From: Myxococcales bacterium | Lineage (GTDB): Bacteria > Desulfobacterota > Binatia > HRBIN30 | Assembly: GCA_037445065.1 (NCBI GenBank) | Contig: JBBILD010000003.1 | Coordinates: 64,001-128,000 of the forward strand | Length of the DNA stretch: 64,000 nt | Reading direction: 5' to 3' | In this document: piece after piece, positions 1-64,000 of the stretch | Numbering within the stretch: the stretch's first letter is position 1 | Layout: every line of letters starts with the position of its first letter | Notes under the pieces: model-generated | Told to the model about the DNA's origin: nothing | What the model saw: only the letters and a program-made list of their open reading frames with translations | Database searches by the model: none | Position numbers and translations under genes: made by a program

Positions 1-441
1 GCAAGCGGCGCTCTTCAGCAGGTAACAGCTTTAGTTCGAACACGGTTGCGCCGTTTTCCGTACGCGAATCGCTGATGGTGAGGATGGAGAAGTCTTCTTC
101 GATGAACTTCTCGAATTCGGAGCGGGCTTGAACCGAGTCCAGCCGTGCCACCAGGCGGTCGTCTTTGCGCTCTACACTGGCGATCGGGAGTTTCTTGTCC
201 CCCGCCTCGCGGCGCAAATCCTCCGCCGTGCGATCGAGGGAGTTTTGCACCGCCTTGTCCACATCCACGGTGAGGACCAGATGCGTGCCCCCGCGCAAGT
301 CGAGGCCTAAGCGAATCTGATTGGAGGGCAGATAGCGTTTCCAGAACTCCGGCAGCTCGCTGACCAGCGATGGCGTAAGGTACACCAGCGCGGCGACGAT
401 CAGCGCGAGCATCCCTGCGATTCGATAGGTGAGGTTTCCCT

Positions 442-445
<4 letters not shown>
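1..445 (-). CDS. secD: Protein translocase subunit SecD, 5' part (runs off the window start)
   Basis: Manual translation from GTG at 445 (GTGA overlap with the yajC stop): MKGNLTYRIAGMLALIVAALVYLTP...IRLGLDLRGGTHLVLTVD, containing the SecD LGLDLxGG motif; canonical queA-tgt-yajC-secD order. Confidence 0.93.
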
Positions 446-3049
<2,604 letters not shown>

Positions 3050-3102
3050 CGCTGCTTACTGGCAGCGCAGCGGCCGGACAGAGCCGCGCGAAGTTCGCGG
3101 CG

Positions 3103-3130
3103 ATTAACCACAGGGCCCGCTGGCCGTCAA
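3103..3130 (-). promoter_or_regulatory. Possible sigma70-type promoter for the queA operon
   Basis: Minus strand TTGACG-N16-GTTAAT between the groEL terminator and queA. Confidence 0.35.
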
Positions 3131-3181
3131 GGTTGCGCCAAGGCCGGTCGGTGCTGGCGGCTCGGTCCTGTAGGGAAAAAC

Positions 3182-3212
3182 AAAAAAGGCACGGCTGGCG
3201 CCGTGCCTTTTT
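3182..3212. terminator. Intrinsic terminator after groEL (possibly bidirectional)
   Basis: AAAAAAGGCACGGC-tggc-GCCGTGCCTTTTT hairpin with A/T tracts on both sides. Confidence 0.85.
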
Positions 3213-3233
3213 GTGTCCGCCCAAGGGACGAGA

Positions 3234-4868
<1,635 letters not shown>

Positions 4869-5162
4869 TTAGCCTTCGATCACCGCGAGAACGTCGTCCT
4901 CGCGCAAAATGAGATGCTCCTCGCCGTCAAGCTTGATCTCCGTCCCAGCGTACTTCCCGAAAAGAATCCGGTCGCCGGGTTTCACGTCGAGCGGGATGAC
5001 CTTCCCATCCTCGTTGCGCCCTGGCCCCACCGCAATGACTTTGCCTTCTTGCGGTTTTTCCTTGGCGGTGTCAGGGATGATGATCCCGCCCTTCGTTTTT
5101 TCCTCTTCCGTGATCCGCTTGACGATCAACCTGTCATGCAACGGACGAATCTTGACTGCCAT
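4869..5162 (-). CDS. groES: Co-chaperonin GroES
   Basis: [11 protein letters not shown]...[29 protein letters not shown]. Confidence 0.98.
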
Positions 5163-5323
5163 ACCCTCCTCCTCGAACAAATTTTTTCCGCGGGCAGGGC
5201 GCCTGCCCGCGGGACGTTGTTGCCTGAATGCGTGCGGGTTCGGGGATGGTCCCGAACCCCAACCCATGCCCGGGTCCGCGACCCTGAGGCTCGCCCGAGC
5301 TAGGCACCGCGCCACCTCTTGTT

Positions 5324-5776
5324 TTAATGGATGGTGATCGGCACCCGCTTGCTCGCCAGCTCCCTCGGGGCCTTCATGGTGACCTCGAGCACGCCGTTGT
5401 GATAGCTGGCCCGAACCGTGTCCGGATCCACGCCGGAGGGAAGCGCAACGTTGCGCTCGAAGCGGCCGTACCGGATTTCCTTGTAGAAGCGGCTCGAACC
5501 ATTGCCTTCATGGACTTCCTTCCGCTCGCCGCGGATCCAGAGCCGGTCGCCTTCCACGCTGACCTCGAGATCGCTGGGGTCCACACCCGGCAGGTCGGCG
5601 CGGACGACGTATTCGTCACCGCGAACGAAGGACTCGACCGCAGGTGCCAACGGTACCGTCCAGCTCCGCCCGAACCACCGGCTCTCTTCCTCGAAGAAGC
5701 GAGTGAAGAAGTCATCAATCTCGTCGTGCAGCGTGGAAAGCGGAGCCAACGGTCGCCACGGGGTCAACGCCATCAT
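5324..5776 (-). CDS. Small heat shock protein (Hsp20/alpha-crystallin family)
   Basis: [35 protein letters not shown] motifs. Confidence 0.93.
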
Positions 5777-6085
5777 CGCTGCTCACCTCCTTTCCGTGCA
5801 CACTGTCTGTTTTTTGGCGGCCTCGCAAATAATCACGCTTGTTCCCGCGTCAAGGGCTCGCGCCGCAAAAACTGTGCTCGCTTGTTAACCTCCGCTGGCC
5901 GTTGCCCGGGGCAATGGAATGGAAGGCGCTGTTCACTCAGCGGGAGGGAGTTTGCCTGTTCGGCAGGGATCTTTTATCCTGCCGGTCATTTTCGTGGCGG
6001 AGGAGCGGACTGCGAAGGCGCCGAGTCGGTGCGGTGTGCGAGGCCCAAGGTCCGAAGGAGAACAAAGTTTGAGGACTTCGTGCGT

Positions 6086-7291
6086 ATGAAAGCGGACTTC
6101 CCGCGGATCAAGAGTTTACCGCCTTACGTATTCAACATTATCGGCGAGTTGAAGCAGCAGGCGCGGCGCGCTGGGGAGGACATTGTGGATTTTGGGATGG
6201 GGAACCCCGATGGGCCGACCCCTCCGCACATTGTTGCCAAGCTCATCGAAGCGGCCTCGAAGCCCATCAACCACCGCTACAGCGCATCCCGCGGGATTTT
6301 CAAACTCCGGCTGGCAATTGCCGATTGGTACCGCCGCCGCTTCGGCGTCGAGGTGGATCCGGAAACGGAGGCGATCGTTACCATTGGCTCCAAAGAGGGC
6401 CTGGGACACCTAGCCATGGCGGTGCTGGGGCCGGGAGACGTCGTGTTGTGCCCAGATCCAACGTACCCGATTCATCAGTATTCGGTGATTCTGGCTGGCG
6501 GGGAATTGTGTCGGGTGCCCCTGCGTGCGGGCACGGACTTCTTTGAGTCTCTGGTCCGCGCTGCCAGCCAGTGTTGGCCGCGACCCAAGATGGTCGTGGT
6601 CAACTTCCCTCATAACCCGACCACGGCAGTCACCGATCTCGCCTTCTTTCAGAAGCTCGTGGATTTTGCCCGCGAGCACCGCCTCTTGGTTGTGCACGAC
6701 CTGGCATACGCGGACCTCTGCTTCGACGGCTACCAGGCCCCGAGCATCCTGCAGGTGCCGGGCAGTAAGGAGGTGGCGGTCGAATTCTTTACCCTTTCGA
6801 AAAGCTACAACATGCCGGGCTGGCGGGTGGGCTTTGCCGTGGGCAACGCGGCGATGATCCACGCCTTGGCTCGGGTGAAGAGTTACATGGACTACGGAAT
6901 GTTTCAGCCGATCCAGATTGCGGCCATCCACGCCTTGAACGGGCCGCAGGAGGTCGTCGAAGAAATCCGAGATCGCTACCGGCAACGGCGTGACGTGTTA
7001 GTGGACGGACTGAACCGCATCGGCTGGCCGGTTGCAAAGCCTCTAGCCACGATGTTCGTGTGGGCTCCAATTCCACCGGGATTTACCCACTTGGGTTCAC
7101 TGGAGTTCTCCAAGTTCCTGTTGCGCGAAGCCAAAGTGGCGGTATCGCCCGGCGTTGGCTTCGGGGAACACGGTGAGGGCTTTGTACGCTTTGCGCTCAT
7201 CGAAAACGAGCATCGCACGCGGCAAGCGATTCGCGGAATCCGCCGTGCCTTGGGACGGTGTGGGGCAGCTGCTCAGCAGCGCCTGGCTTGA
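6086..7291 (+). CDS. alaC: PLP-dependent class I aminotransferase (AlaC/LL-DAP aminotransferase-like)
   Basis: [42 protein letters not shown] (PLP lysine); directly upstream of hom. Confidence 0.85.
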
Positions 7292-7351
7292 GGCGGGTAA
7301 AGTAGGTGGAGCAGGGCGCCCAATCAGACTTAGGGGAAGAGGGAGCGGGAA

Positions 7352-8671
7352 GTGCGAGAAGTGCGTTTGGGACTCGCTGGCTTTGGCACGATCGGTACAG
7401 GGGTGGTCAAGTTGCTCGAAGGCTTGGGGCCGGCGCTCGCGAGACGTTTGGGGTTTCGGCTCAAGCTGGCTCAAGTTGCCGACGTGGACCTCAATCGCGA
7501 TCGCGGGGTAGCGGTTCCGCGCGAATTGTTCACCACGGATGCGTTTGCGCTCGTTTCTGACCCGCAGATAGACGTGGTCATTGAGCTGATCGGTGGGTGC
7601 AACGTTGCTCGGCGCCTGGTGCTAGCCGCCCTGCGTGCGGGAAAAAGCGTGGTGACGGCGAACAAGGCCTTGCTTGCGGTCCACGGCCAGGAGATTTTTC
7701 GCTCGGCGGAAGAGAACAAGCTGGACGTCGGCTTCGAGGCCAGCGTTGGGGGTGGGATTCCCATCGTTCGCACTTTGCGCCAGGGGCTGAGCGGCGACCG
7801 CGTGCGCGCCGTGTACGGCATTGTCAACGGCACCTCCAATTACATCCTGACGCAAATGAGCGAACAGGAAGCCGAATTCGAACCCGTGTTACGGCGGGCG
7901 CAGGCGGAGGGCTTAGCGGAGGCAGATCCGAGTTTCGATGTCGACGGCATTGACGCTGCCCACAAGCTGACCCTGCTCATCCAGCTCGCCTTCGGCGTGT
8001 ACGTTCCCTTCGAGCAGATTCCTACCGAGGGTATCCGGCACGTCACACCGTTGGACATTCGTTTTGCACGCGAGCTGGGCTACGTCATAAAGTTGCTTGC
8101 AATCGCCAAACTTCATGGCAGAGAAGTAGAGGCAAGGGTGCATCCCACGATGGTTCCGCGCAAACACGTTCTGGCCGATGTCAAAGGCGCGTACAACGGA
8201 ATTACCGTGGATGGCGAGGCCCTGGGGCAAACCTTTTACTACGGGTTGGGGGCGGGGATGATGCCAACCGCAACTGCTGTGCTCGCCGACGTGATCGAGG
8301 TTGCGCGGAATCGGGTGTACGGCTCGAGTGGTGCTACACCACCCCTTGGTTATCCGATCGGCGAGCAGAAGCGAGCCAGGCTGCGCCCGCTCGAGCGGTG
8401 TGAATCGGAGTTTTACTTGCGCCTGCACGCCGTAGACAGGCCGGGAGTGCTGGGCCAAATCGCGAGCATTCTGGGCCGCCGACAGATCTCGATCGCAGCC
8501 GTGACCCAGCACGGGAACGGCGAAGGCGGGGTGGTGCCGGTGGTGATGCGTACTCATCGTGCACTAGAGCGGAATTTGCGGCTGGCTTTGCGCGAGATCG
8601 CGCGCTTGCGGGTGATCCGGAAGCCGGTCGGCGTGATTCGAATCGAAGAGAGCCTGGGCGGGGCGTCGTGA
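7352..8671 (+). CDS. hom: Homoserine dehydrogenase with C-terminal ACT domain
   Basis: [64 protein letters not shown] motif. Confidence 0.96.
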
Positions 8672-11142
8672 TGGGCGCGCAGGCAAAGGGGGCGTGGGCG
8701 GGTGTGCTCCTGGCCGGAGTGCTGCTCGCAGCGCAGGAGAGCCGAGCGATCCCCGCCTGCACAGCCGCCGACGTGATTGCCCAGGAAACGAACTGCGGGC
8801 CGAGCGGGAACTGCATCATCTCGAGAACGTACGAGATCCCGGCCGATCCTCCGTGTACCTTCGACTTTTCAGGCCGCAACGTCACGTTGGCATCTACGGC
8901 GCGCTTCACCGTTGGACCGGGGGAGATGACCCTGTTGGCCGCCAACTTTACGATGTCGGCGGGAGCGCTCATTGATGGGCAAGGGACCGGGGCTTCGGGC
9001 CGCGGAGCCACAGGCGGGCGGATTCGGGTGAATGCAAGCGGCAACTGCGATCTTGGTGGAGCCAGCGGCAGCCGCTCGCGCATAGATGTTTCCTCGAACG
9101 CGGGCGGTGGGCTGATTGACATCCGTTGTGGGGGGAACGCATCGCTCAATGGCCGGCTCAATGCGGACAACCTACGGTCCACTGCAGATGGCGGTACCAT
9201 TGTGGTGGCAGCCGGGGGAAATCTCACTTCGACGTCCTCCCCACAAACGGAGATCACCGCGCGGGGTGGGTCCGCCGCACCGCGCGGCGGCGGTGCCATT
9301 TCGCTCGAGGCGGGAGGAGACATTTCCCTCGCGACGAACACGATCTTAGATGTAACCGGCTCGAGCGCTGGGAGTGTGGACATTAGTGCGGTGCGCAACA
9401 TCTCTATGGGCGGTGTTAGCGGAAACGGGAACGGTGCCGCCGGCAGTGGGGCCACAGTGACCATTTCTGCCGGTTGGGCGGCCACGATCAGCGGCGTCAT
9501 TGTGCTCAATGGAGGGACGGCCGATCCCACTGCGGGTGGCGAGGGGGGGGCGCTGACCATTGAAAGTTTGTTTGGCGACGTCGTCTTGGCTGGTAACGTC
9601 CGTGCCGAGGGGTCTGGGCCGGACGGGGACGGCGGCGAGATTGACATCTCAGCCAACGGCAGTGTGCGGATCAACCAAGGAGTGACTCTGTCCGCGCGCA
9701 GCAACGGCAGCGAGGGTGTGGGTGGCGGTGTGTCTATCTCTGCGACCCTCGACTTGGTTTCTCAAGCACAATCGGCGACCCTCATTGACGTCGCCGGAGG
9801 AGGGGGTGGTGGCGGCCTGGATATCGAGGCGGGTAGGAACGTCACGTTGCTGGGGAAGGTGGATGTCAGCGGTAACGCCGCCGGTGGGGTTGGAGGAGAC
9901 GTTTCGATTTTGGCCGGGGCAGGTGGCTCAGGATCAATGACCGTTGGGGCCAATGTGGACGTCAGTGGAGGTCCGTGTAACTTGGACTTCGGGTGTGGCG
10001 AGGGCGGAACGACCGACCTGAGCGCCTGCGATCTCACGGTGACCTCCGCCGCCACCGTTACCGCCAACGCTCCCGGTGCGGCCGGTGCTCACCAGTTGGA
10101 GGTGCGAAAGCAACTGCGGGTTGATGGGATCGTCACTGCCGTGAAAACCTTGTCTTCGGGGAGCGATGGATCTGTAACGATTGAACACCACGCTTCCTTT
10201 CCACCCGTGCTCGGCACCAATCGAGTTCGCCCTGTGCCGACGTTGAGTCCGAAGCCATTTTGTTCTCCAGACTTGAGCCAAGAGTGCTTGGTCCCCTGTC
10301 CGGTGTGCGGGAACAATGTCGTCGAGTTCCCGGAGACCTGTGACGGCGGCAACACCGCGAGCTGCGACGGCTGCAGCCTGCTTTGCCAAGTGGAAGAGTG
10401 CCCACCGTCTCAATTTTGCCCGGGCAACGTCAACTGCAGCGCTCAGTTGGGTTGCGCGATTTGTCCCGACGCACCCACGCCGACGCCCACGAACACCAGA
10501 ACGCCGACCAGTACGCCGACGCCTTCACCCACCGTCAGTGCGACGCCCACGGAAACGTTGACTGCGACGCCGACTGACACTCCTCCACCCACCGCCACGC
10601 GTTCGCCAAGCCTCACGCCCTCGCAAACCGATACCCCCTCGCCGACCCTGAGTGTTACACCGACGCAGACGGCATCCGCGACGCGGACACCGACACCCAG
10701 CCCCACTGCCTCCGTCACTCCCACGGTGAGTCCGACCTACACGGCTTCGCCCACTCCCTCTTTGTCGCCGACGGCCTCGGCGACGCTGACTTGGACCCCG
10801 ACACCCAGCGCAACGCCTTCGCCAACGGCTTCTCCGAGTGAGACCCGGACCGCCTCGCCGACCCCGAGCCCAACGGCCACGGTTTCTGTGACGCCGACCG
10901 CCTCAACAACATGGACCGCTGAGCCCATGCCCACCGACACTCCGCGAGGGGAAGTGTGTGCGGGGGACTGCGCCGGTGATGGCGAAGTGACCGTGGATGA
11001 GCTGTTGCGCATGGTCAACATTGCCCTCGGGAGCGCCCCGGTAGAGACTTGCTTGGCCGGGGATACGAACGGGGACGGCGAAATTACGATTGATGAGATT
11101 CTGCGCGGGGTCAATTCCGCCCTGTTTGGATGCGCCTCGTGA
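8668..11142 (+). CDS. Secreted modular protein: Gly-rich beta-helix-like repeats, Myxococcus-type Cys repeat, Pro/Thr linker, dockerin-like C-terminus
   Basis: Signal peptide ending SRA; repeated GGxIxIxA units; [16 protein letters not shown]...CDGCSLLC; long TPS linker; [17 protein letters not shown]...[15 protein letters not shown] twin EF-hand-like motif. Confidence 0.85.
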
Positions 11143-11215
11143 GTTTCGACCGAGAACACTGTAGAAGGGCAGGGCCAGTTCGGTTATGGGGAGCTGGTGC
11201 GAGGGAGCGAGGAGC

Positions 11216-12169
11216 ATGGACCGGAACCTGGCACTGGAAGCGGTTCGCGTGACCGAAGCCGCCGCCCTTGCCGCCGCGCGGCTGATGGGGCGGGGCGACG
11301 TTGCGGGGGTGGATCGCGCCGCCGCGGAGGCGATGCGTAAGGCGATTCGCTCGATCGCCATCCGCGGGCGTGTTGCCCTGGGCGAAGGCGAGCCGGGGGT
11401 GGCCGACGTGTTGTACGTCGGTGAAATGGTGGGAAGTGGCGAGGGGCCCGAGATCGACGTGGCGCTCGATGCCCTGGAAGGTGCCTCGATTTGTGCCACC
11501 GGTGGATACAACGCCTTGTCGCTGATTGCTTTCGCGGAGCGCGACGGGTTCTTGCGTTGCCCAGAGACGTACATGGAAAAAATCGTGGTAGGACCCGAGG
11601 GGCGGGAGGTGATCGACCTCGACCGCTCGCCGACCGAGAACCTGAAAGCTCTGGCGGAGGCGAAGGGCGTGTATGTGGCCGACCTAACGGTGGCCATCCT
11701 CGATCGGCCGCGCCATGCCCAGCTCATCGCCGAGGTGCGCAAGGCAGGGGCCCGCATCAAGCTCCTGCCAGACGGAGACGTCGCTGCGGGCATCGCGACC
11801 GTACGGCCGGAAACGGGCATTGATATGCTGCTCGGCATCGGAGGTGCCGCCCAGGGAATCCTCACCGCTGCTGCCATCCGCTGCGCCGGCGGCGGAATGC
11901 AGGCCCGCTTGCGGCCGCGCAATGACGACGAGGCGCGCCGCTGCCGAGCTGCCGGCATCGAAGACCTGAATCGCAAGCTGACTGCCGAAGACATGGCAAG
12001 CGGTAGCGTCATGTTCGCTGCCACTGGGGTCACCAATGGCGATCTGCTGCGCGGAGTGCGCTTTTTCCGCGGTGGGGCGACGACCAACTCTCTGGTCATG
12101 CGCTCGCGCACGCATACCGTTCGCTTCATCGAAGCTACTCATCGCTTCGATTTCAAACCGGAGTACTGA
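11216..12169 (+). CDS. glpX: Class II fructose-1,6-bisphosphatase
   Basis: MDRNLALEAVRVTEAAA, GEGE, YMEKI, LDRPRH, DGDVA, FAATGVTNGDLLRGV. Confidence 0.93.
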   Translation: MDRNLALEAVRVTEAAALAAARLMGRGDVAGVDRAAAEAMRKAIRSIAIRGRVALGEGEPGVADVLYVGEMVGSGEGPEIDVALDALEGASICATGGYNALSLIAFAERDGFLRCPETYMEKIVVGPEGREVIDLDRSPTENLKALAEAKGVYVADLTVAILDRPRHAQLIAEVRKAGARIKLLPDGDVAAGIATVRPETGIDMLLGIGGAAQGILTAAAIRCAGGGMQARLRPRNDDEARRCRAAGIEDLNRKLTAEDMASGSVMFAATGVTNGDLLRGVRFFRGGATTNSLVMRSRTHTVRFIEATHRFDFKPEY

Positions 12170-12176
12170 GGGCGCT

Positions 12177-12950
12177 GTGGCAAACGAGGCAGTTCGTCTC
12201 GACCTCGAGGATCGCGTGGCGTGGCTCACGATCGCACGCCCAGCGGCGCTCAATGCCCTCAATACCACCGTGCTCACAGGGCTGGCGGAGGCGATCGAAC
12301 GGGTGGCGAGCAGCGAGGCTCGCTGCCTGGTGATTCGCGGACAGGGAGAGAAGGCCTTTGTCGCGGGTGCCGACATTGCCGAGCTGGCCGAACTCGACCC
12401 TCCGGCAGCGCAGCGCTTCGCGCAGTTGGGCCAGCAAGTGTTTCAAAGGATCGAGGCCTTATCGTGCCCGGTGCTCGCTGCTGTCAATGGCTACGCGCTC
12501 GGCGGCGGACTCGAACTCGCGCTGGCGTGCGACCTCATTGTGGCCGCGGACCATGCTCAATTCGCACAGCCTGAGATCACGCTCGGGATTGTGCCCGGGT
12601 TCGGTGGCACACAGCGGCTGATTCGCCGGGTAGGGCCGGGGGCGGCCCGCTGGCTCATCTTTACCGGCAAGCGCATTTCGGCTGCAGAGGCGCTACGCTT
12701 GCGCCTCGTAGATCAGGTGGTGCCAGCCCCAGAACTGGCGGGCACAGTGCGGGCATTGGCTAGCGAGCTGGCGGCGAAGCCGCGGCTTGCTCTGCAGCAG
12801 GCCAAGCGGTTGTTGCGACTGGCGGCGGAAACTCCGCTCGCTCACGGCCTCCAGGCCGAGGCTGCTGCCTTCGCCGTGTGTTTTGCACACCCAGACCGGG
12901 TGGAAGGCATGCGCGCGTTCCTGGAGAAGCGGGCGCCTCGGTTCGTGTGA
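12177..12950 (+). CDS. Enoyl-CoA hydratase/crotonase family protein
   Basis: KAFVAGADI, AVNGYALGGGLELALACD, QPEITLGIVPGFGGTQRL. Confidence 0.93.
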   Translation: MANEAVRLDLEDRVAWLTIARPAALNALNTTVLTGLAEAIERVASSEARCLVIRGQGEKAFVAGADIAELAELDPPAAQRFAQLGQQVFQRIEALSCPVLAAVNGYALGGGLELALACDLIVAADHAQFAQPEITLGIVPGFGGTQRLIRRVGPGAARWLIFTGKRISAAEALRLRLVDQVVPAPELAGTVRALASELAAKPRLALQQAKRLLRLAAETPLAHGLQAEAAAFAVCFAHPDRVEGMRAFLEKRAPRFV

Positions 12951-12966
12951 CAGCGGAGAAGCCGCA

Positions 12967-13191
12967 ATGGAGTGGCGCGAATGTTTCCGGACGCCCAGCG
13001 AAGCGGAGGCCCATCTCGTGCGGGGCTTCCTGGAATCGCGTGGCGTTCCGTGCGTACTGATGAGCAGCCGGTTCAGTGCCCAACCGCTCACCTTCGGGGC
13101 ACTGGGCGAGATCAAAGTCCTGGTGCCGGAAGAGTGGCACGCGAGTGCCCTCGCGATGATCCGGCGCCGCCTGGCAGGAGAAAACGGATGA
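12967..13191 (+). CDS. Small DUF2007-like (putative signal-transducing) protein
   Basis: [18 protein letters not shown]...[19 protein letters not shown] pattern; stop overlaps the mutase start. Confidence 0.75.
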
Positions 13192-14852
13192 GCAAGCACG
13201 GTGAGTTCGAGCGGTCGGCTTCCAAGAGCGAATGGCTGGAAAAACGCTATCCCCGCGACAAGGATCGTTTGCCGGCCTTCACCACCCTCTCCGACGCGCC
13301 CGTGGAGCCCCTGTACACCCCGGACGATCTGCCACGTTTCTCCTACGAAGAGCGTTTGGGCTACCCGGGCGAGTACCCGTTCACGCGCGGAGTGTACCCG
13401 AGCATGTACCGGGGCAAGTTGTGGACCATGCGCCAGTTTGCCGGTTACGGCACGGCCGAGGACACCAACGAGCGCTTTCGCTTCTTGCTGTCGCAAGGGC
13501 AAACTGGGTTGTCCACGGCTTTCGACATGCCCACGCTGATGGGTTACGACGCCGATCATCCACGGGCCCGCGGCGAGGTGGGACGCGAGGGTGTGGCAGT
13601 GTCGAGCCTGGCCGACATGGAGGCCCTGTTTGCCGGTATTCCGCTCGATCAGGTGACCACCTCGATGACCGTCAACTGCACCGCCAGTATCCTGCTCGCC
13701 ATGTACTTTGCGGTGGCACAGGGCCGCGGTATCCCGCTGCACAAACTCGGCGGCACCATCCAAAACGACATGCTCAAGGAGTTCATCGCCCAGAAGGAGT
13801 GGATCTGCCCGCCGCGTCCCTCGGTGCGCATCATCGTGGACATGATCGAGTTTTGCACCCGGGAAGCGCCGCGCTGGCACGCGGTTTCGATTTCCGGGTA
13901 CCACATTCGCGAGGCCGGCTCGACCGCGGCCCAGGAACTCGCGTTCACTCTTGCGGACGGCATCGGCTACGTGCAGGCGGCTGTGGAACGCGGGCTCGAG
14001 GTTGACGCATTCGCTCCGCGTTTGTCGTTTTTCTTCAACGTTCACAACGACTTTTTCGAAGAGATCGCCAAGTTCCGTGCCGCTCGGCGGATGTGGGCCA
14101 AGATTATGCGCGAGCGCTTCGGAGCGAAAAACCCGCGCTCGTGGCTGCTCCGCACCCACGCACAAACGGCGGGCTGCAGTCTCACCGCCCAGCAGCCGTG
14201 GAACAACGTCGTGCGGGTGGCACTGCAGGCTCTGGCAGCAGTGCTCGGTGGCACGCAGTCCTTACACACAAACTCGATGGACGAAACACTGGCCTTGCCG
14301 AGCGAGCAGGCGGTGCTGATCGCTCTTCGTACCCAGCAAATCATCGCCGAGGAAACGGGCGTCGCGAACTTTGTGGATCCGTTGGGTGGAAGCTATGCGG
14401 TGGAGGCACTCACCGATCGGATCGAGGCGGAAGCTTGGGAGTACATCCGCCGCATAGATGAGCTGGGGGGCATCGTGCGCGCCATCGAGATCGGCTTCCC
14501 GCAAAGAGAAATTGCCGAGGCCGCCTACCGCTATCAGCAGCAACTCGAACGCGGCGAAAAGGTGATCGTAGGGGTCAACAAGTACCAAATGCGCGAGGAG
14601 CCCCCGATCGAAGTTCTACGCATTCCGCCCGAGGTGGAACGCAAGCAGGTCGAGCGTGTGCGCCAGCGCAAGGCGGCGCGGAACGCGCGTGCCGTACGGG
14701 GGGCACTCGACTCGATCCGGCGCGCGGCACGCGAAGGGTCGAACTTGATGCCGCCGATCATCGAGGCGGTGAAGCAAGAGGTCACTGTCGGCGAGATTTC
14801 GGATGTCTTCCGCGAAGTCTTCGGCGTGTACCAGGACCCCGCTTACCTCTGA
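13188..14852 (+). CDS. icmA: B12-dependent acyl-CoA mutase large subunit, isobutyryl-CoA mutase type
   Basis: [54 protein letters not shown]; no fused B12-binding domain. Confidence 0.85.
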
Positions 14853-16559
14853 GCCCGCATTGCGCGCAAAGCAGAGCGCAGGGATTCGGAGCCCCTACGC
14901 CGGGCACCGATTCATCGCTTGCGGTCCACCCCATCCCAAAAGGGCACGCTCTGTGCCGGCCTGAATCCTGCCGGATTCAGGGATCGCCTCGTCTTGCATC
15001 GGCCAACTATCAGCATTGGCGGTGGCTTCGGTAGCCGCTAGGGTGCCTGAACGACCGAACCGCGCTGCAAACAGCGCTCGCCCCGCGTGGTTGACCGCTC
15101 GCAGGTAGAGCGGCCGTTCCGTGGGAACATCCCCAGCCAACCGTGCGCGTTTTGTGTTTCGTCGCACCGACCTGACGCTTGTCCCCCGAGGCGGGTGAGC
15201 CAAGCAACGCTGCCGGATCGCCCTACGAGGCCAGCGTTTACGGCGGTGTAGAGTTTGGGAAGCCACACGGAAGAGGGGAAGAAGTGGGTGCACCGTCCGC
15301 AGTGCGCCGTGCGGCGGCCAGCGGGGAGCTGGGACCACCAGGCGTGGTTTTGGGTCTCGTCTCGGTTACCATCGAGGGTTGGGCGTAGGCCGCTGAGGAC
15401 GGCGTTGCGGGAGAGTTCTCGCTGCACTGCAGCCACGTGCCGTCCAGGGAAGTCGTGGCTTCCCGGGATGGGAGGAGCATGGTGATCCCAGTTGCGCTGG
15501 TGCGGGAGCCAAAGCGTGGAGCGGGTTCCCGGGCCCAGGTTTCTGGGTTGGCCCTTCGCCAACGGGAGGTACGCGTATGCGGAGATCGAGCTGGGCCACG
15601 TGGTGCGGGTGGATTTGCGGCGCCCGGACTAGGAATGTCGGGGCGAGGCGTGTGTCGCGACACCCTCCGGGGCAAGGTTGGCTACAGCGGCCGAGGACGA
15701 CAGTTGGGTTCTGAGCACCGTGGACGATGGCGGTAGCGGTATGGGCTGGCTTATCGAGCCCGCAGCTCCGATGCAGTTCGGAGGCTGCGGATTTCCAGGA
15801 GTGGTGAGCCGGGAAGTCGCGGGGGTCTCGCCTCGTAGTTGCTAGCCCAAGGCGCGACCCCCTTCCTCGCCGCACGAATTCTTGGTCGCCAGCGTGGAGG
15901 GGCAGCGCTCGGGCGGGGAGAGCCGGTGGCCTACGCTGCTGGGTTCCTTCGGGCCCATCCCGCGCTTGGTGCCGTCCGCTGTCGGTAGCCGCGGCGTGGA
16001 ACTCCAAGAGTTCGTCTACCTTGGTCCTGCGGAGCTATCTCCGACGGTTCCGGCGGCCAACGGCTGCAACGCGGAGGAAAGCGCGCCTGGCGGCACGTGG
16101 GAGTGGATCGTACTTTTCGTCTTGGTGGCGGCGCGGTGGGGTTGCCCGTGGCACCGGGCTGCGTCTGCCCTGCGCGCCGTCTCACTTGCCGCCAACTCGG
16201 CCTCGGCGCGGGTGATCGCCAATGACGCCACGCTGCGCATCGACTTCGGTCCCCTGCAACCCGCACCCCAGTCCAACCCCCGGGCGCAGGCTCGTGAGAA
16301 AGCGTTCTCGAACGCGCCATCGCTTCGGGTGTTGACAATTGCGTTGGGAGGTAGAGACCTCTCTTGCTGCAACGGGGTGCCGGCGGCCGGGTGCGCGGCA
16401 GCACGCACGAGGCTTGCGATGACGAGAGCTCGGCAAGATGGAAACGGGCCGCGGCAGGGGCGGTGGGGAGAGAGCGGGGGCGCTGCAGGGCCAAGAAGGG
16501 GGCGCTTTGCCCTGCAGTGCTGTGCGCAAGCGCCGTGCTGGTTGGGACTCCGGCTCGGG

Positions 16560-17850
16560 CGGGGATGCGGTCGGTCTGGGTTTGCGGGATTCCGCGCAAG
16601 TGGTGGTTCTCGATGGCGACACGAATTCGGTCGTCAGCACAATTTCCCCCCTCACTGCCACGCGCCCTGGCCGCAACCCCGGATGGCCGCCACGTGATGG
16701 TTTTTCTGGGCGACGCTTCCCCCGGGTTGATCCGAACCGAGGCCGACGTACTGGCGGGCACCGTGCTCCTGTCTGGTGGGTCGTGCACCTCCGGCATCAG
16801 TCCGGACTCCGAGTGGGTTTACTTGGCGACGGTAGCCGGTCTCTGCGCGGGGGGCCGGTGTGGTGTGGTGGAGGCCGTGGGCGTAAATAGTCTGCGCGTT
16901 ACCGCCACCGTACCCATTCGGCAGCCGAGCAGCCCTTGCGACCTCGCCGTAACCCCCGATGGTAGCCGCGTCCTGGTCATGCATAAGGACGGGGTTTCCG
17001 TTTCTCCCTCGACACAGCGACCTTAGAGTTCGGTACCCCTTTGGTCCTGCCGTGCTGCCCGATCTGTTTTATCCGCGCCAACGCCGATGGCGCCCGCTTC
17101 CAGATCGGGTACGGGGACGTGTGGGTCTCCGGTTTCCACGGTCGCGATGTAAACACGCTGGTGTGCCGAGATGTGATCCGTTCGAAGGCGGAGCTGGCTA
17201 CTTGTCCATCTCCCCGGACGGAACGCGGGTGTACCTTCCGGTTCTGCTTCCGCGGACATGCCAAGTACGGTTGCTGGCCTTCGACATAGCGCGAGGGTCC
17301 ATCGCTGGCGTTCTGGGTCTGCCCATGGAAACGCCGGGTGTGAGCGCCGCTAGCATTCTCGCCTTGAGCCCCGAGGGAGCCCGCGCGTATGTGCAGTCCG
17401 TGGGGCCGTCTAACCTGCTGGTCATCAACACCGTTTCCAACCGTATCGCGGCCAGCTTGCTTCTCTTGGTGGGCCGCTTCGTCTTGAGCAGCGACTCGAG
17501 GCGTGCCCACGCGGCCGGCCCCGATTCCCTTCTTCGCCATCGATACGGCGTCGAACGAGGTCGCGACTGCACTCCCGCTCTCGGTTGGGGGCATGGCGCT
17601 GGTTGACTCCACGGCTCCGCCAAGTGCGAGTCCAACGCAGACGTCGACGCGGACGGTTACCCCCTACGATCGCCGTGACGGGCACCTCGACCCCGCCGCC
17701 GCCCGCAACGCACACACTGGCTGTCGGGCGGGGATGTTCGGGCGGCTACTCGGTGCTGCCCGATCCCCCCAACGCGCTCGCGCCGTTTCTCTACTACGGC
17801 TTTGTAGTGATCGTAGCCGGGCGTTGCCGGCCCTGGGTAAGGAGGCAGGC
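16560..17850 (+). pseudogene. Frameshifted YVTN-type beta-propeller secreted protein with Pro/Thr linker and degenerate C-terminal membrane anchor
   Basis: Fragments in alternating frames: VVVLDGDTNSVVSTI, LAATPDGRHV, ISPDSEWVYL, LAVTPDGSRVLV, ISPDGTRVYL, LSPEGARAYV, VINTVSNRIAA, AIDTASNEVAT, then PSASPTQT and GRGCSGG...FLYYGFVVIVAGRCRPWVRR; boundaries approximate. Confidence 0.8.
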
Positions 17851-17879
17851 GCAGGTCGAGGCTGCGCCGGCGGGAGCAG

Positions 17880-19935
17880 TTGGTTGCGCCTTTTGGGGCT
17901 TCGGACCTTTCTTGTCCTGCGCGCCGACGGGCCGGCGCTGGCCCAGGAACCGGTTACGGTTCTTGCCGATTCCGTTTTCCTGCTGAGGACCACTCTCACG
18001 GGAGCCCACGCCGATTCGGAAGGGATCTCGACGTTGCGTAGCAGCCAGGTGCCGTGCACCGCACACCCCCCCTCACGGTGGAGCAGTCCGTGGTGCTCGC
18101 GCTCGAACCGTAGGCTCCCTGCGCCCCTGCCATTACGCAGTACCGAATCGATGAGGCTCTCATTGTCCCGATGCCTTCCTAGAGCACGAGACGGTTTCGG
18201 GGCTCGGTGATTGGATACCCGGTTTCAATCGGCTAGCTGGCAGCAGAACCGGAGACAGTGAGTGGCGCGGCAAGCACTGGCGGAGCCGCCTACCTCATTC
18301 GGCCGCACGAAGGATCGATGGGACCGGGCGGCCACGTCATCGATAGCGCGCCGCTGCCGGCAGAGAACACGGGTCCGCCCCTGTCGCTGCCGGAGAATGC
18401 GTTCAATGCGCCACCAATCTTCCCGCCTGCGGTGTGAGTGCAATCGGTAACTGCCCGAGCGGCACGGCACGCCTGGGCAGGCTCCGGGCGGAACTCGCCC
18501 TCGCTGTCACTGGTGGCTTCACGGCGCAGTTTCCGCCCTCGACAGACCGCCGCGAAGTGATTGAGGTCGTCTGCTGTGCTGTTGACGCTGTTTCGGAAAT
18601 CTCTACGCGCGAGGTTGATGCGGAGTTCCTGGTCAAGTCCGTTCAGATCTGGACGATGAACGCCACCGTGCTGCCACCCAGCGGCCGGCAATACACGGCG
18701 CAGGACTTTCAGGACCACTGGCGGCCGAGTGTGGGAAAAGCCAGCGCGATGCCGTCTTCGGCTTTTGGCCCGGTGGGTCGAGCGGGGCGCACGTGAACGT
18801 TACGGGTCTGGGGGTTCCCGGTGCCTTGCCGGGAGACGCGGACACGGCGGTGGAGTTGGCGGGAGCAGATGACTTCGTGGCTATCCGCAGGACGTTCGCT
18901 TTGTTGCAATTGTCGGGTTCGTTCTCGATCGAGCTGTGGGTGAAGCTGACCGCCACCTCCCAGTCCGACAAGTACCTGCTCAACAAGGGCAACCACTACG
19001 CCGTGCTGTACGGGTAGGTGCTGAATGCTGGAGTTGTCTGCCGGCGAGGGCACGTTCACCGGTAGCGACCCGCGCCCGTACCGCGCCATTCCGGCGGAGG
19101 ACACATCTCGGCATCACATCGTCTACGCGTACGATTAATGAGAACAGGGACTGTTTTAGCGGTACAAGGATTGCCCGCCGGTCGAGCCCACTCCTGCTGC
19201 GCTGCGCTTTTCCCTGGGAAGCACGAGCGAGGATTTGATCCTGGGTGGGGCTGGTCCGGGCTAGCTCAACAACGTCCATGCAGTACTGGATGAGGTGGCC
19301 GTGTGTCAGCGCTGAGTGCGAGCGAGGTGCGGGTGCGCTACCGGGCCAAGCGTTGCGGCGGCTGTGGCGAGTCGCAGCCTTGCTCGAGGGTCGGTCGGTT
19401 GCCGGTGGGTGATGCGTAAGTGGAGTCCATCCGCAACAAAGCGAACTTCGGTACCGACACCGACCTGCACGTTGGCACTTCGGCGACCGCGAAGGGACAG
19501 CCTGAGCCGAACAAGCACCGCGCACTGCCTGCTTTTGGCCTTGCCCAGACCTTGCCGAGTGGGGCCTCCGTCGTGGAGGCGTGGCTGCACCTTTCTCTCT
19601 CCGCGCTGTTTGTCGGCTCGGACTTGCCGGGATTCGCGGTGTATCGGAACGAGCAGGACTTTGCGGAGGCGCTAGTCACGTGGAGCAACCAGCCTCCCGC
19701 CAGCTCGGTGCCGGCACCGGTGGCGCGGCTAATCCAGCCCGCCGCGGCAGGATGAACGGCGCTGGAAGTCACCAGCCTCGTTGCCGACTGCTGGCAGCTC
19801 CGCTCTGGCCAGTGCTCCTGGCAGGTGCGCTGGCTGAACGAGGTGGACGACGTCAGCGCGGGGATGTGGCTGGCGAGCCGCGAAGCCCCAGGCGCGGGCC
19901 AGCGCCCGTACCTGGAAGTCTTCTATCGGCTGCCG
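17880..19935 (+). pseudogene. Degraded secreted protein with LamG/concanavalin-like and DNRLRE-like domains
   Basis: Signal-like ...GPALAQ; GVPGALPGDADTAVEL..DDFV..SFSIELWVK..HHIVYAYD..LDEVAV (LamG-like); ANFGTDTDLHVG..RAL..F..LPSGASVVEAWLHL..VTWSNQP..SREA..RPYLEV (DNRLRE-like); several stops and frameshifts; boundaries approximate. Confidence 0.7.
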
Positions 19936-20082
19936 AGCGCATTGGTCTGGCAAGTCACGGGGGTGCCTCGGAGGCTCGGCGAAGTCGGTGCGAGGCCTGG
20001 AATGCGCCAGGAGGTGAAGCCGTGAAGGGGCGAGAGGGTCTTCCTGATGCGGGCTGTTACATTGCTGCGCTGTGCACGGGTG

Positions 20083-20690
20083 GGGCTGGTTCCCGCATCG
20101 CGCATGCTGGGAGTGGCGACCGATGGGGCGTGCGGGAGGTGATCGCCGGAGACGAAGCCGAGCTGGTCCCCTTGATGCGCGCGTGTGTGGAAGGCGAGCA
20201 GGCGTTCCACGGGCGCTGCAATGGCGCTGTGTGGGACCTGGCTTGGGCTGAGTCGGTGGTCACCGCACGCAAGCGCTAGCTCGTGCTGAGCCTCGATGGC
20301 CACATCGTGGGCTTTTTCGATTTGCCGGGGCGGGTACCTGAACCGTTCGGAGAGCCGATTGTGGATCGTTACGCCTGCTCGTTCTGGTGCGCGGCGGTCG
20401 GCGTGCGTCTGGACCAACTGGGAAAAGAGTTGGCCGTTCGCGCGTTTTGGTACCGCGCGTATCACGCCTTCCTGGCCGCGCCTGCGCGCGGGTACGAGTA
20501 TCTGGGGGCGAGCGTGCCGTGGGACCAGCACCCGTATCTGCCCAAGCCGTTTGCCGAGTACGCGAGCGTCGTTGCGTGCAAACCGATGGTAGACGGCGAG
20601 GGCAACGGGCGGTTTTTGCTCAAATGCAAGCTTACCCAGGCTCTCGAAACTCTCGTGAGCGAGGGAGCCAGTTCGCCCCTGCCTTCTTGA
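20083..20690 (+). pseudogene. Hypothetical GNAT-like protein interrupted by an in-frame TAG
   Basis: ORF ending 20279 (VREVIAGDEAELVPLMRAC) and ORF 20283-20690 (VLSLDGHIVGF) are in the same frame, separated by one stop; start approximate. Confidence 0.5.
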
Positions 20691-21200
20691 GTCCGGCCAG
20701 GCGGCCGGGCCGGCTGCGGCGGGGCCAAGCACCGCGGGCGGTGCGGCTGCGCGATGGAGGCGTGAGGCGCAGCCCATTCGTTGCTGGTGTTGCGCACCCG
20801 GGCGCCCGGCAGAACTTGCTGCGTACTGCCGCCCGAAATGGGCCTGTTCTGCAGCGCACGACTTGGGGGTTGGCTCTCGGCGCGCGCCCTACAGATCATG
20901 GAAGCGCGCGGTCACATCCAGGATTGCCGAGAAGAAGTTTCGGTCCTTGCGGCAGGCTTCGCTGCGGAGCCTCGGCGACGAGCGGCCTCAGTGACAAGAG
21001 CCTTAGGCCGAGCGCAAGCCCGGCTGAGGACGGTCGCTCTGCCTCGCGTTTCGGTCGCGGGCGAGAAAACGGTCTTTCGAGAAGGGCGGGACGGGTCTCA
21101 CCAAGGGTAAGGCCTCGCCGGTCTCCGCTCACAGCCGGGCGGTGGGGGTGCGATCCGGCAACTTGCGCGGTGGGGAGGCCAGCAGTAGGGAAGGTAGTTC

Positions 21201-21608
21201 ATGAACCAACGGCGGCTGCGGATTTTGGTGGCCAAACCGGGGCTCGACGGCCATGATCGGGGCGCAAAAATCATCGCGCGGGCACTGCGCGATGCAGGCT
21301 TCGAGGTCATTTACACCGGCTTGCACCAGACTCCGGAAATGATCGTCGAGACGGCGATCCAGGAAGACGTGGATGCGATTGGGCTGAGCATTTTGTCCGG
21401 CGCGCATATGACGTTGTTCCCGGACGTACTGCGCTTGCTGGCGGAAAAGGGCGTCGAGGACATCCCAGTGTTCGGCGGCGGGATCATCCCTCCAGAAGAT
21501 GCACGCGAACTCAAGGCCTTGGGAGTGCGCGAGATCTTCACACCCGGTGCCTCGATTCAAGAAATCGTGGACTGGGTGAGAACGCATCTACGGCCGCGCA
21601 GCGAGTGA
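21201..21608 (+). CDS. icmB: Cobalamin-binding small subunit of acyl-CoA mutase
   Basis: [13 protein letters not shown] (DxHxxG), [23 protein letters not shown]. Confidence 0.88.
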
Positions 21609-21620
21609 CAAGAGCAGGCG

Positions 21621-22829
21621 ATGCCAGTCAGGGAGGGCGAGCAGTGGGCGGTGATCATCGTTGGTGCTGGTCCGGCTGGCAGTGCGACCGCCCTCCACCT
21701 CGTGCGCCGCGCTCCGGGGCTAGCTGGCCGCGTGCTGCTGCTCGACAAAGCCGTTCATCCTCGCCCGAAAGTCTGTGCTGGCGGGCTCATTCCGGCGACC
21801 ATGGAGAACCTCGCCGAGTTGGGGCTCGACTGCGCGGTGCCGCACACGGTGGTTGCAGAGGCCCGCGTGTACATGCCGCACGGAGTGGTCGAGTATCGGC
21901 GGCCTTCGCTTTGTACGATTGTGCGGCGCGCGGAATTCGATGCCCTGTTGGTGGAATCCTGTGTGCGTCAGGGCATCCGTTACCAGGGTGGCGAGAAAGT
22001 CGAGGCGCTTTCGCGCGCTCCTGGAGCGGTCGTGGTGGAAACGAGCCGTGCCCGTTATCGCGCCCAAGTGTTGGTCGGGGCGGACGGCTCAGGGAGCCTC
22101 GTGCGCCGCTCGCTGTTGCCCGCTGCCAAGGACCACATCGGCCGCGCCGTGATGGTGGACGTACCCCTCGACCGGGTTCGCTGGGACGGGTGGCCGAGTC
22201 GCTTCGACTTCGATTTCCGCGACGTTCCGCGCGGGCTTCCGGGGTATGGCTGGATCTTCCCTTGTTGGATCGGGGGTAGGCCGCACGTGAACGTCGGTGT
22301 GTACTCGCTGCGCAGCGCGCACTCTGGCGCGCTCATGCGCGCCTGCCTCGACCGCGTGTTGCAGTCGCTTGCGGCACCCACAGAAGTACGCAGACAAGCG
22401 GCTCCGATCCGCTGGTACGCAGGGCGCCCGCAGGTGGCCGGGGAGCGGGTCTTGCTGGTCGGCGACGCTGCGGGAGTGGATGCGCTGCTCGGCGAGGGGA
22501 TTTCGTATGCTTTGGAGTCGGGACGCTGGGCGGCGGCTGCCATCGAGCGAGCGCTTGCGGAACATTCGTACGAATTTTCTTGGGCCGCACGCGAACTGCA
22601 CGAGAGTTGGATGGGCCGCAAGCTGCGCCGCTTGGCGTGGCTGGCGCGTTTGCTGTACGGACCTTCGCATCGCGCGTGGTTTGCTCTCGCTGCACGGAGC
22701 GCGCTGGCGCGAGAATTGGGGGTGCGCTGGTACAACGGGATCGGAGGCTGGGACCGGCGACGCGGGCGCGAGGCTCTGCGGTTGTGGTTGCGCGGCGCTT
22801 TGCCCTCGATGCTCGAGCTGGGAAGCTAA
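21621..22829 (+). CDS. Geranylgeranyl reductase-family FAD-dependent oxidoreductase
   Basis: IVGAGPAGS, PRPKVCAGG, RRAEFDALL, VGADGSGS, GYGWIFP, LVGDAAG..GEGISYA. Confidence 0.88.
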   Translation: MPVREGEQWAVIIVGAGPAGSATALHLVRRAPGLAGRVLLLDKAVHPRPKVCAGGLIPATMENLAELGLDCAVPHTVVAEARVYMPHGVVEYRRPSLCTIVRRAEFDALLVESCVRQGIRYQGGEKVEALSRAPGAVVVETSRARYRAQVLVGADGSGSLVRRSLLPAAKDHIGRAVMVDVPLDRVRWDGWPSRFDFDFRDVPRGLPGYGWIFPCWIGGRPHVNVGVYSLRSAHSGALMRACLDRVLQSLAAPTEVRRQAAPIRWYAGRPQVAGERVLLVGDAAGVDALLGEGISYALESGRWAAAAIERALAEHSYEFSWAARELHESWMGRKLRRLAWLARLLYGPSHRAWFALAARSALARELGVRWYNGIGGWDRRRGREALRLWLRGALPSMLELGS

Positions 22830-22860
22830 GCGGACAACCGAACGGGAAGGAGGATTCTGC

Positions 22861-23844
22861 ATGCATGGGATCAAATTCGCGGCAGTGCTGCCGCTCGAAG
22901 ATTTCCGGGCCGCGCGGCGGGTCGCGGAAACGGCAGAAGACAGTGGTTTTTACGCAGTTGCCGGCGAGGACCACTTTTTTGTCACCGGCCTCATGGGCCA
23001 GGACCGCTTCCAGCCGCGGCTCGAGTGCTTTACCTTGCTGAGCGCGTTGGCACCGCTCACCGAGCGGCTCAAACTCACGCAAATCGTGGCCGCGAATCCG
23101 TTTCGCCACCCAGCGCTCACGGCCAAGATCGCGAGTTCGCTGCATCACATTACCGGTGGGCGCGTAGAGTTGGGTCTCGGGGCAGGTTGGTTTCGCGAAG
23201 AGTACGATGCCTTTGGATTGCCATACCCGCCACCGCAGGAAAGAGTCGCCCAACTCGGTGAAGCCGTTGCGATCATCCGGAAGTTATGGACGGAGAAGGA
23301 AACGAGCTTTGCCGGGCAGTACTACCGTCTCGAACGGGCGCCGCACGAGCCGAAGCCGGCGCCGCAGCCGCGCCTGATGCTGGGTGGTGGCGGCCGTCCG
23401 ATCGTTCGCCTCGCGGCGCGCGAGGCCGATATCCTCAATCTCATTCCGCCGGTTGGCGGCGCGCGCGGCAAGATCGTGATGGAGGAGACGGTGAAGTTCG
23501 ACCTGGCGGCGTTTGCGCGCCGAGTCGCCTGGCTCGAAGAAGAATGCCGCATCATCGGGCGCGATCCCGCCGAAATCGAACTGTCCGCCATGGTCTACGT
23601 GGCCTTGGGTGAAAGCCGCAGCGAAGCGGACATGTTCGTTCAGGCCATGGCGCAAACCCTGGGAGTGAGCGACCTCGCCGCCGTGTACCGCTCGCCGAAC
23701 ACGCTGGTGGGGACAGCGGAACAGATCGTCGAGGAGATCCAGCGCCGGCACGCGGAACACCGGATCAGTTACTACTTTTGCAACTTCCTCGCTCCCGCCA
23801 TGTTCGAGCGATTCTGCCGCGAGGTGGTGGCGAAGTTGGTGTGA
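22861..23844 (+). CDS. LLM-class (probably F420-dependent) oxidoreductase
   Basis: EDHF, NPFRHPALTAK, GGRVELGLGAGWFREEYDAFG; GGAGG RBS before ATG 22861. Confidence 0.9.
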   Translation: MHGIKFAAVLPLEDFRAARRVAETAEDSGFYAVAGEDHFFVTGLMGQDRFQPRLECFTLLSALAPLTERLKLTQIVAANPFRHPALTAKIASSLHHITGGRVELGLGAGWFREEYDAFGLPYPPPQERVAQLGEAVAIIRKLWTEKETSFAGQYYRLERAPHEPKPAPQPRLMLGGGGRPIVRLAAREADILNLIPPVGGARGKIVMEETVKFDLAAFARRVAWLEEECRIIGRDPAEIELSAMVYVALGESRSEADMFVQAMAQTLGVSDLAAVYRSPNTLVGTAEQIVEEIQRRHAEHRISYYFCNFLAPAMFERFCREVVAKLV

Positions 23845-24656
23845 AGTCGGGGAGGGACGGGGGTTTGTTCGACGATCTCGGCGTGCCGGTTGCACTCGAA
23901 CCACCTGCGACGCGGATCGTGAGTTTAGTTCCGAGTCTAACCGAGCTTTTGTTTTCGCTCGGCGTGGGTAAAAACGTCGTCGGCATCACCCGTTACTGTA
24001 CCGAGCCGGCCGCAGTGGTGGACCGCCTACCCAGGGTGGGCGGGACCAAAAACCCGAATCTTGCTGCCATCCGCGCCCTGGCGCCGGACTTGGTGGTGGC
24101 GAACGCGGAGGAGAATCGCGCGGCGGACGTGGAAAAGCTCCGCCATGCCGGCCTGCGCGTGTTCGTGTCTTACCCGCGCCGGGTGCGGGAGCTGCCCGGG
24201 CTCATGCGCCGCCTGGGGCAGCTTACCGCCGCGCACGCGGCGGCGGAGCAGCTCGCCGCGGAACTCGAGGAACGGATGGCGAGAATTCACCTCGGGGGCC
24301 ACTGCCGGGTCTTTGTCCCGATCTGGCGGAACCCGTGGATGAGTGTCGGCGCGGACACCTTCGCCGCGGACCTGCTTGCGCTGTGCGGCGGGCAGAACGT
24401 TTGCGCCAGTGCTCCCGGACGCTACCCAGAAGTGGCACTCGAGCAAGTGCGAGACGCCGACCCGGAAGTCATTCTGCTTCCCGACGAGCCGTACCGGTTC
24501 GAGCGTAAGCACCTGCCGAGCTTGCAGCCCTTGGCTGCGACGCGCGCCTGGCGGCGAGGCGCGGTGTACTTCATTGATGGCAAGGCGCTCACTTGGTTCG
24601 GTCCACGCACAGCCGGCGCGATTCGTTACTTGCAGGGGCTGCTGCAAGCTTGCTGA
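23841..24656 (+). CDS. Helical-backbone metal/cobalamin-binding protein (BtuF-like)
   Basis: RIVSLVPSLTELLFSLG, VGGTKNP, PDLVVANAEEN, LPDEPYRF, IDGKALTWFGPR; GTGA overlap with the upstream stop. Confidence 0.85.
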   Translation: MKSGRDGGLFDDLGVPVALEPPATRIVSLVPSLTELLFSLGVGKNVVGITRYCTEPAAVVDRLPRVGGTKNPNLAAIRALAPDLVVANAEENRAADVEKLRHAGLRVFVSYPRRVRELPGLMRRLGQLTAAHAAAEQLAAELEERMARIHLGGHCRVFVPIWRNPWMSVGADTFAADLLALCGGQNVCASAPGRYPEVALEQVRDADPEVILLPDEPYRFERKHLPSLQPLAATRAWRRGAVYFIDGKALTWFGPRTAGAIRYLQGLLQAC

Positions 24657-24894
24657 TCTGCGAGGTCTCCGTGCTCGGCATCCCGGGGACGTGGCTCGTG
24701 AACGGAAAGCCGCGCCCTGGCTTGGATCGGAACCTGGTTCTGGGAACTTGCGGGCGCGGCGATGGTTCCGGCGCGCGCTCGCATGTGCGGCCGTCGGGGC
24801 AAGCGCCAGCGGGCATGGGTTCCGGAGCGTAGTTTGCACGTTGACTTGCCCCGCGCACTGGAGCATGCGGTGAGGTGCCCGGAGAGGGGGAACG

Positions 24895-26592
24895 ATGGTG
24901 GACAGGTGGGCTGACTGGCGGCTCGGTGCAGCCTGCCTCATCGTGTTTGCTCCCCGTCTCGCGCTCGCTTTTTCCAGTGGGATTACCGGTCTCACGACGA
25001 GTCCCGCAGGGTGTAACCAATGCCACTCGGGTGGGCAGGTGCCGGCCGTCACGTTGAGCGGGCCGACCACGGTGACACCCGGGTCCACGAACGAGTACGT
25101 GCTCGAGATCGCCCCAGTCGGTTCGCAGATTTGGGGTGGTCTCAACGCCGGTGCGAGCGCCGGCACCCTCTCGGTGGGTGGCGCCCATTCTTCCGGCACC
25201 AAGCTTTTGAATGGCGAGATCACGCACACGCAGCGCAAGGGCGGCGACGGGAATCCGATCCGCTTTTCGTTTTTGTGGACAGCGCCGACCACGGGCGGGG
25301 CGTTCGCTCTGCGGGCCTGGGGGAATGCAGTCAATGGCAATGGAGCAAATTCCGGCGACCGCGCCGCGTTCGCAAGCCTGAACGTGAATACAGGACCGAC
25401 TGCCCCGCCGACCGCAACCGTGACCCTCACGCCGACACCAAGCCCCACGAGTACCCGGACGCCGACCGCAACCCAGACCCTCCGCCCAACCTCCACCCCA
25501 ACGCCAACCGGAACCCTCACCGCAACGCCTTCTGCCAGTCCCACCCCGAGTGCAAGCCGGACGCCGAGCGCAACGCCGTCGCCGAGCGATACGCCGTCTC
25601 CGCTTCCGACAGTCACTGCTAGCCCAACGCCTTCGTCAACCAGCACCGGGACGGCAACGCCGAGCGTGTCGTTGACTCCGACGCGGACTGGGACGGCAAC
25701 GGCCAGTGCGTCTGTGACCTTTTCGCCGACCCGGTCTCCCTCGCCGAGTTCGACCGCGACGTTGTTGGCGAGCGCGACACCGACGCCGCGGGCTTCGGCC
25801 ACCGCGACGGACTCGGCGACCCCCAGCCGCTCTCCCACCCCGACCCCGAGCGTGTCGCCGAGTGCGAGTCCTTCGGCGACTCGCACGGCGACGGCCACGT
25901 TGCTCCCTACCGCAACCGCGTCGGCAAGCCGCACTGCCACGGCGCCAGCAAGCGCAACGCCTTCTGCCAGTCCCACCCCGAGTGCAAGCCGGACGCCGAG
26001 CGCAACGCCGTCGCCGAGCGATACGCCGTCTCCGCTTCCTACACTCATTGCTAGCCCAACGCCTTCGTTCACCAGCACCGGGACGGCAACGCCGAGCGTG
26101 TCGTTGACTCCGACGCGGACTGGGACGGCAACGGCCAGTGCGTCTGTGACCTTTTCACCGACCCGGTCTCCCTCGCCGACCTCGACCTTGTCGGCGAGCG
26201 CGACACCCACGCCGTCGGCGTCGGCCACCGCGACGGACTCGGCGACCCCGAGCCGCTCTCCCACCCCGACCCCGAGCGTGTCGCCGAGTGCGAGTCCTTC
26301 GGCGACTCGCACGGCGACGGCCACGTTGCTCCCTACCGCAACCCCTTCGCCAAGCCGCACTGCTACGGCCACCGCCACCGCCACCCGGAGTCCGCGGAGT
26401 TCGGCTTGTCCCGGCGATTGTGGCGGCGACGGAGAAGTTACCGTGGACGAGTTAGTGGTGCTGGTCAACATTGCGCTCGGAAGCATGCCGGTGGAAGCGT
26501 GTTTGGCCGGCGACACGAATGAAGACGGTGACATCACGATCGAGGAAATTCTGCGTGGGGTGAACGCTTCTCTGTTCGGATGCGGCACCTGA
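24895..26592 (+). CDS. Secreted protein: CxxCH Reeler-like domain, long Ser/Thr/Pro linker, dockerin-like C-terminus
   Basis: Signal peptide ending [53 protein letters not shown]...GDTNEDGDITIEEIL. Confidence 0.88.
   Translation: MVDRWADWRLGAACLIVFAPRLALAFSSGITGLTTSPAGCNQCHSGGQVPAVTLSGPTTVTPGSTNEYVLEIAPVGSQIWGGLNAGASAGTLSVGGAHSSGTKLLNGEITHTQRKGGDGNPIRFSFLWTAPTTGGAFALRAWGNAVNGNGANSGDRAAFASLNVNTGPTAPPTATVTLTPTPSPTSTRTPTATQTLRPTSTPTPTGTLTATPSASPTPSASRTPSATPSPSDTPSPLPTVTASPTPSSTSTGTATPSVSLTPTRTGTATASASVTFSPTRSPSPSSTATLLASATPTPRASATATDSATPSRSPTPTPSVSPSASPSATRTATATLLPTATASASRTATAPASATPSASPTPSASRTPSATPSPSDTPSPLPTLIASPTPSFTSTGTATPSVSLTPTRTGTATASASVTFSPTRSPSPTSTLSASATPTPSASATATDSATPSRSPTPTPSVSPSASPSATRTATATLLPTATPSPSRTATATATATRSPRSSACPGDCGGDGEVTVDELVVLVNIALGSMPVEACLAGDTNEDGDITIEEILRGVNASLFGCGT
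25521..26369 (+). repeat. In-frame tandem duplication (offset 432 bp) inside the linker-coding region
   Basis: cgcaacgccttctgccagtcccaccccgagtgcaagccggacgccgagc begins at 25521 and again at 25953; near-identity continues for about 420 bp. Confidence 0.92.
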
Positions 26593-27185
26593 GGTGAATG
26601 GTGAGGACGTCCCCGGGGGCATGTGAGCCACTCTGGGATGAAGCGGAAGCGGCAGCCGTGGCCAAGCCCCAGCGCACTGGGCAAGCCGGCGGTTCATCGG
26701 TGGAGTTAGAGTCGCGCAGCGACTTTCGTGACTTGAGGTAGTGCAGGACGTGCAGCGAGTGGTGGTACACCGCCGTGCAAGGTGGAGACCTCGAAGCGCT
26801 TCAGGGCAGCGTTGGCGCCGGTACGGGTTGCGGTTTGCGGGCAGGAAAAACGGCTGTCGCTCTCGCGTGTTGCTTCGTTGGGCGCCCGATGGAGGGCCGT
26901 ACCGTCCGTGCACGCAGTCGTTAACTGACTTGCGAAGATCCGCGTGGTGAGCCCGTATTCTCGCGCGTCATGCGCAGCGGCGCACGAGCTACGAGCCGGC
27001 TACGCAGTCTATTTGCGTTTTACTCTGCCTACCTTGGGCTGGCAGCCGCTCCGACGACCCAGCGCTCGCGTTCAGACAGGGCATACCCACGTCGTTGCGT
27101 GCCAGCGCAAGCTCGCAGATGCGGACAGGTTTGTTGACTCATCCAGTCCACGAGTGCAGACTCGGTCCGCGGGAGGGTTCTGGCC

Positions 27186-28598
27186 ATGGCGCGCAAACAG
27201 CTTTCATGGTTAACGGGGGCGACTCTGGTGCTGCTCGTCGGTTCCCGTACGGTCTTTGCCTTTTCGACGGGGATCACCGGTCTGACCACGAGTTCCACGG
27301 GTTGTAACCAGTGCCATTCGGGCGGACAGGTTCCAGCCGTGACCTTGAGCGGGCCGACCAATGTCGCGCCCGGATCCACGAACGAGTACACGTTAGAGAT
27401 CACGCCCGTGGGCACGCAGATTTGGGGCGGTCTCGACGCCGGTGCGAGCGGTGGCACCCTATCTGTCGGTGGCTCGAATTCTGCTTCGACGCAGCTCCTG
27501 AGCGGCGAGATCACGCATACGCAGCGCAAAGGGGGAGACGGAAACCCGATTCGTTTCTCCTTTCTGTGGACGGCACCAGCGGTGGGAGGAGTGTTCACGC
27601 TGCGCGCGTGGGGCAACGCGGTCAATGGGAACGGAGCGAATTCCGGCGACCGCGCCGCGTTCGCAAGTTTGAGTGTGAACGCCGGTCCGACCGCCACGCC
27701 GACCGTTACTGCAACCGCGACCGCTTCGCCCACACCGACTCCACCGGCGCACGACGCGCTTGTGCAGCCCTTGGCCCCGCGTACGATCAAGATTCCCAAA
27801 ACGGCTCCGGTGGGAGTGACCAAGAAGTTTGCGCTCAAGGTGCGGAACGCCGATCCGAGTGGCGTCCCAGCGCAAACGATTGCCTTGTCATTACTGTCCA
27901 CGACTTGCCCGTCAGGGGTGACCTTCACGGCTCCCGATTTCGACGGCAAGACCGCCGGCGAGCAAAGTCAGATTCTGCTCAACCCCGGACAAGGGAAGGC
28001 CGCAGTGGTCTCGGTGAGTGTATCGCACGCCGACATCAGCTCGCTTTTGCCCACGCTGCCCTTCCGCTGCTCCGCCACGTACCGGGCTGACGTGGTGCTG
28101 AGTGGGAACACGGACCCATCCCCGAACAACAACGAATTTCCATTGGAACTCAACTTCATTGACCTCGCCGATGCAGCCCAGCCAGCACCCGACGAGGCAT
28201 GGCTCAAGCGCGCTCCGCACGCTCGCGCCAACATCCCGTCTGGCGTGCTCACGCAAACCGTCCGTCGCACGATTCAAGTCGCCAACGCCGACACCGTGCC
28301 TCATACTCTCGGTCTAGCCGTGGACGCATCTGCGTGCCCTTGGGTGTCGGTGCTCAGCATTGACTTCGATCCCAAGACTCCGAGCATCGAGCCCAACCTG
28401 CTGGTGGCCCCCGGAAAAACCGGGAAGGCGCTGGTGCAGTTGGTCGCAGATGGGTCCATGATCTCCACTTCGAACAGCAGGGCGCCGCAGCGCTGTGTGC
28501 TCACTGCGACCGTACAAGGCCCGGCCAGTCCGGATCCGGAGCCCAGTAACGACAGTAGCAAGTTCGTACTGGATGTGATTGACAAGAACGACTTGTAG
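27186..28598 (+). CDS. Secreted protein: CxxCH Reeler-like domain plus two tandem ~140-aa beta-sandwich domains
   Basis: N-terminal domain nearly identical to that of the 24895 gene; two C-terminal repeats, each with a C-P, an RC and a DPxPxN motif. Confidence 0.88.
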   Translation: MARKQLSWLTGATLVLLVGSRTVFAFSTGITGLTTSSTGCNQCHSGGQVPAVTLSGPTNVAPGSTNEYTLEITPVGTQIWGGLDAGASGGTLSVGGSNSASTQLLSGEITHTQRKGGDGNPIRFSFLWTAPAVGGVFTLRAWGNAVNGNGANSGDRAAFASLSVNAGPTATPTVTATATASPTPTPPAHDALVQPLAPRTIKIPKTAPVGVTKKFALKVRNADPSGVPAQTIALSLLSTTCPSGVTFTAPDFDGKTAGEQSQILLNPGQGKAAVVSVSVSHADISSLLPTLPFRCSATYRADVVLSGNTDPSPNNNEFPLELNFIDLADAAQPAPDEAWLKRAPHARANIPSGVLTQTVRRTIQVANADTVPHTLGLAVDASACPWVSVLSIDFDPKTPSIEPNLLVAPGKTGKALVQLVADGSMISTSNSRAPQRCVLTATVQGPASPDPEPSNDSSKFVLDVIDKNDL

Positions 28599-28613
28599 AG
28601 TGCATTATGTGCC

Positions 28614-31502
28614 ATGACGTATTTTCTCGTCATGGCACTTGCACTCGTAGCGCTGGCAGAGCGGGTTCGTGCCGTTTGCTCGGCTTCGGAAATGGTTGGG
28701 ACCGAACCAAGCTGTACGGCGCCTGTTTGCCGAATCCGGGGCACCTACACAATCGAAGACCAGTGCTTGCTGGACTTCTCGTTCGCGGATGTAGTGTTGG
28801 AAGCCGGTGCGCGCTGGAATGTGGGGGCGCGGTCGGCCACTGTGCTCGCTCGCAGCTTCACGGTGCGTGCGGGTGCATTCGTGGATGCACGGGGCCTCGC
28901 GACGCAGGGCCCGGGGACGCGCGGCGGCACGCTGGAACTACGGGTTGGGGGGCCCGTGTTGCTCGAGGCGGGCAGCACACGGGGGCGGATCGACGCCTCT
29001 GCCACCCAGCATGCTGGGCAGATCCGCATTAGCGCGGCGGGGCCGCTCCGGATCGCGGGCCGCCTACTGGCCGCAAACCTCACCAACGGCGCCTCGGGCG
29101 GGCGGATCGAACTGGTAAGTTCGGACGCGGTGATCGTCGACAGCTCGGCCGAAATGGACTTTTCGGGCGGCCTCTCCGCCCCCGGGGGTGGAGGATCGCT
29201 CTCCATCCGGGCGGGAGCCGATGTCACCTTGGGTGCACCGCTGGCGGGCAACGGCTCGAACGGCGGGACTGTGCAGATCGAAGCCGGAGGGAAGGTTGCA
29301 GTGGGCACGGTCCTGCTGAGTGGGACGGGCGATGCGGGCAGTGGTGGAACGTTGGCGATCCGTGCCTTTCGCGACGTCGCACTGCTCGGCCCGGTGCGCC
29401 TGCAGGGAAGCACGCGCCTGCTGACAGACGGTGGGGATGGCGGAGCGCTGTCTGTCGAAAGCCGCTACGGCTCGGTGCAGGTCGGCGCCACTCTCTCGGC
29501 CGAGGGAGCCGAACCCAACGGCTTTGGCGGATCCATTCAGATCCTCGCTGCTGGTTCACTTACGTTTGCCAAAGGCACGACGGTTTCGATGCGTGCCAAC
29601 GGCTCCCTCGGTGCGGGCGGAACACTGCAGGCCTGGGCAGGTCAGCAGATCGTGCAACTGAGTGCTGTTGACGCCAGCGGGGGGGCTGAAGGCGGACAAG
29701 TGGGGTTGGAGGCACTGGGAGATCTCGTGCTTGCCGGCACGATGGACGTGCGCGGACGGGGCGAAGGAGCTGTGGGCGGCGAAGCAGGACTGCTGGCAGG
29801 GGGCTCGACCGAGGGAGCTTGGGCGCAGGGGGACCTGCGCATCTCGGGCACAGTTGATGTGTCTGGCGGGACGTGCGGGACTTCCGGTTGTGGTGCTGGA
29901 GGTTCGTTTTCGGCAACAGGATGTTCCGTATCGTTGGAAGGAACGGGCCGCGTGCTAGCGCGCGGTGGTGGGGAAGGGGGAGTTCTGACCATGACCGCGC
30001 GCTCCTCGCTCGGCGTGCAAGGGACTCTACTCGCCACCCCTAGCACGAGCGGGGGTCGGCCGGGTGTCATCCACTTCCAGGTACTGAACGGAATCGCCCC
30101 GGTGGTGAGTGGAAATGCGCTGCCGCTCCCGGTGATCACCGCGAGCCCCCCATGCACGCCTGAAACGATCGCCGGCTGTGTCATGCCGTGCCCACGCTGC
30201 GGCGACGGCCGCACGGACTACCCCGAAGAGTGCGACGATGGGAACCAGGCGTCGTGCGACGGCTGCTCCGCGCACTGCCAGCAAGAGGATTGCGCGCCTG
30301 CGGCATGGTGTGTTCCCTGCGAGGCATCCCTGGGCTGCCCTCCAGAGCCCGAGCCGCGGTGTGCGCCGCCGCCCAGCGCCACGCCGACGCCGACCGCGCG
30401 GCCGAGCGCGACGTCCACGCCGACTGCGCGGTCTAGCGCGACGGCCACCCGCGCAGTGCCAGCCGCGACGTTGACCGCAACGGAGACACCGAGAGTCGTG
30501 CCGACTGCAAGCCCGACGCCGACACCGCTCGTCAGCGGATCGGTTGCGACGCTGCCGACCCGGAGTCCCACACGAACGTGGTCGCCCACTGCCGGCCTAC
30601 AGCCTTCTCCGACGCTGCCGCCGACTGCTACAGCGAGCCCTACCTCGACCCCACGGTCACGGCACGACCTAATGTTGTTCCCGCCGCGCCCGGTGGTCTT
30701 GCGCTTGGCCCCCGGCGCTGCGCTGGTGCACAAACCGTTACCAGTGCGGGTGCGCAACATTGCCAGCGACAGCGACGTTGCGGTACCTGTGCGTGTGGTT
30801 GCGACCAGCAACTGTCCCACCGGCTCGGTCCCCGAGGCGGTAGCGTTCGACCCCGGGGGCGAAGGGAACCCGAGTGTCGCTCTCGTTCCCCCTGGGAAGT
30901 CTCGTCAAGGGTTGCTCGAAATCGAAGCCCGTGCCGAGGCGTTTACCTCGACGGGGCCGCTTTCCCCCCAGCGCTGTCGGATCGAGCTGGTGGCTGAGGT
31001 CGCGTTGCCGGGTAACCAAGACCCGACACCGGACAACAACCGGGCGTTTGTGGAAGTGGACGTGGTAGACGCGGGCGACGGGTGGCTCAGCAGGGTCCAC
31101 CAAACGGCCATCGTCGCAGCACACCCGAAGGTGATTCGGCTCCAGCCTGGTCACGATTTCGCGGAGGCTCGCTTACGACTCGGGCTGCGGAACGGGGACC
31201 GCAACGATCGGGACGGACACGCGGTGCGCCTGCTGGGCAGCGACGGGACTTGCCCGGCGGGCACGATCGGCCCGCCGTTGCTCCGACCGCGGCCGGATTT
31301 GCTGCCTGGAGCGGTGTGGGTGCGCAGTGCGGGCACGCGCGGCCTCTCGGTGCCGGTTCGTTATCGGAGAGCTGACATCCCGCTGGCCGCACCTGGTCGG
31401 CGTTACCGCTGCTTTCTGTCGTTCGAAGCAATTGGCCCTGCCGGGGACCGCGATCCGAGCAACAACACCACCGTGCTTACCCTCGACATGGTGGTCCGCT
31501 GA
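28614..31502 (+). CDS. Secreted protein: Gly-rich beta-helix-like domain, Myxococcus-type Cys repeat, Pro/Thr linker, two tandem beta-sandwich domains
   Basis: N-terminal part aligns by eye with the 8668 gene; CGDGRTDYPEECDDGNQASCDGCSAHC; C-terminal HDL..VRN..CP..PQRC..DPTPDNN and a second such repeat, as in the 27186 gene. Confidence 0.87.
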   Translation: MTYFLVMALALVALAERVRAVCSASEMVGTEPSCTAPVCRIRGTYTIEDQCLLDFSFADVVLEAGARWNVGARSATVLARSFTVRAGAFVDARGLATQGPGTRGGTLELRVGGPVLLEAGSTRGRIDASATQHAGQIRISAAGPLRIAGRLLAANLTNGASGGRIELVSSDAVIVDSSAEMDFSGGLSAPGGGGSLSIRAGADVTLGAPLAGNGSNGGTVQIEAGGKVAVGTVLLSGTGDAGSGGTLAIRAFRDVALLGPVRLQGSTRLLTDGGDGGALSVESRYGSVQVGATLSAEGAEPNGFGGSIQILAAGSLTFAKGTTVSMRANGSLGAGGTLQAWAGQQIVQLSAVDASGGAEGGQVGLEALGDLVLAGTMDVRGRGEGAVGGEAGLLAGGSTEGAWAQGDLRISGTVDVSGGTCGTSGCGAGGSFSATGCSVSLEGTGRVLARGGGEGGVLTMTARSSLGVQGTLLATPSTSGGRPGVIHFQVLNGIAPVVSGNALPLPVITASPPCTPETIAGCVMPCPRCGDGRTDYPEECDDGNQASCDGCSAHCQQEDCAPAAWCVPCEASLGCPPEPEPRCAPPPSATPTPTARPSATSTPTARSSATATRAVPAATLTATETPRVVPTASPTPTPLVSGSVATLPTRSPTRTWSPTAGLQPSPTLPPTATASPTSTPRSRHDLMLFPPRPVVLRLAPGAALVHKPLPVRVRNIASDSDVAVPVRVVATSNCPTGSVPEAVAFDPGGEGNPSVALVPPGKSRQGLLEIEARAEAFTSTGPLSPQRCRIELVAEVALPGNQDPTPDNNRAFVEVDVVDAGDGWLSRVHQTAIVAAHPKVIRLQPGHDFAEARLRLGLRNGDRNDRDGHAVRLLGSDGTCPAGTIGPPLLRPRPDLLPGAVWVRSAGTRGLSVPVRYRRADIPLAAPGRRYRCFLSFEAIGPAGDRDPSNNTTVLTLDMVVR

Positions 31503-31739
31503 AGCCGCGGCCCGCACGCTGGATCTCGAAGGCGGTTTCTATGACCTAAAGGCAGATTCCAGCTTGGTCCGGGAAAAGTCGCACACCTTCGGGAGGCACG
31601 CTGGTTTCGAGTCCGGCGGGCACAGAAAAGCAGCGCAAGGTAATTCCGGGACTGGCTTGCATCGGCTTTACCCGAACTGCCGCGCGGCCTTGCTCGGATA
31701 CCCGCGGTTTCGCGCTCTAGGTAAACGGGATGCGCACGG

Positions 31740-31763
31740 GGTGAGACCAGGCGGGGTCTCACC
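31740..31763. terminator. Hairpin between convergent genes
   Basis: GGTGAGACC-aggcgg-GGTCTCACC just downstream of the MaoC-gene stop; no clear U tract. Confidence 0.5.
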
Positions 31764-31777
31764 TGCGTTGTGCCCAG

Positions 31778-32914
31778 CTACCGTTGAGGGTTGCGCACGG
31801 GGAGCTCGGCTTCGGCGTCCGCGGTGGCGGTGATCTCGTCCCGGTGATTCACGCACTCGAGGGCGAAGCGCACGTAGCCTTTCCCGTTGCGCAGAAACTT
31901 GTCCGTTACCTTGCCTTGAACCCAGGTTACGTCGCCCATGAAGTTGAACTTGTGGTAGCGGGCGTCAATTTTGGTAATGAACGCATTGTCGCCGATCCAG
32001 TTGGTCACACCCTGGATCAACCAGGAGCAACGTTCCGGGCCGAGATCGTACGCTCCCGGCAAGCCGAGCAAGCGCTGGGTAAACGCGTTGTCCCAGTGGA
32101 CCCGCTGCGGCGGTTCGGGTACCCCCTGCTCGTTGGGAATCATCAGCGCCGGGTGCTTTTCGTAAAGCTGAGCGGCAACCTTGTTCCCTACGAGGTAAAT
32201 CCCGAAGTACGACTCGAAGGCGATCTCGGCAGTGGGGGTGAGCGGGCCTTTGATCAACCGATGCACGGGTTCGCCGATCTGCACATCGTCCCAGTACCGC
32301 TCAGCGGTGCGCTGCTCGTTGCGGTACTCCTCGAAGAAGCGGTGGATGTCCTCTTTGCTCCATTGTGCGAGCTGGATGTGGCCGTACTTTTTCTTTTCTG
32401 CAGTTTTTTGGCGCTCGACCCGGATCCACGTGTCGTTGCGCAGGCCAATGTAGTTGCCGTCTTGATCGTAATACTTGGCCTCGTAGGTCTGATACACAGC
32501 TCGACCGCCGCCGAACGTGCTCTCTTTCTCGCGCACTTCCTTGAGGTAAGAATTGGCGCGAATCCGGTCCCCGAGCATGGGCGGTCGTTCCCACTCGTAA
32601 TAAGACCCAGTCCAAATCGAATGTACGCCGGGAAGACCCTCGGGAAGGCCCGAGTGACCCACAGCGCGCAGCGTGTCCATTGTCTGCACGATGATCGGAG
32701 GGGCGAGCAGTGTGCCCCAGCGGGTTTTCCGCGCGTATTCCTCGTCCAGGTACATGGGGCTCAGATCGCCAATCGCCAACGCCAAGTGGTAGATTGCGTC
32801 GCGCGTGATCTCGGTCCGCCAAGGGCGGCGCCCAGTGAAGCCTTGGCCGATGCGAGCCCGCAACCGTGCGAGCCCCTCGTCGGTGATGCGGCCGTAGGTG
32901 CCCGAGTTCGCCAT
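31778..32914 (-). CDS. Double hot-dog (MaoC/FAS1-dehydratase-like) protein
   Basis: AIGDLSPMYLDEEYARKTRWGTLLAPP; RYWDDVQIGE..KGPLT; RVHWD; FNFMGDVTWVQGKV; AGGAGG RBS. Confidence 0.85.
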   Translation of the reverse strand: MANSGTYGRITDEGLARLRARIGQGFTGRRPWRTEITRDAIYHLALAIGDLSPMYLDEEYARKTRWGTLLAPPIIVQTMDTLRAVGHSGLPEGLPGVHSIWTGSYYEWERPPMLGDRIRANSYLKEVREKESTFGGGRAVYQTYEAKYYDQDGNYIGLRNDTWIRVERQKTAEKKKYGHIQLAQWSKEDIHRFFEEYRNEQRTAERYWDDVQIGEPVHRLIKGPLTPTAEIAFESYFGIYLVGNKVAAQLYEKHPALMIPNEQGVPEPPQRVHWDNAFTQRLLGLPGAYDLGPERCSWLIQGVTNWIGDNAFITKIDARYHKFNFMGDVTWVQGKVTDKFLRNGKGYVRFALECVNHRDEITATADAEAELPVRNPQR

Positions 32915-32923
32915 GCCTGCCTC

Positions 32924-33631
32924 CTAGCTGCTTTTTCTCCGGGGACGCTTCCTCTGTAAATGTGGCCACTGTCCGTTCGCAGGCCCGATGAGCAAGCGGT
33001 ACACGGCCTTCTCCAGGATCCGCCGCTGGATTTCGAGCGCTTCTTTGCGGAATGGGTTGGCCTGCGGGTTCAAGGCGCGCAGGGCGTTGACGTTGGTGAA
33101 GTAGGCGAACACCATCCCGAACATCGCGAGCGCGAGCTGCGGTAACTCCTCCTCTGACCAGCCCGCACGCTTTGCAGCTTGCTCGATGACACCGACCCCG
33201 GTGCGATACATGGGCCGCAACCAGCGCGCCAATAAACGCAAACCGCGCGGACTCTCATCGAGCAAAGCCCGTTGCATGAGGCGAGCCAGATGGGGGTGTT
33301 GGGCGAGGTGTTCGAGCAGGCGCTCCAGCGTGGTCCGAATGCGCTCCGGATCCGGAACTTCTGCGGACCACGATTCTTGGATGATGTTCACGATGGGCTG
33401 CAGCCCGCGCTCCAGCACAGCGTCGTACAACGCCTGTTTGCTTGCGAAGTGGTTGTACAAGCTGGGTGCCGTCAACTCCATGGCTTGCGCCAGATCGCGC
33501 AAAGTGAGGCCATCGAACCCGTAGAGTGCGAACAGGCGCTCGGCGGTGTCCAGAATCAGCTCGCGGGTCGGGATCTGCGGTGCCTCAGCCCGTTTCGTCC
33601 TGCTTGCTTTTCCTTGCGCCCGCGCAGCCAC
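32924..33631 (-). CDS. TetR/AcrR family transcriptional regulator
   Basis: TRELILDTAERLFALYGFDGLTLRDLAQAMELTAPSLYNHFASKQALY helix-turn-helix. Confidence 0.93.
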   Translation of the reverse strand: MAARAQGKASRTKRAEAPQIPTRELILDTAERLFALYGFDGLTLRDLAQAMELTAPSLYNHFASKQALYDAVLERGLQPIVNIIQESWSAEVPDPERIRTTLERLLEHLAQHPHLARLMQRALLDESPRGLRLLARWLRPMYRTGVGVIEQAAKRAGWSEEELPQLALAMFGMVFAYFTNVNALRALNPQANPFRKEALEIQRRILEKAVYRLLIGPANGQWPHLQRKRPRRKSS

Positions 33632-33643
33632 AGTGCCCGGGTC

Positions 33644-33671
33644 ACTATCAAAATGAACAACTGTTCGTCAA
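33644..33671 (-). promoter_or_regulatory. tetR promoter with a palindromic operator (33653-33668) over the spacer
   Basis: Minus strand TTGACG-N16-GATAGT; plus strand ATGAACA-AC-TGTTCGT imperfect palindrome. Confidence 0.6.
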
Positions 33672-34444
33672 CGCTGCGGCACCCAGCGTGGCTTCCGCTT
33701 CTCCAGGAAGGCGGCGAAACCCTCGCGCACTTCGTCCGAAGCGAGCGACTCGGCAAACATGGCAAAGTCGAAGGCCGGAAGCTGGCGGGCAAAATCGCGC
33801 TTGAGGAATGTGCGTGCGCGAGGCGCGGTCTCGCATACCTGGGTGACGATTTCTTCCGCGGCAGCGTCGAGATCGCGATCGGGAACCATGCGGCTCACCA
33901 GACCCATGGCGTGGGCTTCGGGAGCGGGCACGATGCGCGCGGTAAACAGCAGGTCCTTGGCGCGTGCGATGCCGATCCGAGAGGCCAAGCGCGCGCCAAG
34001 GAAGCAGTCCGCAACGCCGCGCAACAGTTCTGGCGCACGAAAGGTGGCGCTCTCGGCCGCCACCGATAAGTCGCTGGTGAGAACCAAGTTCAGCCCGCCG
34101 CCCTGGCAAATGCCGTTGATGACCGTCAGGATCACCTTGGGGCAGCGCTCGAACTCGACGAACGGCAAGAGGTCGAAGCGATCGGTTTCACGATCCAAGG
34201 GAGTGTGACCTTCGTGCTGGCCGCCCATCTCGCCGCCACAGCAAAACACCTCGCCGCGGCCACGCACGAGAAGCACGTGTACCGCAGGGAGTTTTTCTGC
34301 CAGAACCGCGGCTTTCTTGAGGCCATGGTACATTTCAATCGTGAGCGCGTTGCGCCGCTCGGGGCGGTCAATGATGACGTGGAGCACCGGACCATCGAGA
34401 CTCGCGTGCAAAAACCGCGATCCGAGGTCGATCCGTTCAGCCAT
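33668..34444 (-). CDS. Enoyl-CoA hydratase/isomerase family protein
   Basis: IDRPERRNALT, VFCCGGEM, INGICQGGGLNL, FRAPELLRG, EGFAAFLEKRKPRW. Confidence 0.9.
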   Translation of the reverse strand: MAERIDLGSRFLHASLDGPVLHVIIDRPERRNALTIEMYHGLKKAAVLAEKLPAVHVLLVRGRGEVFCCGGEMGGQHEGHTPLDRETDRFDLLPFVEFERCPKVILTVINGICQGGGLNLVLTSDLSVAAESATFRAPELLRGVADCFLGARLASRIGIARAKDLLFTARIVPAPEAHAMGLVSRMVPDRDLDAAAEEIVTQVCETAPRARTFLKRDFARQLPAFDFAMFAESLASDEVREGFAAFLEKRKPRWVPQR

Positions 34445-34512
34445 GACGTCTTGTCCTCGCCCCGCGTCTCTACCACGGGCTCGGAGGGAACAGCTAGGGG
34501 GGGCGAACACTC

Positions 34513-34552
34513 TTGCCATGCGCGGCAACTCAAAGTATGAACAACCGTTAGT
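34513..34552 (+). promoter_or_regulatory. Amidohydrolase promoter overlapped by a second operator copy (34537-34552)
   Basis: TTGCCA-N17-TATGAA; ATGAACAACCGTTAGT matches the tetR operator at 14 of 16 positions. Confidence 0.6.
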
Positions 34553-34600
34553 TTGATTTTGAGGGTCGGTCGTACGACCGGGTCGTAAGGAGGAGTTCCG

Positions 34601-35722
34601 ATGGCGCGCGAGTACAGGTTGATTTCGGCGGATTCTCACATCCTCGAACCCCCGCACATCTGGAAGGAGTACATGCCGAAGAAGTTTCACGACAAGGCCC
34701 CGAAGGTGGTCCCGGATGGAGACGGGGGAGAGGCTTGGCAGTTTTCGCCCGACATCCCGCCGGCCCCGATCGGTATTTACGCGTCGGCGGGCCGCAAGCA
34801 CGAGGAGGTACGCTGGACGGGCGTGAGGTTCTCCGACGCGAACCAGGGAAATTTCCACGCCATCCCGCGCATGCAGGAGCAAGACGTGGACGGCATTGAT
34901 GCAGAAGTGCTCTACGGTTCCGCGCGCATGATGAGCCACTTCTTTTCCGATCCAGACCCCGAGTTCCAGATGGCCGGTGTCCAGGCGTACAACAACTGGC
35001 TCGCTGAGGAATTCGTGAAAGTAGCCCCGGACCGTTTCATCGGGTTGGCTTGCATGCCGGCGCTGAGCGTGGAGCACTGCATCAAAGAGATGGAGCGCTG
35101 CCTCAAGCTCGGGATGAAGGGCGTATGGTTGAACACTATGCCGAGCGTCGGCCCGACGATCCGCCCAGAAGACGACCCGTTCTGGGATGCCTGCCAAGCG
35201 CTTGGCGTGCCGGTGCACTTTCACGTGCGCGTCATGCGGCAGGTGCAAAAGCCCAAACCGAAAGGGGTGCGTGGCGACGACCTCACCGGCCTCGCCACCG
35301 TAGGGGCGGCAAACATGATCGTGGATATGCCGGAAATCATCAGCTCTGGCGTGCACGATCGCTTCCCGAACCTGACCTGGGTGGCGGTGGAAACCGGAGC
35401 GGGCTGGGTGCCGTACATTCTCGAGCAAATGGACGACCGCTGGTGGCGAAACCGCTGGTGGCTGCCAGTGAAACTGCAGCATCCGCCGAGCTTTTATTTC
35501 CGCCGCAATTGGCGCATCGCCTTCATGATCGATCACTACGCCGTGCGTAACCGGCATGCGATCGGTGTGGACAACATGCTGTGGTCTACGGATTATCCGC
35601 ACCACGGGTGCGATTGGCCGGAGACTCGCCGCGTTGTGGAAGAAATGTTCCGCGACGTCCCGCAAGAGGAGCGCCACAAGATGTGCGCGCTGAACGCAGC
35701 CAAGCTGTACGGTTTGGTTTGA
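34601..35722 (+). CDS. Amidohydrolase_2 family metal-dependent hydrolase/decarboxylase
   Basis: ISADSHILEP, AYNNWLAEEF, PVHFHV, VETGAGWVP, MLWSTDYPH, NAAKLYGL. Confidence 0.92.
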   Translation: MAREYRLISADSHILEPPHIWKEYMPKKFHDKAPKVVPDGDGGEAWQFSPDIPPAPIGIYASAGRKHEEVRWTGVRFSDANQGNFHAIPRMQEQDVDGIDAEVLYGSARMMSHFFSDPDPEFQMAGVQAYNNWLAEEFVKVAPDRFIGLACMPALSVEHCIKEMERCLKLGMKGVWLNTMPSVGPTIRPEDDPFWDACQALGVPVHFHVRVMRQVQKPKPKGVRGDDLTGLATVGAANMIVDMPEIISSGVHDRFPNLTWVAVETGAGWVPYILEQMDDRWWRNRWWLPVKLQHPPSFYFRRNWRIAFMIDHYAVRNRHAIGVDNMLWSTDYPHHGCDWPETRRVVEEMFRDVPQEERHKMCALNAAKLYGLV

Positions 35723-36299
35723 GCCCCAGCCCGAACCAGCGACCTGGCGCGGCTTGAGCCTGGTCGTTGGCTCGGATGCGTGGCGGGCCCGAGGCCACTC
35801 ACTACCGCTGGAACGTGCGTATCCCCCCGTTTCGGACCCCACGCGGAACGAGGGAATGCGGCGGCTCTGGGCCGACCCAGTCTTCCCATACGGCGTACTG
35901 CTCCGACGGCGGGACGGGAGTGCACAGCGCCAGCAGGTGTGGGACCGAACCTGGTCGCCGCTCGGGCGTGGCTCGCAGGGCAGCCCTTTCAAGCGTGGGC
36001 TGCGCGTGGAATGCGGCCCTGGTGCCTAGGGATGCCCTGGGCGCTCATCCGCAGTGCCTTTAGCGCCAAGCACGGTGGTGGTATCGCGCACGTTCGGTGT
36101 CGGTCGTGGTGGCGGCAAACCAAGAGCGGGGCAAGGCGTTGCCGCTACGACTGTCTGTGCGATCGCGACGCAGCGCTGAGGGCGGCAGGCGCGACCGCAA
36201 CGGTCGCGCTCGGGCAGACGATTCCACGCCCAACGAACGAGAGGTGGGGTGCGGCAGGGCAGGTAAAGGCAACGCTGAGTGCCGGTGAGACCGTGCCGG

Positions 36300-37556
36300 T
36301 CAAATGTTTGCTCCGTCTTCGTTTTGCAGAGGCGGTCTTTGTGCTTGCCCGCGTTCGGAAGAACCACAGACGGGCGAGTCGCACCGCGGCAGACCACCAG
36401 GATCACCCTGACCATGCGCGAAAGCGGCGGCGGGCAAGCAAAGCGCTGCACGCGGGAGATGGGACCTCGCGATGTTGCTTGCTGGTGGTTTTGGAGTCAG
36501 AAGAAGTTGGGGCTGCGGATGGTTTACCGGTGCCTTGGCGGTTGTCCCCGTGGTAAGCCAATCCGCCGGTCTGCGGACGAATGAGTGTGCCCAGCTCCGT
36601 CGCGCTAGGAGCAGATCGAACTCCCACGCGATGGTCACGCGCAGGGCATCCAGTTCGCCGCCGAGTTTGCTCAGCGCCCGCTCGGCCACCACCCGCGCTT
36701 GTTGCTCGGGATCCGGCAGGGGCTCGCGCACGAAGACAGAGACCTGCACAAAGTGGGTCTGTGCGATCTCTCCTTGCGCGCCGCGCCACGAAAAGACGCC
36801 GCGATAGACTTCGGCGCGCAGCACTTCTTCGAGTTCTTCGATCGCGTTTTGTGCTTGCACGACTTCCCACCAACGCTGGCCGCCGCCCCAGGCATAGCTG
36901 AGGGTGGCTCCGAGGCTAGCGCACAAAAGCAGCCAAAGTGACAGCCACCGCGGCGCGGGAGGATGCTCGCTCGTTAGTGGCGCGCCGCCTCCGGCAGATG
37001 CGGTGGTTGAAACGGGGCTTGCCGATCGTTCCACCACCACGCGGGTTCCGAAAATCGCGTCGTGCAAGGCCCTTCCGCTGGTTCCACTCCGCAAGTAAGA
37101 CCACAGCAGGGCCGATCCCAATCCCCAAGTGAGGGTGAAGCAGCTACCGTTGATGGCCATTGCCACTGGCAGCGACTCGGGGAAAAAAAACCAGCCGCGC
37201 GTCAAAAGCGGTAGGAGCAAAAGTGCGGCACGCGCGATCCCTCGCTCGAGGGAAAGGAACCCGCCGTCTACAGTGACCGTGCGTAGCCGCAGAAGTCGCT
37301 TGCCGAATGTACGCCCTTGCGTGAGCGTGCTGTTTTGGCCGCCGATGTAAGCGAGGAAAAAGAGGGCCCCGATCAGCCGGCCGCGCCGCCCCATGGCGAG
37401 GAACCGGTCGAGGAAGAGTGCGGCCAACACTTCGCCCACCAGCCACAAGATGGCGAGATCAATGGCCGCGGCTGCCAGGCGGCGCCGGGCACTGGCCGGG
37501 ATTGGTGCTTCGATGAGAGGCGCGGCGCCCTGGTGGTGCGATTGCGGCTGTTTCAT
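36300..37556 (-). CDS. RDD family membrane protein
   Basis: RRLAAAAIDL, GRTFGKRLLRLRTV, RALHDAIFGTRVV; C-terminal ~80 aa look poorly coding. Confidence 0.8.
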   Translation of the reverse strand: MKQPQSHHQGAAPLIEAPIPASARRRLAAAAIDLAILWLVGEVLAALFLDRFLAMGRRGRLIGALFFLAYIGGQNSTLTQGRTFGKRLLRLRTVTVDGGFLSLERGIARAALLLLPLLTRGWFFFPESLPVAMAINGSCFTLTWGLGSALLWSYLRSGTSGRALHDAIFGTRVVVERSASPVSTTASAGGGAPLTSEHPPAPRWLSLWLLLCASLGATLSYAWGGGQRWWEVVQAQNAIEELEEVLRAEVYRGVFSWRGAQGEIAQTHFVQVSVFVREPLPDPEQQARVVAERALSKLGGELDALRVTIAWEFDLLLARRSWAHSFVRRPADWLTTGTTAKAPVNHPQPQLLLTPKPPASNIARSHLPRAALCLPAAAFAHGQGDPGGLPRCDSPVCGSSERGQAQRPPLQNEDGANI

Positions 37557-37645
37557 CGTCGGTGGTGGTCGTTCTCGGCCGAGCACTGTTCGAGCAAGAC
37601 CGTTGCCCGATGGCCGTGCCCGGCATCGAGGTTTCGGAGGGCGCT

Positions 37646-38959
37646 TTACGCCCCCGCCAGGTCTACGTCCAGCACCCGTGCTGCCTTGTAGGCGAATCTG
37701 GGTACCGTGCCGCGCGGCACGAGCTCGATGTTTGCCTCGACGCCGAGTTGCGCCCGGAAGCGATCGCGGAGTCGCTCGGTCAATCCGGATTCTGCCCCCA
37801 CTCTTGCCGGGTCGAACTCGACGCGCACGCGCAGTACGGCTTGCGGAGGGCGGGGGCGCAAAATCTGGTACTCGGCAGATGGTGAGGAGATTTCTGGGAA
37901 CTCGTACAGGATCAGTGCCACATCAATGGGGAGAATCTCCCGGCCTGCGACCACGGTGATGTCGCGCACCCGTCCTTCGTAGAACAGCCGACGGTGGGTT
38001 TCCCCGCAGGGGCAAGGCTCCTCATTCCAGCGCACGATATCTTCCAGGTCGTAGCGGAGAAGGAAGTTGTCCTTCTCGAGAACGCTGACCACCAAGTTGC
38101 CGCGCTCGCCGTGGCCAAGGACCTTGCCGGTGTGGCGGTCGATGACCTCGACAATGGCGAGGTCCTCGGCGATGTGCGCGCCGTCCTGTTGCTCGCACGC
38201 GCTCCCTAGAAGCGGCAACGCTTCGAGTCCACTCGACACCATGGCGTATTGCTGCGCGGGATGATCACCGGCCATAAGCAGATTCAAGTCGCGCTGCGGG
38301 TCGAGCCCCCGCGCTGCCGCAGCCTCCGCGTACGCTGTGGCTACGTTCCCGAACAAACGGTAGTGATCGGGGCGCACTCTGCGCCACACCTCGAGCACGT
38401 CTTCGATCGGGTGCAATTCACCCGGCGGACCGCTGGGAACGTTCAGGATTCCGAGCCCCTCGATTCCGTGGCTAAAGTGCCAGCCACCAGCGTTCAGTCC
38501 GAAGGGATGCGCGTTCGCAAGGACTTGCCCGGGCCGGATCCCCCACCTCCAGCGTGCCCGGAAGGAAGCTTGGTAATCCACTGCGAGGTCGCGCTTGGTC
38601 CAAAGAATCCAGGTCGGACGCCCACTCGTACCGGTCGACGCTCCGCACCGCACCACTGCTTCCAAAGGAGCGCCGCGGTAGTCTCCGAACGGAGGAAACT
38701 CTTCCTCGTTTTGCCGGAGTTCGGCCTTGACCGTAGTCGGCAGGAGGGCGAGATCGTCCAGGGAACGGAGTGCGCCGGGATTCAACCCAGCGGCGCGGAA
38801 CTTGCGCAAGAAGAAGGGGATCGGTGTGCTCCAGATGCGTTCCCACTGGCGGCGTAACCGCTCCCACTGTAACCGGCGGATTTGCTCCCGCGGCAGAGTT
38901 TGCAATTGTGGGTCGAAGAAGCGCTGCGATGGTTCCCGGGGAGCGTTTTGTGTTACCAC
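37646..38959 (-). CDS. Phenylacetate-CoA ligase (PaaK)-like adenylate-forming enzyme
   Basis: LPTTVKAELR, GASTGTSGRP P-loop, LLRYDLEDI, CPCGETHRR, GRVRD. Confidence 0.85.
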   Translation of the reverse strand: MVTQNAPREPSQRFFDPQLQTLPREQIRRLQWERLRRQWERIWSTPIPFFLRKFRAAGLNPGALRSLDDLALLPTTVKAELRQNEEEFPPFGDYRGAPLEAVVRCGASTGTSGRPTWILWTKRDLAVDYQASFRARWRWGIRPGQVLANAHPFGLNAGGWHFSHGIEGLGILNVPSGPPGELHPIEDVLEVWRRVRPDHYRLFGNVATAYAEAAAARGLDPQRDLNLLMAGDHPAQQYAMVSSGLEALPLLGSACEQQDGAHIAEDLAIVEVIDRHTGKVLGHGERGNLVVSVLEKDNFLLRYDLEDIVRWNEEPCPCGETHRRLFYEGRVRDITVVAGREILPIDVALILYEFPEISSPSAEYQILRPRPPQAVLRVRVEFDPARVGAESGLTERLRDRFRAQLGVEANIELVPRGTVPRFAYKAARVLDVDLAGA

Positions 38960-38974
38960 GGAGGTGCCTCCTGT

Positions 38975-40252
38975 TCAGGCAAGCGCGTGGTTCTTGCCCG
39001 GCCGCAAATCCACCACCGTGTCGTTGTAGGGCGGCGTGCCGGCTCCGGCGGGCAGTTGCTGCGCCGGTACGATTTCCACGTCCATTTGAATCAAGATCTG
39101 CGCTTTCACGGCACGGGCGACCTCTTCGGCCAACTCAGTGGCGTCTGCCCGCTCCTCTACGCCGAGCCGCAAGCGCGCGCGCTCATAACGCTCGGCTGGC
39201 CGATGCTCGATTACGATCTGGAACGAGCGCACTTGTGGAAACGCTTGCAGCACGGCCCGCACTTGGGCAGGGTGCACAAGGACCCCTTTGATTTTGCGAA
39301 TTGCCCCAACTTGCCCGACAAAGCGCAAGCGCGGCGCCGGGTCGCCGCACGGGCACGGCTCGGGTAGGAGTTGGAAAACGTCGCCTGGTGCGTAGCGCAC
39401 GAGCGGCAAGGCGCGGGGGCCGAGCTGGGTTGCCACCAGCTCGCCGGCTCCCCCTGGTGCCACCGGCTCGCCGGTGTGCGGGTCGAGAAACTCGCAAAAC
39501 AGGTCCTTGACGTGGATATGCATTCCATCGTGGACTCGGCACTCCCCAGCCAGCGGTCCAATTTGCGCTTCGCCGCAGTGGTCGAAGAGTTCGATGCCTA
39601 ACTTCTCCTCCAGTTCTGCACGCAGGCGCGAAGTGAGCGCTTCTGCGGTGGAGAAGCCCACGCGGTAGGCGAGGTCTCGCTTGGGGTCGAGCCCTAGCTT
39701 TACGGCTGTGTCTGCAAGGTGCGCCAGAAAGCTCGGAGTGCCCGCGTACACGGTGGGCTGCCAGGCCCGCGCCAGCTGTACTTGCAGCTCGCTGTTCCCG
39801 GTGCCTCCGTTGATCACCAGGCAGCCGGCTGCCTCGAAGGCCCTGTGCAAGCGCAGCCCGCCGGGCATAATATGATAAGAAAGGGTCACGTGCACCACTT
39901 CTCCCGGCCGTACCCCCATGCTGCGGATGGATTCCCTCAGGGTTTCCGTGCCTTGCACTTCTTCAGGCAGGCGGGGAAGAAAAATCGGGCCCGGCGAAGT
40001 GTGCAGGCTGCCAAACGCGGAGCGCGGCACGGCCAAAAACTCCCCGAACGGAGGGTGTGCCTGCTGATTGGCCACAAGTTCGCTCTTGCGCAGCAACGGA
40101 ACTCTTTGGCGAAAACACTCGTAGTCGCGCAGCTCTTCGAGGCCAACGCCACGCCCGGCGAAGACTCGCCGGTAATACGGTGAGTGCTCGAGAACCCAAG
40201 CGAGGGTATCGCGCACGCGGGAAAAGACCTCGGTGGTCGGCGGCCAGGTCAT
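38975..40252 (-). CDS. PaaK-like CoA ligase paralog with atypical P-loop
   Basis: SPYYRR, VPLLRKSEL, LHTSPGPI, YAGTPSFL, PLVRYAPGD, CPCG, KIKGVLVHP. Confidence 0.82.
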   Translation of the reverse strand: MTWPPTTEVFSRVRDTLAWVLEHSPYYRRVFAGRGVGLEELRDYECFRQRVPLLRKSELVANQQAHPPFGEFLAVPRSAFGSLHTSPGPIFLPRLPEEVQGTETLRESIRSMGVRPGEVVHVTLSYHIMPGGLRLHRAFEAAGCLVINGGTGNSELQVQLARAWQPTVYAGTPSFLAHLADTAVKLGLDPKRDLAYRVGFSTAEALTSRLRAELEEKLGIELFDHCGEAQIGPLAGECRVHDGMHIHVKDLFCEFLDPHTGEPVAPGGAGELVATQLGPRALPLVRYAPGDVFQLLPEPCPCGDPAPRLRFVGQVGAIRKIKGVLVHPAQVRAVLQAFPQVRSFQIVIEHRPAERYERARLRLGVEERADATELAEEVARAVKAQILIQMDVEIVPAQQLPAGAGTPPYNDTVVDLRPGKNHALA

Positions 40253-40313
40253 CGCCGCGCTCGGTTAACAAACGTTCAGAACGCGCTCAAGCACGCACCC
40301 TCTCGCAGCTTGC

Positions 40314-40715
40314 CTACCGGGCAGCCCGACCGAGAAAGCGCGGGTCGGAGATACGCAGCTTGTCGGCCACCGTTTGTCGCACGTGATCGTGAATGGCCTT
40401 GCGCCGCTCCGGCGAACTCGGGCCTCCGTTGCGAATTTCTTCGCACAAGCGCTCCGTGTACGCGCGAACGAGCTGGCGCAGTTCGGCGGTGTTCTGCGGT
40501 GGCGCGTCACAGTCCGAGTAGAGTGCCGCGAGCCGCTCCCATTCTCGCCGCAAGTTGTCCTCCTCGAGTTCGATTTCGCGCCGCACAATGCCCACAGCGT
40601 TGGCAGCGACTCGCGCCAAAAACTGCGTGCGCCCGCTCAAGGCAGGCACGACCTCTTCCTCTAGGAAGCGTTGTACTGCGGTGAGGAGTTCGCTGGCGGT
40701 GGGGCGGTCTTGCAT
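40314..40715 (-). CDS. DUF6285-like protein
   Basis: MQDRPTASELLTAVQRFL..FLARVAANAVGIVRRE..KLRISDPRF, typical of genes found next to APH-family genes. Confidence 0.75.
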   Translation of the reverse strand: MQDRPTASELLTAVQRFLEEEVVPALSGRTQFLARVAANAVGIVRREIELEEDNLRREWERLAALYSDCDAPPQNTAELRQLVRAYTERLCEEIRNGGPSSPERRKAIHDHVRQTVADKLRISDPRFLGRAAR

Positions 40716-40740
40716 CGGGACACCCATTCGAGGCGTCTGC

Positions 40741-41493
40741 TCAGGGCAAGCGCGATCGTTGCAACAGTTCGAAGAGTTGCGCGCAGTTTCCCACGCTGCG
40801 GTTTGCAACGATGGCGCACGCCAGTTGGCGGCGCATCACAGGGCTGCCAGCCGCGCGACCCTCCGAGCGCACTTCACCAACGCCGGGGACGAGAATGGTC
40901 ACATTGGTCAGTTGCACCGGGCCGTCCGGTCCGTGCAAGGTGCGCTCGGTTGTGAGTTGCACGCCCCGCGCGTAAGTGCCGAACATCCACTGCCCAGGCG
41001 GTGCAGCTTGGGTTCGGGTGATTTGCGTGACCCGAAGGGTGCCGGCCGCTTGGTTGGTTCCCAGTTGGCGCACATCGACACTGCTGGTCGCGGTGCTCTC
41101 GCCAGGGAAGAGTGGCACGGTCAAATACGGGAGGGGCGGTTCATAGGTGAGTTTGAGGCCGCGCGTGTAATCTTCCTCGCTGACCAACCACAGTGTGGTG
41201 CCATCGTCACGGATAATCACGCGCCCAGTCGCCATGCCGTCCTCGCTCAAGGAGACTTCGTACTCGTTGGCTGGCTCCAGCTTGCTGATGTGCTCCACTT
41301 GTAAGGCACTCGGGCGGAAGCCATCCGCGCTCGGCCGTTCGACAAGAAAGACAAAGTGGTCGCGGTCATGATGCGGAACAATTTCCGTCAGCGTCTTGGC
41401 CAGCGCGTCTCGCGCCGGTTTGCGTGCACTGCAACCTGTGTTGCCGGCACACAACGCGCACAGGAGCAGGGAAACAAAGACCCCGACTCTCAT
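40741..41493 (-). CDS. Putative lipoprotein/secreted beta-rich protein
   Basis: MRVGVFVSLLLCALCAGNTGC signal/lipobox-like N-terminus; ATGA overlap with the APH stop; YEPPLPYL..GVGEV. Confidence 0.7.
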   Translation of the reverse strand: MRVGVFVSLLLCALCAGNTGCSARKPARDALAKTLTEIVPHHDRDHFVFLVERPSADGFRPSALQVEHISKLEPANEYEVSLSEDGMATGRVIIRDDGTTLWLVSEEDYTRGLKLTYEPPLPYLTVPLFPGESTATSSVDVRQLGTNQAAGTLRVTQITRTQAAPPGQWMFGTYARGVQLTTERTLHGPDGPVQLTNVTILVPGVGEVRSEGRAAGSPVMRRQLACAIVANRSVGNCAQLFELLQRSRLP

Positions 41494-42518
41494 CCCTCCT
41501 CGCCGAGCAATTGCAGCAATTCCCACTCGGTCTCTGCGGTGCGCCGCCCAATGGTGGCGAGTTCGACGTTGTTGCTGGTTCCGTCCAGAAAGCCCCTTGC
41601 CTGCAAAATGGTGATGATGCCCCATTTGAGATTTCCCAACACTTCCCAATAGCGTACGCGACGGGGATCGACAGGGTGGCCGCTGGCGCGCTCGTAGGCC
41701 CGGTAGAACTCTTCACGCTGCGCGAGCCCGGCAACGGGCAGCGTATCTTGCCCGAACCGCCAGGAGCGCACGCAAAGCCAGCCTAGATCTTCCATCGGGT
41801 CTCCGATGTGCGCCAGCTCCCAGTCGAGGACCGCGCGTAAGCCGTCTTGGCCGACCAGCACGTTGCCGAGGCGGAAGTCCCCGTGCACAAGCGTTCGGCG
41901 GTCCTCGTACACGGCGTGTTCCCGGAGCCAGCAAAACGCTAGCTCGAAGGCAGGATGCGGGTCGGGCGTCACCGCCCGGTACAAGTGCTCGAACCGTTCG
42001 AGTTCGAACAACGCCGCTGGTTGTTCGGCGGCAGGGCAGGGCAGGAAGTCAAGGCGGCGCGCTTGCCAATCCACCGCATGGATGCGGGCCAAGGCCTGCG
42101 CGAGTTGGTCGGGTAGCGCTTTGCGTGCTGCTTCGTAGCTTTCCTCCCGCAGGAGCCGGCGCGGAACCGTTTCCCCTTCGAGCCACTCCATGAAAAACCC
42201 CGGCGTGCCGAACGCGCTTCCATCGGAAGCGAGCCAAAAAACGCGCGGCACAGGCACGCCGCAATCGCGCACCACCTCGAGCAGGCGATACTCATCCCGT
42301 CGCTGACCTGGCAGATGGGAGCCCGGTGGATCGCAGCGCAGGACCAGTTTGTGCGGCAACTCGCGCGCGCTGGCCGGGTCGAGCGCAATCACCCAAGTTT
42401 GTCGAGACGCTCCTCCAGGAAGGCGCTCAGCGCGCTCGATCCTTACGCCCGGGCACCGGGAGCAGTGCGCGATCCATTGCTCGAGTCTGCGCTCGAAGTC
42501 TGTTTGCTCCGCGCTCAC
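41490..42518 (-). CDS. Phosphotransferase (APH/ACAD10-like) family protein
   Basis: GGASRQTW, GVPVPRV, TLVHGDFRLGN, VLDWELAHIGDPMEDLGW. Confidence 0.9.
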   Translation of the reverse strand: MSAEQTDFERRLEQWIAHCSRCPGVRIERAERLPGGASRQTWVIALDPASARELPHKLVLRCDPPGSHLPGQRRDEYRLLEVVRDCGVPVPRVFWLASDGSAFGTPGFFMEWLEGETVPRRLLREESYEAARKALPDQLAQALARIHAVDWQARRLDFLPCPAAEQPAALFELERFEHLYRAVTPDPHPAFELAFCWLREHAVYEDRRTLVHGDFRLGNVLVGQDGLRAVLDWELAHIGDPMEDLGWLCVRSWRFGQDTLPVAGLAQREEFYRAYERASGHPVDPRRVRYWEVLGNLKWGIITILQARGFLDGTSNNVELATIGRRTAETEWELLQLLGEEG

Positions 42519-42940
42519 AAACGGGCGTGCATAGCAGGCCGCAGGGAAAGTGCATCGAGGCGAGATGCGACGTGGTGGCACGGGCCGTTGGGGCACTCCG
42601 GTGGGAGGGCGAGTGCCTGGTGACTCGCCGCGGAGCGCGCCCAGGGCGGGTCCGGTAGGCCGCTTAAACCTCGCGCCGGCAGGGTGGACAAACCCGGGCG
42701 TTTTGCACCTCTCGCACGTCTTCCGAGCCCGGGGACGCGGAGCGCATCGTAACCGAGATCGCCGCCTTTTCAGTCAAGCGGGTATCGCCGGCCCTCACGA
42801 CACGCTCGGGCCGGAAAAAGAGGAGTGGGTCGGGCTCGGACGCTGGTTCGTAGGGATTGCCGGTCGGGGCTCCGAAGTGCAATGCCCTCCGGGTCCAATG
42901 ATCCGTCGCTGGCGCGGGATGCGTTCGCTCGGCCGCCGGG

Positions 42941-44311
42941 TCAAACATAGGCCACCACAGCCGGCGGCCCTGGTTTAAAGGCGAAGCGGTAATTGGCAAG
43001 GTGGTATGCGGCACTCAGGTGTTTCCGGAAAAAGCCGCGGTCCATCTGCTCGATAAAGTCGGGCACGTAGTCGTCGGCGACAAACTGCACCGTACAGCCG
43101 CCGAAGCCCGCCCCGGTCAGACGCGGCCCCAGTGCGCCTGCTTGTTTGGCCACCCGCACCAGATCTTCGAGCGCCGGACAACTGATCTCGTAATCGTCGC
43201 GGCAACTGCGGTGCGAGTCCTCCATGAGTTCGCCCACGCGCCGCACGTCGGCCGCGTGCAGGGCCTGTTCCGCGAGTTCCACCCGCGCCGCCTCGCTCAA
43301 CACGTGGCGCAGCCGGCGGACCGGCCAAAGTGGGTCTTCGGGCTGAATTTCGAAATGGCCGAGCGGCTTTATGTCCGCCTTGCTCACCTTTAGGCGGCGG
43401 GCCAAGTCAGCAATCGAAACGGGTTCCTCCGGAATCACGCTGCGCAACGCGTCGAGTAGCTCTTCTGCCGTGCTTTGCGGGCGGTAGCGAAAAAGGTCGG
43501 CCACCCGGTAAATGGGCACGCTCTGCAAGCCGAGTACTTCTTGCAGTACCAGGGTGGCCACGTTGCACTCTGCCACTCGGCGATTGTACGCCTCACGCGC
43601 TCCCGCCGCTTTACGCGCAGGCACCAGGCTATGGCACACCACAATTGAATATCCCGGTGGGAGCGGGACCAGGCGGGTGCGCAGCGGAAAGAAATCAATG
43701 CGTAGCGCGTGGTTCTCGCGCCCCAACAGGCAAATGGCTTGATCCATGCCACCGCTGAGGGTGCCGACAAAGCGTTCCGCCACTGCCATTTCTTCGGCCA
43801 GGCGCTCCGCGTTCCAATCCCCCCGCTGGGCGGCGATCAACGCGAGCGCCGACGCCACCACCAGGGCAGAGGAGGAAGCCAAACCGGCGCCCCACGGGAT
43901 GTTGCCGTCCACTAGCAGCCGTGCGCCCGCAATCAGTGGACGAATGCGAAGCACGCCCACCACGGCCGCACGCACATAGTTGCTCCAATCACCCAGCGGG
44001 GCAGGGGAGAGCTGCGGATCGAGCGGAAAGCGATGGGGAGGGAAGCGCTCATCGAGATTCTTCAGGATCACCTCGCCGTACCCGAGGCTCGCGCCTGCGA
44101 TCAGCACGCTCCTGCGCAGGGTCACGGGCAAGACCGGAAACCCGTTGTAGTCGGTGTGCTCCCCGATCAGGTTGACCCGCCCGGGGGCACGCACGATGAA
44201 CTGGGTGCCGCGTCGGTGGCGAGCGAAGAAGTAGCCATTGAGGCGGCTGGCGCGATCGTGTTCCTCTGCGGGGAGCGGATCATAGTTGGTGGCTCGCTTG
44301 AGCGTATCCAT
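42941..44311 (-). CDS. galK: Galactokinase/N-acetylgalactosamine kinase (GHMP family)
   Basis: RAPGRVNLIGEHTDYNG, PWGAGLASSSA, GGMDQ, RLTGAGFGGC. Confidence 0.88.
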   Translation of the reverse strand: MDTLKRATNYDPLPAEEHDRASRLNGYFFARHRRGTQFIVRAPGRVNLIGEHTDYNGFPVLPVTLRRSVLIAGASLGYGEVILKNLDERFPPHRFPLDPQLSPAPLGDWSNYVRAAVVGVLRIRPLIAGARLLVDGNIPWGAGLASSSALVVASALALIAAQRGDWNAERLAEEMAVAERFVGTLSGGMDQAICLLGRENHALRIDFFPLRTRLVPLPPGYSIVVCHSLVPARKAAGAREAYNRRVAECNVATLVLQEVLGLQSVPIYRVADLFRYRPQSTAEELLDALRSVIPEEPVSIADLARRLKVSKADIKPLGHFEIQPEDPLWPVRRLRHVLSEAARVELAEQALHAADVRRVGELMEDSHRSCRDDYEISCPALEDLVRVAKQAGALGPRLTGAGFGGCTVQFVADDYVPDFIEQMDRGFFRKHLSAAYHLANYRFAFKPGPPAVVAYV

Positions 44312-44327
44312 ACGCTGCCTGGTGTGG

Positions 44328-45062
44328 TTACCCCGCTCGGTCACTGGGGTCAAACGCCACTTCTGCTTCTGCCAGGGCCTCGGGCGTGCCGAGGTCGCTC
44401 CAAAAGCCCTGGATGGCGCAGGCTCGCACCTCGTGCCCGGCGCCAATCATCTGCTGCACCGCTTGTGGCAGCTCCTTTTCTCCGCGAACCGAGGGCGCAA
44501 CCTCGCGCGCGTAGTCGAATATCAAAGGCCGGTAAATACCGAGCCCGGCGTTGTTCCAACGGGTGGTGGAGGTTCCCGGCGCAGGCTTCTCGACAATGCG
44601 CTCGACTCGACCGTCTTCTGCCAGGTAAACCGCAGCCCCCGCACAGGGGTCTTCCACCTCGTTTACCGCGATCCATCCGGTACAGGGCAGAGCTTCGAAG
44701 CGCTCGCGGAGTCGGCAGTAGTTGTAACTGCTGGTTACCACGTCCCCCCAGGAGAGAAAGATCTCCTGGGTTTTGATGTGCGGCTCAGCCAGGAGCAGTG
44801 CGGCGGCCGTACCTTCCGGATGCTGCTGCCACACATAGTCAAGGCGTAAGCCAAGCTCCCTACCGGTGCCGAAGCGGCCCACGATCTGTTCGCCGAGGTA
44901 TCCGACGACAATCACTACGGTTTCCACACCCGCACTGGCCAAGCCGCGAAGCACATGGGCTAGAATAGGTTCCCCACGCAAGGGTAACAGTGGCTTGGGA
45001 GTGCTGGCGGTAAGGACCCCCATGCGGCTGCCGCGCCCTGCTGCCAGAACCACACCGATCAC
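44328..45062 (-). CDS. Sugar-1-phosphate nucleotidyltransferase
   Basis: LAAGRGSRM..PKPLL, QQHPEGTA, SWGD, IVEKP, NAGL, WSDLGTPE. Confidence 0.9.
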   Translation of the reverse strand: MIGVVLAAGRGSRMGVLTASTPKPLLPLRGEPILAHVLRGLASAGVETVVIVVGYLGEQIVGRFGTGRELGLRLDYVWQQHPEGTAAALLLAEPHIKTQEIFLSWGDVVTSSYNYCRLRERFEALPCTGWIAVNEVEDPCAGAAVYLAEDGRVERIVEKPAPGTSTTRWNNAGLGIYRPLIFDYAREVAPSVRGEKELPQAVQQMIGAGHEVRACAIQGFWSDLGTPEALAEAEVAFDPSDRAG

Positions 45063-45138
45063 GGTAGCAGAGGAAATAGAACGATCCGCCGCGGGTACGG
45101 AACCGGCGACGCTGAGAATGACACCGCGGGAAGGCGCC

Positions 45139-46089
45139 TCAGCCGTGCGGCCCAGGGCGCCGCGGTGGGCGAGTTGGCCGTGGCGGCCTCGGCGCTCGTA
45201 CGGGCCGGCGGATGGTTGGGGTGGGCGTTCGTGTCGGAGCTAACGTGGGGGTGTTGGTCGGAGGAGCGGCTGAGCGTGTCGGGGTTGCGGCCACCGGAGG
45301 TTGCGTTGGCTGATCCGGGCACAAGCCAGGAACACTGGGTGGCATGTTGCCGACACGCGCAGGTACCGAAATGCTCACCACACCGGCGTTGGACTGCAAG
45401 TCATCCCGTTCCTCGAGCAAGATACGATTGGGGTTCGCCACGTTCACCAAGAAGTATTGCCCAGGAGGCACACCGCCGTCGGTCCGGCACAGGTCCAATT
45501 CGATGAACTGATCCGGGTAAAAATCGTCGTACACGTCTGCCCAACCAGGAGAAATCCCTTGCACTCCCTCCTGTACGCCACAATTGGCGAATACCTGTCG
45601 CTGCGGAAACGGCGCGCGCAGCGGCTCGATGTCAATCAGACAAAACGACACTTTGGGGGCTCGCGCGACGATGGGGCCGGTGAACGGATCGTCCCTACGC
45701 AGCTGGTACTCGGCAAAGTCGTTGACGTGGAAATGGTTGTGGCTCTTGTGGAACTCGAACGTGCCAGCGTCGTGTGTGCACTCCGTGCCGTCCGACCGCC
45801 GCACGATTTGCGTGGCGCGGGTGACCGGACCCGACGGAGTTTGCTCAGTTTTCCCTTGTACAATCAGCGGTCCTTGACCCAAGTTCGCGATCTTGGTGGT
45901 AAAGTAGAGTCGGCGTACCCCCTGCCGCTCCACCACTCGGGCACGCAGCGGCGGGAGGGCTTGCAAATCGGGTTTGAGCAAGCGCGGATCGTTCGGATCG
46001 CAGGGTTCCGCCAGTGCCGTGGTGCCCACGGCACTCACCGAAGCGAGCCAAAGACATCCGAAAAGCCCCACCCGAACCAAACCTCTCAT
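45139..46089 (-). CDS. Secreted lysyl oxidase-like protein
   Basis: Signal peptide ending TALA; PDL, IANLGQGP, FHKSHNHFH copper motif, KVSFCLID, QGISPGWADVY; Pro/Arg-rich tail. Confidence 0.85.
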   Translation of the reverse strand: MRGLVRVGLFGCLWLASVSAVGTTALAEPCDPNDPRLLKPDLQALPPLRARVVERQGVRRLYFTTKIANLGQGPLIVQGKTEQTPSGPVTRATQIVRRSDGTECTHDAGTFEFHKSHNHFHVNDFAEYQLRRDDPFTGPIVARAPKVSFCLIDIEPLRAPFPQRQVFANCGVQEGVQGISPGWADVYDDFYPDQFIELDLCRTDGGVPPGQYFLVNVANPNRILLEERDDLQSNAGVVSISVPARVGNMPPSVPGLCPDQPTQPPVAATPTRSAAPPTNTPTLAPTRTPTPTIRRPVRAPRPPRPTRPPRRPGPHG

Positions 46090-46305
46090 GCTGTTTCTCT
46101 CCTTGCCGTTGATCTGCACTCGCGCCGTGACGAAGCAGGGAGTGTATCCCATGACACGCCGGGTTTGGCAAGACCAATTCGCCACCCGTGCTCATTTTCG
46201 CCGCGCAAGGCGGAGCAGGCGGTCGATGCCGCCCGCCGCGCGGTGGTAGGGATCGCCTTCCGTGGTCTCGACACGGGGTAAGCCTGCGGGCATAAACACG
46301 CTGCC

Positions 46306-46959
46306 ATGGACAAGTTCCTATCGCTGACCTCGGAGCTGTACCGGTACCTAGTCGGGCACTGCTCGCCCAGGCCACCGGTGTTGGACGAGCTGGCGCGCGA
46401 AACGCAAGCCCTCGGTAGCATCAGCATCATGCAAATTGCTCCGGAGCAGGGCGCGCTGCTGACTTTGCTCGTGCGCGTGGCGAACGTGCGCAGCGCCGTC
46501 GAGGTGGGTACGTTCACCGGTTACAGCTCCCTTTGCATCGCGCTGGGGTTACCGCTGGAGGGCCGGTTGCTGTGCTGTGACGTGAATGCGGAGTGGACTA
46601 CGATTGCGCGTCGCTATTGGGAAAAAGCTGGAGTTGCGAATCGCATCGAGCTCCGTCTCGCTCCGGCGCTGGACACCCTTCGCACCCTACCAAAGAGTCC
46701 CTCGATCGATTTCTCGTTTATTGATGCGGATAAGGCCAATTACCGCGCGTACTACGAGGAACTCTTGCCCCGCACGCGGCAAAACGGGCTGATCGTGTTC
46801 GACAACGTGCTGTGGGGAGGTACCGTGGTCGACCCCGTACAGCGGGGCGAAGAAGTGGAGGCACTGCGCCAACTCAACGATTGGCTCGCGCAAGACCCGC
46901 GTGTCGAGGTGGTGATGCTGCCCATTGCGGACGGTCTTACACTGGCACGCAAAAAGTGA
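46306..46959 (+). CDS. Caffeoyl-CoA-type O-methyltransferase
   Basis: MQIAPEQG, EVGTFTGYS, FIDADKANY, DNVLWGG, PIADGLTL. Confidence 0.92.
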   Translation: MDKFLSLTSELYRYLVGHCSPRPPVLDELARETQALGSISIMQIAPEQGALLTLLVRVANVRSAVEVGTFTGYSSLCIALGLPLEGRLLCCDVNAEWTTIARRYWEKAGVANRIELRLAPALDTLRTLPKSPSIDFSFIDADKANYRAYYEELLPRTRQNGLIVFDNVLWGGTVVDPVQRGEEVEALRQLNDWLAQDPRVEVVMLPIADGLTLARKK

Positions 46960-47043
46960 CACCGCGAGTCTGTGGCCCGCGTCGAAGGGACTCGCACTTG
47001 AAAAGCCGTAGGGAGTCGTGTTCGTATCCGGGCGGAAGAGCAT

Positions 47044-47943
47044 ATGCGCAGCTTGGTGATTGGAGCATCGGGATTCGTGGGAGAAACGCTGTACCGCCAG
47101 GCCCTGCCGGAGGCTGTGGGTACGTACTGCTCCCATGCTGCTCCAAATCTGTGGCCGCTCGACATCCGCGACGCGCAGGCGGTGGCCCGGGTGCTGCGCG
47201 AGGCCGGTTGCGAAGTCGTTTTCCTCCCCGCCGCCCAGCCGCATGTGGACTGGTGCGAAGAGCACCCTCAGGAGTCGGCCGCCGTCAATGTCGAGGGAAC
47301 CCACACCGTGGCCCGGGTTGCTGCGGAACTGGGTATGCGCCTCGTGTTTTTTTCGACCGACTATGTCTTCGATGGTGCTGCAGGACCGTACCGGGAGGAC
47401 GCTGTGCCGAACCCGATCAACGAGTACGGTCGGCAGAAACGTGCGGCCGAAGAGGGTGTACTCGCGGCGAGCGAGGACCATTTGGTGGTGCGGGTGTGCG
47501 GGGTATACGGATACGAGGCGGCAGGAAAAAACTTTGTCATGAGCTTCGTGCGGCGTGCACGTGCTGGGGAACGTCTGCGGGTGCCATCGGATCAGTGGGG
47601 CAACCCCAGCTACGTTGAGGACGTGGCGGCGGCCGTGCGCGCACTCGCCGCTGCCGGTCAGCGCGGGGTGTGGCACGTGGCAGCTCGCGACTACCTGTCC
47701 CGCGCCGATTTCGCTCGTTGCATTTGTAGAGAGTTCGGGGTTCCCGAGGAGGCCTTCGAAGCGGTATCGAGCGAAGCGTTGCAGCAGCGCGCTCCGCGTC
47801 CCAAGCGTGCGGGGCTGGATGCCACGCGGCTCCGCAGGGAGCTGGGGGTGCGGCTGCGCGGCGTCGGGGAAGGTTTGAGGGAGGCACGCGAGCGCTGGGA
47901 GGCGGCAGAACTCTCGGCCGCGAGGGAGGCGCAGCCGGGATGA
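47044..47943 (+). CDS. dTDP-4-dehydrorhamnose reductase (RmlD)-like SDR
   Basis: GASGFVG, VDWCEEHP, STDYVFDG, PINEYGRQK, DQWGNPS, RAPRP. Confidence 0.88.
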   Translation: MRSLVIGASGFVGETLYRQALPEAVGTYCSHAAPNLWPLDIRDAQAVARVLREAGCEVVFLPAAQPHVDWCEEHPQESAAVNVEGTHTVARVAAELGMRLVFFSTDYVFDGAAGPYREDAVPNPINEYGRQKRAAEEGVLAASEDHLVVRVCGVYGYEAAGKNFVMSFVRRARAGERLRVPSDQWGNPSYVEDVAAAVRALAAAGQRGVWHVAARDYLSRADFARCICREFGVPEEAFEAVSSEALQQRAPRPKRAGLDATRLRRELGVRLRGVGEGLREARERWEAAELSAAREAQPG

Positions 47944-48389
47944 TTCGCGATGTACGTTTGATCGAACTCAAGGCACGGGTGGATGACCGGGGCTACTTGG
48001 TCAAGATGTTGCGCGCGGACGACCCGCACTTCGTCAAGTTCGGCGAAGTCTACATCGTCGGGGATTTTGCGCGCGGCACGGTACGTGCCTGGCACAAGCA
48101 CCGCGTACTGTGGGACTATTTCCACATCAGTGTGGGAGCTGCCAAGTTTGCCCTGCGTGACGACCGGCCTGACAGCCCCACGTACGGCGAACTAAACGAG
48201 TTTGTGTTGAGCGCTCGCAATCCGTCTACGTTGGTCGTGCCGCCGGGGGTGTTTCACGGTTGGGTGGCGTTAGAGGATGGAACCCAATTGGTCAGCGTGG
48301 CGAGTGAACTCTACGACCCGGAGCAGCCAGACGAAGAACGGGTCCCCTGGAACTCGTTCGGGTACGACTGGTCCGTGCGTTTCCGTTAG
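47940..48389 (+). CDS. dTDP-4-dehydrorhamnose 3,5-epimerase (RmlC)-like cupin
   Basis: DDRGYL, RAWHKH, DDRPDSPTYG, VPPGVFHG. Confidence 0.85.
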   Translation: MIRDVRLIELKARVDDRGYLVKMLRADDPHFVKFGEVYIVGDFARGTVRAWHKHRVLWDYFHISVGAAKFALRDDRPDSPTYGELNEFVLSARNPSTLVVPPGVFHGWVALEDGTQLVSVASELYDPEQPDEERVPWNSFGYDWSVRFR

Positions 48390-48400
48390 GAGCTTCGGTA

Positions 48401-49114
48401 GTGTCGGCAACGATCGTCATTCCCACGTATAACGAGCGCGAAAACGTGCAGCGCTTGGTACCAGCGTTGTTGAACGGGCGTGAGGGCGTCCGTGTGTTGG
48501 TGGTGGACGACAACTCGCCCGACGGCACGGCCGAGGTGGTGCGTACGCTGGGGCGTAACGAGCCACGTGTGCAGGTACTGGTGCGGCAGGAAAAAAACGG
48601 CATCGGTCCCGCTTACCTGGCTGGTTTTGAACACGCCTTGTCCACGGGTGCGCGCCTGATTGTGCAAATGGATGCCGATTTTTCGCACCCCGTCGAAATG
48701 GTTCCGGAGCTTCTCAGCGCGGCTGCCGATTACGATCTCGTGCTCGGATCTCGGTATACCAAGGGCATTACTGTCGTGAACTGGCCAATGAGCCGGCTTT
48801 TGCTCAGCTACTATGGCAACGCGTACGCCCGGTGGGTGACCGGCCTGCCGGTGGCGGATGTGACCGGCGGCTTCAAGTGCTGGCGGCGGGAGATTCTCGA
48901 GCGCATTCCCCTGCGCGAGGTACGCTCCAACGGCTATGCGTTCCAAATCGAGATGACCTTCCGCGCGTGGCGGCTCGGGGCACGCATTCGGGAAATCCCG
49001 ATTTTGTTTGCTGACCGCACCGTCGGCGATTCGAAAATGAACAAGCGCATCGCTCTCGAAGCGTTGTGGATCGTGTGGTGGCTGCGCTGGCAACAACTGC
49101 GGGGCAAGGTGTGA
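48401..49114 (+). CDS. Polyprenol-phosphate-mannose synthase-like GT2
   Basis: IPTYNEREN, VDDNSPDGT, QMDADFSH, GSRY, GYAFQIE, FADRTVGDSKM. Confidence 0.92.
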   Translation: MSATIVIPTYNERENVQRLVPALLNGREGVRVLVVDDNSPDGTAEVVRTLGRNEPRVQVLVRQEKNGIGPAYLAGFEHALSTGARLIVQMDADFSHPVEMVPELLSAAADYDLVLGSRYTKGITVVNWPMSRLLLSYYGNAYARWVTGLPVADVTGGFKCWRREILERIPLREVRSNGYAFQIEMTFRAWRLGARIREIPILFADRTVGDSKMNKRIALEALWIVWWLRWQQLRGKV

Positions 49115-49127
49115 GTCGCACCGGGCC

Positions 49128-50246
49128 ATGGGTCGCAAACTGCTCATCCTGAACGAGCGGGATCTCAAGCACCCGTGGGCTGGAGGCGCCGAACTCCACA
49201 TCCACGAAATGGCCCGCTGGTTTGTGGCGCAGGGCTACCGGCCCGTGTTGTTGTGCACCCGCCACGCTCGGGGCGCCGCGGAAGAAGTCACCGAGCACGG
49301 GCTCCGCATCCGCCGTTTTGGCAACCGGCTTACCTACTACCTGCAATTGCCGCAGATGGTCCGCGAGGAGGCTCGGGAACCAGGTACCGTGATCCTCGAG
49401 CACTTGAACAAGATCCCTTTTTGTACCCCGCTTTACAGCAGGGCGCCGGTGGTGTTGGTCACGCATCACTTGTTCGGTGCCACCGCGTTTGCGCAGGCTG
49501 CCTTTCCGGTGGCAGCAGCCGTGTTTTTGGCCGAGCGCCTCATTCCTCATGTATACCGGGGCCGCCCCTTCATCGCAGTTTCGCCGAGTACCCGTGACGA
49601 CCTGATCGCCCGCGGTATCCCTGCGGAGTCGATCTCGGTGATTCCGAACGGACTGAATCACGATCTCTATTATGCGGGCGGAAGGAGCCCAGCCGAGTGC
49701 CCCACGATTTTGGTGCTGGGGCGGGTGGAATTTTACAAGCGGATCGACCTCGTGCTGCACGCACTGGTGCGGGTCCATCGCGCCTTACCTTCGGCTCGCG
49801 TGCTTGTGGTGGGGGACGGACGGGCACGCGAGCGCCTGGAGAAGCTCAGCCAGCGCCTCGGTCTCGAACCGTACGTGCGCTTTACGGGCTTTGTGCCCGA
49901 TCGGGAGAAGGTGGAACTCATCCGCAGCGCGCATGTGGTAGCCAACACGTCGGAGAAGGAGGGCTGGGGCTTGACGGTTCTCGAGGCGAACGCCTGTGGC
50001 GTGCCCGCGGTGGCCAGCGACGTCCCGGGCCTGCGCGACGCTGTGCGTCACGAGGAGACGGGTTTGCTCGTCCCGCATGGGGACGTGGATCGTCTGGCCG
50101 AGGCGCTCCTGCGAGTCTTACAGGACTACCCCCTACGCGAACGGCTGAGCCGCGCCGCCGTTACCTGGGCGCAGAGCTTTTCCTGGGAGAGCGCCGCGCG
50201 GCAAACGCTCGCGCTGGTGGAGGCCGTTGCGGCACGGCGAGGCTGA
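49128..50246 (+). CDS. Glycosyltransferase family 4
   Basis: HPWAGGAE, IPNG, LGRVEFYKR, SEKEGWGLTVLEANACG. Confidence 0.92.
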   Translation: MGRKLLILNERDLKHPWAGGAELHIHEMARWFVAQGYRPVLLCTRHARGAAEEVTEHGLRIRRFGNRLTYYLQLPQMVREEAREPGTVILEHLNKIPFCTPLYSRAPVVLVTHHLFGATAFAQAAFPVAAAVFLAERLIPHVYRGRPFIAVSPSTRDDLIARGIPAESISVIPNGLNHDLYYAGGRSPAECPTILVLGRVEFYKRIDLVLHALVRVHRALPSARVLVVGDGRARERLEKLSQRLGLEPYVRFTGFVPDREKVELIRSAHVVANTSEKEGWGLTVLEANACGVPAVASDVPGLRDAVRHEETGLLVPHGDVDRLAEALLRVLQDYPLRERLSRAAVTWAQSFSWESAARQTLALVEAVAARRG

Positions 50247-50259
50247 GGCGCAGCCACCG

Positions 50260-53064
50260 GTGAGCTGGCGCCCACAGTCACTTCCGCTACCACCCGCCCC
50301 CCCGGTGTGGAGCATTGTTCTGTTGGGGGTTTTGGCCGCGGCTTTTTTTGGCTCGCTCGCTTGGTACGGGCTGAACATCGCAGAAGAAGGTGCCACTGTG
50401 CACCTGTTTTTTCGCGTGGCCCAGGGGGAGCGACCCTATCTCGATTTCATCAGCGGTTACGCCCCCGCGTATTTTTACTTCCACGCCGCGCTGCTCCTCC
50501 TTTTCGGCGAATCCATCGTGCCTTTGCGCCTGGTGCTAGCGGCTGTGCACACAGCCAACGTTTTGTTGTTGTACCGTTTGGCTGGCAGCGTGCTGCCCGC
50601 ACGCTGGGCAGTGCTGCCAGCACTCGGGTACATGGCCTCGCTGCCCGTGGTGGAAAGCTCGGAATGCTCGTTTAACGTTCCCTACCCAGCCTGGTACGCG
50701 CTGCTGTTCTCGTTGCTGGGCGTTTTTGTTGTGCGCAGTGCCGCGCGTGGGGCGGCGCTCCGCTGGAGCATTGCCGCCGGTGCGCTCGCCGGTCTGGCGT
50801 TTTCGTTCAAGCCGAACAGTGGTCTCTTTCTGCTTGCGTTTTCGGTGTTGGCGCTGGCGCTGCTCGGCGGTCCTCCACCAGGCCGGGGTGCCGGGCGCGC
50901 CGCGGTGGTGGTCTCGGTGCTCGCTGGAGTTCTCGTCGTTTTGCGCCACCATTGGGCGGCACGAGAGATCGCGGTGTTTTTCTTGCCCTTGCTCCTCTCG
51001 ATCCTTGCGCTCGCGCGGGCGCAGGGTGCGCGGCTTGCTCAAGGAGAGGCCAACCCGTGGGCAGTCTTCGCCCCGTTGGGCGGTTTTCTGGTGATTACGG
51101 CACCATGGTTAATTTGGGCCTGGAGCCAACTGGGAAGCGCGCGCTTTCTGCACGACGTTCTGTTTGTGGGCACGGGTTACGAGCGGTTTTTCTTTGAGCG
51201 ATACCGGGCCTCGCTGCTCGACCTTGGGGCCGCCCTGCTGATGGGCGCCTTGCTGTGGTGGCTACCCACACGCGCGGCGGTGGCGCCGAAATGGCGTCCC
51301 CTGGGCTGGCTGCTGCTCGGCGGCGCAGTCGTTACTGGGTTGGAACTTGTGGGCAGGGCGACGATGCCCGAAGGGCCGCTGGTAGCACTCACTTCGGCCG
51401 CGCAGCGCGGTGCGTTTTTGCTCGTACCGGTAGCCCATACCCTGGCGGGGGTTTGGCTCTGGTTAGCGCGGCCAGCCGGAGACTATGTTTCGCTCGCCGT
51501 CTTGATCCTCGCTGCACAAGCCTACTGGCTGAATGCGTACCCGCGCAGCGATTACTTTCACGTTGCGTACGCTGCACCGCTGAGTTGGGTGTTGGTGGTG
51601 TGGTTGGGACGAGAAGTGGGCCGACGTTGGGCCGACGTGTTCTTTCCGCACTGGCAGCGAGCACTCGCAGCGACCTCGTGGCTGGCGACGGTGAGCTTGC
51701 TCGTGCTGCTCGCGTTGCCCCAAGTCCGGCTGGTGACGCGGGTGGTGGGGACCAGTCTCGGCTGGTCGAGCGGGTTGCAGTGGTTGCCGGTAGAGCGAGC
51801 TCAAATACTGGTACAGGAGGGGCCGGCCGGCACACGCCAGCGGACTCTGGCCGAAGTCGTGTGGTACTTGCGGGACCGAACCGAGCGAGGAGAGTGGTTA
51901 TTTACCTTTCCGGACTTGGAGCTGGTCACCTTCCTGTCAGGGCTCCGGTCGCCGGCTCGCATCGGTTATTTCAAAGCGGGCTGGCCAGCGCACGCGGTCG
52001 AGGCAGAGGTGGTGGATGCGCTCGAAGTTCGCGCCCCGCGCTGGGTCGTGAGCGAAGATCCGGCCTCGTTGTTTTTCTTTGACTCTCCTAGTTACTTCTT
52101 TCTGCTGAGCGACTGGGTGCGGAGGCACTACCGCGAGCATGCTCGCTTTGGGTCGTTCGTGCTGTTCGAGAGAGCCGAGGAGGGGAGTATACGAGCAGGC
52201 CCAGCCTCGGGGCCTGTTCCCCCGCCGCTGGCGACGCGCCTACCCGCGGTATGCGATCGGGACGCCTTGGCGGAGCTGCGCCAAACGCGGGATGCGGCGG
52301 CGGCGCTCGCGTGGGCGCAGGCGTGGGTGAGCGGCGGCCGCCGGAATTGGCAGGAGCCCTGCGCAAAGTTTGCCCTGCGGATCCTCGGGGAAGTGGGAGG
52401 TGGGCTGGTGGCCCGCCTCTTGTTCTCCGGCCCGCCCGCGGTTGGGAAACTCGAAGAAGAGTGGCGGGGTTCGCTGTGGAACTTGGCGGTGCGCGGCATC
52501 TTACGCCCCGCTCATTGGGGAGGGAACCATGCGTGGGCCGAGCAGCGGCAAGCGTGGCGGGAGTTGCGAGGTGACGAGCGCGAGCAATTGAGTTCGTGGC
52601 TAGAGTCGTGGCAGCCGCAGCAATACCGTTTGTTTGCAGCGTGGGCGTTGGCACGAAGCGGCCAGAGCGAGAGCTTGTCCTTACCAAAAGGGGAGGATGT
52701 CGCTGCGATTGTAGCGCGTGCCGTCATGATCACGGAACGACGCGGAGCCGCTGAGGCGTGGGTGGAAATCCTTCTGCACGAGCCTGCCCTACCAAACCTG
52801 ATCCCCGCTTTGTTCTTGCAGTGGGCCGAGCGAGATCGGGAGCAAGGTTGGGGCGTTGTGCGCCGCGTGTGGCCCGAAGCCAACGCCGAGGTACGCTCCA
52901 CCCTTGCGTACTTGACGGCAGTGCTGGCGGCCCCGGAGTCCTGCTCGTGGCTCGCTGAGCAGGAACGAAGCGAACCCGTGGCCGCAGTGCGCCGTGCACT
53001 CGGATGGTCACGGCGCCAACTCTCCCGGCGCGGGATCTGTACTCATCAGGCAGTTTCGGGATAA
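50260..53064 (+). CDS. Polytopic GT-C-type glycosyltransferase with helical C-terminal extension
   Basis: First loop NIAEEG..GERPYLDFISGYAP; FKPNSG; many TM helices; YPRSDYFH; soluble domain FTFP..HAVEAEV..PRWVV; start uncertain (50227 or 50260). Confidence 0.78.
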   Translation: MSWRPQSLPLPPAPPVWSIVLLGVLAAAFFGSLAWYGLNIAEEGATVHLFFRVAQGERPYLDFISGYAPAYFYFHAALLLLFGESIVPLRLVLAAVHTANVLLLYRLAGSVLPARWAVLPALGYMASLPVVESSECSFNVPYPAWYALLFSLLGVFVVRSAARGAALRWSIAAGALAGLAFSFKPNSGLFLLAFSVLALALLGGPPPGRGAGRAAVVVSVLAGVLVVLRHHWAAREIAVFFLPLLLSILALARAQGARLAQGEANPWAVFAPLGGFLVITAPWLIWAWSQLGSARFLHDVLFVGTGYERFFFERYRASLLDLGAALLMGALLWWLPTRAAVAPKWRPLGWLLLGGAVVTGLELVGRATMPEGPLVALTSAAQRGAFLLVPVAHTLAGVWLWLARPAGDYVSLAVLILAAQAYWLNAYPRSDYFHVAYAAPLSWVLVVWLGREVGRRWADVFFPHWQRALAATSWLATVSLLVLLALPQVRLVTRVVGTSLGWSSGLQWLPVERAQILVQEGPAGTRQRTLAEVVWYLRDRTERGEWLFTFPDLELVTFLSGLRSPARIGYFKAGWPAHAVEAEVVDALEVRAPRWVVSEDPASLFFFDSPSYFFLLSDWVRRHYREHARFGSFVLFERAEEGSIRAGPASGPVPPPLATRLPAVCDRDALAELRQTRDAAAALAWAQAWVSGGRRNWQEPCAKFALRILGEVGGGLVARLLFSGPPAVGKLEEEWRGSLWNLAVRGILRPAHWGGNHAWAEQRQAWRELRGDEREQLSSWLESWQPQQYRLFAAWALARSGQSESLSLPKGEDVAAIVARAVMITERRGAAEAWVEILLHEPALPNLIPALFLQWAERDREQGWGVVRRVWPEANAEVRSTLAYLTAVLAAPESCSWLAEQERSEPVAAVRRALGWSRRQLSRRGICTHQAVSG

Positions 53065-53074
53065 GAGCCCTTTA

Positions 53075-56000
53075 ATGTCGGATCGTGAGTGGAGGCGGGT
53101 GGACGCACTGCCGTTCGTGGCGTCGTGGGCGTACTTCCTGGCGCTGGCTCCCTACGGCCTCAATTTGGACGATGAGGGCACGCTGCTCTACCAGATTTAC
53201 CGAGCAGCGGTCGGACAGCTTCTCTATCGCGACTTTCACGCGGGCTACACGCCAGGGGTTTACTCGCTGAACGCGTTTCTGTGGAACAGCTTCGGCGTCA
53301 ACGTGCTCTACGTTCGCTGGCTGCTGTCCGTGGTCAACGCTGCTTCGGTGCAACTGATTTACTTGTTGGGGCGGCGTGCCGGTGCCGGGCGCATCCCCGC
53401 TGCGCTCGCAGCCGCCAGTTACGTTGCCTTGATTCCGTTCTACGACGGGAATTTTCTGTCCGCGAACATCCCATACCCCATTTGGTACGTGGTGTTTTTC
53501 TGGCTCAAAGGCCTGTTCGTGCTCACCCAGTGGTGGCGCAGCGGGCGCCCGTGGTGGGTCTTTGCTTTGGGAGTGCTGGGCGGCTTGGTGTTTTGGTTCA
53601 AACCCAACAGTGGTGTGCTCGCTTGTGGAGGCTTCTTGACGGCGCTGGTTTGTCTAACCCACTTGGCCGACAACGATGGGACGCAAGGGTGGGCAGAGCG
53701 CGCGGCCGCCTGGGTGCACAACTTGTTGCCATGGGTCTTTGTGCTGGGTGTGGTGTGGATGATCTCCAGCGCTGGCAGCTTGCGTGAACAGTTGGTGCTT
53801 GCGCTTCCCGTGGCAGCGTTCGTTGTGCTGGCTCGGCGCGGGGCGCCGGCACTTGACCAAAAACTGCCTGCGGCCCGGCTGTGGGCATTGGTGGGAAGCT
53901 TTGCTGGAGGCTTCTTGGTCGTGACCATGCCATGGACCCTGTACTACTGGAGCGTGCTCGGCACGCGCTGGTTCCTACGTGCTGTACTGTTCATCGGCAC
54001 GGACTTCGAGCGTTTTTACTACATTCCTTATCCGCACTTGAGTGACGCGGGGCTGGCCACCGGTGGGGCCATCGCGCTGCTCGCCGTCGTGGTTGCCGTT
54101 GTGCGCATCCGCCTGCTGCCCCGCTGGCTCGTTTGGGTCGGGGCGGTGGTGGCCTTGTGCGGGGCAGCGGTGTGGCTGTGGCGTAACCCGCCGCCCATGA
54201 TCGAGGGCTGGTCGGCTTCCGTGATCATGCGGGTACGTGACCTATCCTTTGCCTTGGCATTGTGGACCTTGTGGTCGGGCATCGGCCTGTGGTGGCTGCG
54301 GCAGCGGCGCCTGGAACGGGCGAGGAAACTGTGGCCGGGTGAGGGCGCGCTGCCGGTGCGCTTGCGGCGCGAGCAAGCAGTCCTGGTGATCCTGTTGCTG
54401 GGTGCCGTGGCGATGCACGTGCAACTCTACCCGCGCGCGGACTTCATGCACTTGGTTCCGGCTGCTCCCGGTTTGCTTGTGGTGGGCGCGTGGGTCCTTT
54501 CGCGGGGGACAGAGCGGGCGGCTGTGGTGCTGGTTGGCCTGCGCCGTTGGGGCCGCCGGCTGGCTGCGGCGAGTTTGTTGCCGGTTGTTGTGGTCGTGGC
54601 GAGTATGGTTGCGCCCGCGGTGCAGCGCGCTGCGTATTTACTGCGCGCGGAGTGGACCGGCGATCGCACTGCGTTAGTAGAGCTGGCGCACCCGCGTGCG
54701 CCACTGCTGATCGAGCCCGCCGCGGGGCGCCTGTTCCTCTCGTTGCGTGATACTGCGCGCTTTCTTGCTGAGCGGTCCTCTCCCGGGGAGTTCGTGTTCA
54801 CGTTCCCGGTGCTGGATGTACTCTTGCTTCTCAGCGATCGCCACAACCCAACGCGTCATGGGTACTTCTACCCGGGCTGGCCGGGCCACGCCGTAGAGGC
54901 GGAGGTGCTCGACGATTTGCGGACCCGCCCACCGCGCTGGATCGTGTTGTTGCACGAGCATCCGCTCTTTTTTGCCACTGCTCCCGTGTATTTCTTCAAC
55001 CTCCGCCGGTACGTGACCGAGGCTTATGCACTCGAGCGCCGCATCGGCATGTTCGAGCTGCTGCGTCGGGCCGATGCTCCAGGCCAGCCTTTTGCGGCGG
55101 AAGAGCCGGAGCCCATGGGTTCGCTGTGGCGGCGCGAACTCGCCAGCGGGCACGGAGCGACCCGGCGAACCTTGCTCCGTTTGCTGGAAAACGCCGACGC
55201 GGGCCCAGGCGGGAAGGAACGCCTTGCTGCGGCGCTTCTCGCTGCTGAAGAGGAGGTACGCTGCGAGTTCGTGCGGCTGGTGCGCAAGAGCCGCAGTCGC
55301 GAGGGTGCCGTTGTGCTGGCGCTTTTGCTGGAAGCCGAAGAGAACGGCAGCCGGTGTCAGCAGCTTGCCATTCGGGCCTTGTCGGAAAGCGCCCGGGAAG
55401 AATCGGTTCCGGCGTTGTTACGCGCCTATGAGAGCCGGCCCGAGCTGCGGCCTTGGGTTGCTGGCATCCTGTTCAATGTCGGTAGCAAGGTTGCGTTCGA
55501 GACGTACTGGTTCAGCAGCGACGAAGTGGAGCGCGAGCCGCGCTTTCGCATTGACTCCCGGACCCTGGCCGAATGGATGGACGACCCCTTCCAGTCCTAC
55601 GCCTTGCGCTCGTTTGCCATTCGCACGGCCGGACTGTTGCGAGATCCCGCGGGAATTCCCGTGCTGGTGCGCTTACTTGGCGACAGTGGTGATTGGCGCG
55701 ACTTAGCGGCGCAGGCAGCCGACTCGTTGGCTGCCCTGGGCTATGCCCGCTGGTATTTACCTGCAATTGTCTCGCTGATCCCGGTCGACCCGTTGTGGGT
55801 GCCTGCGGTGGTAGCCCAGCAGTGGAACCCCAAGGATTCGCTAGCGCGCGCCCGCCTCGAAGGTTTACTGGCGCTCGCCAGTGGCAGTCCGCGCCAAGTG
55901 GCGTTTTGGATCGCCGCTGGGGTCCGTGATCCCTCCTTCCAGCCCTGGCTCGAGGCTGGGGTAGCGGATGCGGATCGCGAGGTGCGCATCGCCTCGGCGT

Positions 56001-56125
56001 GGGGTCTCGGTGAGCTCGGGGAAAAGAGCGCGATCGAGGTATTGGAACGGGCGCTCGAGAACGAGCGCAACGACGAGGTGCGTCGCTTTCTTCTCGGCGC
56101 CATGCGCAAGCTCGGTGCCGGATGA
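53075..56125 (+). CDS. Polytopic GT-C-type glycosyltransferase fused to HEAT repeats
   Basis: NLDDEG..LYRDFHAGYTPG; FKPNSG; YPRADFMH; HAVEAEV; C-terminal DREVRIASAWGLGELG..AIEVLERALENERNDEVR HEAT motifs. Confidence 0.82.
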   Translation: MSDREWRRVDALPFVASWAYFLALAPYGLNLDDEGTLLYQIYRAAVGQLLYRDFHAGYTPGVYSLNAFLWNSFGVNVLYVRWLLSVVNAASVQLIYLLGRRAGAGRIPAALAAASYVALIPFYDGNFLSANIPYPIWYVVFFWLKGLFVLTQWWRSGRPWWVFALGVLGGLVFWFKPNSGVLACGGFLTALVCLTHLADNDGTQGWAERAAAWVHNLLPWVFVLGVVWMISSAGSLREQLVLALPVAAFVVLARRGAPALDQKLPAARLWALVGSFAGGFLVVTMPWTLYYWSVLGTRWFLRAVLFIGTDFERFYYIPYPHLSDAGLATGGAIALLAVVVAVVRIRLLPRWLVWVGAVVALCGAAVWLWRNPPPMIEGWSASVIMRVRDLSFALALWTLWSGIGLWWLRQRRLERARKLWPGEGALPVRLRREQAVLVILLLGAVAMHVQLYPRADFMHLVPAAPGLLVVGAWVLSRGTERAAVVLVGLRRWGRRLAAASLLPVVVVVASMVAPAVQRAAYLLRAEWTGDRTALVELAHPRAPLLIEPAAGRLFLSLRDTARFLAERSSPGEFVFTFPVLDVLLLLSDRHNPTRHGYFYPGWPGHAVEAEVLDDLRTRPPRWIVLLHEHPLFFATAPVYFFNLRRYVTEAYALERRIGMFELLRRADAPGQPFAAEEPEPMGSLWRRELASGHGATRRTLLRLLENADAGPGGKERLAAALLAAEEEVRCEFVRLVRKSRSREGAVVLALLLEAEENGSRCQQLAIRALSESAREESVPALLRAYESRPELRPWVAGILFNVGSKVAFETYWFSSDEVEREPRFRIDSRTLAEWMDDPFQSYALRSFAIRTAGLLRDPAGIPVLVRLLGDSGDWRDLAAQAADSLAALGYARWYLPAIVSLIPVDPLWVPAVVAQQWNPKDSLARARLEGLLALASGSPRQVAFWIAAGVRDPSFQPWLEAGVADADREVRIASAWGLGELGEKSAIEVLERALENERNDEVRRFLLGAMRKLGAG

Positions 56126-56181
56126 CACAAGTTGCACCACGAGTTTGACAATTCGTGCGAGTTCGACCAACTTGCGCCTCC

Positions 56182-56976
56182 ATGCCAGAATTGGGCGAGC
56201 ACGGTGGGTTGTTCACGGGCGAGCGCTTGCACGCGGCGGATCCGCTTTTCCAAGCCGACCTGGCCCGGCACTTGGTGGCTTACCGCTACGCCCAGCAGCA
56301 CGCTTCCGGCAAGACCGTGCTGGATGCCGGTTGCGGGGATGGATACGGGAGTGCTCTTTTGGCCGAGAGCGCGACATTGGTCGTGGGCGTGGACCGCTCA
56401 GCCGAGGCGATCGAGCTTGCGCGCCAGCGTTACCGCCGGTCGAATTTGCGCTACGACTGCTTGCCTCTCGAACAACTCGACACCTTGCAGGAGCGCTTCG
56501 ACCTCATCTGCCACTTTCAAGTGATCGAGCACCTGACCGATCCGCGCCCATTTTTGCGCGCTGCGCATCAGGCGTTGCAACCCACTGGCGTGCTCCTGAT
56601 CACGACCCCGAATCGGCCCTTGTCACGGGTCGAAAACCCCTACCATGTCCGCGAGTACGAAGCCGACGAACTGCTTGCGTTGTTACGCGAGGTTTTCCCC
56701 CGCGTGGAGTTGGAGGGGGTGTGGGGAAACGAGGCGGTGATGGCCTTCGAGGAAGAGCGCGCTCGGCGCGCGCTCCGCGTGCTGCGCTTGGATCCGCTGG
56801 GAGTGCGCCGTCTCCTCCCGCGCAGCGTGATCGAATGGGCTTACCCGCGCTTGGCACGTTGGGTGCGCCGAGGCGTTTCGGCGGCCGGGAAAACGGCGAT
56901 TACCGAGGCCGACTTTTCGATTCGCCCGGAGGCGGAGGGCGCCCTCGATCTATTGGCTCGCTGCTACCGGCAGTGA
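56182..56976 (+). CDS. Class I SAM-dependent methyltransferase
   Basis: FTGERL, RHLVAY, VLDAGCGDGYG, FQVIEHL, TTPN, NPYHVREY. Confidence 0.9.
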   Translation: MPELGEHGGLFTGERLHAADPLFQADLARHLVAYRYAQQHASGKTVLDAGCGDGYGSALLAESATLVVGVDRSAEAIELARQRYRRSNLRYDCLPLEQLDTLQERFDLICHFQVIEHLTDPRPFLRAAHQALQPTGVLLITTPNRPLSRVENPYHVREYEADELLALLREVFPRVELEGVWGNEAVMAFEEERARRALRVLRLDPLGVRRLLPRSVIEWAYPRLARWVRRGVSAAGKTAITEADFSIRPEAEGALDLLARCYRQ

Positions 56977-57018
56977 GGGGTCGGCAGACTTGCCGGGCCG
57001 AAGTGTTGGCACACGCCC

Positions 57019-57546
57019 ATGGCGAATTTGCTGCGTCCTTTGCTTGCGGGCCAGAAAACACAGGCGGGTTCGCGCCCGAGGTGCAATCGGGGTACAGGAC
57101 GAGTCTTCGTCTTAGTGCTGGTGGCCATTGCGGCTGCGACCACAGGGTGCCGCGGTGGGGCGGATCTGAGACAGACGCTGAGGGACTGGGTAGCCGCCTG
57201 GAACCGGCGCGACCTCCCGACTTTAAATCGCGTCTTCCTGCCGAACGGAACGTTCACGGGTTTCGACGGGAAAACCGGGCCGGCTGTTGTGCAGCGAGCC
57301 GCCTTCGCGGGGCTTTGGGCACTGGTTCCCGACGCGCAGCTCCGGATCGTCCGATGGCTTCCCACCGAGCGCGGAATGGCCGTGACGTGGATCATCGAAG
57401 GCAAGAGCGTGTCTGGGCTGGCTACGAGCCTACGCGGTCTGTGCGTGGCGGAAGGTTCCGGGACGAAACTGGCTGCGCTGCGCTGCTACTCCGATGTCAC
57501 CCCGCTGTTGCGCCTGCTTCCGCCGCGTCCGTCCTCCTCGACGTAA
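57019..57546 (+). CDS. Putative SnoaL/NTF2-like lipoprotein
   Basis: VFVLVLVAIAAATTGC lipobox-like segment; WVAAWNRRDL..VF.P NTF2-like start; true start uncertain. Confidence 0.55.
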   Translation: MANLLRPLLAGQKTQAGSRPRCNRGTGRVFVLVLVAIAAATTGCRGGADLRQTLRDWVAAWNRRDLPTLNRVFLPNGTFTGFDGKTGPAVVQRAAFAGLWALVPDAQLRIVRWLPTERGMAVTWIIEGKSVSGLATSLRGLCVAEGSGTKLAALRCYSDVTPLLRLLPPRPSSST

Positions 57547-57959
57547 CCGAACGGGCACCTCGGGAGGGGCGATGCGAAACCTGTGGCGCGCCATCGTCGA
57601 GGGTGAGGGAGAAGCGGTGAGATGAGCACCGGCGCGCCGCCCCGGTGGGGCGTTCGCTCAAGAGGAGGGAAGGGAGCCGGGGGGATCTTCTGCGCTGCGA
57701 CCGGTGAGGGACCCCGGGCAATGAAACACGCACTGCGCGCGAGGTGGAGTGGACCGCCCCGCAAGCCTTGCCGCAACGTCTACGCGAGCGCCACCGTGGC
57801 CAAAGCCGAGGGCTGTGCGAACGCAACGCTCCCCAACCCCCTGGGTGGGTTGGGCTCCGGAGAGACGTGAGTCGTCAAAGCTCGCCTTTGCGTCCGGCCT
57901 TGGAAGACGACCGATGGGTGCGAGAGACCACAGCGGCACGGATCTCCCGTGCAGTGGGC

Positions 57960-58058
57960 TCACGGCAAGAGCAGGTAGAGCAAGTCCAAGGCGACAAAGG
58001 AGCCGAGGGTGGCGGCGATGAGCGCCCAAAGCAATTTGCGGCGGGTGCTCGGTGTCAT
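57960..58058 (-). CDS. Putative 32-aa single-pass membrane protein
   Basis: [37 protein letters not shown] overlap with the tkt stop; GAGGTG upstream. Confidence 0.5.
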   Translation of the reverse strand: MTPSTRRKLLWALIAATLGSFVALDLLYLLLP

Positions 58059-60070
58059 CAGGTAAGCACCTCTTTTACCAGCCGGACCAAGTTTGCGGTG
58101 TGAAACCCCAGCTTCTCGAGCACAACTTCCCCTGGTGCGGACGCTCCGAAGCGGTCGAGCCTGAGGACGCGACCCCTTTCCCCGACCCAGCGCTCCCAAC
58201 CCAGAGCCACTCCCGCTTCCACCGCCACGCGAGCGTTCAGCTTCGCAGGCAACACGGCCTCGCGGTAGTTTTGATCTTGCCGCGCAAAGAGTTCCCAGGA
58301 CGGCATGGAGACGACTCGCACGTAGATCCGTTCCTTCTCCAAGGCGGCCTGCGCGGCGAGAGCCAAGTGCACCTCGGAGCCACTGGCAAGGATGACGGCG
58401 TCCGGCTTTCCGGACGCAGCCTCGGAGAGCACATAGGCGCCACGTTCCAGCAGGCCGGCAGGGGCGAATCGTTGTCGATCGAGGACTGGCAGTTTCTGGC
58501 GCGACAAGATCAAGGCTACAGGTCCCTCTCGGTACTGCATGACCCAGCGCCAGGCAGCCGCGGTTTCATTGGCGTCGCAGGGGCGAACCACCACCAGCCC
58601 AGGGATGGCCCGCAGCGCCGCCAGGTGTTCTACCGGTTGGTGTGTGGGGCCGTCTTCGCCGACACCGATGGAATCGTGCGTCCACACATAAATCACGGGC
58701 AGGTGGCTCAGTGCCGCGAGGCGAACGGGCGGGCGCATGTAGTCAGAAAACACCAGGAAGGTGGAGACAAACGGGCGCAAACCGCCATGGTAACAGAGCC
58801 CGTTTGCGATCGCACCCATAGCATGCTCGCGCACACCGAAGTGCAAGTTGCGGCCAGCGCCAGTTTGCCCATCGAAGTCCCCGGCACCGAGGAGAGCCGT
58901 GTTTGTGGAAACGGAAAGGTCCGCGTCGCCTCCCACCAGGAACGGTACGCGTTTCGCGATCGCATTGAGGACTTTGCCTCCGGCTATGCGTGTCGCCTGC
59001 GGCTCGCTGGTCGAGAACTCCGGGATGTCCTTGCCCCAGCCCTGCGGCAACTCGCCGAGCCAGAAGCGGTGCCATTCTTCGGCCAGGTCGGGGTACGCGT
59101 GGGCATATTCGGCAAAGCGTTCGTCCCAATGGGCCTGTGCTCGCCGCCCGCGCTCGACCGCTTGGCGGAAATGCTGCAGGGCTTGCGGCGGAACCAAGAA
59201 CTCCTGATTTGGGTCCCAGCCAAGTGCCTCTTTGGTTCGCCGGACTTCGTCTGCTCCTAAAGGGCTGCCGTGTGCCTCGCGGGTACCTGCCTTATTGGGC
59301 GAACCGTAACCGAGCGTCGTATGCACAATAATGAGGGCCGGAGCCGAGGTGTCGCTTTCTGCCTCCGTTAGGGCTTGGTCAATGGCGGCGGTGTCATAGT
59401 TGCCGTGAGCGACCTCGAACACCCGCCAGCCGCATGCGCGAAAGCGGGCAGCGACGTCCTCAGAAAAAGCGAGCGAAGTCGGCCCATCCAAAGAGACTCC
59501 ATTGGAGTCGTACAAAAAGATCAGTTTCCCCAAACGAAGGTGGCCGGCGAGCGACGCAGCCTCGGCGCAAACGCCTTCCATCATGTCTCCGTCGGACAGG
59601 AGTGCATACGTACGGTGGTCCACGATGGGGAAACCCGGCCGGTTGAACCGGTGCGCCAACATCCGCTCTGCGATGGCCATTCCAACTGCGTTGGCCGCGC
59701 CCTGTCCCAAAGGGCCAGTCGTGGCCTCTACTCCGGGGGTCAAGCGAAACTCGGGGTGCCCGGGGGTGATACTTCCCCATTGGCGAAAGGCCCGCAGATC
59801 TTCCAGTGTGACGTCATAACCGGTCAGATACAGGAGGGCATACAGGAGCATGCTGCCGTGGCCAGCGGAAAGCACGAAGCGGTCGCGGTCGGGCCACAGG
59901 GGGTTTGCTGGGTTATGCCGCAAATGGTGCTGCCAAAGGACGTATGCCATCGGCGCGGCACCGAGCGGGAGGCCAGGATGCCCGGAATTCGCCCGCTGCA
60001 CCGCGTCGATTGCCAGAGTGCGGATGGTGTTGATACAGAGCGTCTCAAGCTCGCGGTCGGTCGCCCTCAC
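58058..60070 (-). CDS. tkt: Transketolase
   Basis: [69 protein letters not shown] before GTG 60070. Confidence 0.97.
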
Positions 60071-60249
60071 TCTTCCTCCTTTCCGGCTGCGCACGGCGTG
60101 CACGCGCAGGGTTCTGCTGTAGCCCAAGCGCGCGAGTCGTGCACGCAGCTCCTGTGCTTGTTTCAACGCTGCGCCTCCCGCATAGTGCCGGCCAGCGAGC
60201 GCCCCCGGGAGCGGGTGTGCGCCAGTGACGAGAAGGAGGACAGTTGGAC

Positions 60250-61029
60250 ATGGCCTTCGAATTTATTCGGTACGAGAAGAGTGGGCGCTTGGCGCGGATC
60301 ACGATCAATCGGCCGGAAGTTATGAATGCGCTGCATCCACCTGCAAACCTAGAACTGTCGCAGGCGTTCGATGACTTTGCAGGCGACCCCGAGGTATGGG
60401 TGGCGATCATTACCGGAGCAGGGGACAAGGCATTTTCCGCCGGTAATGATCTCAAGTACACAGCCACGCATGGGATGGGTGAGATCGCTGTGGGCAACGG
60501 TGGCTTTGGCGGAATCACGGCTCGCTTCGATCTGTTCAAGCCTGTGATCGCAGCCGTTAACGGCGTGGCCCTTGGCGGTGGATTCGAGATCGCTCTTGCC
60601 TGCGATATCATCGTGGCTGCTGAGCACGCGCGTTTCGGTTTGCCCGAGCCGCGGGTAGGTTTGGCCGCTCTGGCGGGCGGCATGCAGCGCTTGCCCAGGC
60701 AAATGCCGATCAAAATCGCCATGGGTTACATGCTCACAGGCAAGCACATGACAGCGGCTGAGGCGCACCGCTGGGGAATCGTGAACGAAGTGGTTCCTGG
60801 AGCCGAACTCATGGCGGCTGCGGAGCGCTGGGCAAACGAGATTCTCGAGTGCTCTCCGGTTTCCGTGCGTGCGACGAAGCAAGTGGCGCTGCAAAGCCAG
60901 GGGCTTCCGCTCCAGGAAGCGTTGAGTCGCTCTTACTCGCTGGTGGGCGACTTGTTCCGCTCTGAGGATATGATGGAGGGCGTGCTTGCATTTGCACAAA
61001 AGCGCAAGCCGCAGTGGAAAGGCAAGTAG
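60250..61029 (+). CDS. Enoyl-CoA hydratase/carnitinyl-CoA dehydratase-like protein
   Basis: [54 protein letters not shown]. Confidence 0.93.
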
Positions 61030-61048
61030 GCGCGCGATCGTCGCGTCG

Positions 61049-61879
61049 TTGGCCGGGGTCGAGGTCGGTGACGGCCTTCCAGTGCGGCTGATGGCGGCGA
61101 TCAACGTCAGTCCGGAGTCTTTTTACTCGGGCTCGGTGGCCCGCGGCCAGCGCGCGCTTGCCGCACGCGTGCGCAAGCTGACCGAAGAGGGGGCCGACTT
61201 CATTGATCTGGGGGCGATGTCTACTGCCCCGTATCGGGCGGGATGGATCGAGGAAGAAGAGGAGCGAAAGCGCCTGGTGGCGGCGGTCAAGGTGGCCTGC
61301 GCGGAAAGTGCCCTGCCGATTTCTGTGGACACCCAGCGGGCTAGCGTGGCGGAGGCTGCGCTAGAAGCCGGGGCTCGGATTCTGAACGATGTGAGCGGCT
61401 TGTCTGCTGACCCCCGCATGGGGCGGGTAGCCCAATGCTTCGAAGGCGTGATTCTCATGGCAAACGAGCGAGGACCGAGCCGGCTGCCGCCGCTGGCGTT
61501 GGTGGGCCGATTGCTCCGCCAAGCCCTCGAGCGAGCGCGCCAGGCCGGCGTTGCCGCGGGACGAGTCGTGGTCGATCCGGGAATCGGATTTTTCCGCCAA
61601 GCGTTCCTGCCTTGGTATGAATTCGATGTCACGGTCTTGGCGGGGCTGGGCCGGTTGCGCCGGCTCGGCAGGCCGATTCTGGTAGGAGCGTCCCGCAAGT
61701 CCTTCTTGGGGAAGTGGACCGGCCGCCAAGATCCAAGCGAACGGCTGGCCGCATCGGTGGCCGCGGCTGCGGTGGCGGTTCTCCACGGGGCGCATATCGT
61801 GCGCACGCACGACGTAGCGCCCACGTGTGACGCTGTACGGATCGCCGAAGCGGTTCGTGCTGCCGCGGGTATGCGTTGA
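61049..61879 (+). CDS. folP: Dihydropteroate synthase
   Basis: INVSPESF, DLGAMSTAP, ISVDT, LNDVSG, VDPGIGF, GASRKSFLG, RTHDV; start codon uncertain. Confidence 0.9.
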   Translation: MAGVEVGDGLPVRLMAAINVSPESFYSGSVARGQRALAARVRKLTEEGADFIDLGAMSTAPYRAGWIEEEEERKRLVAAVKVACAESALPISVDTQRASVAEAALEAGARILNDVSGLSADPRMGRVAQCFEGVILMANERGPSRLPPLALVGRLLRQALERARQAGVAAGRVVVDPGIGFFRQAFLPWYEFDVTVLAGLGRLRRLGRPILVGASRKSFLGKWTGRQDPSERLAASVAAAAVAVLHGAHIVRTHDVAPTCDAVRIAEAVRAAAGMR

Positions 61880-61942
61880 CTTACCTCCCTTACCGCGTTT
61901 AACTTTGACGCGTGGTCATTACCGCAATCACTTTGGTATTGC
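61876..61942 (+). promoter_or_regulatory. Putative Rrf2-gene promoter and imperfect inverted repeat
   Basis: TTGACT-N17/18-T(T)AACT; GCAATCAC-ttt-GGTATTGC at 61924-61942. Confidence 0.35.
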
Positions 61943-62033
61943 TGCGCTGGTGCTTCGGGCGCTTTCACACGCGCGAGGGGGAGGTATGAGCGCACGCCGC
62001 GCCGGTGGGGCCACAGGCCACCGCAGTTCGATC

Positions 62034-62486
62034 ATGAACGTCGGCAAGCGGGTGGATTATGCCGTGCGTGCCCTTTGTTATATCGCGGCGCAACCGGAGA
62101 ACCGCTACGTGCCGCGGCGGGAAATCGAGAAACGGCAGCGAATTCCATCGCACTTCTTGTCGAAAATTCTGCGCCGGCTGGTGGAGTCGGGCCTGCTGGC
62201 TTCGGTTCCCGGAGCTCACGGTGGCTTTCGCTTGAGCCGCACCCCGGATCGGATCTCTTTGCGCGAGGTTTACGAGAGCATCGAAGGCCCCTTGAATTTA
62301 ATTGACTGCGTCAAGGACGAGGAGGAAGCTTGTTGCTTCGCCTCCGTCTGTACGCAGATCCACGTTTGGCGTGGAGCCCAGCAGCTCCTTCAGCGGTACT
62401 TGGAGGACATCACGATTCAAACCATCGCGGACCGGGAAGGCTTGGTTGCCCGGTTGAACGAGAAAGAACACCCCGTGGCCGTGTGA
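62034..62486 (+). CDS. Rrf2 family transcriptional regulator with Cys cluster
   Basis: [52 protein letters not shown]; alternative start at 61986. Confidence 0.92.
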
Positions 62487-62514
62487 GGTTTTGGGGAAAC
62501 GTCAGGAGGAGGAA

Positions 62515-62865
62515 ATGGCGTACGTGATCACCCGCTTGTGCATCGACTGCGTGGATACGGCTTGTGTTTCCGTGTGTCCGGTGGACTGCATTTACGAGTA
62601 TACGGGGAGCGACCGCGAGCACTTTCCGAATCAGTTGTACATCCATCCGGATGAGTGCATTGACTGTGGAGCATGCGAGCCAGAGTGTCCCTGGCAAGCG
62701 ATCTTCGAGGCGAGTGCGGTACCGGAGATCTTCAAGAGCGATATTGAATTAAATGCGCAGGTGGCGGCGAACCCGAGTGACTTCCAAGTGAAGAAGCACG
62801 AACAAAAGCCGAAGCCCACCCCGGAACAGGTTGAAGCGAACAAACGCAAGTGGGGTTGGGCGTAA
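62515..62865 (+). CDS. FdxA-type dicluster (7Fe-like) ferredoxin
   Basis: [25 protein letters not shown]...[27 protein letters not shown]. Confidence 0.93.
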
Positions 62866-62905
62866 GCCCCTTTTGCGAGGCTCTTTTCGGGATTCAACCT
62901 TCTAG

Positions 62906-62945
62906 GCTTGGAGCCGCTCGCGGGCAGCGGCTCCAAGCGTTTTTG
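62906..62945 (+). terminator. Intrinsic terminator
   Basis: GCTTGGAGCCGCT-7 nt loop-AGCGGCTCCAAGC followed by gTTTTTT. Confidence 0.88.
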
Positions 62946-62963
62946 CTGGCATCCAACTGCTCC

Positions 62964-64000
62964 TCAGCGGGTGGTCCGCTCCACTGCCTCTAAGCAGCGA
63001 GCGATCGTGCGCTCGCGGTCCGGTGGTGGGCTCCACCCAAACCGCTGGCGTAGGGAATCCGCTTGCGCGAGCACTAGTAGAGTACGGGCAATCACTTCTG
63101 GCTTGCGGAACGCCTCCTCAGGAGGTTCGAACATGTTGATCATGCGCAGGAAGGCGCGAAAGACCACCGGGTCCACACGCATGGCAACTGCGACTCCGTC
63201 GCGAAAGAATCGCTCCTGCAGGCGCTCGGTCCACCGGTGGGGCGGGCGCCCTTCGTAACGGCGAACAGCGTCTCGATCGGCGATCACAGAGGCCCGGTAG
63301 TACGGCTGCAGCAGAACGTGACTCGAGTGCTCGTACTCGAGAATGGCCTGGCGCCAGTCGCCCGCGTAGTGCTGGAGGATATCGGTGAGTAGGGTTGCTT
63401 GCAGGAATGCTTGCGCGCAGCCCCGCCCGTAGAGAGGGTTTGTGCAGTAGGCAGCGTCACCGGTGAGAAAAAAGCGCAAGGCGATCGGCCCCCCCTGATC
63501 CACTAGGCTGCGCCGGCGGTTCACGAGTCCTCCCATGGCTTCCACTGGGCGGGGTGAGTCACGCAGTGGGGTGGCGATACAAGGGTCGATCCAATCGCGC
63601 AGACCCGGGATCGCCGCTACCAAGGTATCGAAAGCGGCCGCCTTGGCTAAAACCTTGAGCCTCTGTTCAGCCACCGGGACCGCAAGTGTGATCGAAAAGA
63701 CACCGTTTTCTGCTGGGAAAACGGCGTACTTCACCCAGTCGTAGTCACCGACCCAGGGGTCGCTCCCCGCTACCGGTTCCACGCTTTCCTCGCGCAGCCG
63801 GTAGAAGCGGGTGTAGTAAACGATCCCGGACGCTTCCTTTCGTTCGCGCAAGGGTCGGGCCCCGAGTTGTTGTAGCCACCGCTCCGCTTGCGAGCGGCGG
63901 CCGCTGGCGTCCACGACAAAGTGGGCGCGAACGGTCCGTTCTTTTCCAGACGCACTGCGTACGCGCACCCCACTCACCACCGGAGTGGAGCCGCTGACGC
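62964..64000 (-). CDS. FAD-dependent oxidoreductase/monooxygenase, 3' part (starts beyond the window end)
   Basis: VVDASGRRS, YYTRFYRL, GDAAYCTNPLYGRGC. Confidence 0.85.
   Translation of the reverse strand, partial: VSGSTPVVSGVRVRSASGKERTVRAHFVVDASGRRSQAERWLQQLGARPLRERKEASGIVYYTRFYRLREESVEPVAGSDPWVGDYDWVKYAVFPAENGVFSITLAVPVAEQRLKVLAKAAAFDTLVAAIPGLRDWIDPCIATPLRDSPRPVEAMGGLVNRRRSLVDQGGPIALRFFLTGDAAYCTNPLYGRGCAQAFLQATLLTDILQHYAGDWRQAILEYEHSSHVLLQPYYRASVIADRDAVRRYEGRPPHRWTERLQERFFRDGVAVAMRVDPVVFRAFLRMINMFEPPEEAFRKPEVIARTLLVLAQADSLRQRFGWSPPPDRERTIARCLEAVERTTR

Follow-up and report, generated by a model that had tools for sequence, protein, structure and literature searches.

Cargo domains that swap their anchors are already known, as are cohesin-dockerin pairs outside cellulosomes. 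The choice-of-anchor domains (choice_anch_V, NF041895, and the MXAN_6652 family, NF041894), whose name denotes a cargo found with several anchors, end in other lineages in MYXO-CTERM, IPTL-CTERM or T9SS-like tails. The type I dockerins of clostridial cellulosomes (2ccl, 2vn5, 6kg9) represent a second kind of tail, and one report proposes a non-cellulosomal version of the cohesin-dockerin system, the 'planctosome' (PMC6461901). A third kind is the T9SS type A C-terminal domain (TIGR04183), Ig-like and folded, which stands at the very C-terminus of secreted proteins that are otherwise unrelated, and seven-stranded Ig-like sandwiches are also present in CARDB (PF07705, 3idu), DUF11 (PF01345) and the FnIII pair of V. 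cholerae RbmA (4be5).

The locus considered here lies in a window of 64,000 nucleotides, the whole stretch of DNA analysed, from a genome whose closest relative is a Candidatus Binatia genome. Four of its genes join two heads, A and B, to two tails, X and Y. In contrast to choice-of-anchor proteins elsewhere, these offer a choice between a dockerin and uncatalogued folded domains (Y and another, Z), with both tail versions standing side by side in one genome. In our reading, to which we give a probability of roughly 0.68, the tails are interchangeable, X being used on cohesin scaffolds and Y as a second attachment module. Binatia would secrete many proteins composed of a cargo, a Pro/Thr linker and an interchangeable tail, exported via Sec and then probably by type II secretion; GspD scores above cutoff in this genome.

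Two heads and two tails in four genes

The original prediction of four open reading frames that exhaust the combinations of A or B with X or Y was confirmed by BLASTP and shuffle controls. All four lie on the forward strand. The start of A-X (8668..11142, 824 aa) overlaps the stop of a homoserine dehydrogenase gene, with glpX downstream, while B-X (24895..26592, 565 aa), B-Y (27186..28598, 470 aa) and A-Y (28614..31502, 962 aa) follow further on, B-Y lying 15 nt upstream of A-Y. A signal-peptide-like N-terminus can be recognized by eye in each protein. A promoter scan returned two sigma-70-like matches. By BLASTP the A heads are 36.6% identical over 584 aa (E 9e-55), with a score of 926 against a maximum of 180 among 300 shuffles; the B heads are 75.8% identical over 165 residues, the X tails 76.6% over 64, and the Y tails 25.4% over 303 (E 1e-14), where a score of 189 stands against a maximum of 65 among 1000 shuffles. 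The linkers had been described as Pro/Thr-rich and indeed consist of 60-75% Pro/Thr/Ser: 161 aa in A-X (10471..10953), 101 aa in A-Y (30354..30656), merely 20 aa in B-Y, and about 335 aa in B-X (25399..26403), the last with an internal 423-nt repeat of 94% identity (25521-25943 and 25953-26369). Such linkers would act as joints for domain shuffling.

Module A occupies 8752..10470 in A-X, where it is Gly-rich (19% Gly) with Cys pairs, and 28674..30353 in A-Y. The Myxococcus-type Cys repeat expected in both proteins passes the TIGR02232 cutoff in each, at the end of the module in A-X (10303-10398) and at 30195-30290 in A-Y. Module A has no Pfam or NCBIfam family, and an Atlas search with it was uninformative (best 0.81); its sequence pattern suggests a beta-helix. 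Among 59 A proteins the tail is X in 35, Y in 11, Z in four and another in nine.

Module B (24970..25398 in B-X, with a CxxCH motif, and 27261..27689 in B-Y) had been likened to Reeler, a family for which Pfam gives no match at E<=0.1; it is a choice-of-anchor V domain instead, its two copies scoring 124.5 and 124.7 bits against the NCBIfam choice_anch_V cutoff of 42. The tails of 58 B proteins are X (38), Z (9), Y (6) and others (5). B proteins of other lineages carry a MYXO-CTERM tail (P0175; 21.2 bits, cutoff 20), an IPTL-CTERM tail (L051; 20.7 bits, cutoff 20.5) or a T9SS-like tail that stays below its cutoff (P0178; 22.7 bits, cutoff 23).

Of 37 scored genomes, 3 contain the full two-by-two set, while a label shuffle gives 0.91 on average (P=0.033, the genomes being related), only a modest excess. 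The original prediction had conceded that X and Y might be so common genome-wide that such a set would be expected by chance; this applies in part, as about 60 ORFs of the genome bear X and 6 bear Y. The four genes are drawn from a lineage-wide pool of tail swapping and form no closed four-part system.

Tail X and the cohesin scaffolds

Tail X (10954..11139 in A-X and 26404..26589 in B-X) was proposed to be dockerin-like, and dockerins lead the structure searches made with its predicted model. The X alignment contains two Ca-binding loop-helix repeats, with helices at 14-24 and 46-58 in the model. In VIA the 13 best rows are all dockerins (Z 6.6-4.1; next row Z 3.2), headed by 2ccl_B (rmsd 3.1, 60 aligned), and Foldseek ranks 1-10 are dockerins as well, although none reaches E 0.001, with a TM of 0.66 to 2ccl_B versus 0.28-0.42 to EF-hand proteins. 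The two fold searches favour a dockerin over an EF-hand pair; the best PDB sequence matches of X are EF-hand proteins. As modelled, X is a dockerin in fold, like the type I dockerins of clostridial cellulosomes, but it differs from these in having four conserved Cys, a Glu at position 12 of the loop as in EF-hands, and a sub-cutoff Pfam score: against Dockerin_1 (PF00404, cutoff 22.9) the A-X tail reaches 15.7 bits and the B-X tail gives no match, while one X paralogue of the genome (C12) passes with 24.7 bits.

X and cohesins are each present in 41 of 41 genomes. In this genome PF00963 has five cohesin matches, four of them above cutoff, and a custom cohesin profile, which matches solved cohesins at E 6e-7, detects 17 domains in 13 ORFs. 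Across genomes the X count correlates with the cohesin count (Spearman 0.69; 0.59 per Mb), both being at-least values in large genomes and sharing genome size and kinship as causes, and not with the Y count (rho 0.09). Among 20 loci chosen for cohesin or X matches, one or more X genes lie directly upstream of a cohesin gene in this genome (C11, C21) and in 11 relatives, and anchored multi-cohesin genes are located downstream of X genes. The two-cohesin protein of C21 carries a MYXO-CTERM above cutoff, and another lies at the beginning of C22, the first 127 nt of which are identical to the end of C11.

The probable docking sites of X are cohesin scaffolds whose genes lie elsewhere in the genome. 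X-tailed cargo would bind the scaffold cohesins in a Ca2+-dependent manner, and the scaffolds would be tethered to the cell surface through a MYXO-CTERM-like tail or a lipid. A complex prediction of X with an operon-linked cohesin gave a score of 0.11 (mark 0.32), which counts neither for nor against such binding. Anchored multi-cohesin scaffold genes are a further likeness to clostridial cellulosomes, from which the system differs in its MYXO-CTERM-like or lipid anchors and in the lack of glycoside hydrolase matches among the four cargoes. For X, the suggested cellulosome-like, non-cellulolytic complex is plausible, with a scaffold supplied by genes elsewhere in the genome and not by these four.

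Tail Y, a predicted Ig-like pair at the C-terminus

Tail Y extends over 27744..28595 in B-Y and 30657..31499 in A-Y and, as predicted, consists in both of tandem domains of about 140 aa (27744-28175 and 28182-28595; 30657-31082 and 31092-31499). The domains are modelled as Ig-like beta-sandwiches of about seven main strands, with a conserved CP...RC Cys pair, present once per domain in B-Y; a DxND-type motif ends both domains, and conserved acidic motifs mark the start and two loops of each. The terminal motif is intact in B-Y and missing from the A-Y of the window and from all members (8/8) of its syntenic group, for which any motif-dependent attachment must account. The view that Y is always tandem was discarded, single-Y proteins being common in other orders.

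Y has no Pfam or NCBIfam family. In VIA the pair matches 3idu (Z 6.0, rmsd 2.5, 101 aligned), tied with many Ig folds, and RbmA (4be5; Z 7.9, rmsd 6.0, 209 aligned) over most of both domains, a Z score that ties with unrelated Ig folds and falls within the tool's 'common' range. A profile of the pair gave one match among PDB sequences, at E 0.73. Among 29 Y members, DUF11 is matched in three, below cutoff (best E 0.84), and CARDB in none; DUF11 and CARDB are also the nearest named Atlas clusters, at 0.88-0.89, which is below 0.9 and a lead only. DUF6719 was rejected because its matches at E<=10 in 18 of 29 pairs amount to a sub-cutoff motif of 11-20 residues (five inspected). As modelled, Y shares the seven-stranded sandwich with CARDB, DUF11 and RbmA but has no profile match over cutoff, possesses its own Cys pair and terminal motif, is mostly paired, and occurs only in Binatia among the genomes searched. 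Within the class, 43 of 151 genomes gave a Y match, versus 0 of 200 others sampled from the phylum; some genomes have only one or two matches, and none was found in 11 of 41, so Y is dispensable.

Tentatively, and with somewhat less than even odds, we consider Y to be a second, non-covalent attachment module whose ligand would be some component of the surface or matrix, distinct from X. It would be a disulfide-stabilised Ig pair, probably Ca2+-binding to judge from its Asp/Asn motifs, that acts through a free C-terminal DxND-type motif, and cargo available with both tails would be anchored at two separate sites; matrixins, for instance, occur in this genome with either tail. No Y ligand or receptor was identified, and in 20 loci the single-Y and stand-alone YY genes shared no conspicuous conserved neighbour. 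The idea that Y offers anionic polymers a basic patch was dropped: Lys and Arg make up 8.8% of the pair versus 4.3% of the cargo, but the pair has a net positive charge in just 18% of 110 proteins.

Much of the Y distribution that supports an attachment module could also be expected of a signal for export or targeting, analogous to the C-terminal domain of T9SS cargo, in which a Binatia receptor or secretion component reads the Ig pair and its DxND(F/L/Y) end. Among the best-scoring 150 of 401 Y proteins, a set that favours two-domain, well-conserved members, Y ends within 10 aa of the C-terminus in 147, and the motif is kept in 133 of these C-terminal copies versus none of the three N-terminal ones (0/3); it is likewise kept in 14/14 single-Y proteins of one family picked from the class matches. 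The cargo is diverse, with 39 clusters among 119 that include proteases, propellers, LamG, beta-helices and PKD domains, and an N-terminal hydrophobic stretch is seen in 86/150 by a crude filter, many records being fragments. The restriction of Y to the class among the genomes sampled and the sub-cutoff T9SS-like tail in the same slot of a B homologue elsewhere point the same way. However, three proteins carry the pair at the N-terminus, proteins made of a signal peptide and the pair only exist, the syntenic A-Y group retains both domains without the motif, and one or two matches per genome are few for dedicated machinery. Y differs from the T9SS type A domain, moreover, in being about twice its size, usually tandem and in rare cases N-terminal, in having no sequence match to it, and in that no cognate machinery was identified. 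Such a signal is rather unlikely, and the fuller account, in which an undescribed folded targeting signal forms a second surface route beside cohesin-dockerin and A and B were duplicated repeatedly to display each head by both, appears unlikely as well.

Tail exchange and the history of the four genes

The A and B trees require 13 and 11 tail changes, and both heads swap tails repeatedly across the order. This repeated exchange, the tails of B in other lineages and the joint presence of X and Y in just one of the 150 Y proteins support the proposal that X and Y are alternative anchoring or sorting modules. A-X and A-Y are old paralogues kept across the family at conserved positions, and B-Y predates this genome; the locus was sought in relatives with the B-Y protein as query. 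B-X is a local chimera with B from the neighbouring B-Y and X related to that of A-X: its X is the sister of the A-X dockerin (support 100/95, 65 X rows), seven of the eight other B homologues at least 65% identical to its B carry Y and none carries X, and the gene is absent at this position in 7/7 relatives' loci tested. It arose when the front of B-Y was duplicated and joined to a dockerin akin to that of A-X. Misassembly is unlikely, since in run X3, from a strain about 96% identical, both flanks are bridged on two contigs, one linking the upstream gene to B and the other linking X via B-Y to A-Y; no single contig of that run crosses the repeated B-X linker. The tidy two-by-two set largely reflects history, in which one recent chimera was added to an A-X ... 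(B-Y) A-Y layout that is itself conserved. A neighbouring 6.3-kb insertion looks decayed.

This history could suggest that tail swaps are largely neutral, with recombination in repetitive linkers generating chimeras and B-X being redundant with the three B-dockerin and B-Y genes that exist besides it. The confinement of B-X to this lineage among tested loci, a linker repeat number that differs between strains, the decayed appearance of the adjoining insertion and the small excess of the two-by-two set over shuffles are consistent with it. We regard it as improbable, however, because A-X and A-Y are both retained family-wide, 10 of the 11 genomes with a scored A-Y also carry A-X, A shows further X/Y sister pairs in G015 and G029, and B-X, with a nucleotide distance of 23% to B-Y, retains an intact frame.

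Possible assembly through the tails and its meaning

Y pairs might instead self-associate head to tail, the terminal DxND of one protein supplying the missing part of a Ca2+ site in the first domain of its neighbour, so that chains or a lattice would form and the motif-less A-Y would be a cap. The motif at the end of both domains, together with acidic motifs that we take to resemble cadherin Ca2+ linkers, fits this arrangement, as do the stand-alone YY proteins and the tandem Y genes. RbmA, the fold match over most of both domains, is described as a dimeric biofilm scaffold (PMC5605196), although unrelated Ig folds reach the same Z score. The covariation signal in 175 YY rows was weak and without usable inter-domain geometry, no clear pair between the end of the second domain and the start of the first appearing in the top 40, and self-association of this kind seems quite improbable.

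A cognate plug-and-socket pair of X and Y, by which the four proteins would assemble together, is very unlikely: cohesins, too, are of about 140 aa, three of the four genes adjoin, and X and Y nearly exclude each other within one protein, but X is abundant without Y (10-147 matches, median 69, in the 11 genomes without a Y match), its count follows cohesins and its genes cluster with theirs, the five PF00963 matches in the genome include no Y, no cohesin match occurs in 29 Y pairs and Ig-like sandwiches are the best fold matches of Y. No cohesin structure is among the matches listed for the pair (50 VIA rows and the Foldseek rows), though such a list may miss a fold.

In the literature searched, which left most subscription journals outside, nothing was found that joins 'Binatota' with 'dockerin', 'cellulosome' or 'secretome'. 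What is new in our preferred reading, with X on cohesin scaffolds and Y as a second attachment module, is the latter, a Binatia lineage-restricted tail made of a predicted Ig-like pair with a sharp terminal motif. One tail swap, B-X, can be traced to its two parent genes, and a single genome that pairs each head with both tails provides a natural control set. If Y were truly a targeting signal, it would imply new machinery for export or attachment in a group that is widespread but uncultured.

The four genes and the origin of B-X

The four genes of the window, all on the plus strand and each composed of a head, a Pro/Thr linker and a tail, are present as originally noted: A-X (8668-11142), B-X (24895-26592), B-Y (27186-28598) and A-Y (28614-31502), A being a Gly-rich head with a TIGR02232 Cys repeat, B a choice-of-anchor V head, X a dockerin-like tail and Y a tail of Ig-like domains. 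Homology of the module pairs was borne out (A/A 36.6% over 584 aa, B/B 75.8% over 165, X/X 76.6% over 64, Y/Y 25.4% over 303), with scores far above shuffle controls, and the complete two-by-two combination of heads and tails is confirmed as an observation. The genome comprises 3.79 Mb at 62.9% GC and is 97.7% complete; the nearest titled relative of B-Y, at 61% identity, belongs to a Candidatus Binatia genome. Misassembly of B-X, whose repeated linker is spanned by no contig, is unlikely because both outer junctions are bridged by contigs of a related strain. Among the sequencing runs, X2 and X3 come from one study together with the possible source run; X5 and X6 possibly represent a single data set.

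The gene order hom, A-X, glpX, enoyl-CoA hydratase, mutase, FAD enzyme, LLM oxidoreductase, binding protein and A-Y is kept in four genomes of the order sample (G008, G018, G020 and G024), mostly in G009 and in part in G011. The start of A-X (8668-8671) lies within the stop codon of homoserine dehydrogenase, amid housekeeping genes, a position kept in five relatives. Upstream of A-Y, B-Y was found in two of seven loci tested and B-X in none. In the trees, the B module of B-X pairs as sister with that of the window's B-Y (support 100/98; nucleotide identity 77%), and the X of B-X with that of A-X (support 100/95), the two X tails forming the closest of 1711 X pairs. Close homologues of B also bear Y. 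Taken together, these results make B-X a local chimera; that A-X supplied the X of B-X would be the simplest account of the direction.

Between the gene for the methylmalonyl-CoA mutase large subunit and a gene at 21201-21608 that, judged by eye, encodes the B12-binding subunit of the mutase lies a 6.3-kb insert (14853-21128); in five relatives the two genes are near neighbours. The inserted stretch has no second genomic copy, none of six ORFs tested in it matched Pfam, and it looks like decayed beta-propeller genes.

Exchange of tails across the lineage

Tail classes were assigned to 59 of 68 A matches and, for B, to 58 of 74; those left over were not retrieved, were fragmentary, extended past a contig end or were merged on account of identical ends. 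A is followed by X in 35 cases, Y in 11, a third tail, Z, in four and other tails in nine, the last including three broken or truncated frames, each with X in the adjoining frame; the corresponding numbers for B are X 38, Z 9, Y 6 and other 5. The trees require 13 tail changes for A (quick tree) and 11 for B, at least three of each involving Y on well-supported branches. Three of 37 genomes have full sets, compared with 0.91 under label shuffling (P 0.033), and A-X accompanies A-Y in 10 genomes against 5.5 (P 0.001), both values being inflated by relatedness. The other full sets are those of G007 and G009, and of G018 if its contig-split A-Y is accepted; in all three, B-X is an older-clade gene located elsewhere in the genome. 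The two-by-two set gives a glimpse of shuffling that runs through the whole lineage, and a recent chimera completes it.

Within this genome, an iterated whole-genome profile detects X in 60 ORFs, several being fragmentary (50 by BLASTP), with a C-terminal position in 28, and finds 11 Y domains on six ORFs. There are two copies of A and four of B, the latter comprising three B-X and one B-Y. The remaining Y cargoes are two matrixin proteases, one LamG protein and one beta-helix/PKD protein; as X also ends a member of the matrixin family, three cargo families, A and B included, bear both tails in this one genome.

B is the choice_anch_V domain of NCBIfam and carries C-x(2-4)-CH, a motif that may bind haem, in all 58 domains. 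Anchor swapping is implied by the NCBIfam choice-of-anchor names; B in other lineages terminates in MYXO-CTERM, IPTL-CTERM or T9SS-like tails, so Y fills the slot of known anchors elsewhere. The term choice-of-anchor is used in PMC11878542. A, present in 32 of 41 order-sample genomes, had no family match in Pfam, NCBIfam and Atlas searches and is probably, given its Gly-rich repeats, an adhesin-like or carbohydrate-binding solenoid.

Z, of ~155 aa, occurs on A and B homologues (L099:922-2079, L078:1342-4023) and on four ORFs of this genome, with sites listed at C2:131374-133329, C10:107878-111938 and C6:175313-176323; three Z proteins scanned gave no NCBIfam match. A further Cys-rich tail matching no profile built here ends other B homologues (L103:631-2172, L106:214-2772, L118:673-2079; proteins P0162, P0165, P0167, P0168).

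Tail X, cohesins and scaffolds

In alignment, X consists of two loop-helix repeats with four conserved Cys. By sequence it falls under the Pfam dockerin cutoff, with EF-hands nearest; the 13 best VIA rows of its model (pLDDT 95.5) are all dockerins (Z-scores 6.6 to 4.1, following row 3.2), and the Foldseek ranking agrees, with no row at E<=0.001. PF00963 (cohesin) matches at five places in the genome, a lipoprotein-like scaffold on contig C11 accounting for three, and a cohesin profile built here, which also matches solved cohesins, yields 17 domains spread over 13 ORFs. All 41 order-sample genomes contain both X and cohesin-like domains. Their counts correlate (rho 0.69; per Mb 0.59) and those of X and Y do not (rho 0.09), both comparisons being weakened by kinship and genome size and including some lower bounds. 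X genes immediately precede cohesin genes here and in 11 relatives (among 20 loci, chosen for cohesin or X matches; G005, G007, G008, G009, G011, G014, G020, G022, G024, G035 and G038/G039 type loci), and we infer that X docks on the genome's own cohesins. The original interpretation was half correct: as proposed, X and Y act as alternative tails, but they are very probably not partners. Among the best 150 of 401 Y clusters in the representative library, one protein bears both.

The scaffolds at X loci terminate in a Cys-hydrophobic-Arg tail that scores 15-18.5 bits against MYXO-CTERM in four of five protein scans (cutoff 20). At four places of the genome the MYXO-CTERM score exceeds the cutoff; these include a C21 protein with two cohesins and the beginning of C22. 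The genome also encodes GspD and two CPBP-family proteases; myxosortases are CPBP proteases (10.1101/2023.06.07.544157). At the end of C11 (L182:767-4864), two X genes form an operon with a tandem-cohesin scaffold and the contig breaks off within it; C22:1-420, whose first 127 nt are the same as that end, bears a Pro/Thr linker and a MYXO-CTERM tail. Elsewhere on C11 (103701-106482; L059:7705-10498), the lipoprotein-like scaffold combines a Pro/Thr stalk with its three cohesins and precedes a single-cohesin gene; this is a second cohesin class.

Non-cellulosomal cohesin-dockerin systems are already in print, such as the 'planctosome' (PMC6461901) and those of non-cellulolytic 'scaffoldin-containing' microbes (PMC11557425, the accessible part of which does not mention Binatia). 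In the literature searched, no paper linked Binatota with dockerin, cellulosome or secretome.

Tail Y and its terminal motif

Y had no Pfam or NCBIfam family over cutoff in profile scans and no sequence relative in the PDB. A model of the paired domains (YY; pLDDT 93.6, pTM 0.88) shows two Ig-like sandwiches, whose best structural rows, RbmA (characterised in PMC5605196), Vpr and Fsx1 at Z-scores 7.8-7.9 and CARDB at 6.0, are at common-fold level. Y was found in 30/41 genomes of the order sample and 43/151 of the class, and in none of 200 other genomes drawn from the phylum. The cargo of 119 Y proteins sorts into 39 clusters; 43 cargoes scanned against Pfam gave S8 and trypsin proteases, propellers, LamG, beta-helices, PKD and Cys repeats.

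Among the same best 150 of 401, 149 proteins contain two Y domains, 147 stop no more than 10 residues beyond the final Y domain, and none matched the cohesin or Z profile or showed an LRR pattern. Of the 147 C-terminal copies, 133 close with a DxND-type motif, which is strictly DxND in 109; none of three N-terminal copies does. The motif also ends all 14 single-Y proteins of one family. It is retained in 6/6 B-Y and 3/3 A-Y outside the syntenic group and missing in 8/8 syntenic A-Y, the window's included. The extreme position and the terminal motif suggest that the function of Y draws on a free C-terminus.

Several Binatia families share a conserved group of secreted proteins, ~350 aa long (L210-L221, L226, L227), in which Asp/Gly-rich repeats precede a single Y. 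At L223:2243-9613 (G006 C95), three YY-tailed genes are neighbours with gaps of 4 nt. Three proteins (L222:5060-6064, P0075, P0098) consist of a signal peptide and YY and nothing else. Y and its terminal motif are the part deserving follow-up, and these signal peptide plus YY proteins are the simplest constructs for testing it.

Follow-up and report, generated by a model that had tools for sequence, protein, structure and literature searches.

A clade-restricted pair of Ig-like domains at the C-terminus of exported proteins in Candidatus Binatia, with a possible role in protein retention

Results

Genes and domains at the locus

The window (the whole stretch of 64,000 nucleotides analyzed) carries two adjacent plus-strand open reading frames encoding exported proteins, P0001 (27186..28598, 470 aa) and P0002 (28614..31502, 962 aa). 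The stop of the first and the start of the second are separated by 15 nt. P0001 features, in this order, a signal peptide, a choice-of-anchor V domain with a CNQCH motif (residues 16–162 match NCBIfam NF041895, choice_anch_V, at E 3.1e-36), a PT linker, and two copies of a domain, called Y, here denoted Y1 and Y2. Y1 spans 27750..28172 (plus strand, residues 189–329) and Y2 28173..28595 (plus strand, residues 330–470); the protein ends in DVIDKNDL. In P0002 the signal peptide is followed by a Gly-rich repetitive region, a Cys-rich acidic repeat, a PT linker, and again Y1 (30660..31079, plus strand, residues 683–822) and Y2 (31080..31499, plus strand, residues 823–962). TIGR02232 matches residues 528–559 of this protein (E 6.2e-8), and DUF4215 is found at E 8.6e-6, just under the cut-off. 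Y2 of P0002 is divergent, as it terminates in LDMVVR and has no D-x-N-D-aromatic ending. The span 27750–31502, assigned to domain Y in the first-pass annotation, holds all four copies, but about 2 kb of it (28614–30659) is the non-Y part of P0002.

Passenger paralogues of both proteins are encoded on the same strand of the window. P0003 (24895..26592, 565 aa) is a paralogue of P0001 (NF041895, E 3.6e-36), in which a long PT/S linker follows the choice-of-anchor V domain and Y1-Y2 is replaced by a dockerin-like tail bracketed by Cys (26386–26589). Similarly, the P0002-passenger paralogue at 8668..11142 carries a dockerin-like tail (10936–11139) in place of Y1-Y2; Pfam Dockerin_1 weakly matches this tail (C3:74960-75088, 20.3 bits).

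Sequence conservation of domain Y

That the two proteins share four related copies, as first proposed from the letters of the sequence, is borne out by pairwise BLASTP comparisons (61.6, 47.4, 43.5, 31.2, 28.5 and 26.9 bits) and by profile matches elsewhere in the genome. A profile built only from the four window copies retrieved 7 more copies from this genome, distributed over four other proteins, with E values from 2e-31 to 1e-13, for a total of 11 copies in 6 proteins. All the motifs listed in the first-pass annotation are present in the alignment of the four copies. These start with HD, DE, HD or HQ, and contain a VxN-type motif (VRNA, VANA, VRNI, LRNG), C-P and RC (4/4 each, with PxRC in 3/4), and a DP..N(N) motif, the spacing of which differs by one residue among copies. 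A DxxD end is found in 3/4 copies, the last one ending in DMVVR. Invariant residues are N33, C53, P54, R106, C107, D122, P123 and N127.

Conservation in a larger set of 156 Y1 and 156 Y2 domains is 100% for both Cys, and 99–100% for the Arg preceding the second one. Judged by strand order, the two Cys lie at the same pole of the domain; given this and their conservation, each domain plausibly contains one disulfide. HD, NAD, DFD, DPxPxNN and DxND, all conserved Asp/Asn motifs, may form Ca2+ sites.

Y1-Y2 is an ordered terminal pair

The copies had been described as tandem repeats. They are four related domains, but not four equal repeats, as they belong to two position-specific subtypes arranged in fixed order. 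Held-out domains scored higher on the profile of their own position in all cases, both for Y1 (78/78) and Y2 (78/78). Both window proteins score as Y1 followed by Y2, with C...RC in each domain: Y1-HMM and Y2-HMM gave 150.8 vs 83.7 bits for Y1 of P0001, 90.8 vs 120.4 for its Y2, 121.7 vs 76.6 for Y1 of P0002, and 57.7 vs 96.0 for its Y2.

A profile search of 1.84 billion representatives identified 401 proteins at E<=1e-3, 203 of them at E<=1e-30. Exactly one pair is present in 156 of the 157 proteins examined, and in 152/157 the pair lies within 5 residues of the C-terminus. C-terminal pairs usually end in D-x-N-D-F/L/Y, typically D-K/R-N-D-F; the last residue is F in 73, L in 19 and Y in 16 of them (together 108/151). 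In Y1, the residue following the equivalent D-x-N-D is mostly P, A or V. In 4/157 proteins the pair directly follows the signal peptide, and these four have no terminal D-x-N-D-aromatic ending. Stand-alone proteins, made of a signal peptide and Y1-Y2, seem to account for 3 of 24 short matches. Linkers with at least 60% P/T/S/A precede Y1 in only 35 of 129 proteins. Y1-Y2 is one fixed unit of two domains, each measuring about 140 residues and featuring two invariant Cys.

Database searches and predicted fold

Domain Y had been called unrecognised, and Pfam, NCBIfam and PDB sequence searches gave no match to it. By sequence and structural modelling, domain Y represents a family absent from these catalogues, with an Ig-like beta-sandwich fold. 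For P0001 residues 185–470, the AlphaFold2 model (pLDDT 94.8, pTM 0.89) consists of two Ig-like beta-sandwiches, that of Y1 having a pLDDT of ~95. The best two-domain structural match is RbmA (PDB 4be6, 4kkr; Z 8.6, 210/225 residues aligned, rmsd 5.7, identity 10%, Foldseek TM 0.40/0.46); Z scores of 6–8.6 are within reach of unrelated Ig-like domains, and values under 8 are common. A domain of the serine peptidase Vpr (chain residues 559–701; Z 8.0–8.1, 114–115 residues aligned, rmsd 2.3–2.4) is one of the two best single-domain matches. The highest sequence identity among single-domain matches (24%) is to the Ig-like domain of a Micromonospora sialidase (Z 6.6–6.8, rmsd 2.1, 98–100 residues aligned), which links catalytic and galactose-binding domains. 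FixG-related 2r39 (Z 6.0) and the CARDB domain 3idu (Z 6.0, rmsd 2.7, 104 residues aligned) also match, the latter in the range of unrelated Ig-like domains. Among the top structural matches listed there is no cohesin chain; within this scope, the nine-stranded jelly-roll fold of solved cohesins stays conceivable.

Distribution and passengers

The Y1-Y2 tail module is confined to one group of uncultured bacteria, Candidatus Binatia. Y was found in 77/401 genomes of the class, and in 0/195 genomes of other classes in the phylum sample. To our knowledge, Binatia are widespread in soil and sediment and have no cultured member.

Passengers include proteases, beta-propellers, beta-helices, lectin-like domains and a CxxCH domain. 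In a Pfam scan of 57 family members (E<=1e-4), one or more families were assigned to 44 and none to 13. Peptidase_M10 was found in 7, Peptidase_S8 in 2 and Trypsin in 1; other families are FG-GAP, DUF5122, SBBP, DUF4215, Laminin_G_3, Beta_helix, PKD and GSDH. In these 57 proteins the best-matching Pfam stretches are all outside the Y region. One protein (P0051) has both a PPC domain and Y1-Y2. The four Y loci of the genome have no neighbouring gene in common.

Y1-Y2 and dockerin-like tails are found on the same passengers

For four of the six Y proteins of the genome a passenger paralogue exists which carries a dockerin-like tail instead of Y. The P0001 and P0003 passengers are 76% identical over 165 aa, and P0002 and the paralogue at 8668–11142 are 36% identical over 316 aa and 39% over 120 aa. 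Both Y-tailed matrixins pair with one dockerin-tailed paralogue. Choice-of-anchor V homologues found elsewhere end with a hydrophobic-plus-basic C-terminal tail (L043, L050) or a dockerin-like tail (L037). From these replacements, the most likely function of Y1-Y2 is that of an alternative tail for retention or anchoring. As dockerin tails (PF00404, the partner of cohesin PF00963), Y resides at the extreme C-terminus after a PT linker, and on the same passenger families within the same genome. The dockerin tail is therefore the nearest functional analogue of Y, as an alternative tail. The folds are unrelated, Y1-Y2 being a beta-sandwich unit of ~280 aa and dockerin a module of ~65 aa made of Ca2+-loop helices, and Y is distributed across genomes independently of the dockerin-like module.

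No support for a cohesin-like identity of domain Y

The first-pass annotation had considered domain Y a candidate cohesin-like or anchoring module. Size (~140 aa) and beta-sandwich nature resemble those of cohesins, and Y proteins adjoin dockerin-tailed proteins in the window, as might be expected of a receptor for the dockerin-like tails of neighbouring proteins. Yet Cohesin (PF00963) has no match on P0001 and P0002 at E<=1, nor on the 11 single copies at E<=10. The genome does encode true cohesins: a six-frame search gave 5 matches (C11, C4, C3:15801-16154), none at Y coordinates, and three of the five are in one protein of 766 aa with a lipoprotein-type N-terminus. Aligned to them by hhalign, the Y profile gave a probability of 0.2% (E 0.33, 22 columns). 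Y is borne by enzyme-like passengers, not by scaffold proteins. Among the same 401 genomes, the dockerin-like module has no match in 40 of the 77 Y-positive ones, and Y is missing from 20 of the 57 dockerin-positive ones; this independence argues against obligate pairing. In the genome analyzed, the dockerin-like module marks ~60 open reading frames, and Y1-Y2 only 6. Given the failed HMM and profile matches and the independent distribution, a cohesin-like identity is not supported, and a receptor role of this kind is regarded as highly improbable.

Comparison with CARDB, T9SS C-terminal domains and RbmA

Domain Y had also been likened to CARDB and DUF11. The likeness holds for fold and short motifs, but not for profiles. 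Y shares with CARDB, DUF11 and FixG_C (PF07705, PF01345, PF11614) the beta-sandwich fold, a V-x-V-x-N strand and an Asp...Asn-Asn motif ahead of the last strand, and clusters of these families are language-model look-alikes of Y (0.85–0.89, below the 0.9 mark). The CARDB HMM has no match on Y proteins, and a six-frame search of the genome gave 0 matches at E<=1e-6 (10 candidates scored). When Y was compared by hhalign to 15 CARDB domains of related genomes, the probability was 0.7% over 16 columns, covering the V-x-V-x-N strand only. Y exceeds CARDB by ~40 residues in length, has two Cys that never vary and is found exclusively in ordered pairs at the terminus. Separate CARDB and Y1-Y2 domains lie side by side in P0024 and on G366:C98.

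C-terminal domains (CTDs) of the type IX secretion system (T9SS) are Ig-like and terminal. Those of Bacteroidota (PF18962, Por_Secre_tail) follow the same logic as Y, a terminal Ig-like domain being found on many unrelated exported proteins of one lineage, and Y is likewise located at the extreme C-terminus of diverse cargo (152/157). Y differs in being made of two domains, not one, in occurring also N-terminally or alone, and in residing in another phylum. The Por_Secre_tail profile has no match on P0001 and P0002 at E<=1. In the Y genome (97.7% complete) neither Por_Secre_tail nor TIGR04189 (SprA/Sov) was found, but the controls of both searches gave no match either, so that these absences carry little weight.

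Vibrio cholerae RbmA, which binds matrix polysaccharide, resembles the Y1-Y2 unit in being secreted and made of two Ig-like (tandem FnIII) domains. It is a stand-alone biofilm scaffolding protein, not a tail, and the similarity is limited to 10% identity and a borderline score.

Discussion

Y1-Y2 may be a retention (anchoring) tail, holding exported proteins at the cell envelope or in the matrix; from comparative analysis, this reading has about an even chance of being right. The pair, which follows Pro/Thr-rich linkers at the very C-terminus of proteins exported by Sec in Candidatus Binatia, would after export and disulfide formation act as a rigid unit, bind an envelope or extracellular-matrix component serving as receptor, and keep the passenger near the cell. 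This route would be parallel to, and independent of, the cohesin-dockerin route used by ~60 other proteins of the genome. The unit appears autonomous, as the pair is also found seemingly alone (3/24 short matches) or right after a signal peptide (4/157); passenger paralogues swap Y for a dockerin-like tail, which is a known anchoring module; and the closest two-domain analogue, RbmA (Z 8.6), is a secreted biofilm-matrix protein. The earlier suggestion of an anchoring module agrees with this context (the extreme C-terminus of diverse exported proteins, the swap with dockerin-like tails), and with nothing beyond it. Positional equivalence to dockerin tails is an analogy, structural matches with Z of 6–8.6 are of the size reached by unrelated Ig-like domains, P/T/S/A-rich (at least 60%) linkers are found in only 35/129 proteins, and disulfide and Ca2+ sites rest on conservation and strand order. 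The absence of a shared neighbouring gene at the four Y loci also weighs against anchoring, and a secretion or sorting signal would account no less well for the strict terminal position and the conserved last residue.

Y1-Y2 could accordingly be viewed as a C-terminal sorting or translocation domain which, as T9SS CTDs are, would be recognized by an outer-membrane machine for export or attachment specific to the lineage, D-x-N-D-aromatic-COOH being the recognition determinant. Besides terminal position (152/157), the contrast between the last residue (F/L/Y in 108/151) and the P, A or V found at the same place in Y1 fits this possibility, as do the missing D-x-N-D-aromatic ending in the four N-terminal pairs, the diversity of the cargo and the clade-restricted range (77/401 class genomes vs 0/195 others). 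Pairs located after a signal peptide (4/157) or seemingly alone (3) would be unexpected for a pure C-terminal export signal, however, and no candidate machine is encoded beside any Y gene of the genome; a sorting role is considered rather unlikely. The same low probability is given to the view of Y1-Y2 as an address tag for sorting or surface display by a pathway specific to Candidatus Binatia. A dedicated receptor or processing enzyme would here recognize the pair in its folded state, together with the invariant D-x-N-D-aromatic end, and many unrelated exoproteins would be fixed to the envelope. In hydrolases, binding modules (CBMs) are classically built as a C-terminal beta-sandwich that follows a PT linker. 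Y tails show this layout, and the sialidase Ig-like domain is the single-domain match of highest identity (24%), so that a module directing enzymes to an external insoluble substrate or polymer, rather than to the surface of the cell itself, is conceivable, though doubtful. Many passengers are not hydrolases (CxxCH domain, propellers, lectin-like domains which would bind ligands themselves), Y trades places with dockerin tails, whose targets are scaffolds, not substrates, and no Pfam CBM family matches. Less probable still is a passive extension, a folding aid or stalk removed after export, devoid of a binding role. Pre-peptidase C-terminal domains are described as removed after export, proteases are frequent passengers (M10 in 7, S8 in 2, trypsin in 1 of 57), and the Vpr domain is among the two best single-domain matches. 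A spacer would not be expected to show fixed number and order, subtype-specific conservation and a conserved last residue; peptidases are a minority of the passengers, and P0051 has a PPC domain as well as Y1-Y2.

The pair is a testable entry point to the study of protein retention or sorting in Binatia. In this genome, members of the same passenger families apparently receive either of two interchangeable tails, the dockerin-like module and the Y1-Y2 pair. Y1-Y2, a well-folding module of ~280 residues, marks a clade-specific set of exoproteins, provides a simple handle for secretome annotation, and could qualify as a new entry among protein families. Should the sorting signal prove true, Y1-Y2 would add a new case to the lineage-specific systems of protein sorting; the address tag, if true, would be the counterpart, in another phylum and with another domain, of the T9SS C-terminal-domain or LPXTG systems.

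Domain Y in two adjacent window genes

Two adjacent genes encode exported proteins ending in paired copies of domain Y, a C-terminal domain of about 140 residues. P0001 (window 27186–28598, plus strand; 470 aa) features a signal peptide, a choice-of-anchor V domain (NCBIfam NF041895, E 3.1e-36, CNQCH inside), a short Pro/Thr linker, and Y copies at residues 189–329 and 330–470. P0002 (28614–31502, plus strand; 962 aa) starts 15 nt past the P0001 stop and is made of a signal peptide, a Gly-rich repetitive region, a single Cys-rich acidic repeat (TIGR02232, E 6.2e-8), a long Pro/Thr linker, and Y copies at residues 683–822 and 823–962. The span 27750–31502, assigned to the domain in the first-pass annotation, covers all four copies, together with some 2 kb of P0002 outside domain Y.

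The choice-of-anchor V domain of P0001 (27231–27671) and of its paralogue P0003 (24940–25380) has a CxxCH motif. In other lineages (loci L036, L039–L042, L045–L049) the domain is fused to glucose/sorbosone-dehydrogenase-like propellers, in archaeal bins to an apparent heme-copper oxidase subunit I. Motif and redox-type fusions suggest that it may be a c-type haem redox domain, rather than an adhesin. The Pro/Thr/Ser linker of P0003 (25521–26384) contains an internal direct duplication of ~430 nt (87–91% identity), and the long antisense ORF running across it (24027–26684) is an artefact of composition. An ORF at 45139–46185 (minus strand) matches Pfam Lysyl_oxidase (E 1.3e-9), a family uncommon among bacteria.

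The Y1-Y2 pair

Pairwise BLASTP scores between the four copies range from 26.9 to 61.6 bits. The motifs noted at first pass hold in the alignment, where N, C-P, R-C, D-P, and N residues are invariant. A profile of the four copies identified seven further copies in the rest of the genome (E 2e-31 to 1e-13), residing in four proteins: a LamG-type lectin-like protein, two matrixin-like zinc proteases, and a beta-helix/PKD protein. The latter (contig C19, locus L008 1486–3339, minus strand) ends in a sole Y copy of the Y1 type, with no Y2; the first Arg-Cys pattern is absent from it and replaced by SSC, and the tail is possibly decayed or truncated. On the Y2 profile, the second copy of P0002 scores 96.0 bits, three of the other four Y2 copies of the genome 120–153, and that of the matrixin encoded on contig C1 86.5.

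Searched against 1.84 billion representative proteins, the 11-copy profile retrieved 401 at E≤1e-3, 346 at E≤1e-10, and 203 at E≤1e-30; a word-indexed protein search found 8. Among 157 matching proteins examined, 156 carry exactly two copies, and one carries four. In 152 proteins, no more than 5 residues separate the end of the second copy from the C-terminus; in four, the pair is N-terminal, right behind the signal peptide. In a held-out test, profiles of first and second copies assigned each domain to its own position (78/78 and 78/78), so that Y1 and Y2 represent old, position-specific subtypes. The tandem copies initially described are thus real and paired, yet form an ordered Y1-then-Y2 pair, not a repeat array. 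As judged from the three apparent proteins made only of a signal peptide and Y1-Y2, and from the four N-terminal cases, the pair is an autonomous unit.

The two cysteines are conserved in 100% of the sequences, the Arg preceding the second Cys in 99–100%. Among the 151 C-terminal pairs, the last residue is F in 73, L in 19, and Y in 16, for the most part within D-K/R-N-D-F. In Y1, the corresponding D-x-N-D is usually followed by P, A, or V, and the D-x-N-D-aromatic type of ending is absent from the four N-terminal pairs. P0001 terminates in DKNDL, P0002 in DMVVR.

Relation to known families and predicted fold

The domain had been called unrecognised, and database comparisons bear this out. Whole proteins and single copies yielded only chance-level matches in Pfam (DUF6719, E 0.0058 in 2 of 11 copies; FixG_C, E 0.011 in 1 of 11), NCBIfam, and PDB sequences (best E 0.31). 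Compared profile to profile with 15 CARDB domains of related genomes, Y reached a probability of 0.7%, and the match was confined to the V-x-V-x-N strand. Look-alikes in a language-model atlas were found at 0.85–0.89 only, below threshold. In P0024 and in a protein of another genome (G366, contig C98 4–1308), CARDB domains precede Y1-Y2 in one chain, which shows the two domain types side by side as distinct modules. In a literature search covering titles and the starts of abstracts nothing on domain Y was found, and it may be described elsewhere; likewise, no paper joining 'Binatota' with 'dockerin' was found, and the best 15 of the 1,530 papers returned by a broader search were on cellulosomes only.

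The AlphaFold2 model, based on an alignment of 38 pairs (pLDDT 94.8, pTM 0.89), features two all-beta sandwiches, each with seven main strands. Tandem Ig-like matches in Foldseek numbered at least 500, and their TM was uniformly low (0.22–0.40). No match exceeded Z 8.6 with a second, independent structure aligner: RbmA, matched over both Y domains (Z 8.6, 210 aligned residues, rmsd 5.7), was followed by a Vpr peptidase domain (Z 8.0–8.1), archaeal Fusexin1 (Fsx1; Z 7.7), HAP2 domain III (Z 5.9–6.9), a sialidase Ig linker (Z 6.6–6.8, 24% identity), Calx-beta (Z 6.2), CARDB 3idu (Z 6.0), and a FixG-related domain (Z 6.0). Given such scores, the modelled fold is an ordinary Ig-like sandwich with no outstanding structural relative. 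Cohesin chains were not found among the structural matches listed, a result still compatible with a cohesin fold.

In the model, the first Cys comes after strand C, and strand F begins with the second. By strand order, the two would lie at the same pole, on strands adjacent in such folds, which fits the predicted disulfide (in model numbering, Cys57 would pair with Cys111 and Cys200 with Cys253). The HD, NAD, and DPxPxNN motifs would similarly be at the N-terminal pole, DFD and DxND at the C-terminal one; acidic residues would therefore line the Y1-Y2 junction, where Ca2+ might, hypothetically, be bound.

Distribution and passengers

Domain Y was found in 77 of 401 sampled genomes of the class (Candidatus Binatia), is concentrated in the family of the window genome (21/25) and in seven other families, and is absent from several large families among the genomes searched (0/64, 0/55, 0/94) and from 195 sampled genomes of other classes of the phylum; each count shifts by one without the unpublished genome G372. 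Copy numbers are lower bounds, as at most nine candidates were scored per genome. A single-protein scan with P0001 detected three full-length relatives. One of the three, 37% identical to P0001 including Y1-Y2, sits on a contig of just 2 kb in a bin labelled Planctomycetaceae (L033); this occurrence outside Binatia is probably a binning error, not gene transfer.

Pfam families were recognised at E≤1e-4 in 44 of 57 family members, none in the other 13. Passengers include matrixin, subtilase, trypsin, several beta-propeller types, beta-helix, PKD, LamG-type lectin, DUF4215, glucose/sorbosone dehydrogenase, CARDB, and PPC families; no best-matching stretch fell within the Y region in any of the 57. 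Such passenger breadth is typical of tails setting the destination of a protein, not its activity.

Cohesins and dockerin-like modules

True cohesins, recognised by the Pfam Cohesin profile, occur in the genome. A 766-aa protein on contig C11 (locus L051 688–2988, minus strand) opens with a lipoprotein-type N-terminus (LAWLGGCGG) and carries three Cohesin domains (46.4, 29.5, and 25.4 bits) besides a long Pro/Thr linker; it is likely to be a membrane-tethered scaffold for the dockerin-like modules of the genome. One more domain is found on contig C4, in a 765-aa beta-propeller-like protein (L053). Dockerin_1 matches number 13, 7 of them above cut-off. Iterative searches from the P0003 tail identified a Cys-bracketed dockerin-like module (C.GDC.GDGEVT.DE...C...D.N.DGE.T.DE...GC; window copies at 26386–26589 and 10936–11139) in 61 ORFs. 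At a stricter domain cut-off (1e-15) it lies at most 5 residues from the ORF end in 22; many ORFs have it just behind the signal peptide. Having true cohesins in the same genome, dockerin-like tails have plausible partners of their own.

The module marks 57 of the 401 genomes: all 52 of the order of the window genome, and 5 of 349 elsewhere. Y and module coexist in 37 genomes, 40 have Y only, 20 the module only, and 304 neither, although divergent dockerins may escape a profile derived from one genome. The first-pass proposal that Y itself is cohesin-like finds little room here: in pairwise profile comparison with the cohesins of the genome the probability was 0.2%, true cohesins are found elsewhere in the genome, and many genomes have either Y or the module alone. 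That Y is a cohesin is very improbable. An uncontrolled complex prediction of Y1-Y2 with a dockerin-like tail, scoring 0.00 against a mark of 0.32, speaks neither for nor against it.

Y1-Y2 as a proposed alternative tail

For 4 of the 6 Y proteins of the genome, a paralogue carries the same passenger with a dockerin-like tail instead. P0001 and P0003 (24895–26592) are 76% identical over 165 residues, P0002 and the protein encoded at 8668–11142 36–39% identical, and both matrixins match one dockerin-tailed paralogue on contig C2 (31–44% identity). The choice-of-anchor V family takes its name from its occurrence with different anchors; outside this lineage, some homologues finish with a hydrophobic-plus-basic C-terminal tail, some with a dockerin-like one, and others are joined to further enzymes. 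The anchoring role initially proposed is thus supported as far as Y1-Y2 and the dockerin-like module are alternative tails, not with cohesin as the route.

No gene, either receptor or machine, is common to the neighbourhoods of the Y genes of the genome. T9SS parts and tails had no match in it, but neither had they in the control genomes. The strict terminal position of the pair and its conserved last residue lend some credit to a sorting signal, still an unlikely role for Y1-Y2. Equally unlikely is a module targeting passengers to their substrates, and a passive extension is less likely still. Dockerin-tailed paralogues, varied ends of choice-of-anchor V proteins, and autonomy of the pair together argue for alternative tails, and the favoured reading, an even bet, is that Y1-Y2 is a binding tail retaining exported proteins. 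A receptor other than cohesin would hold the passengers so tailed at the envelope or matrix.
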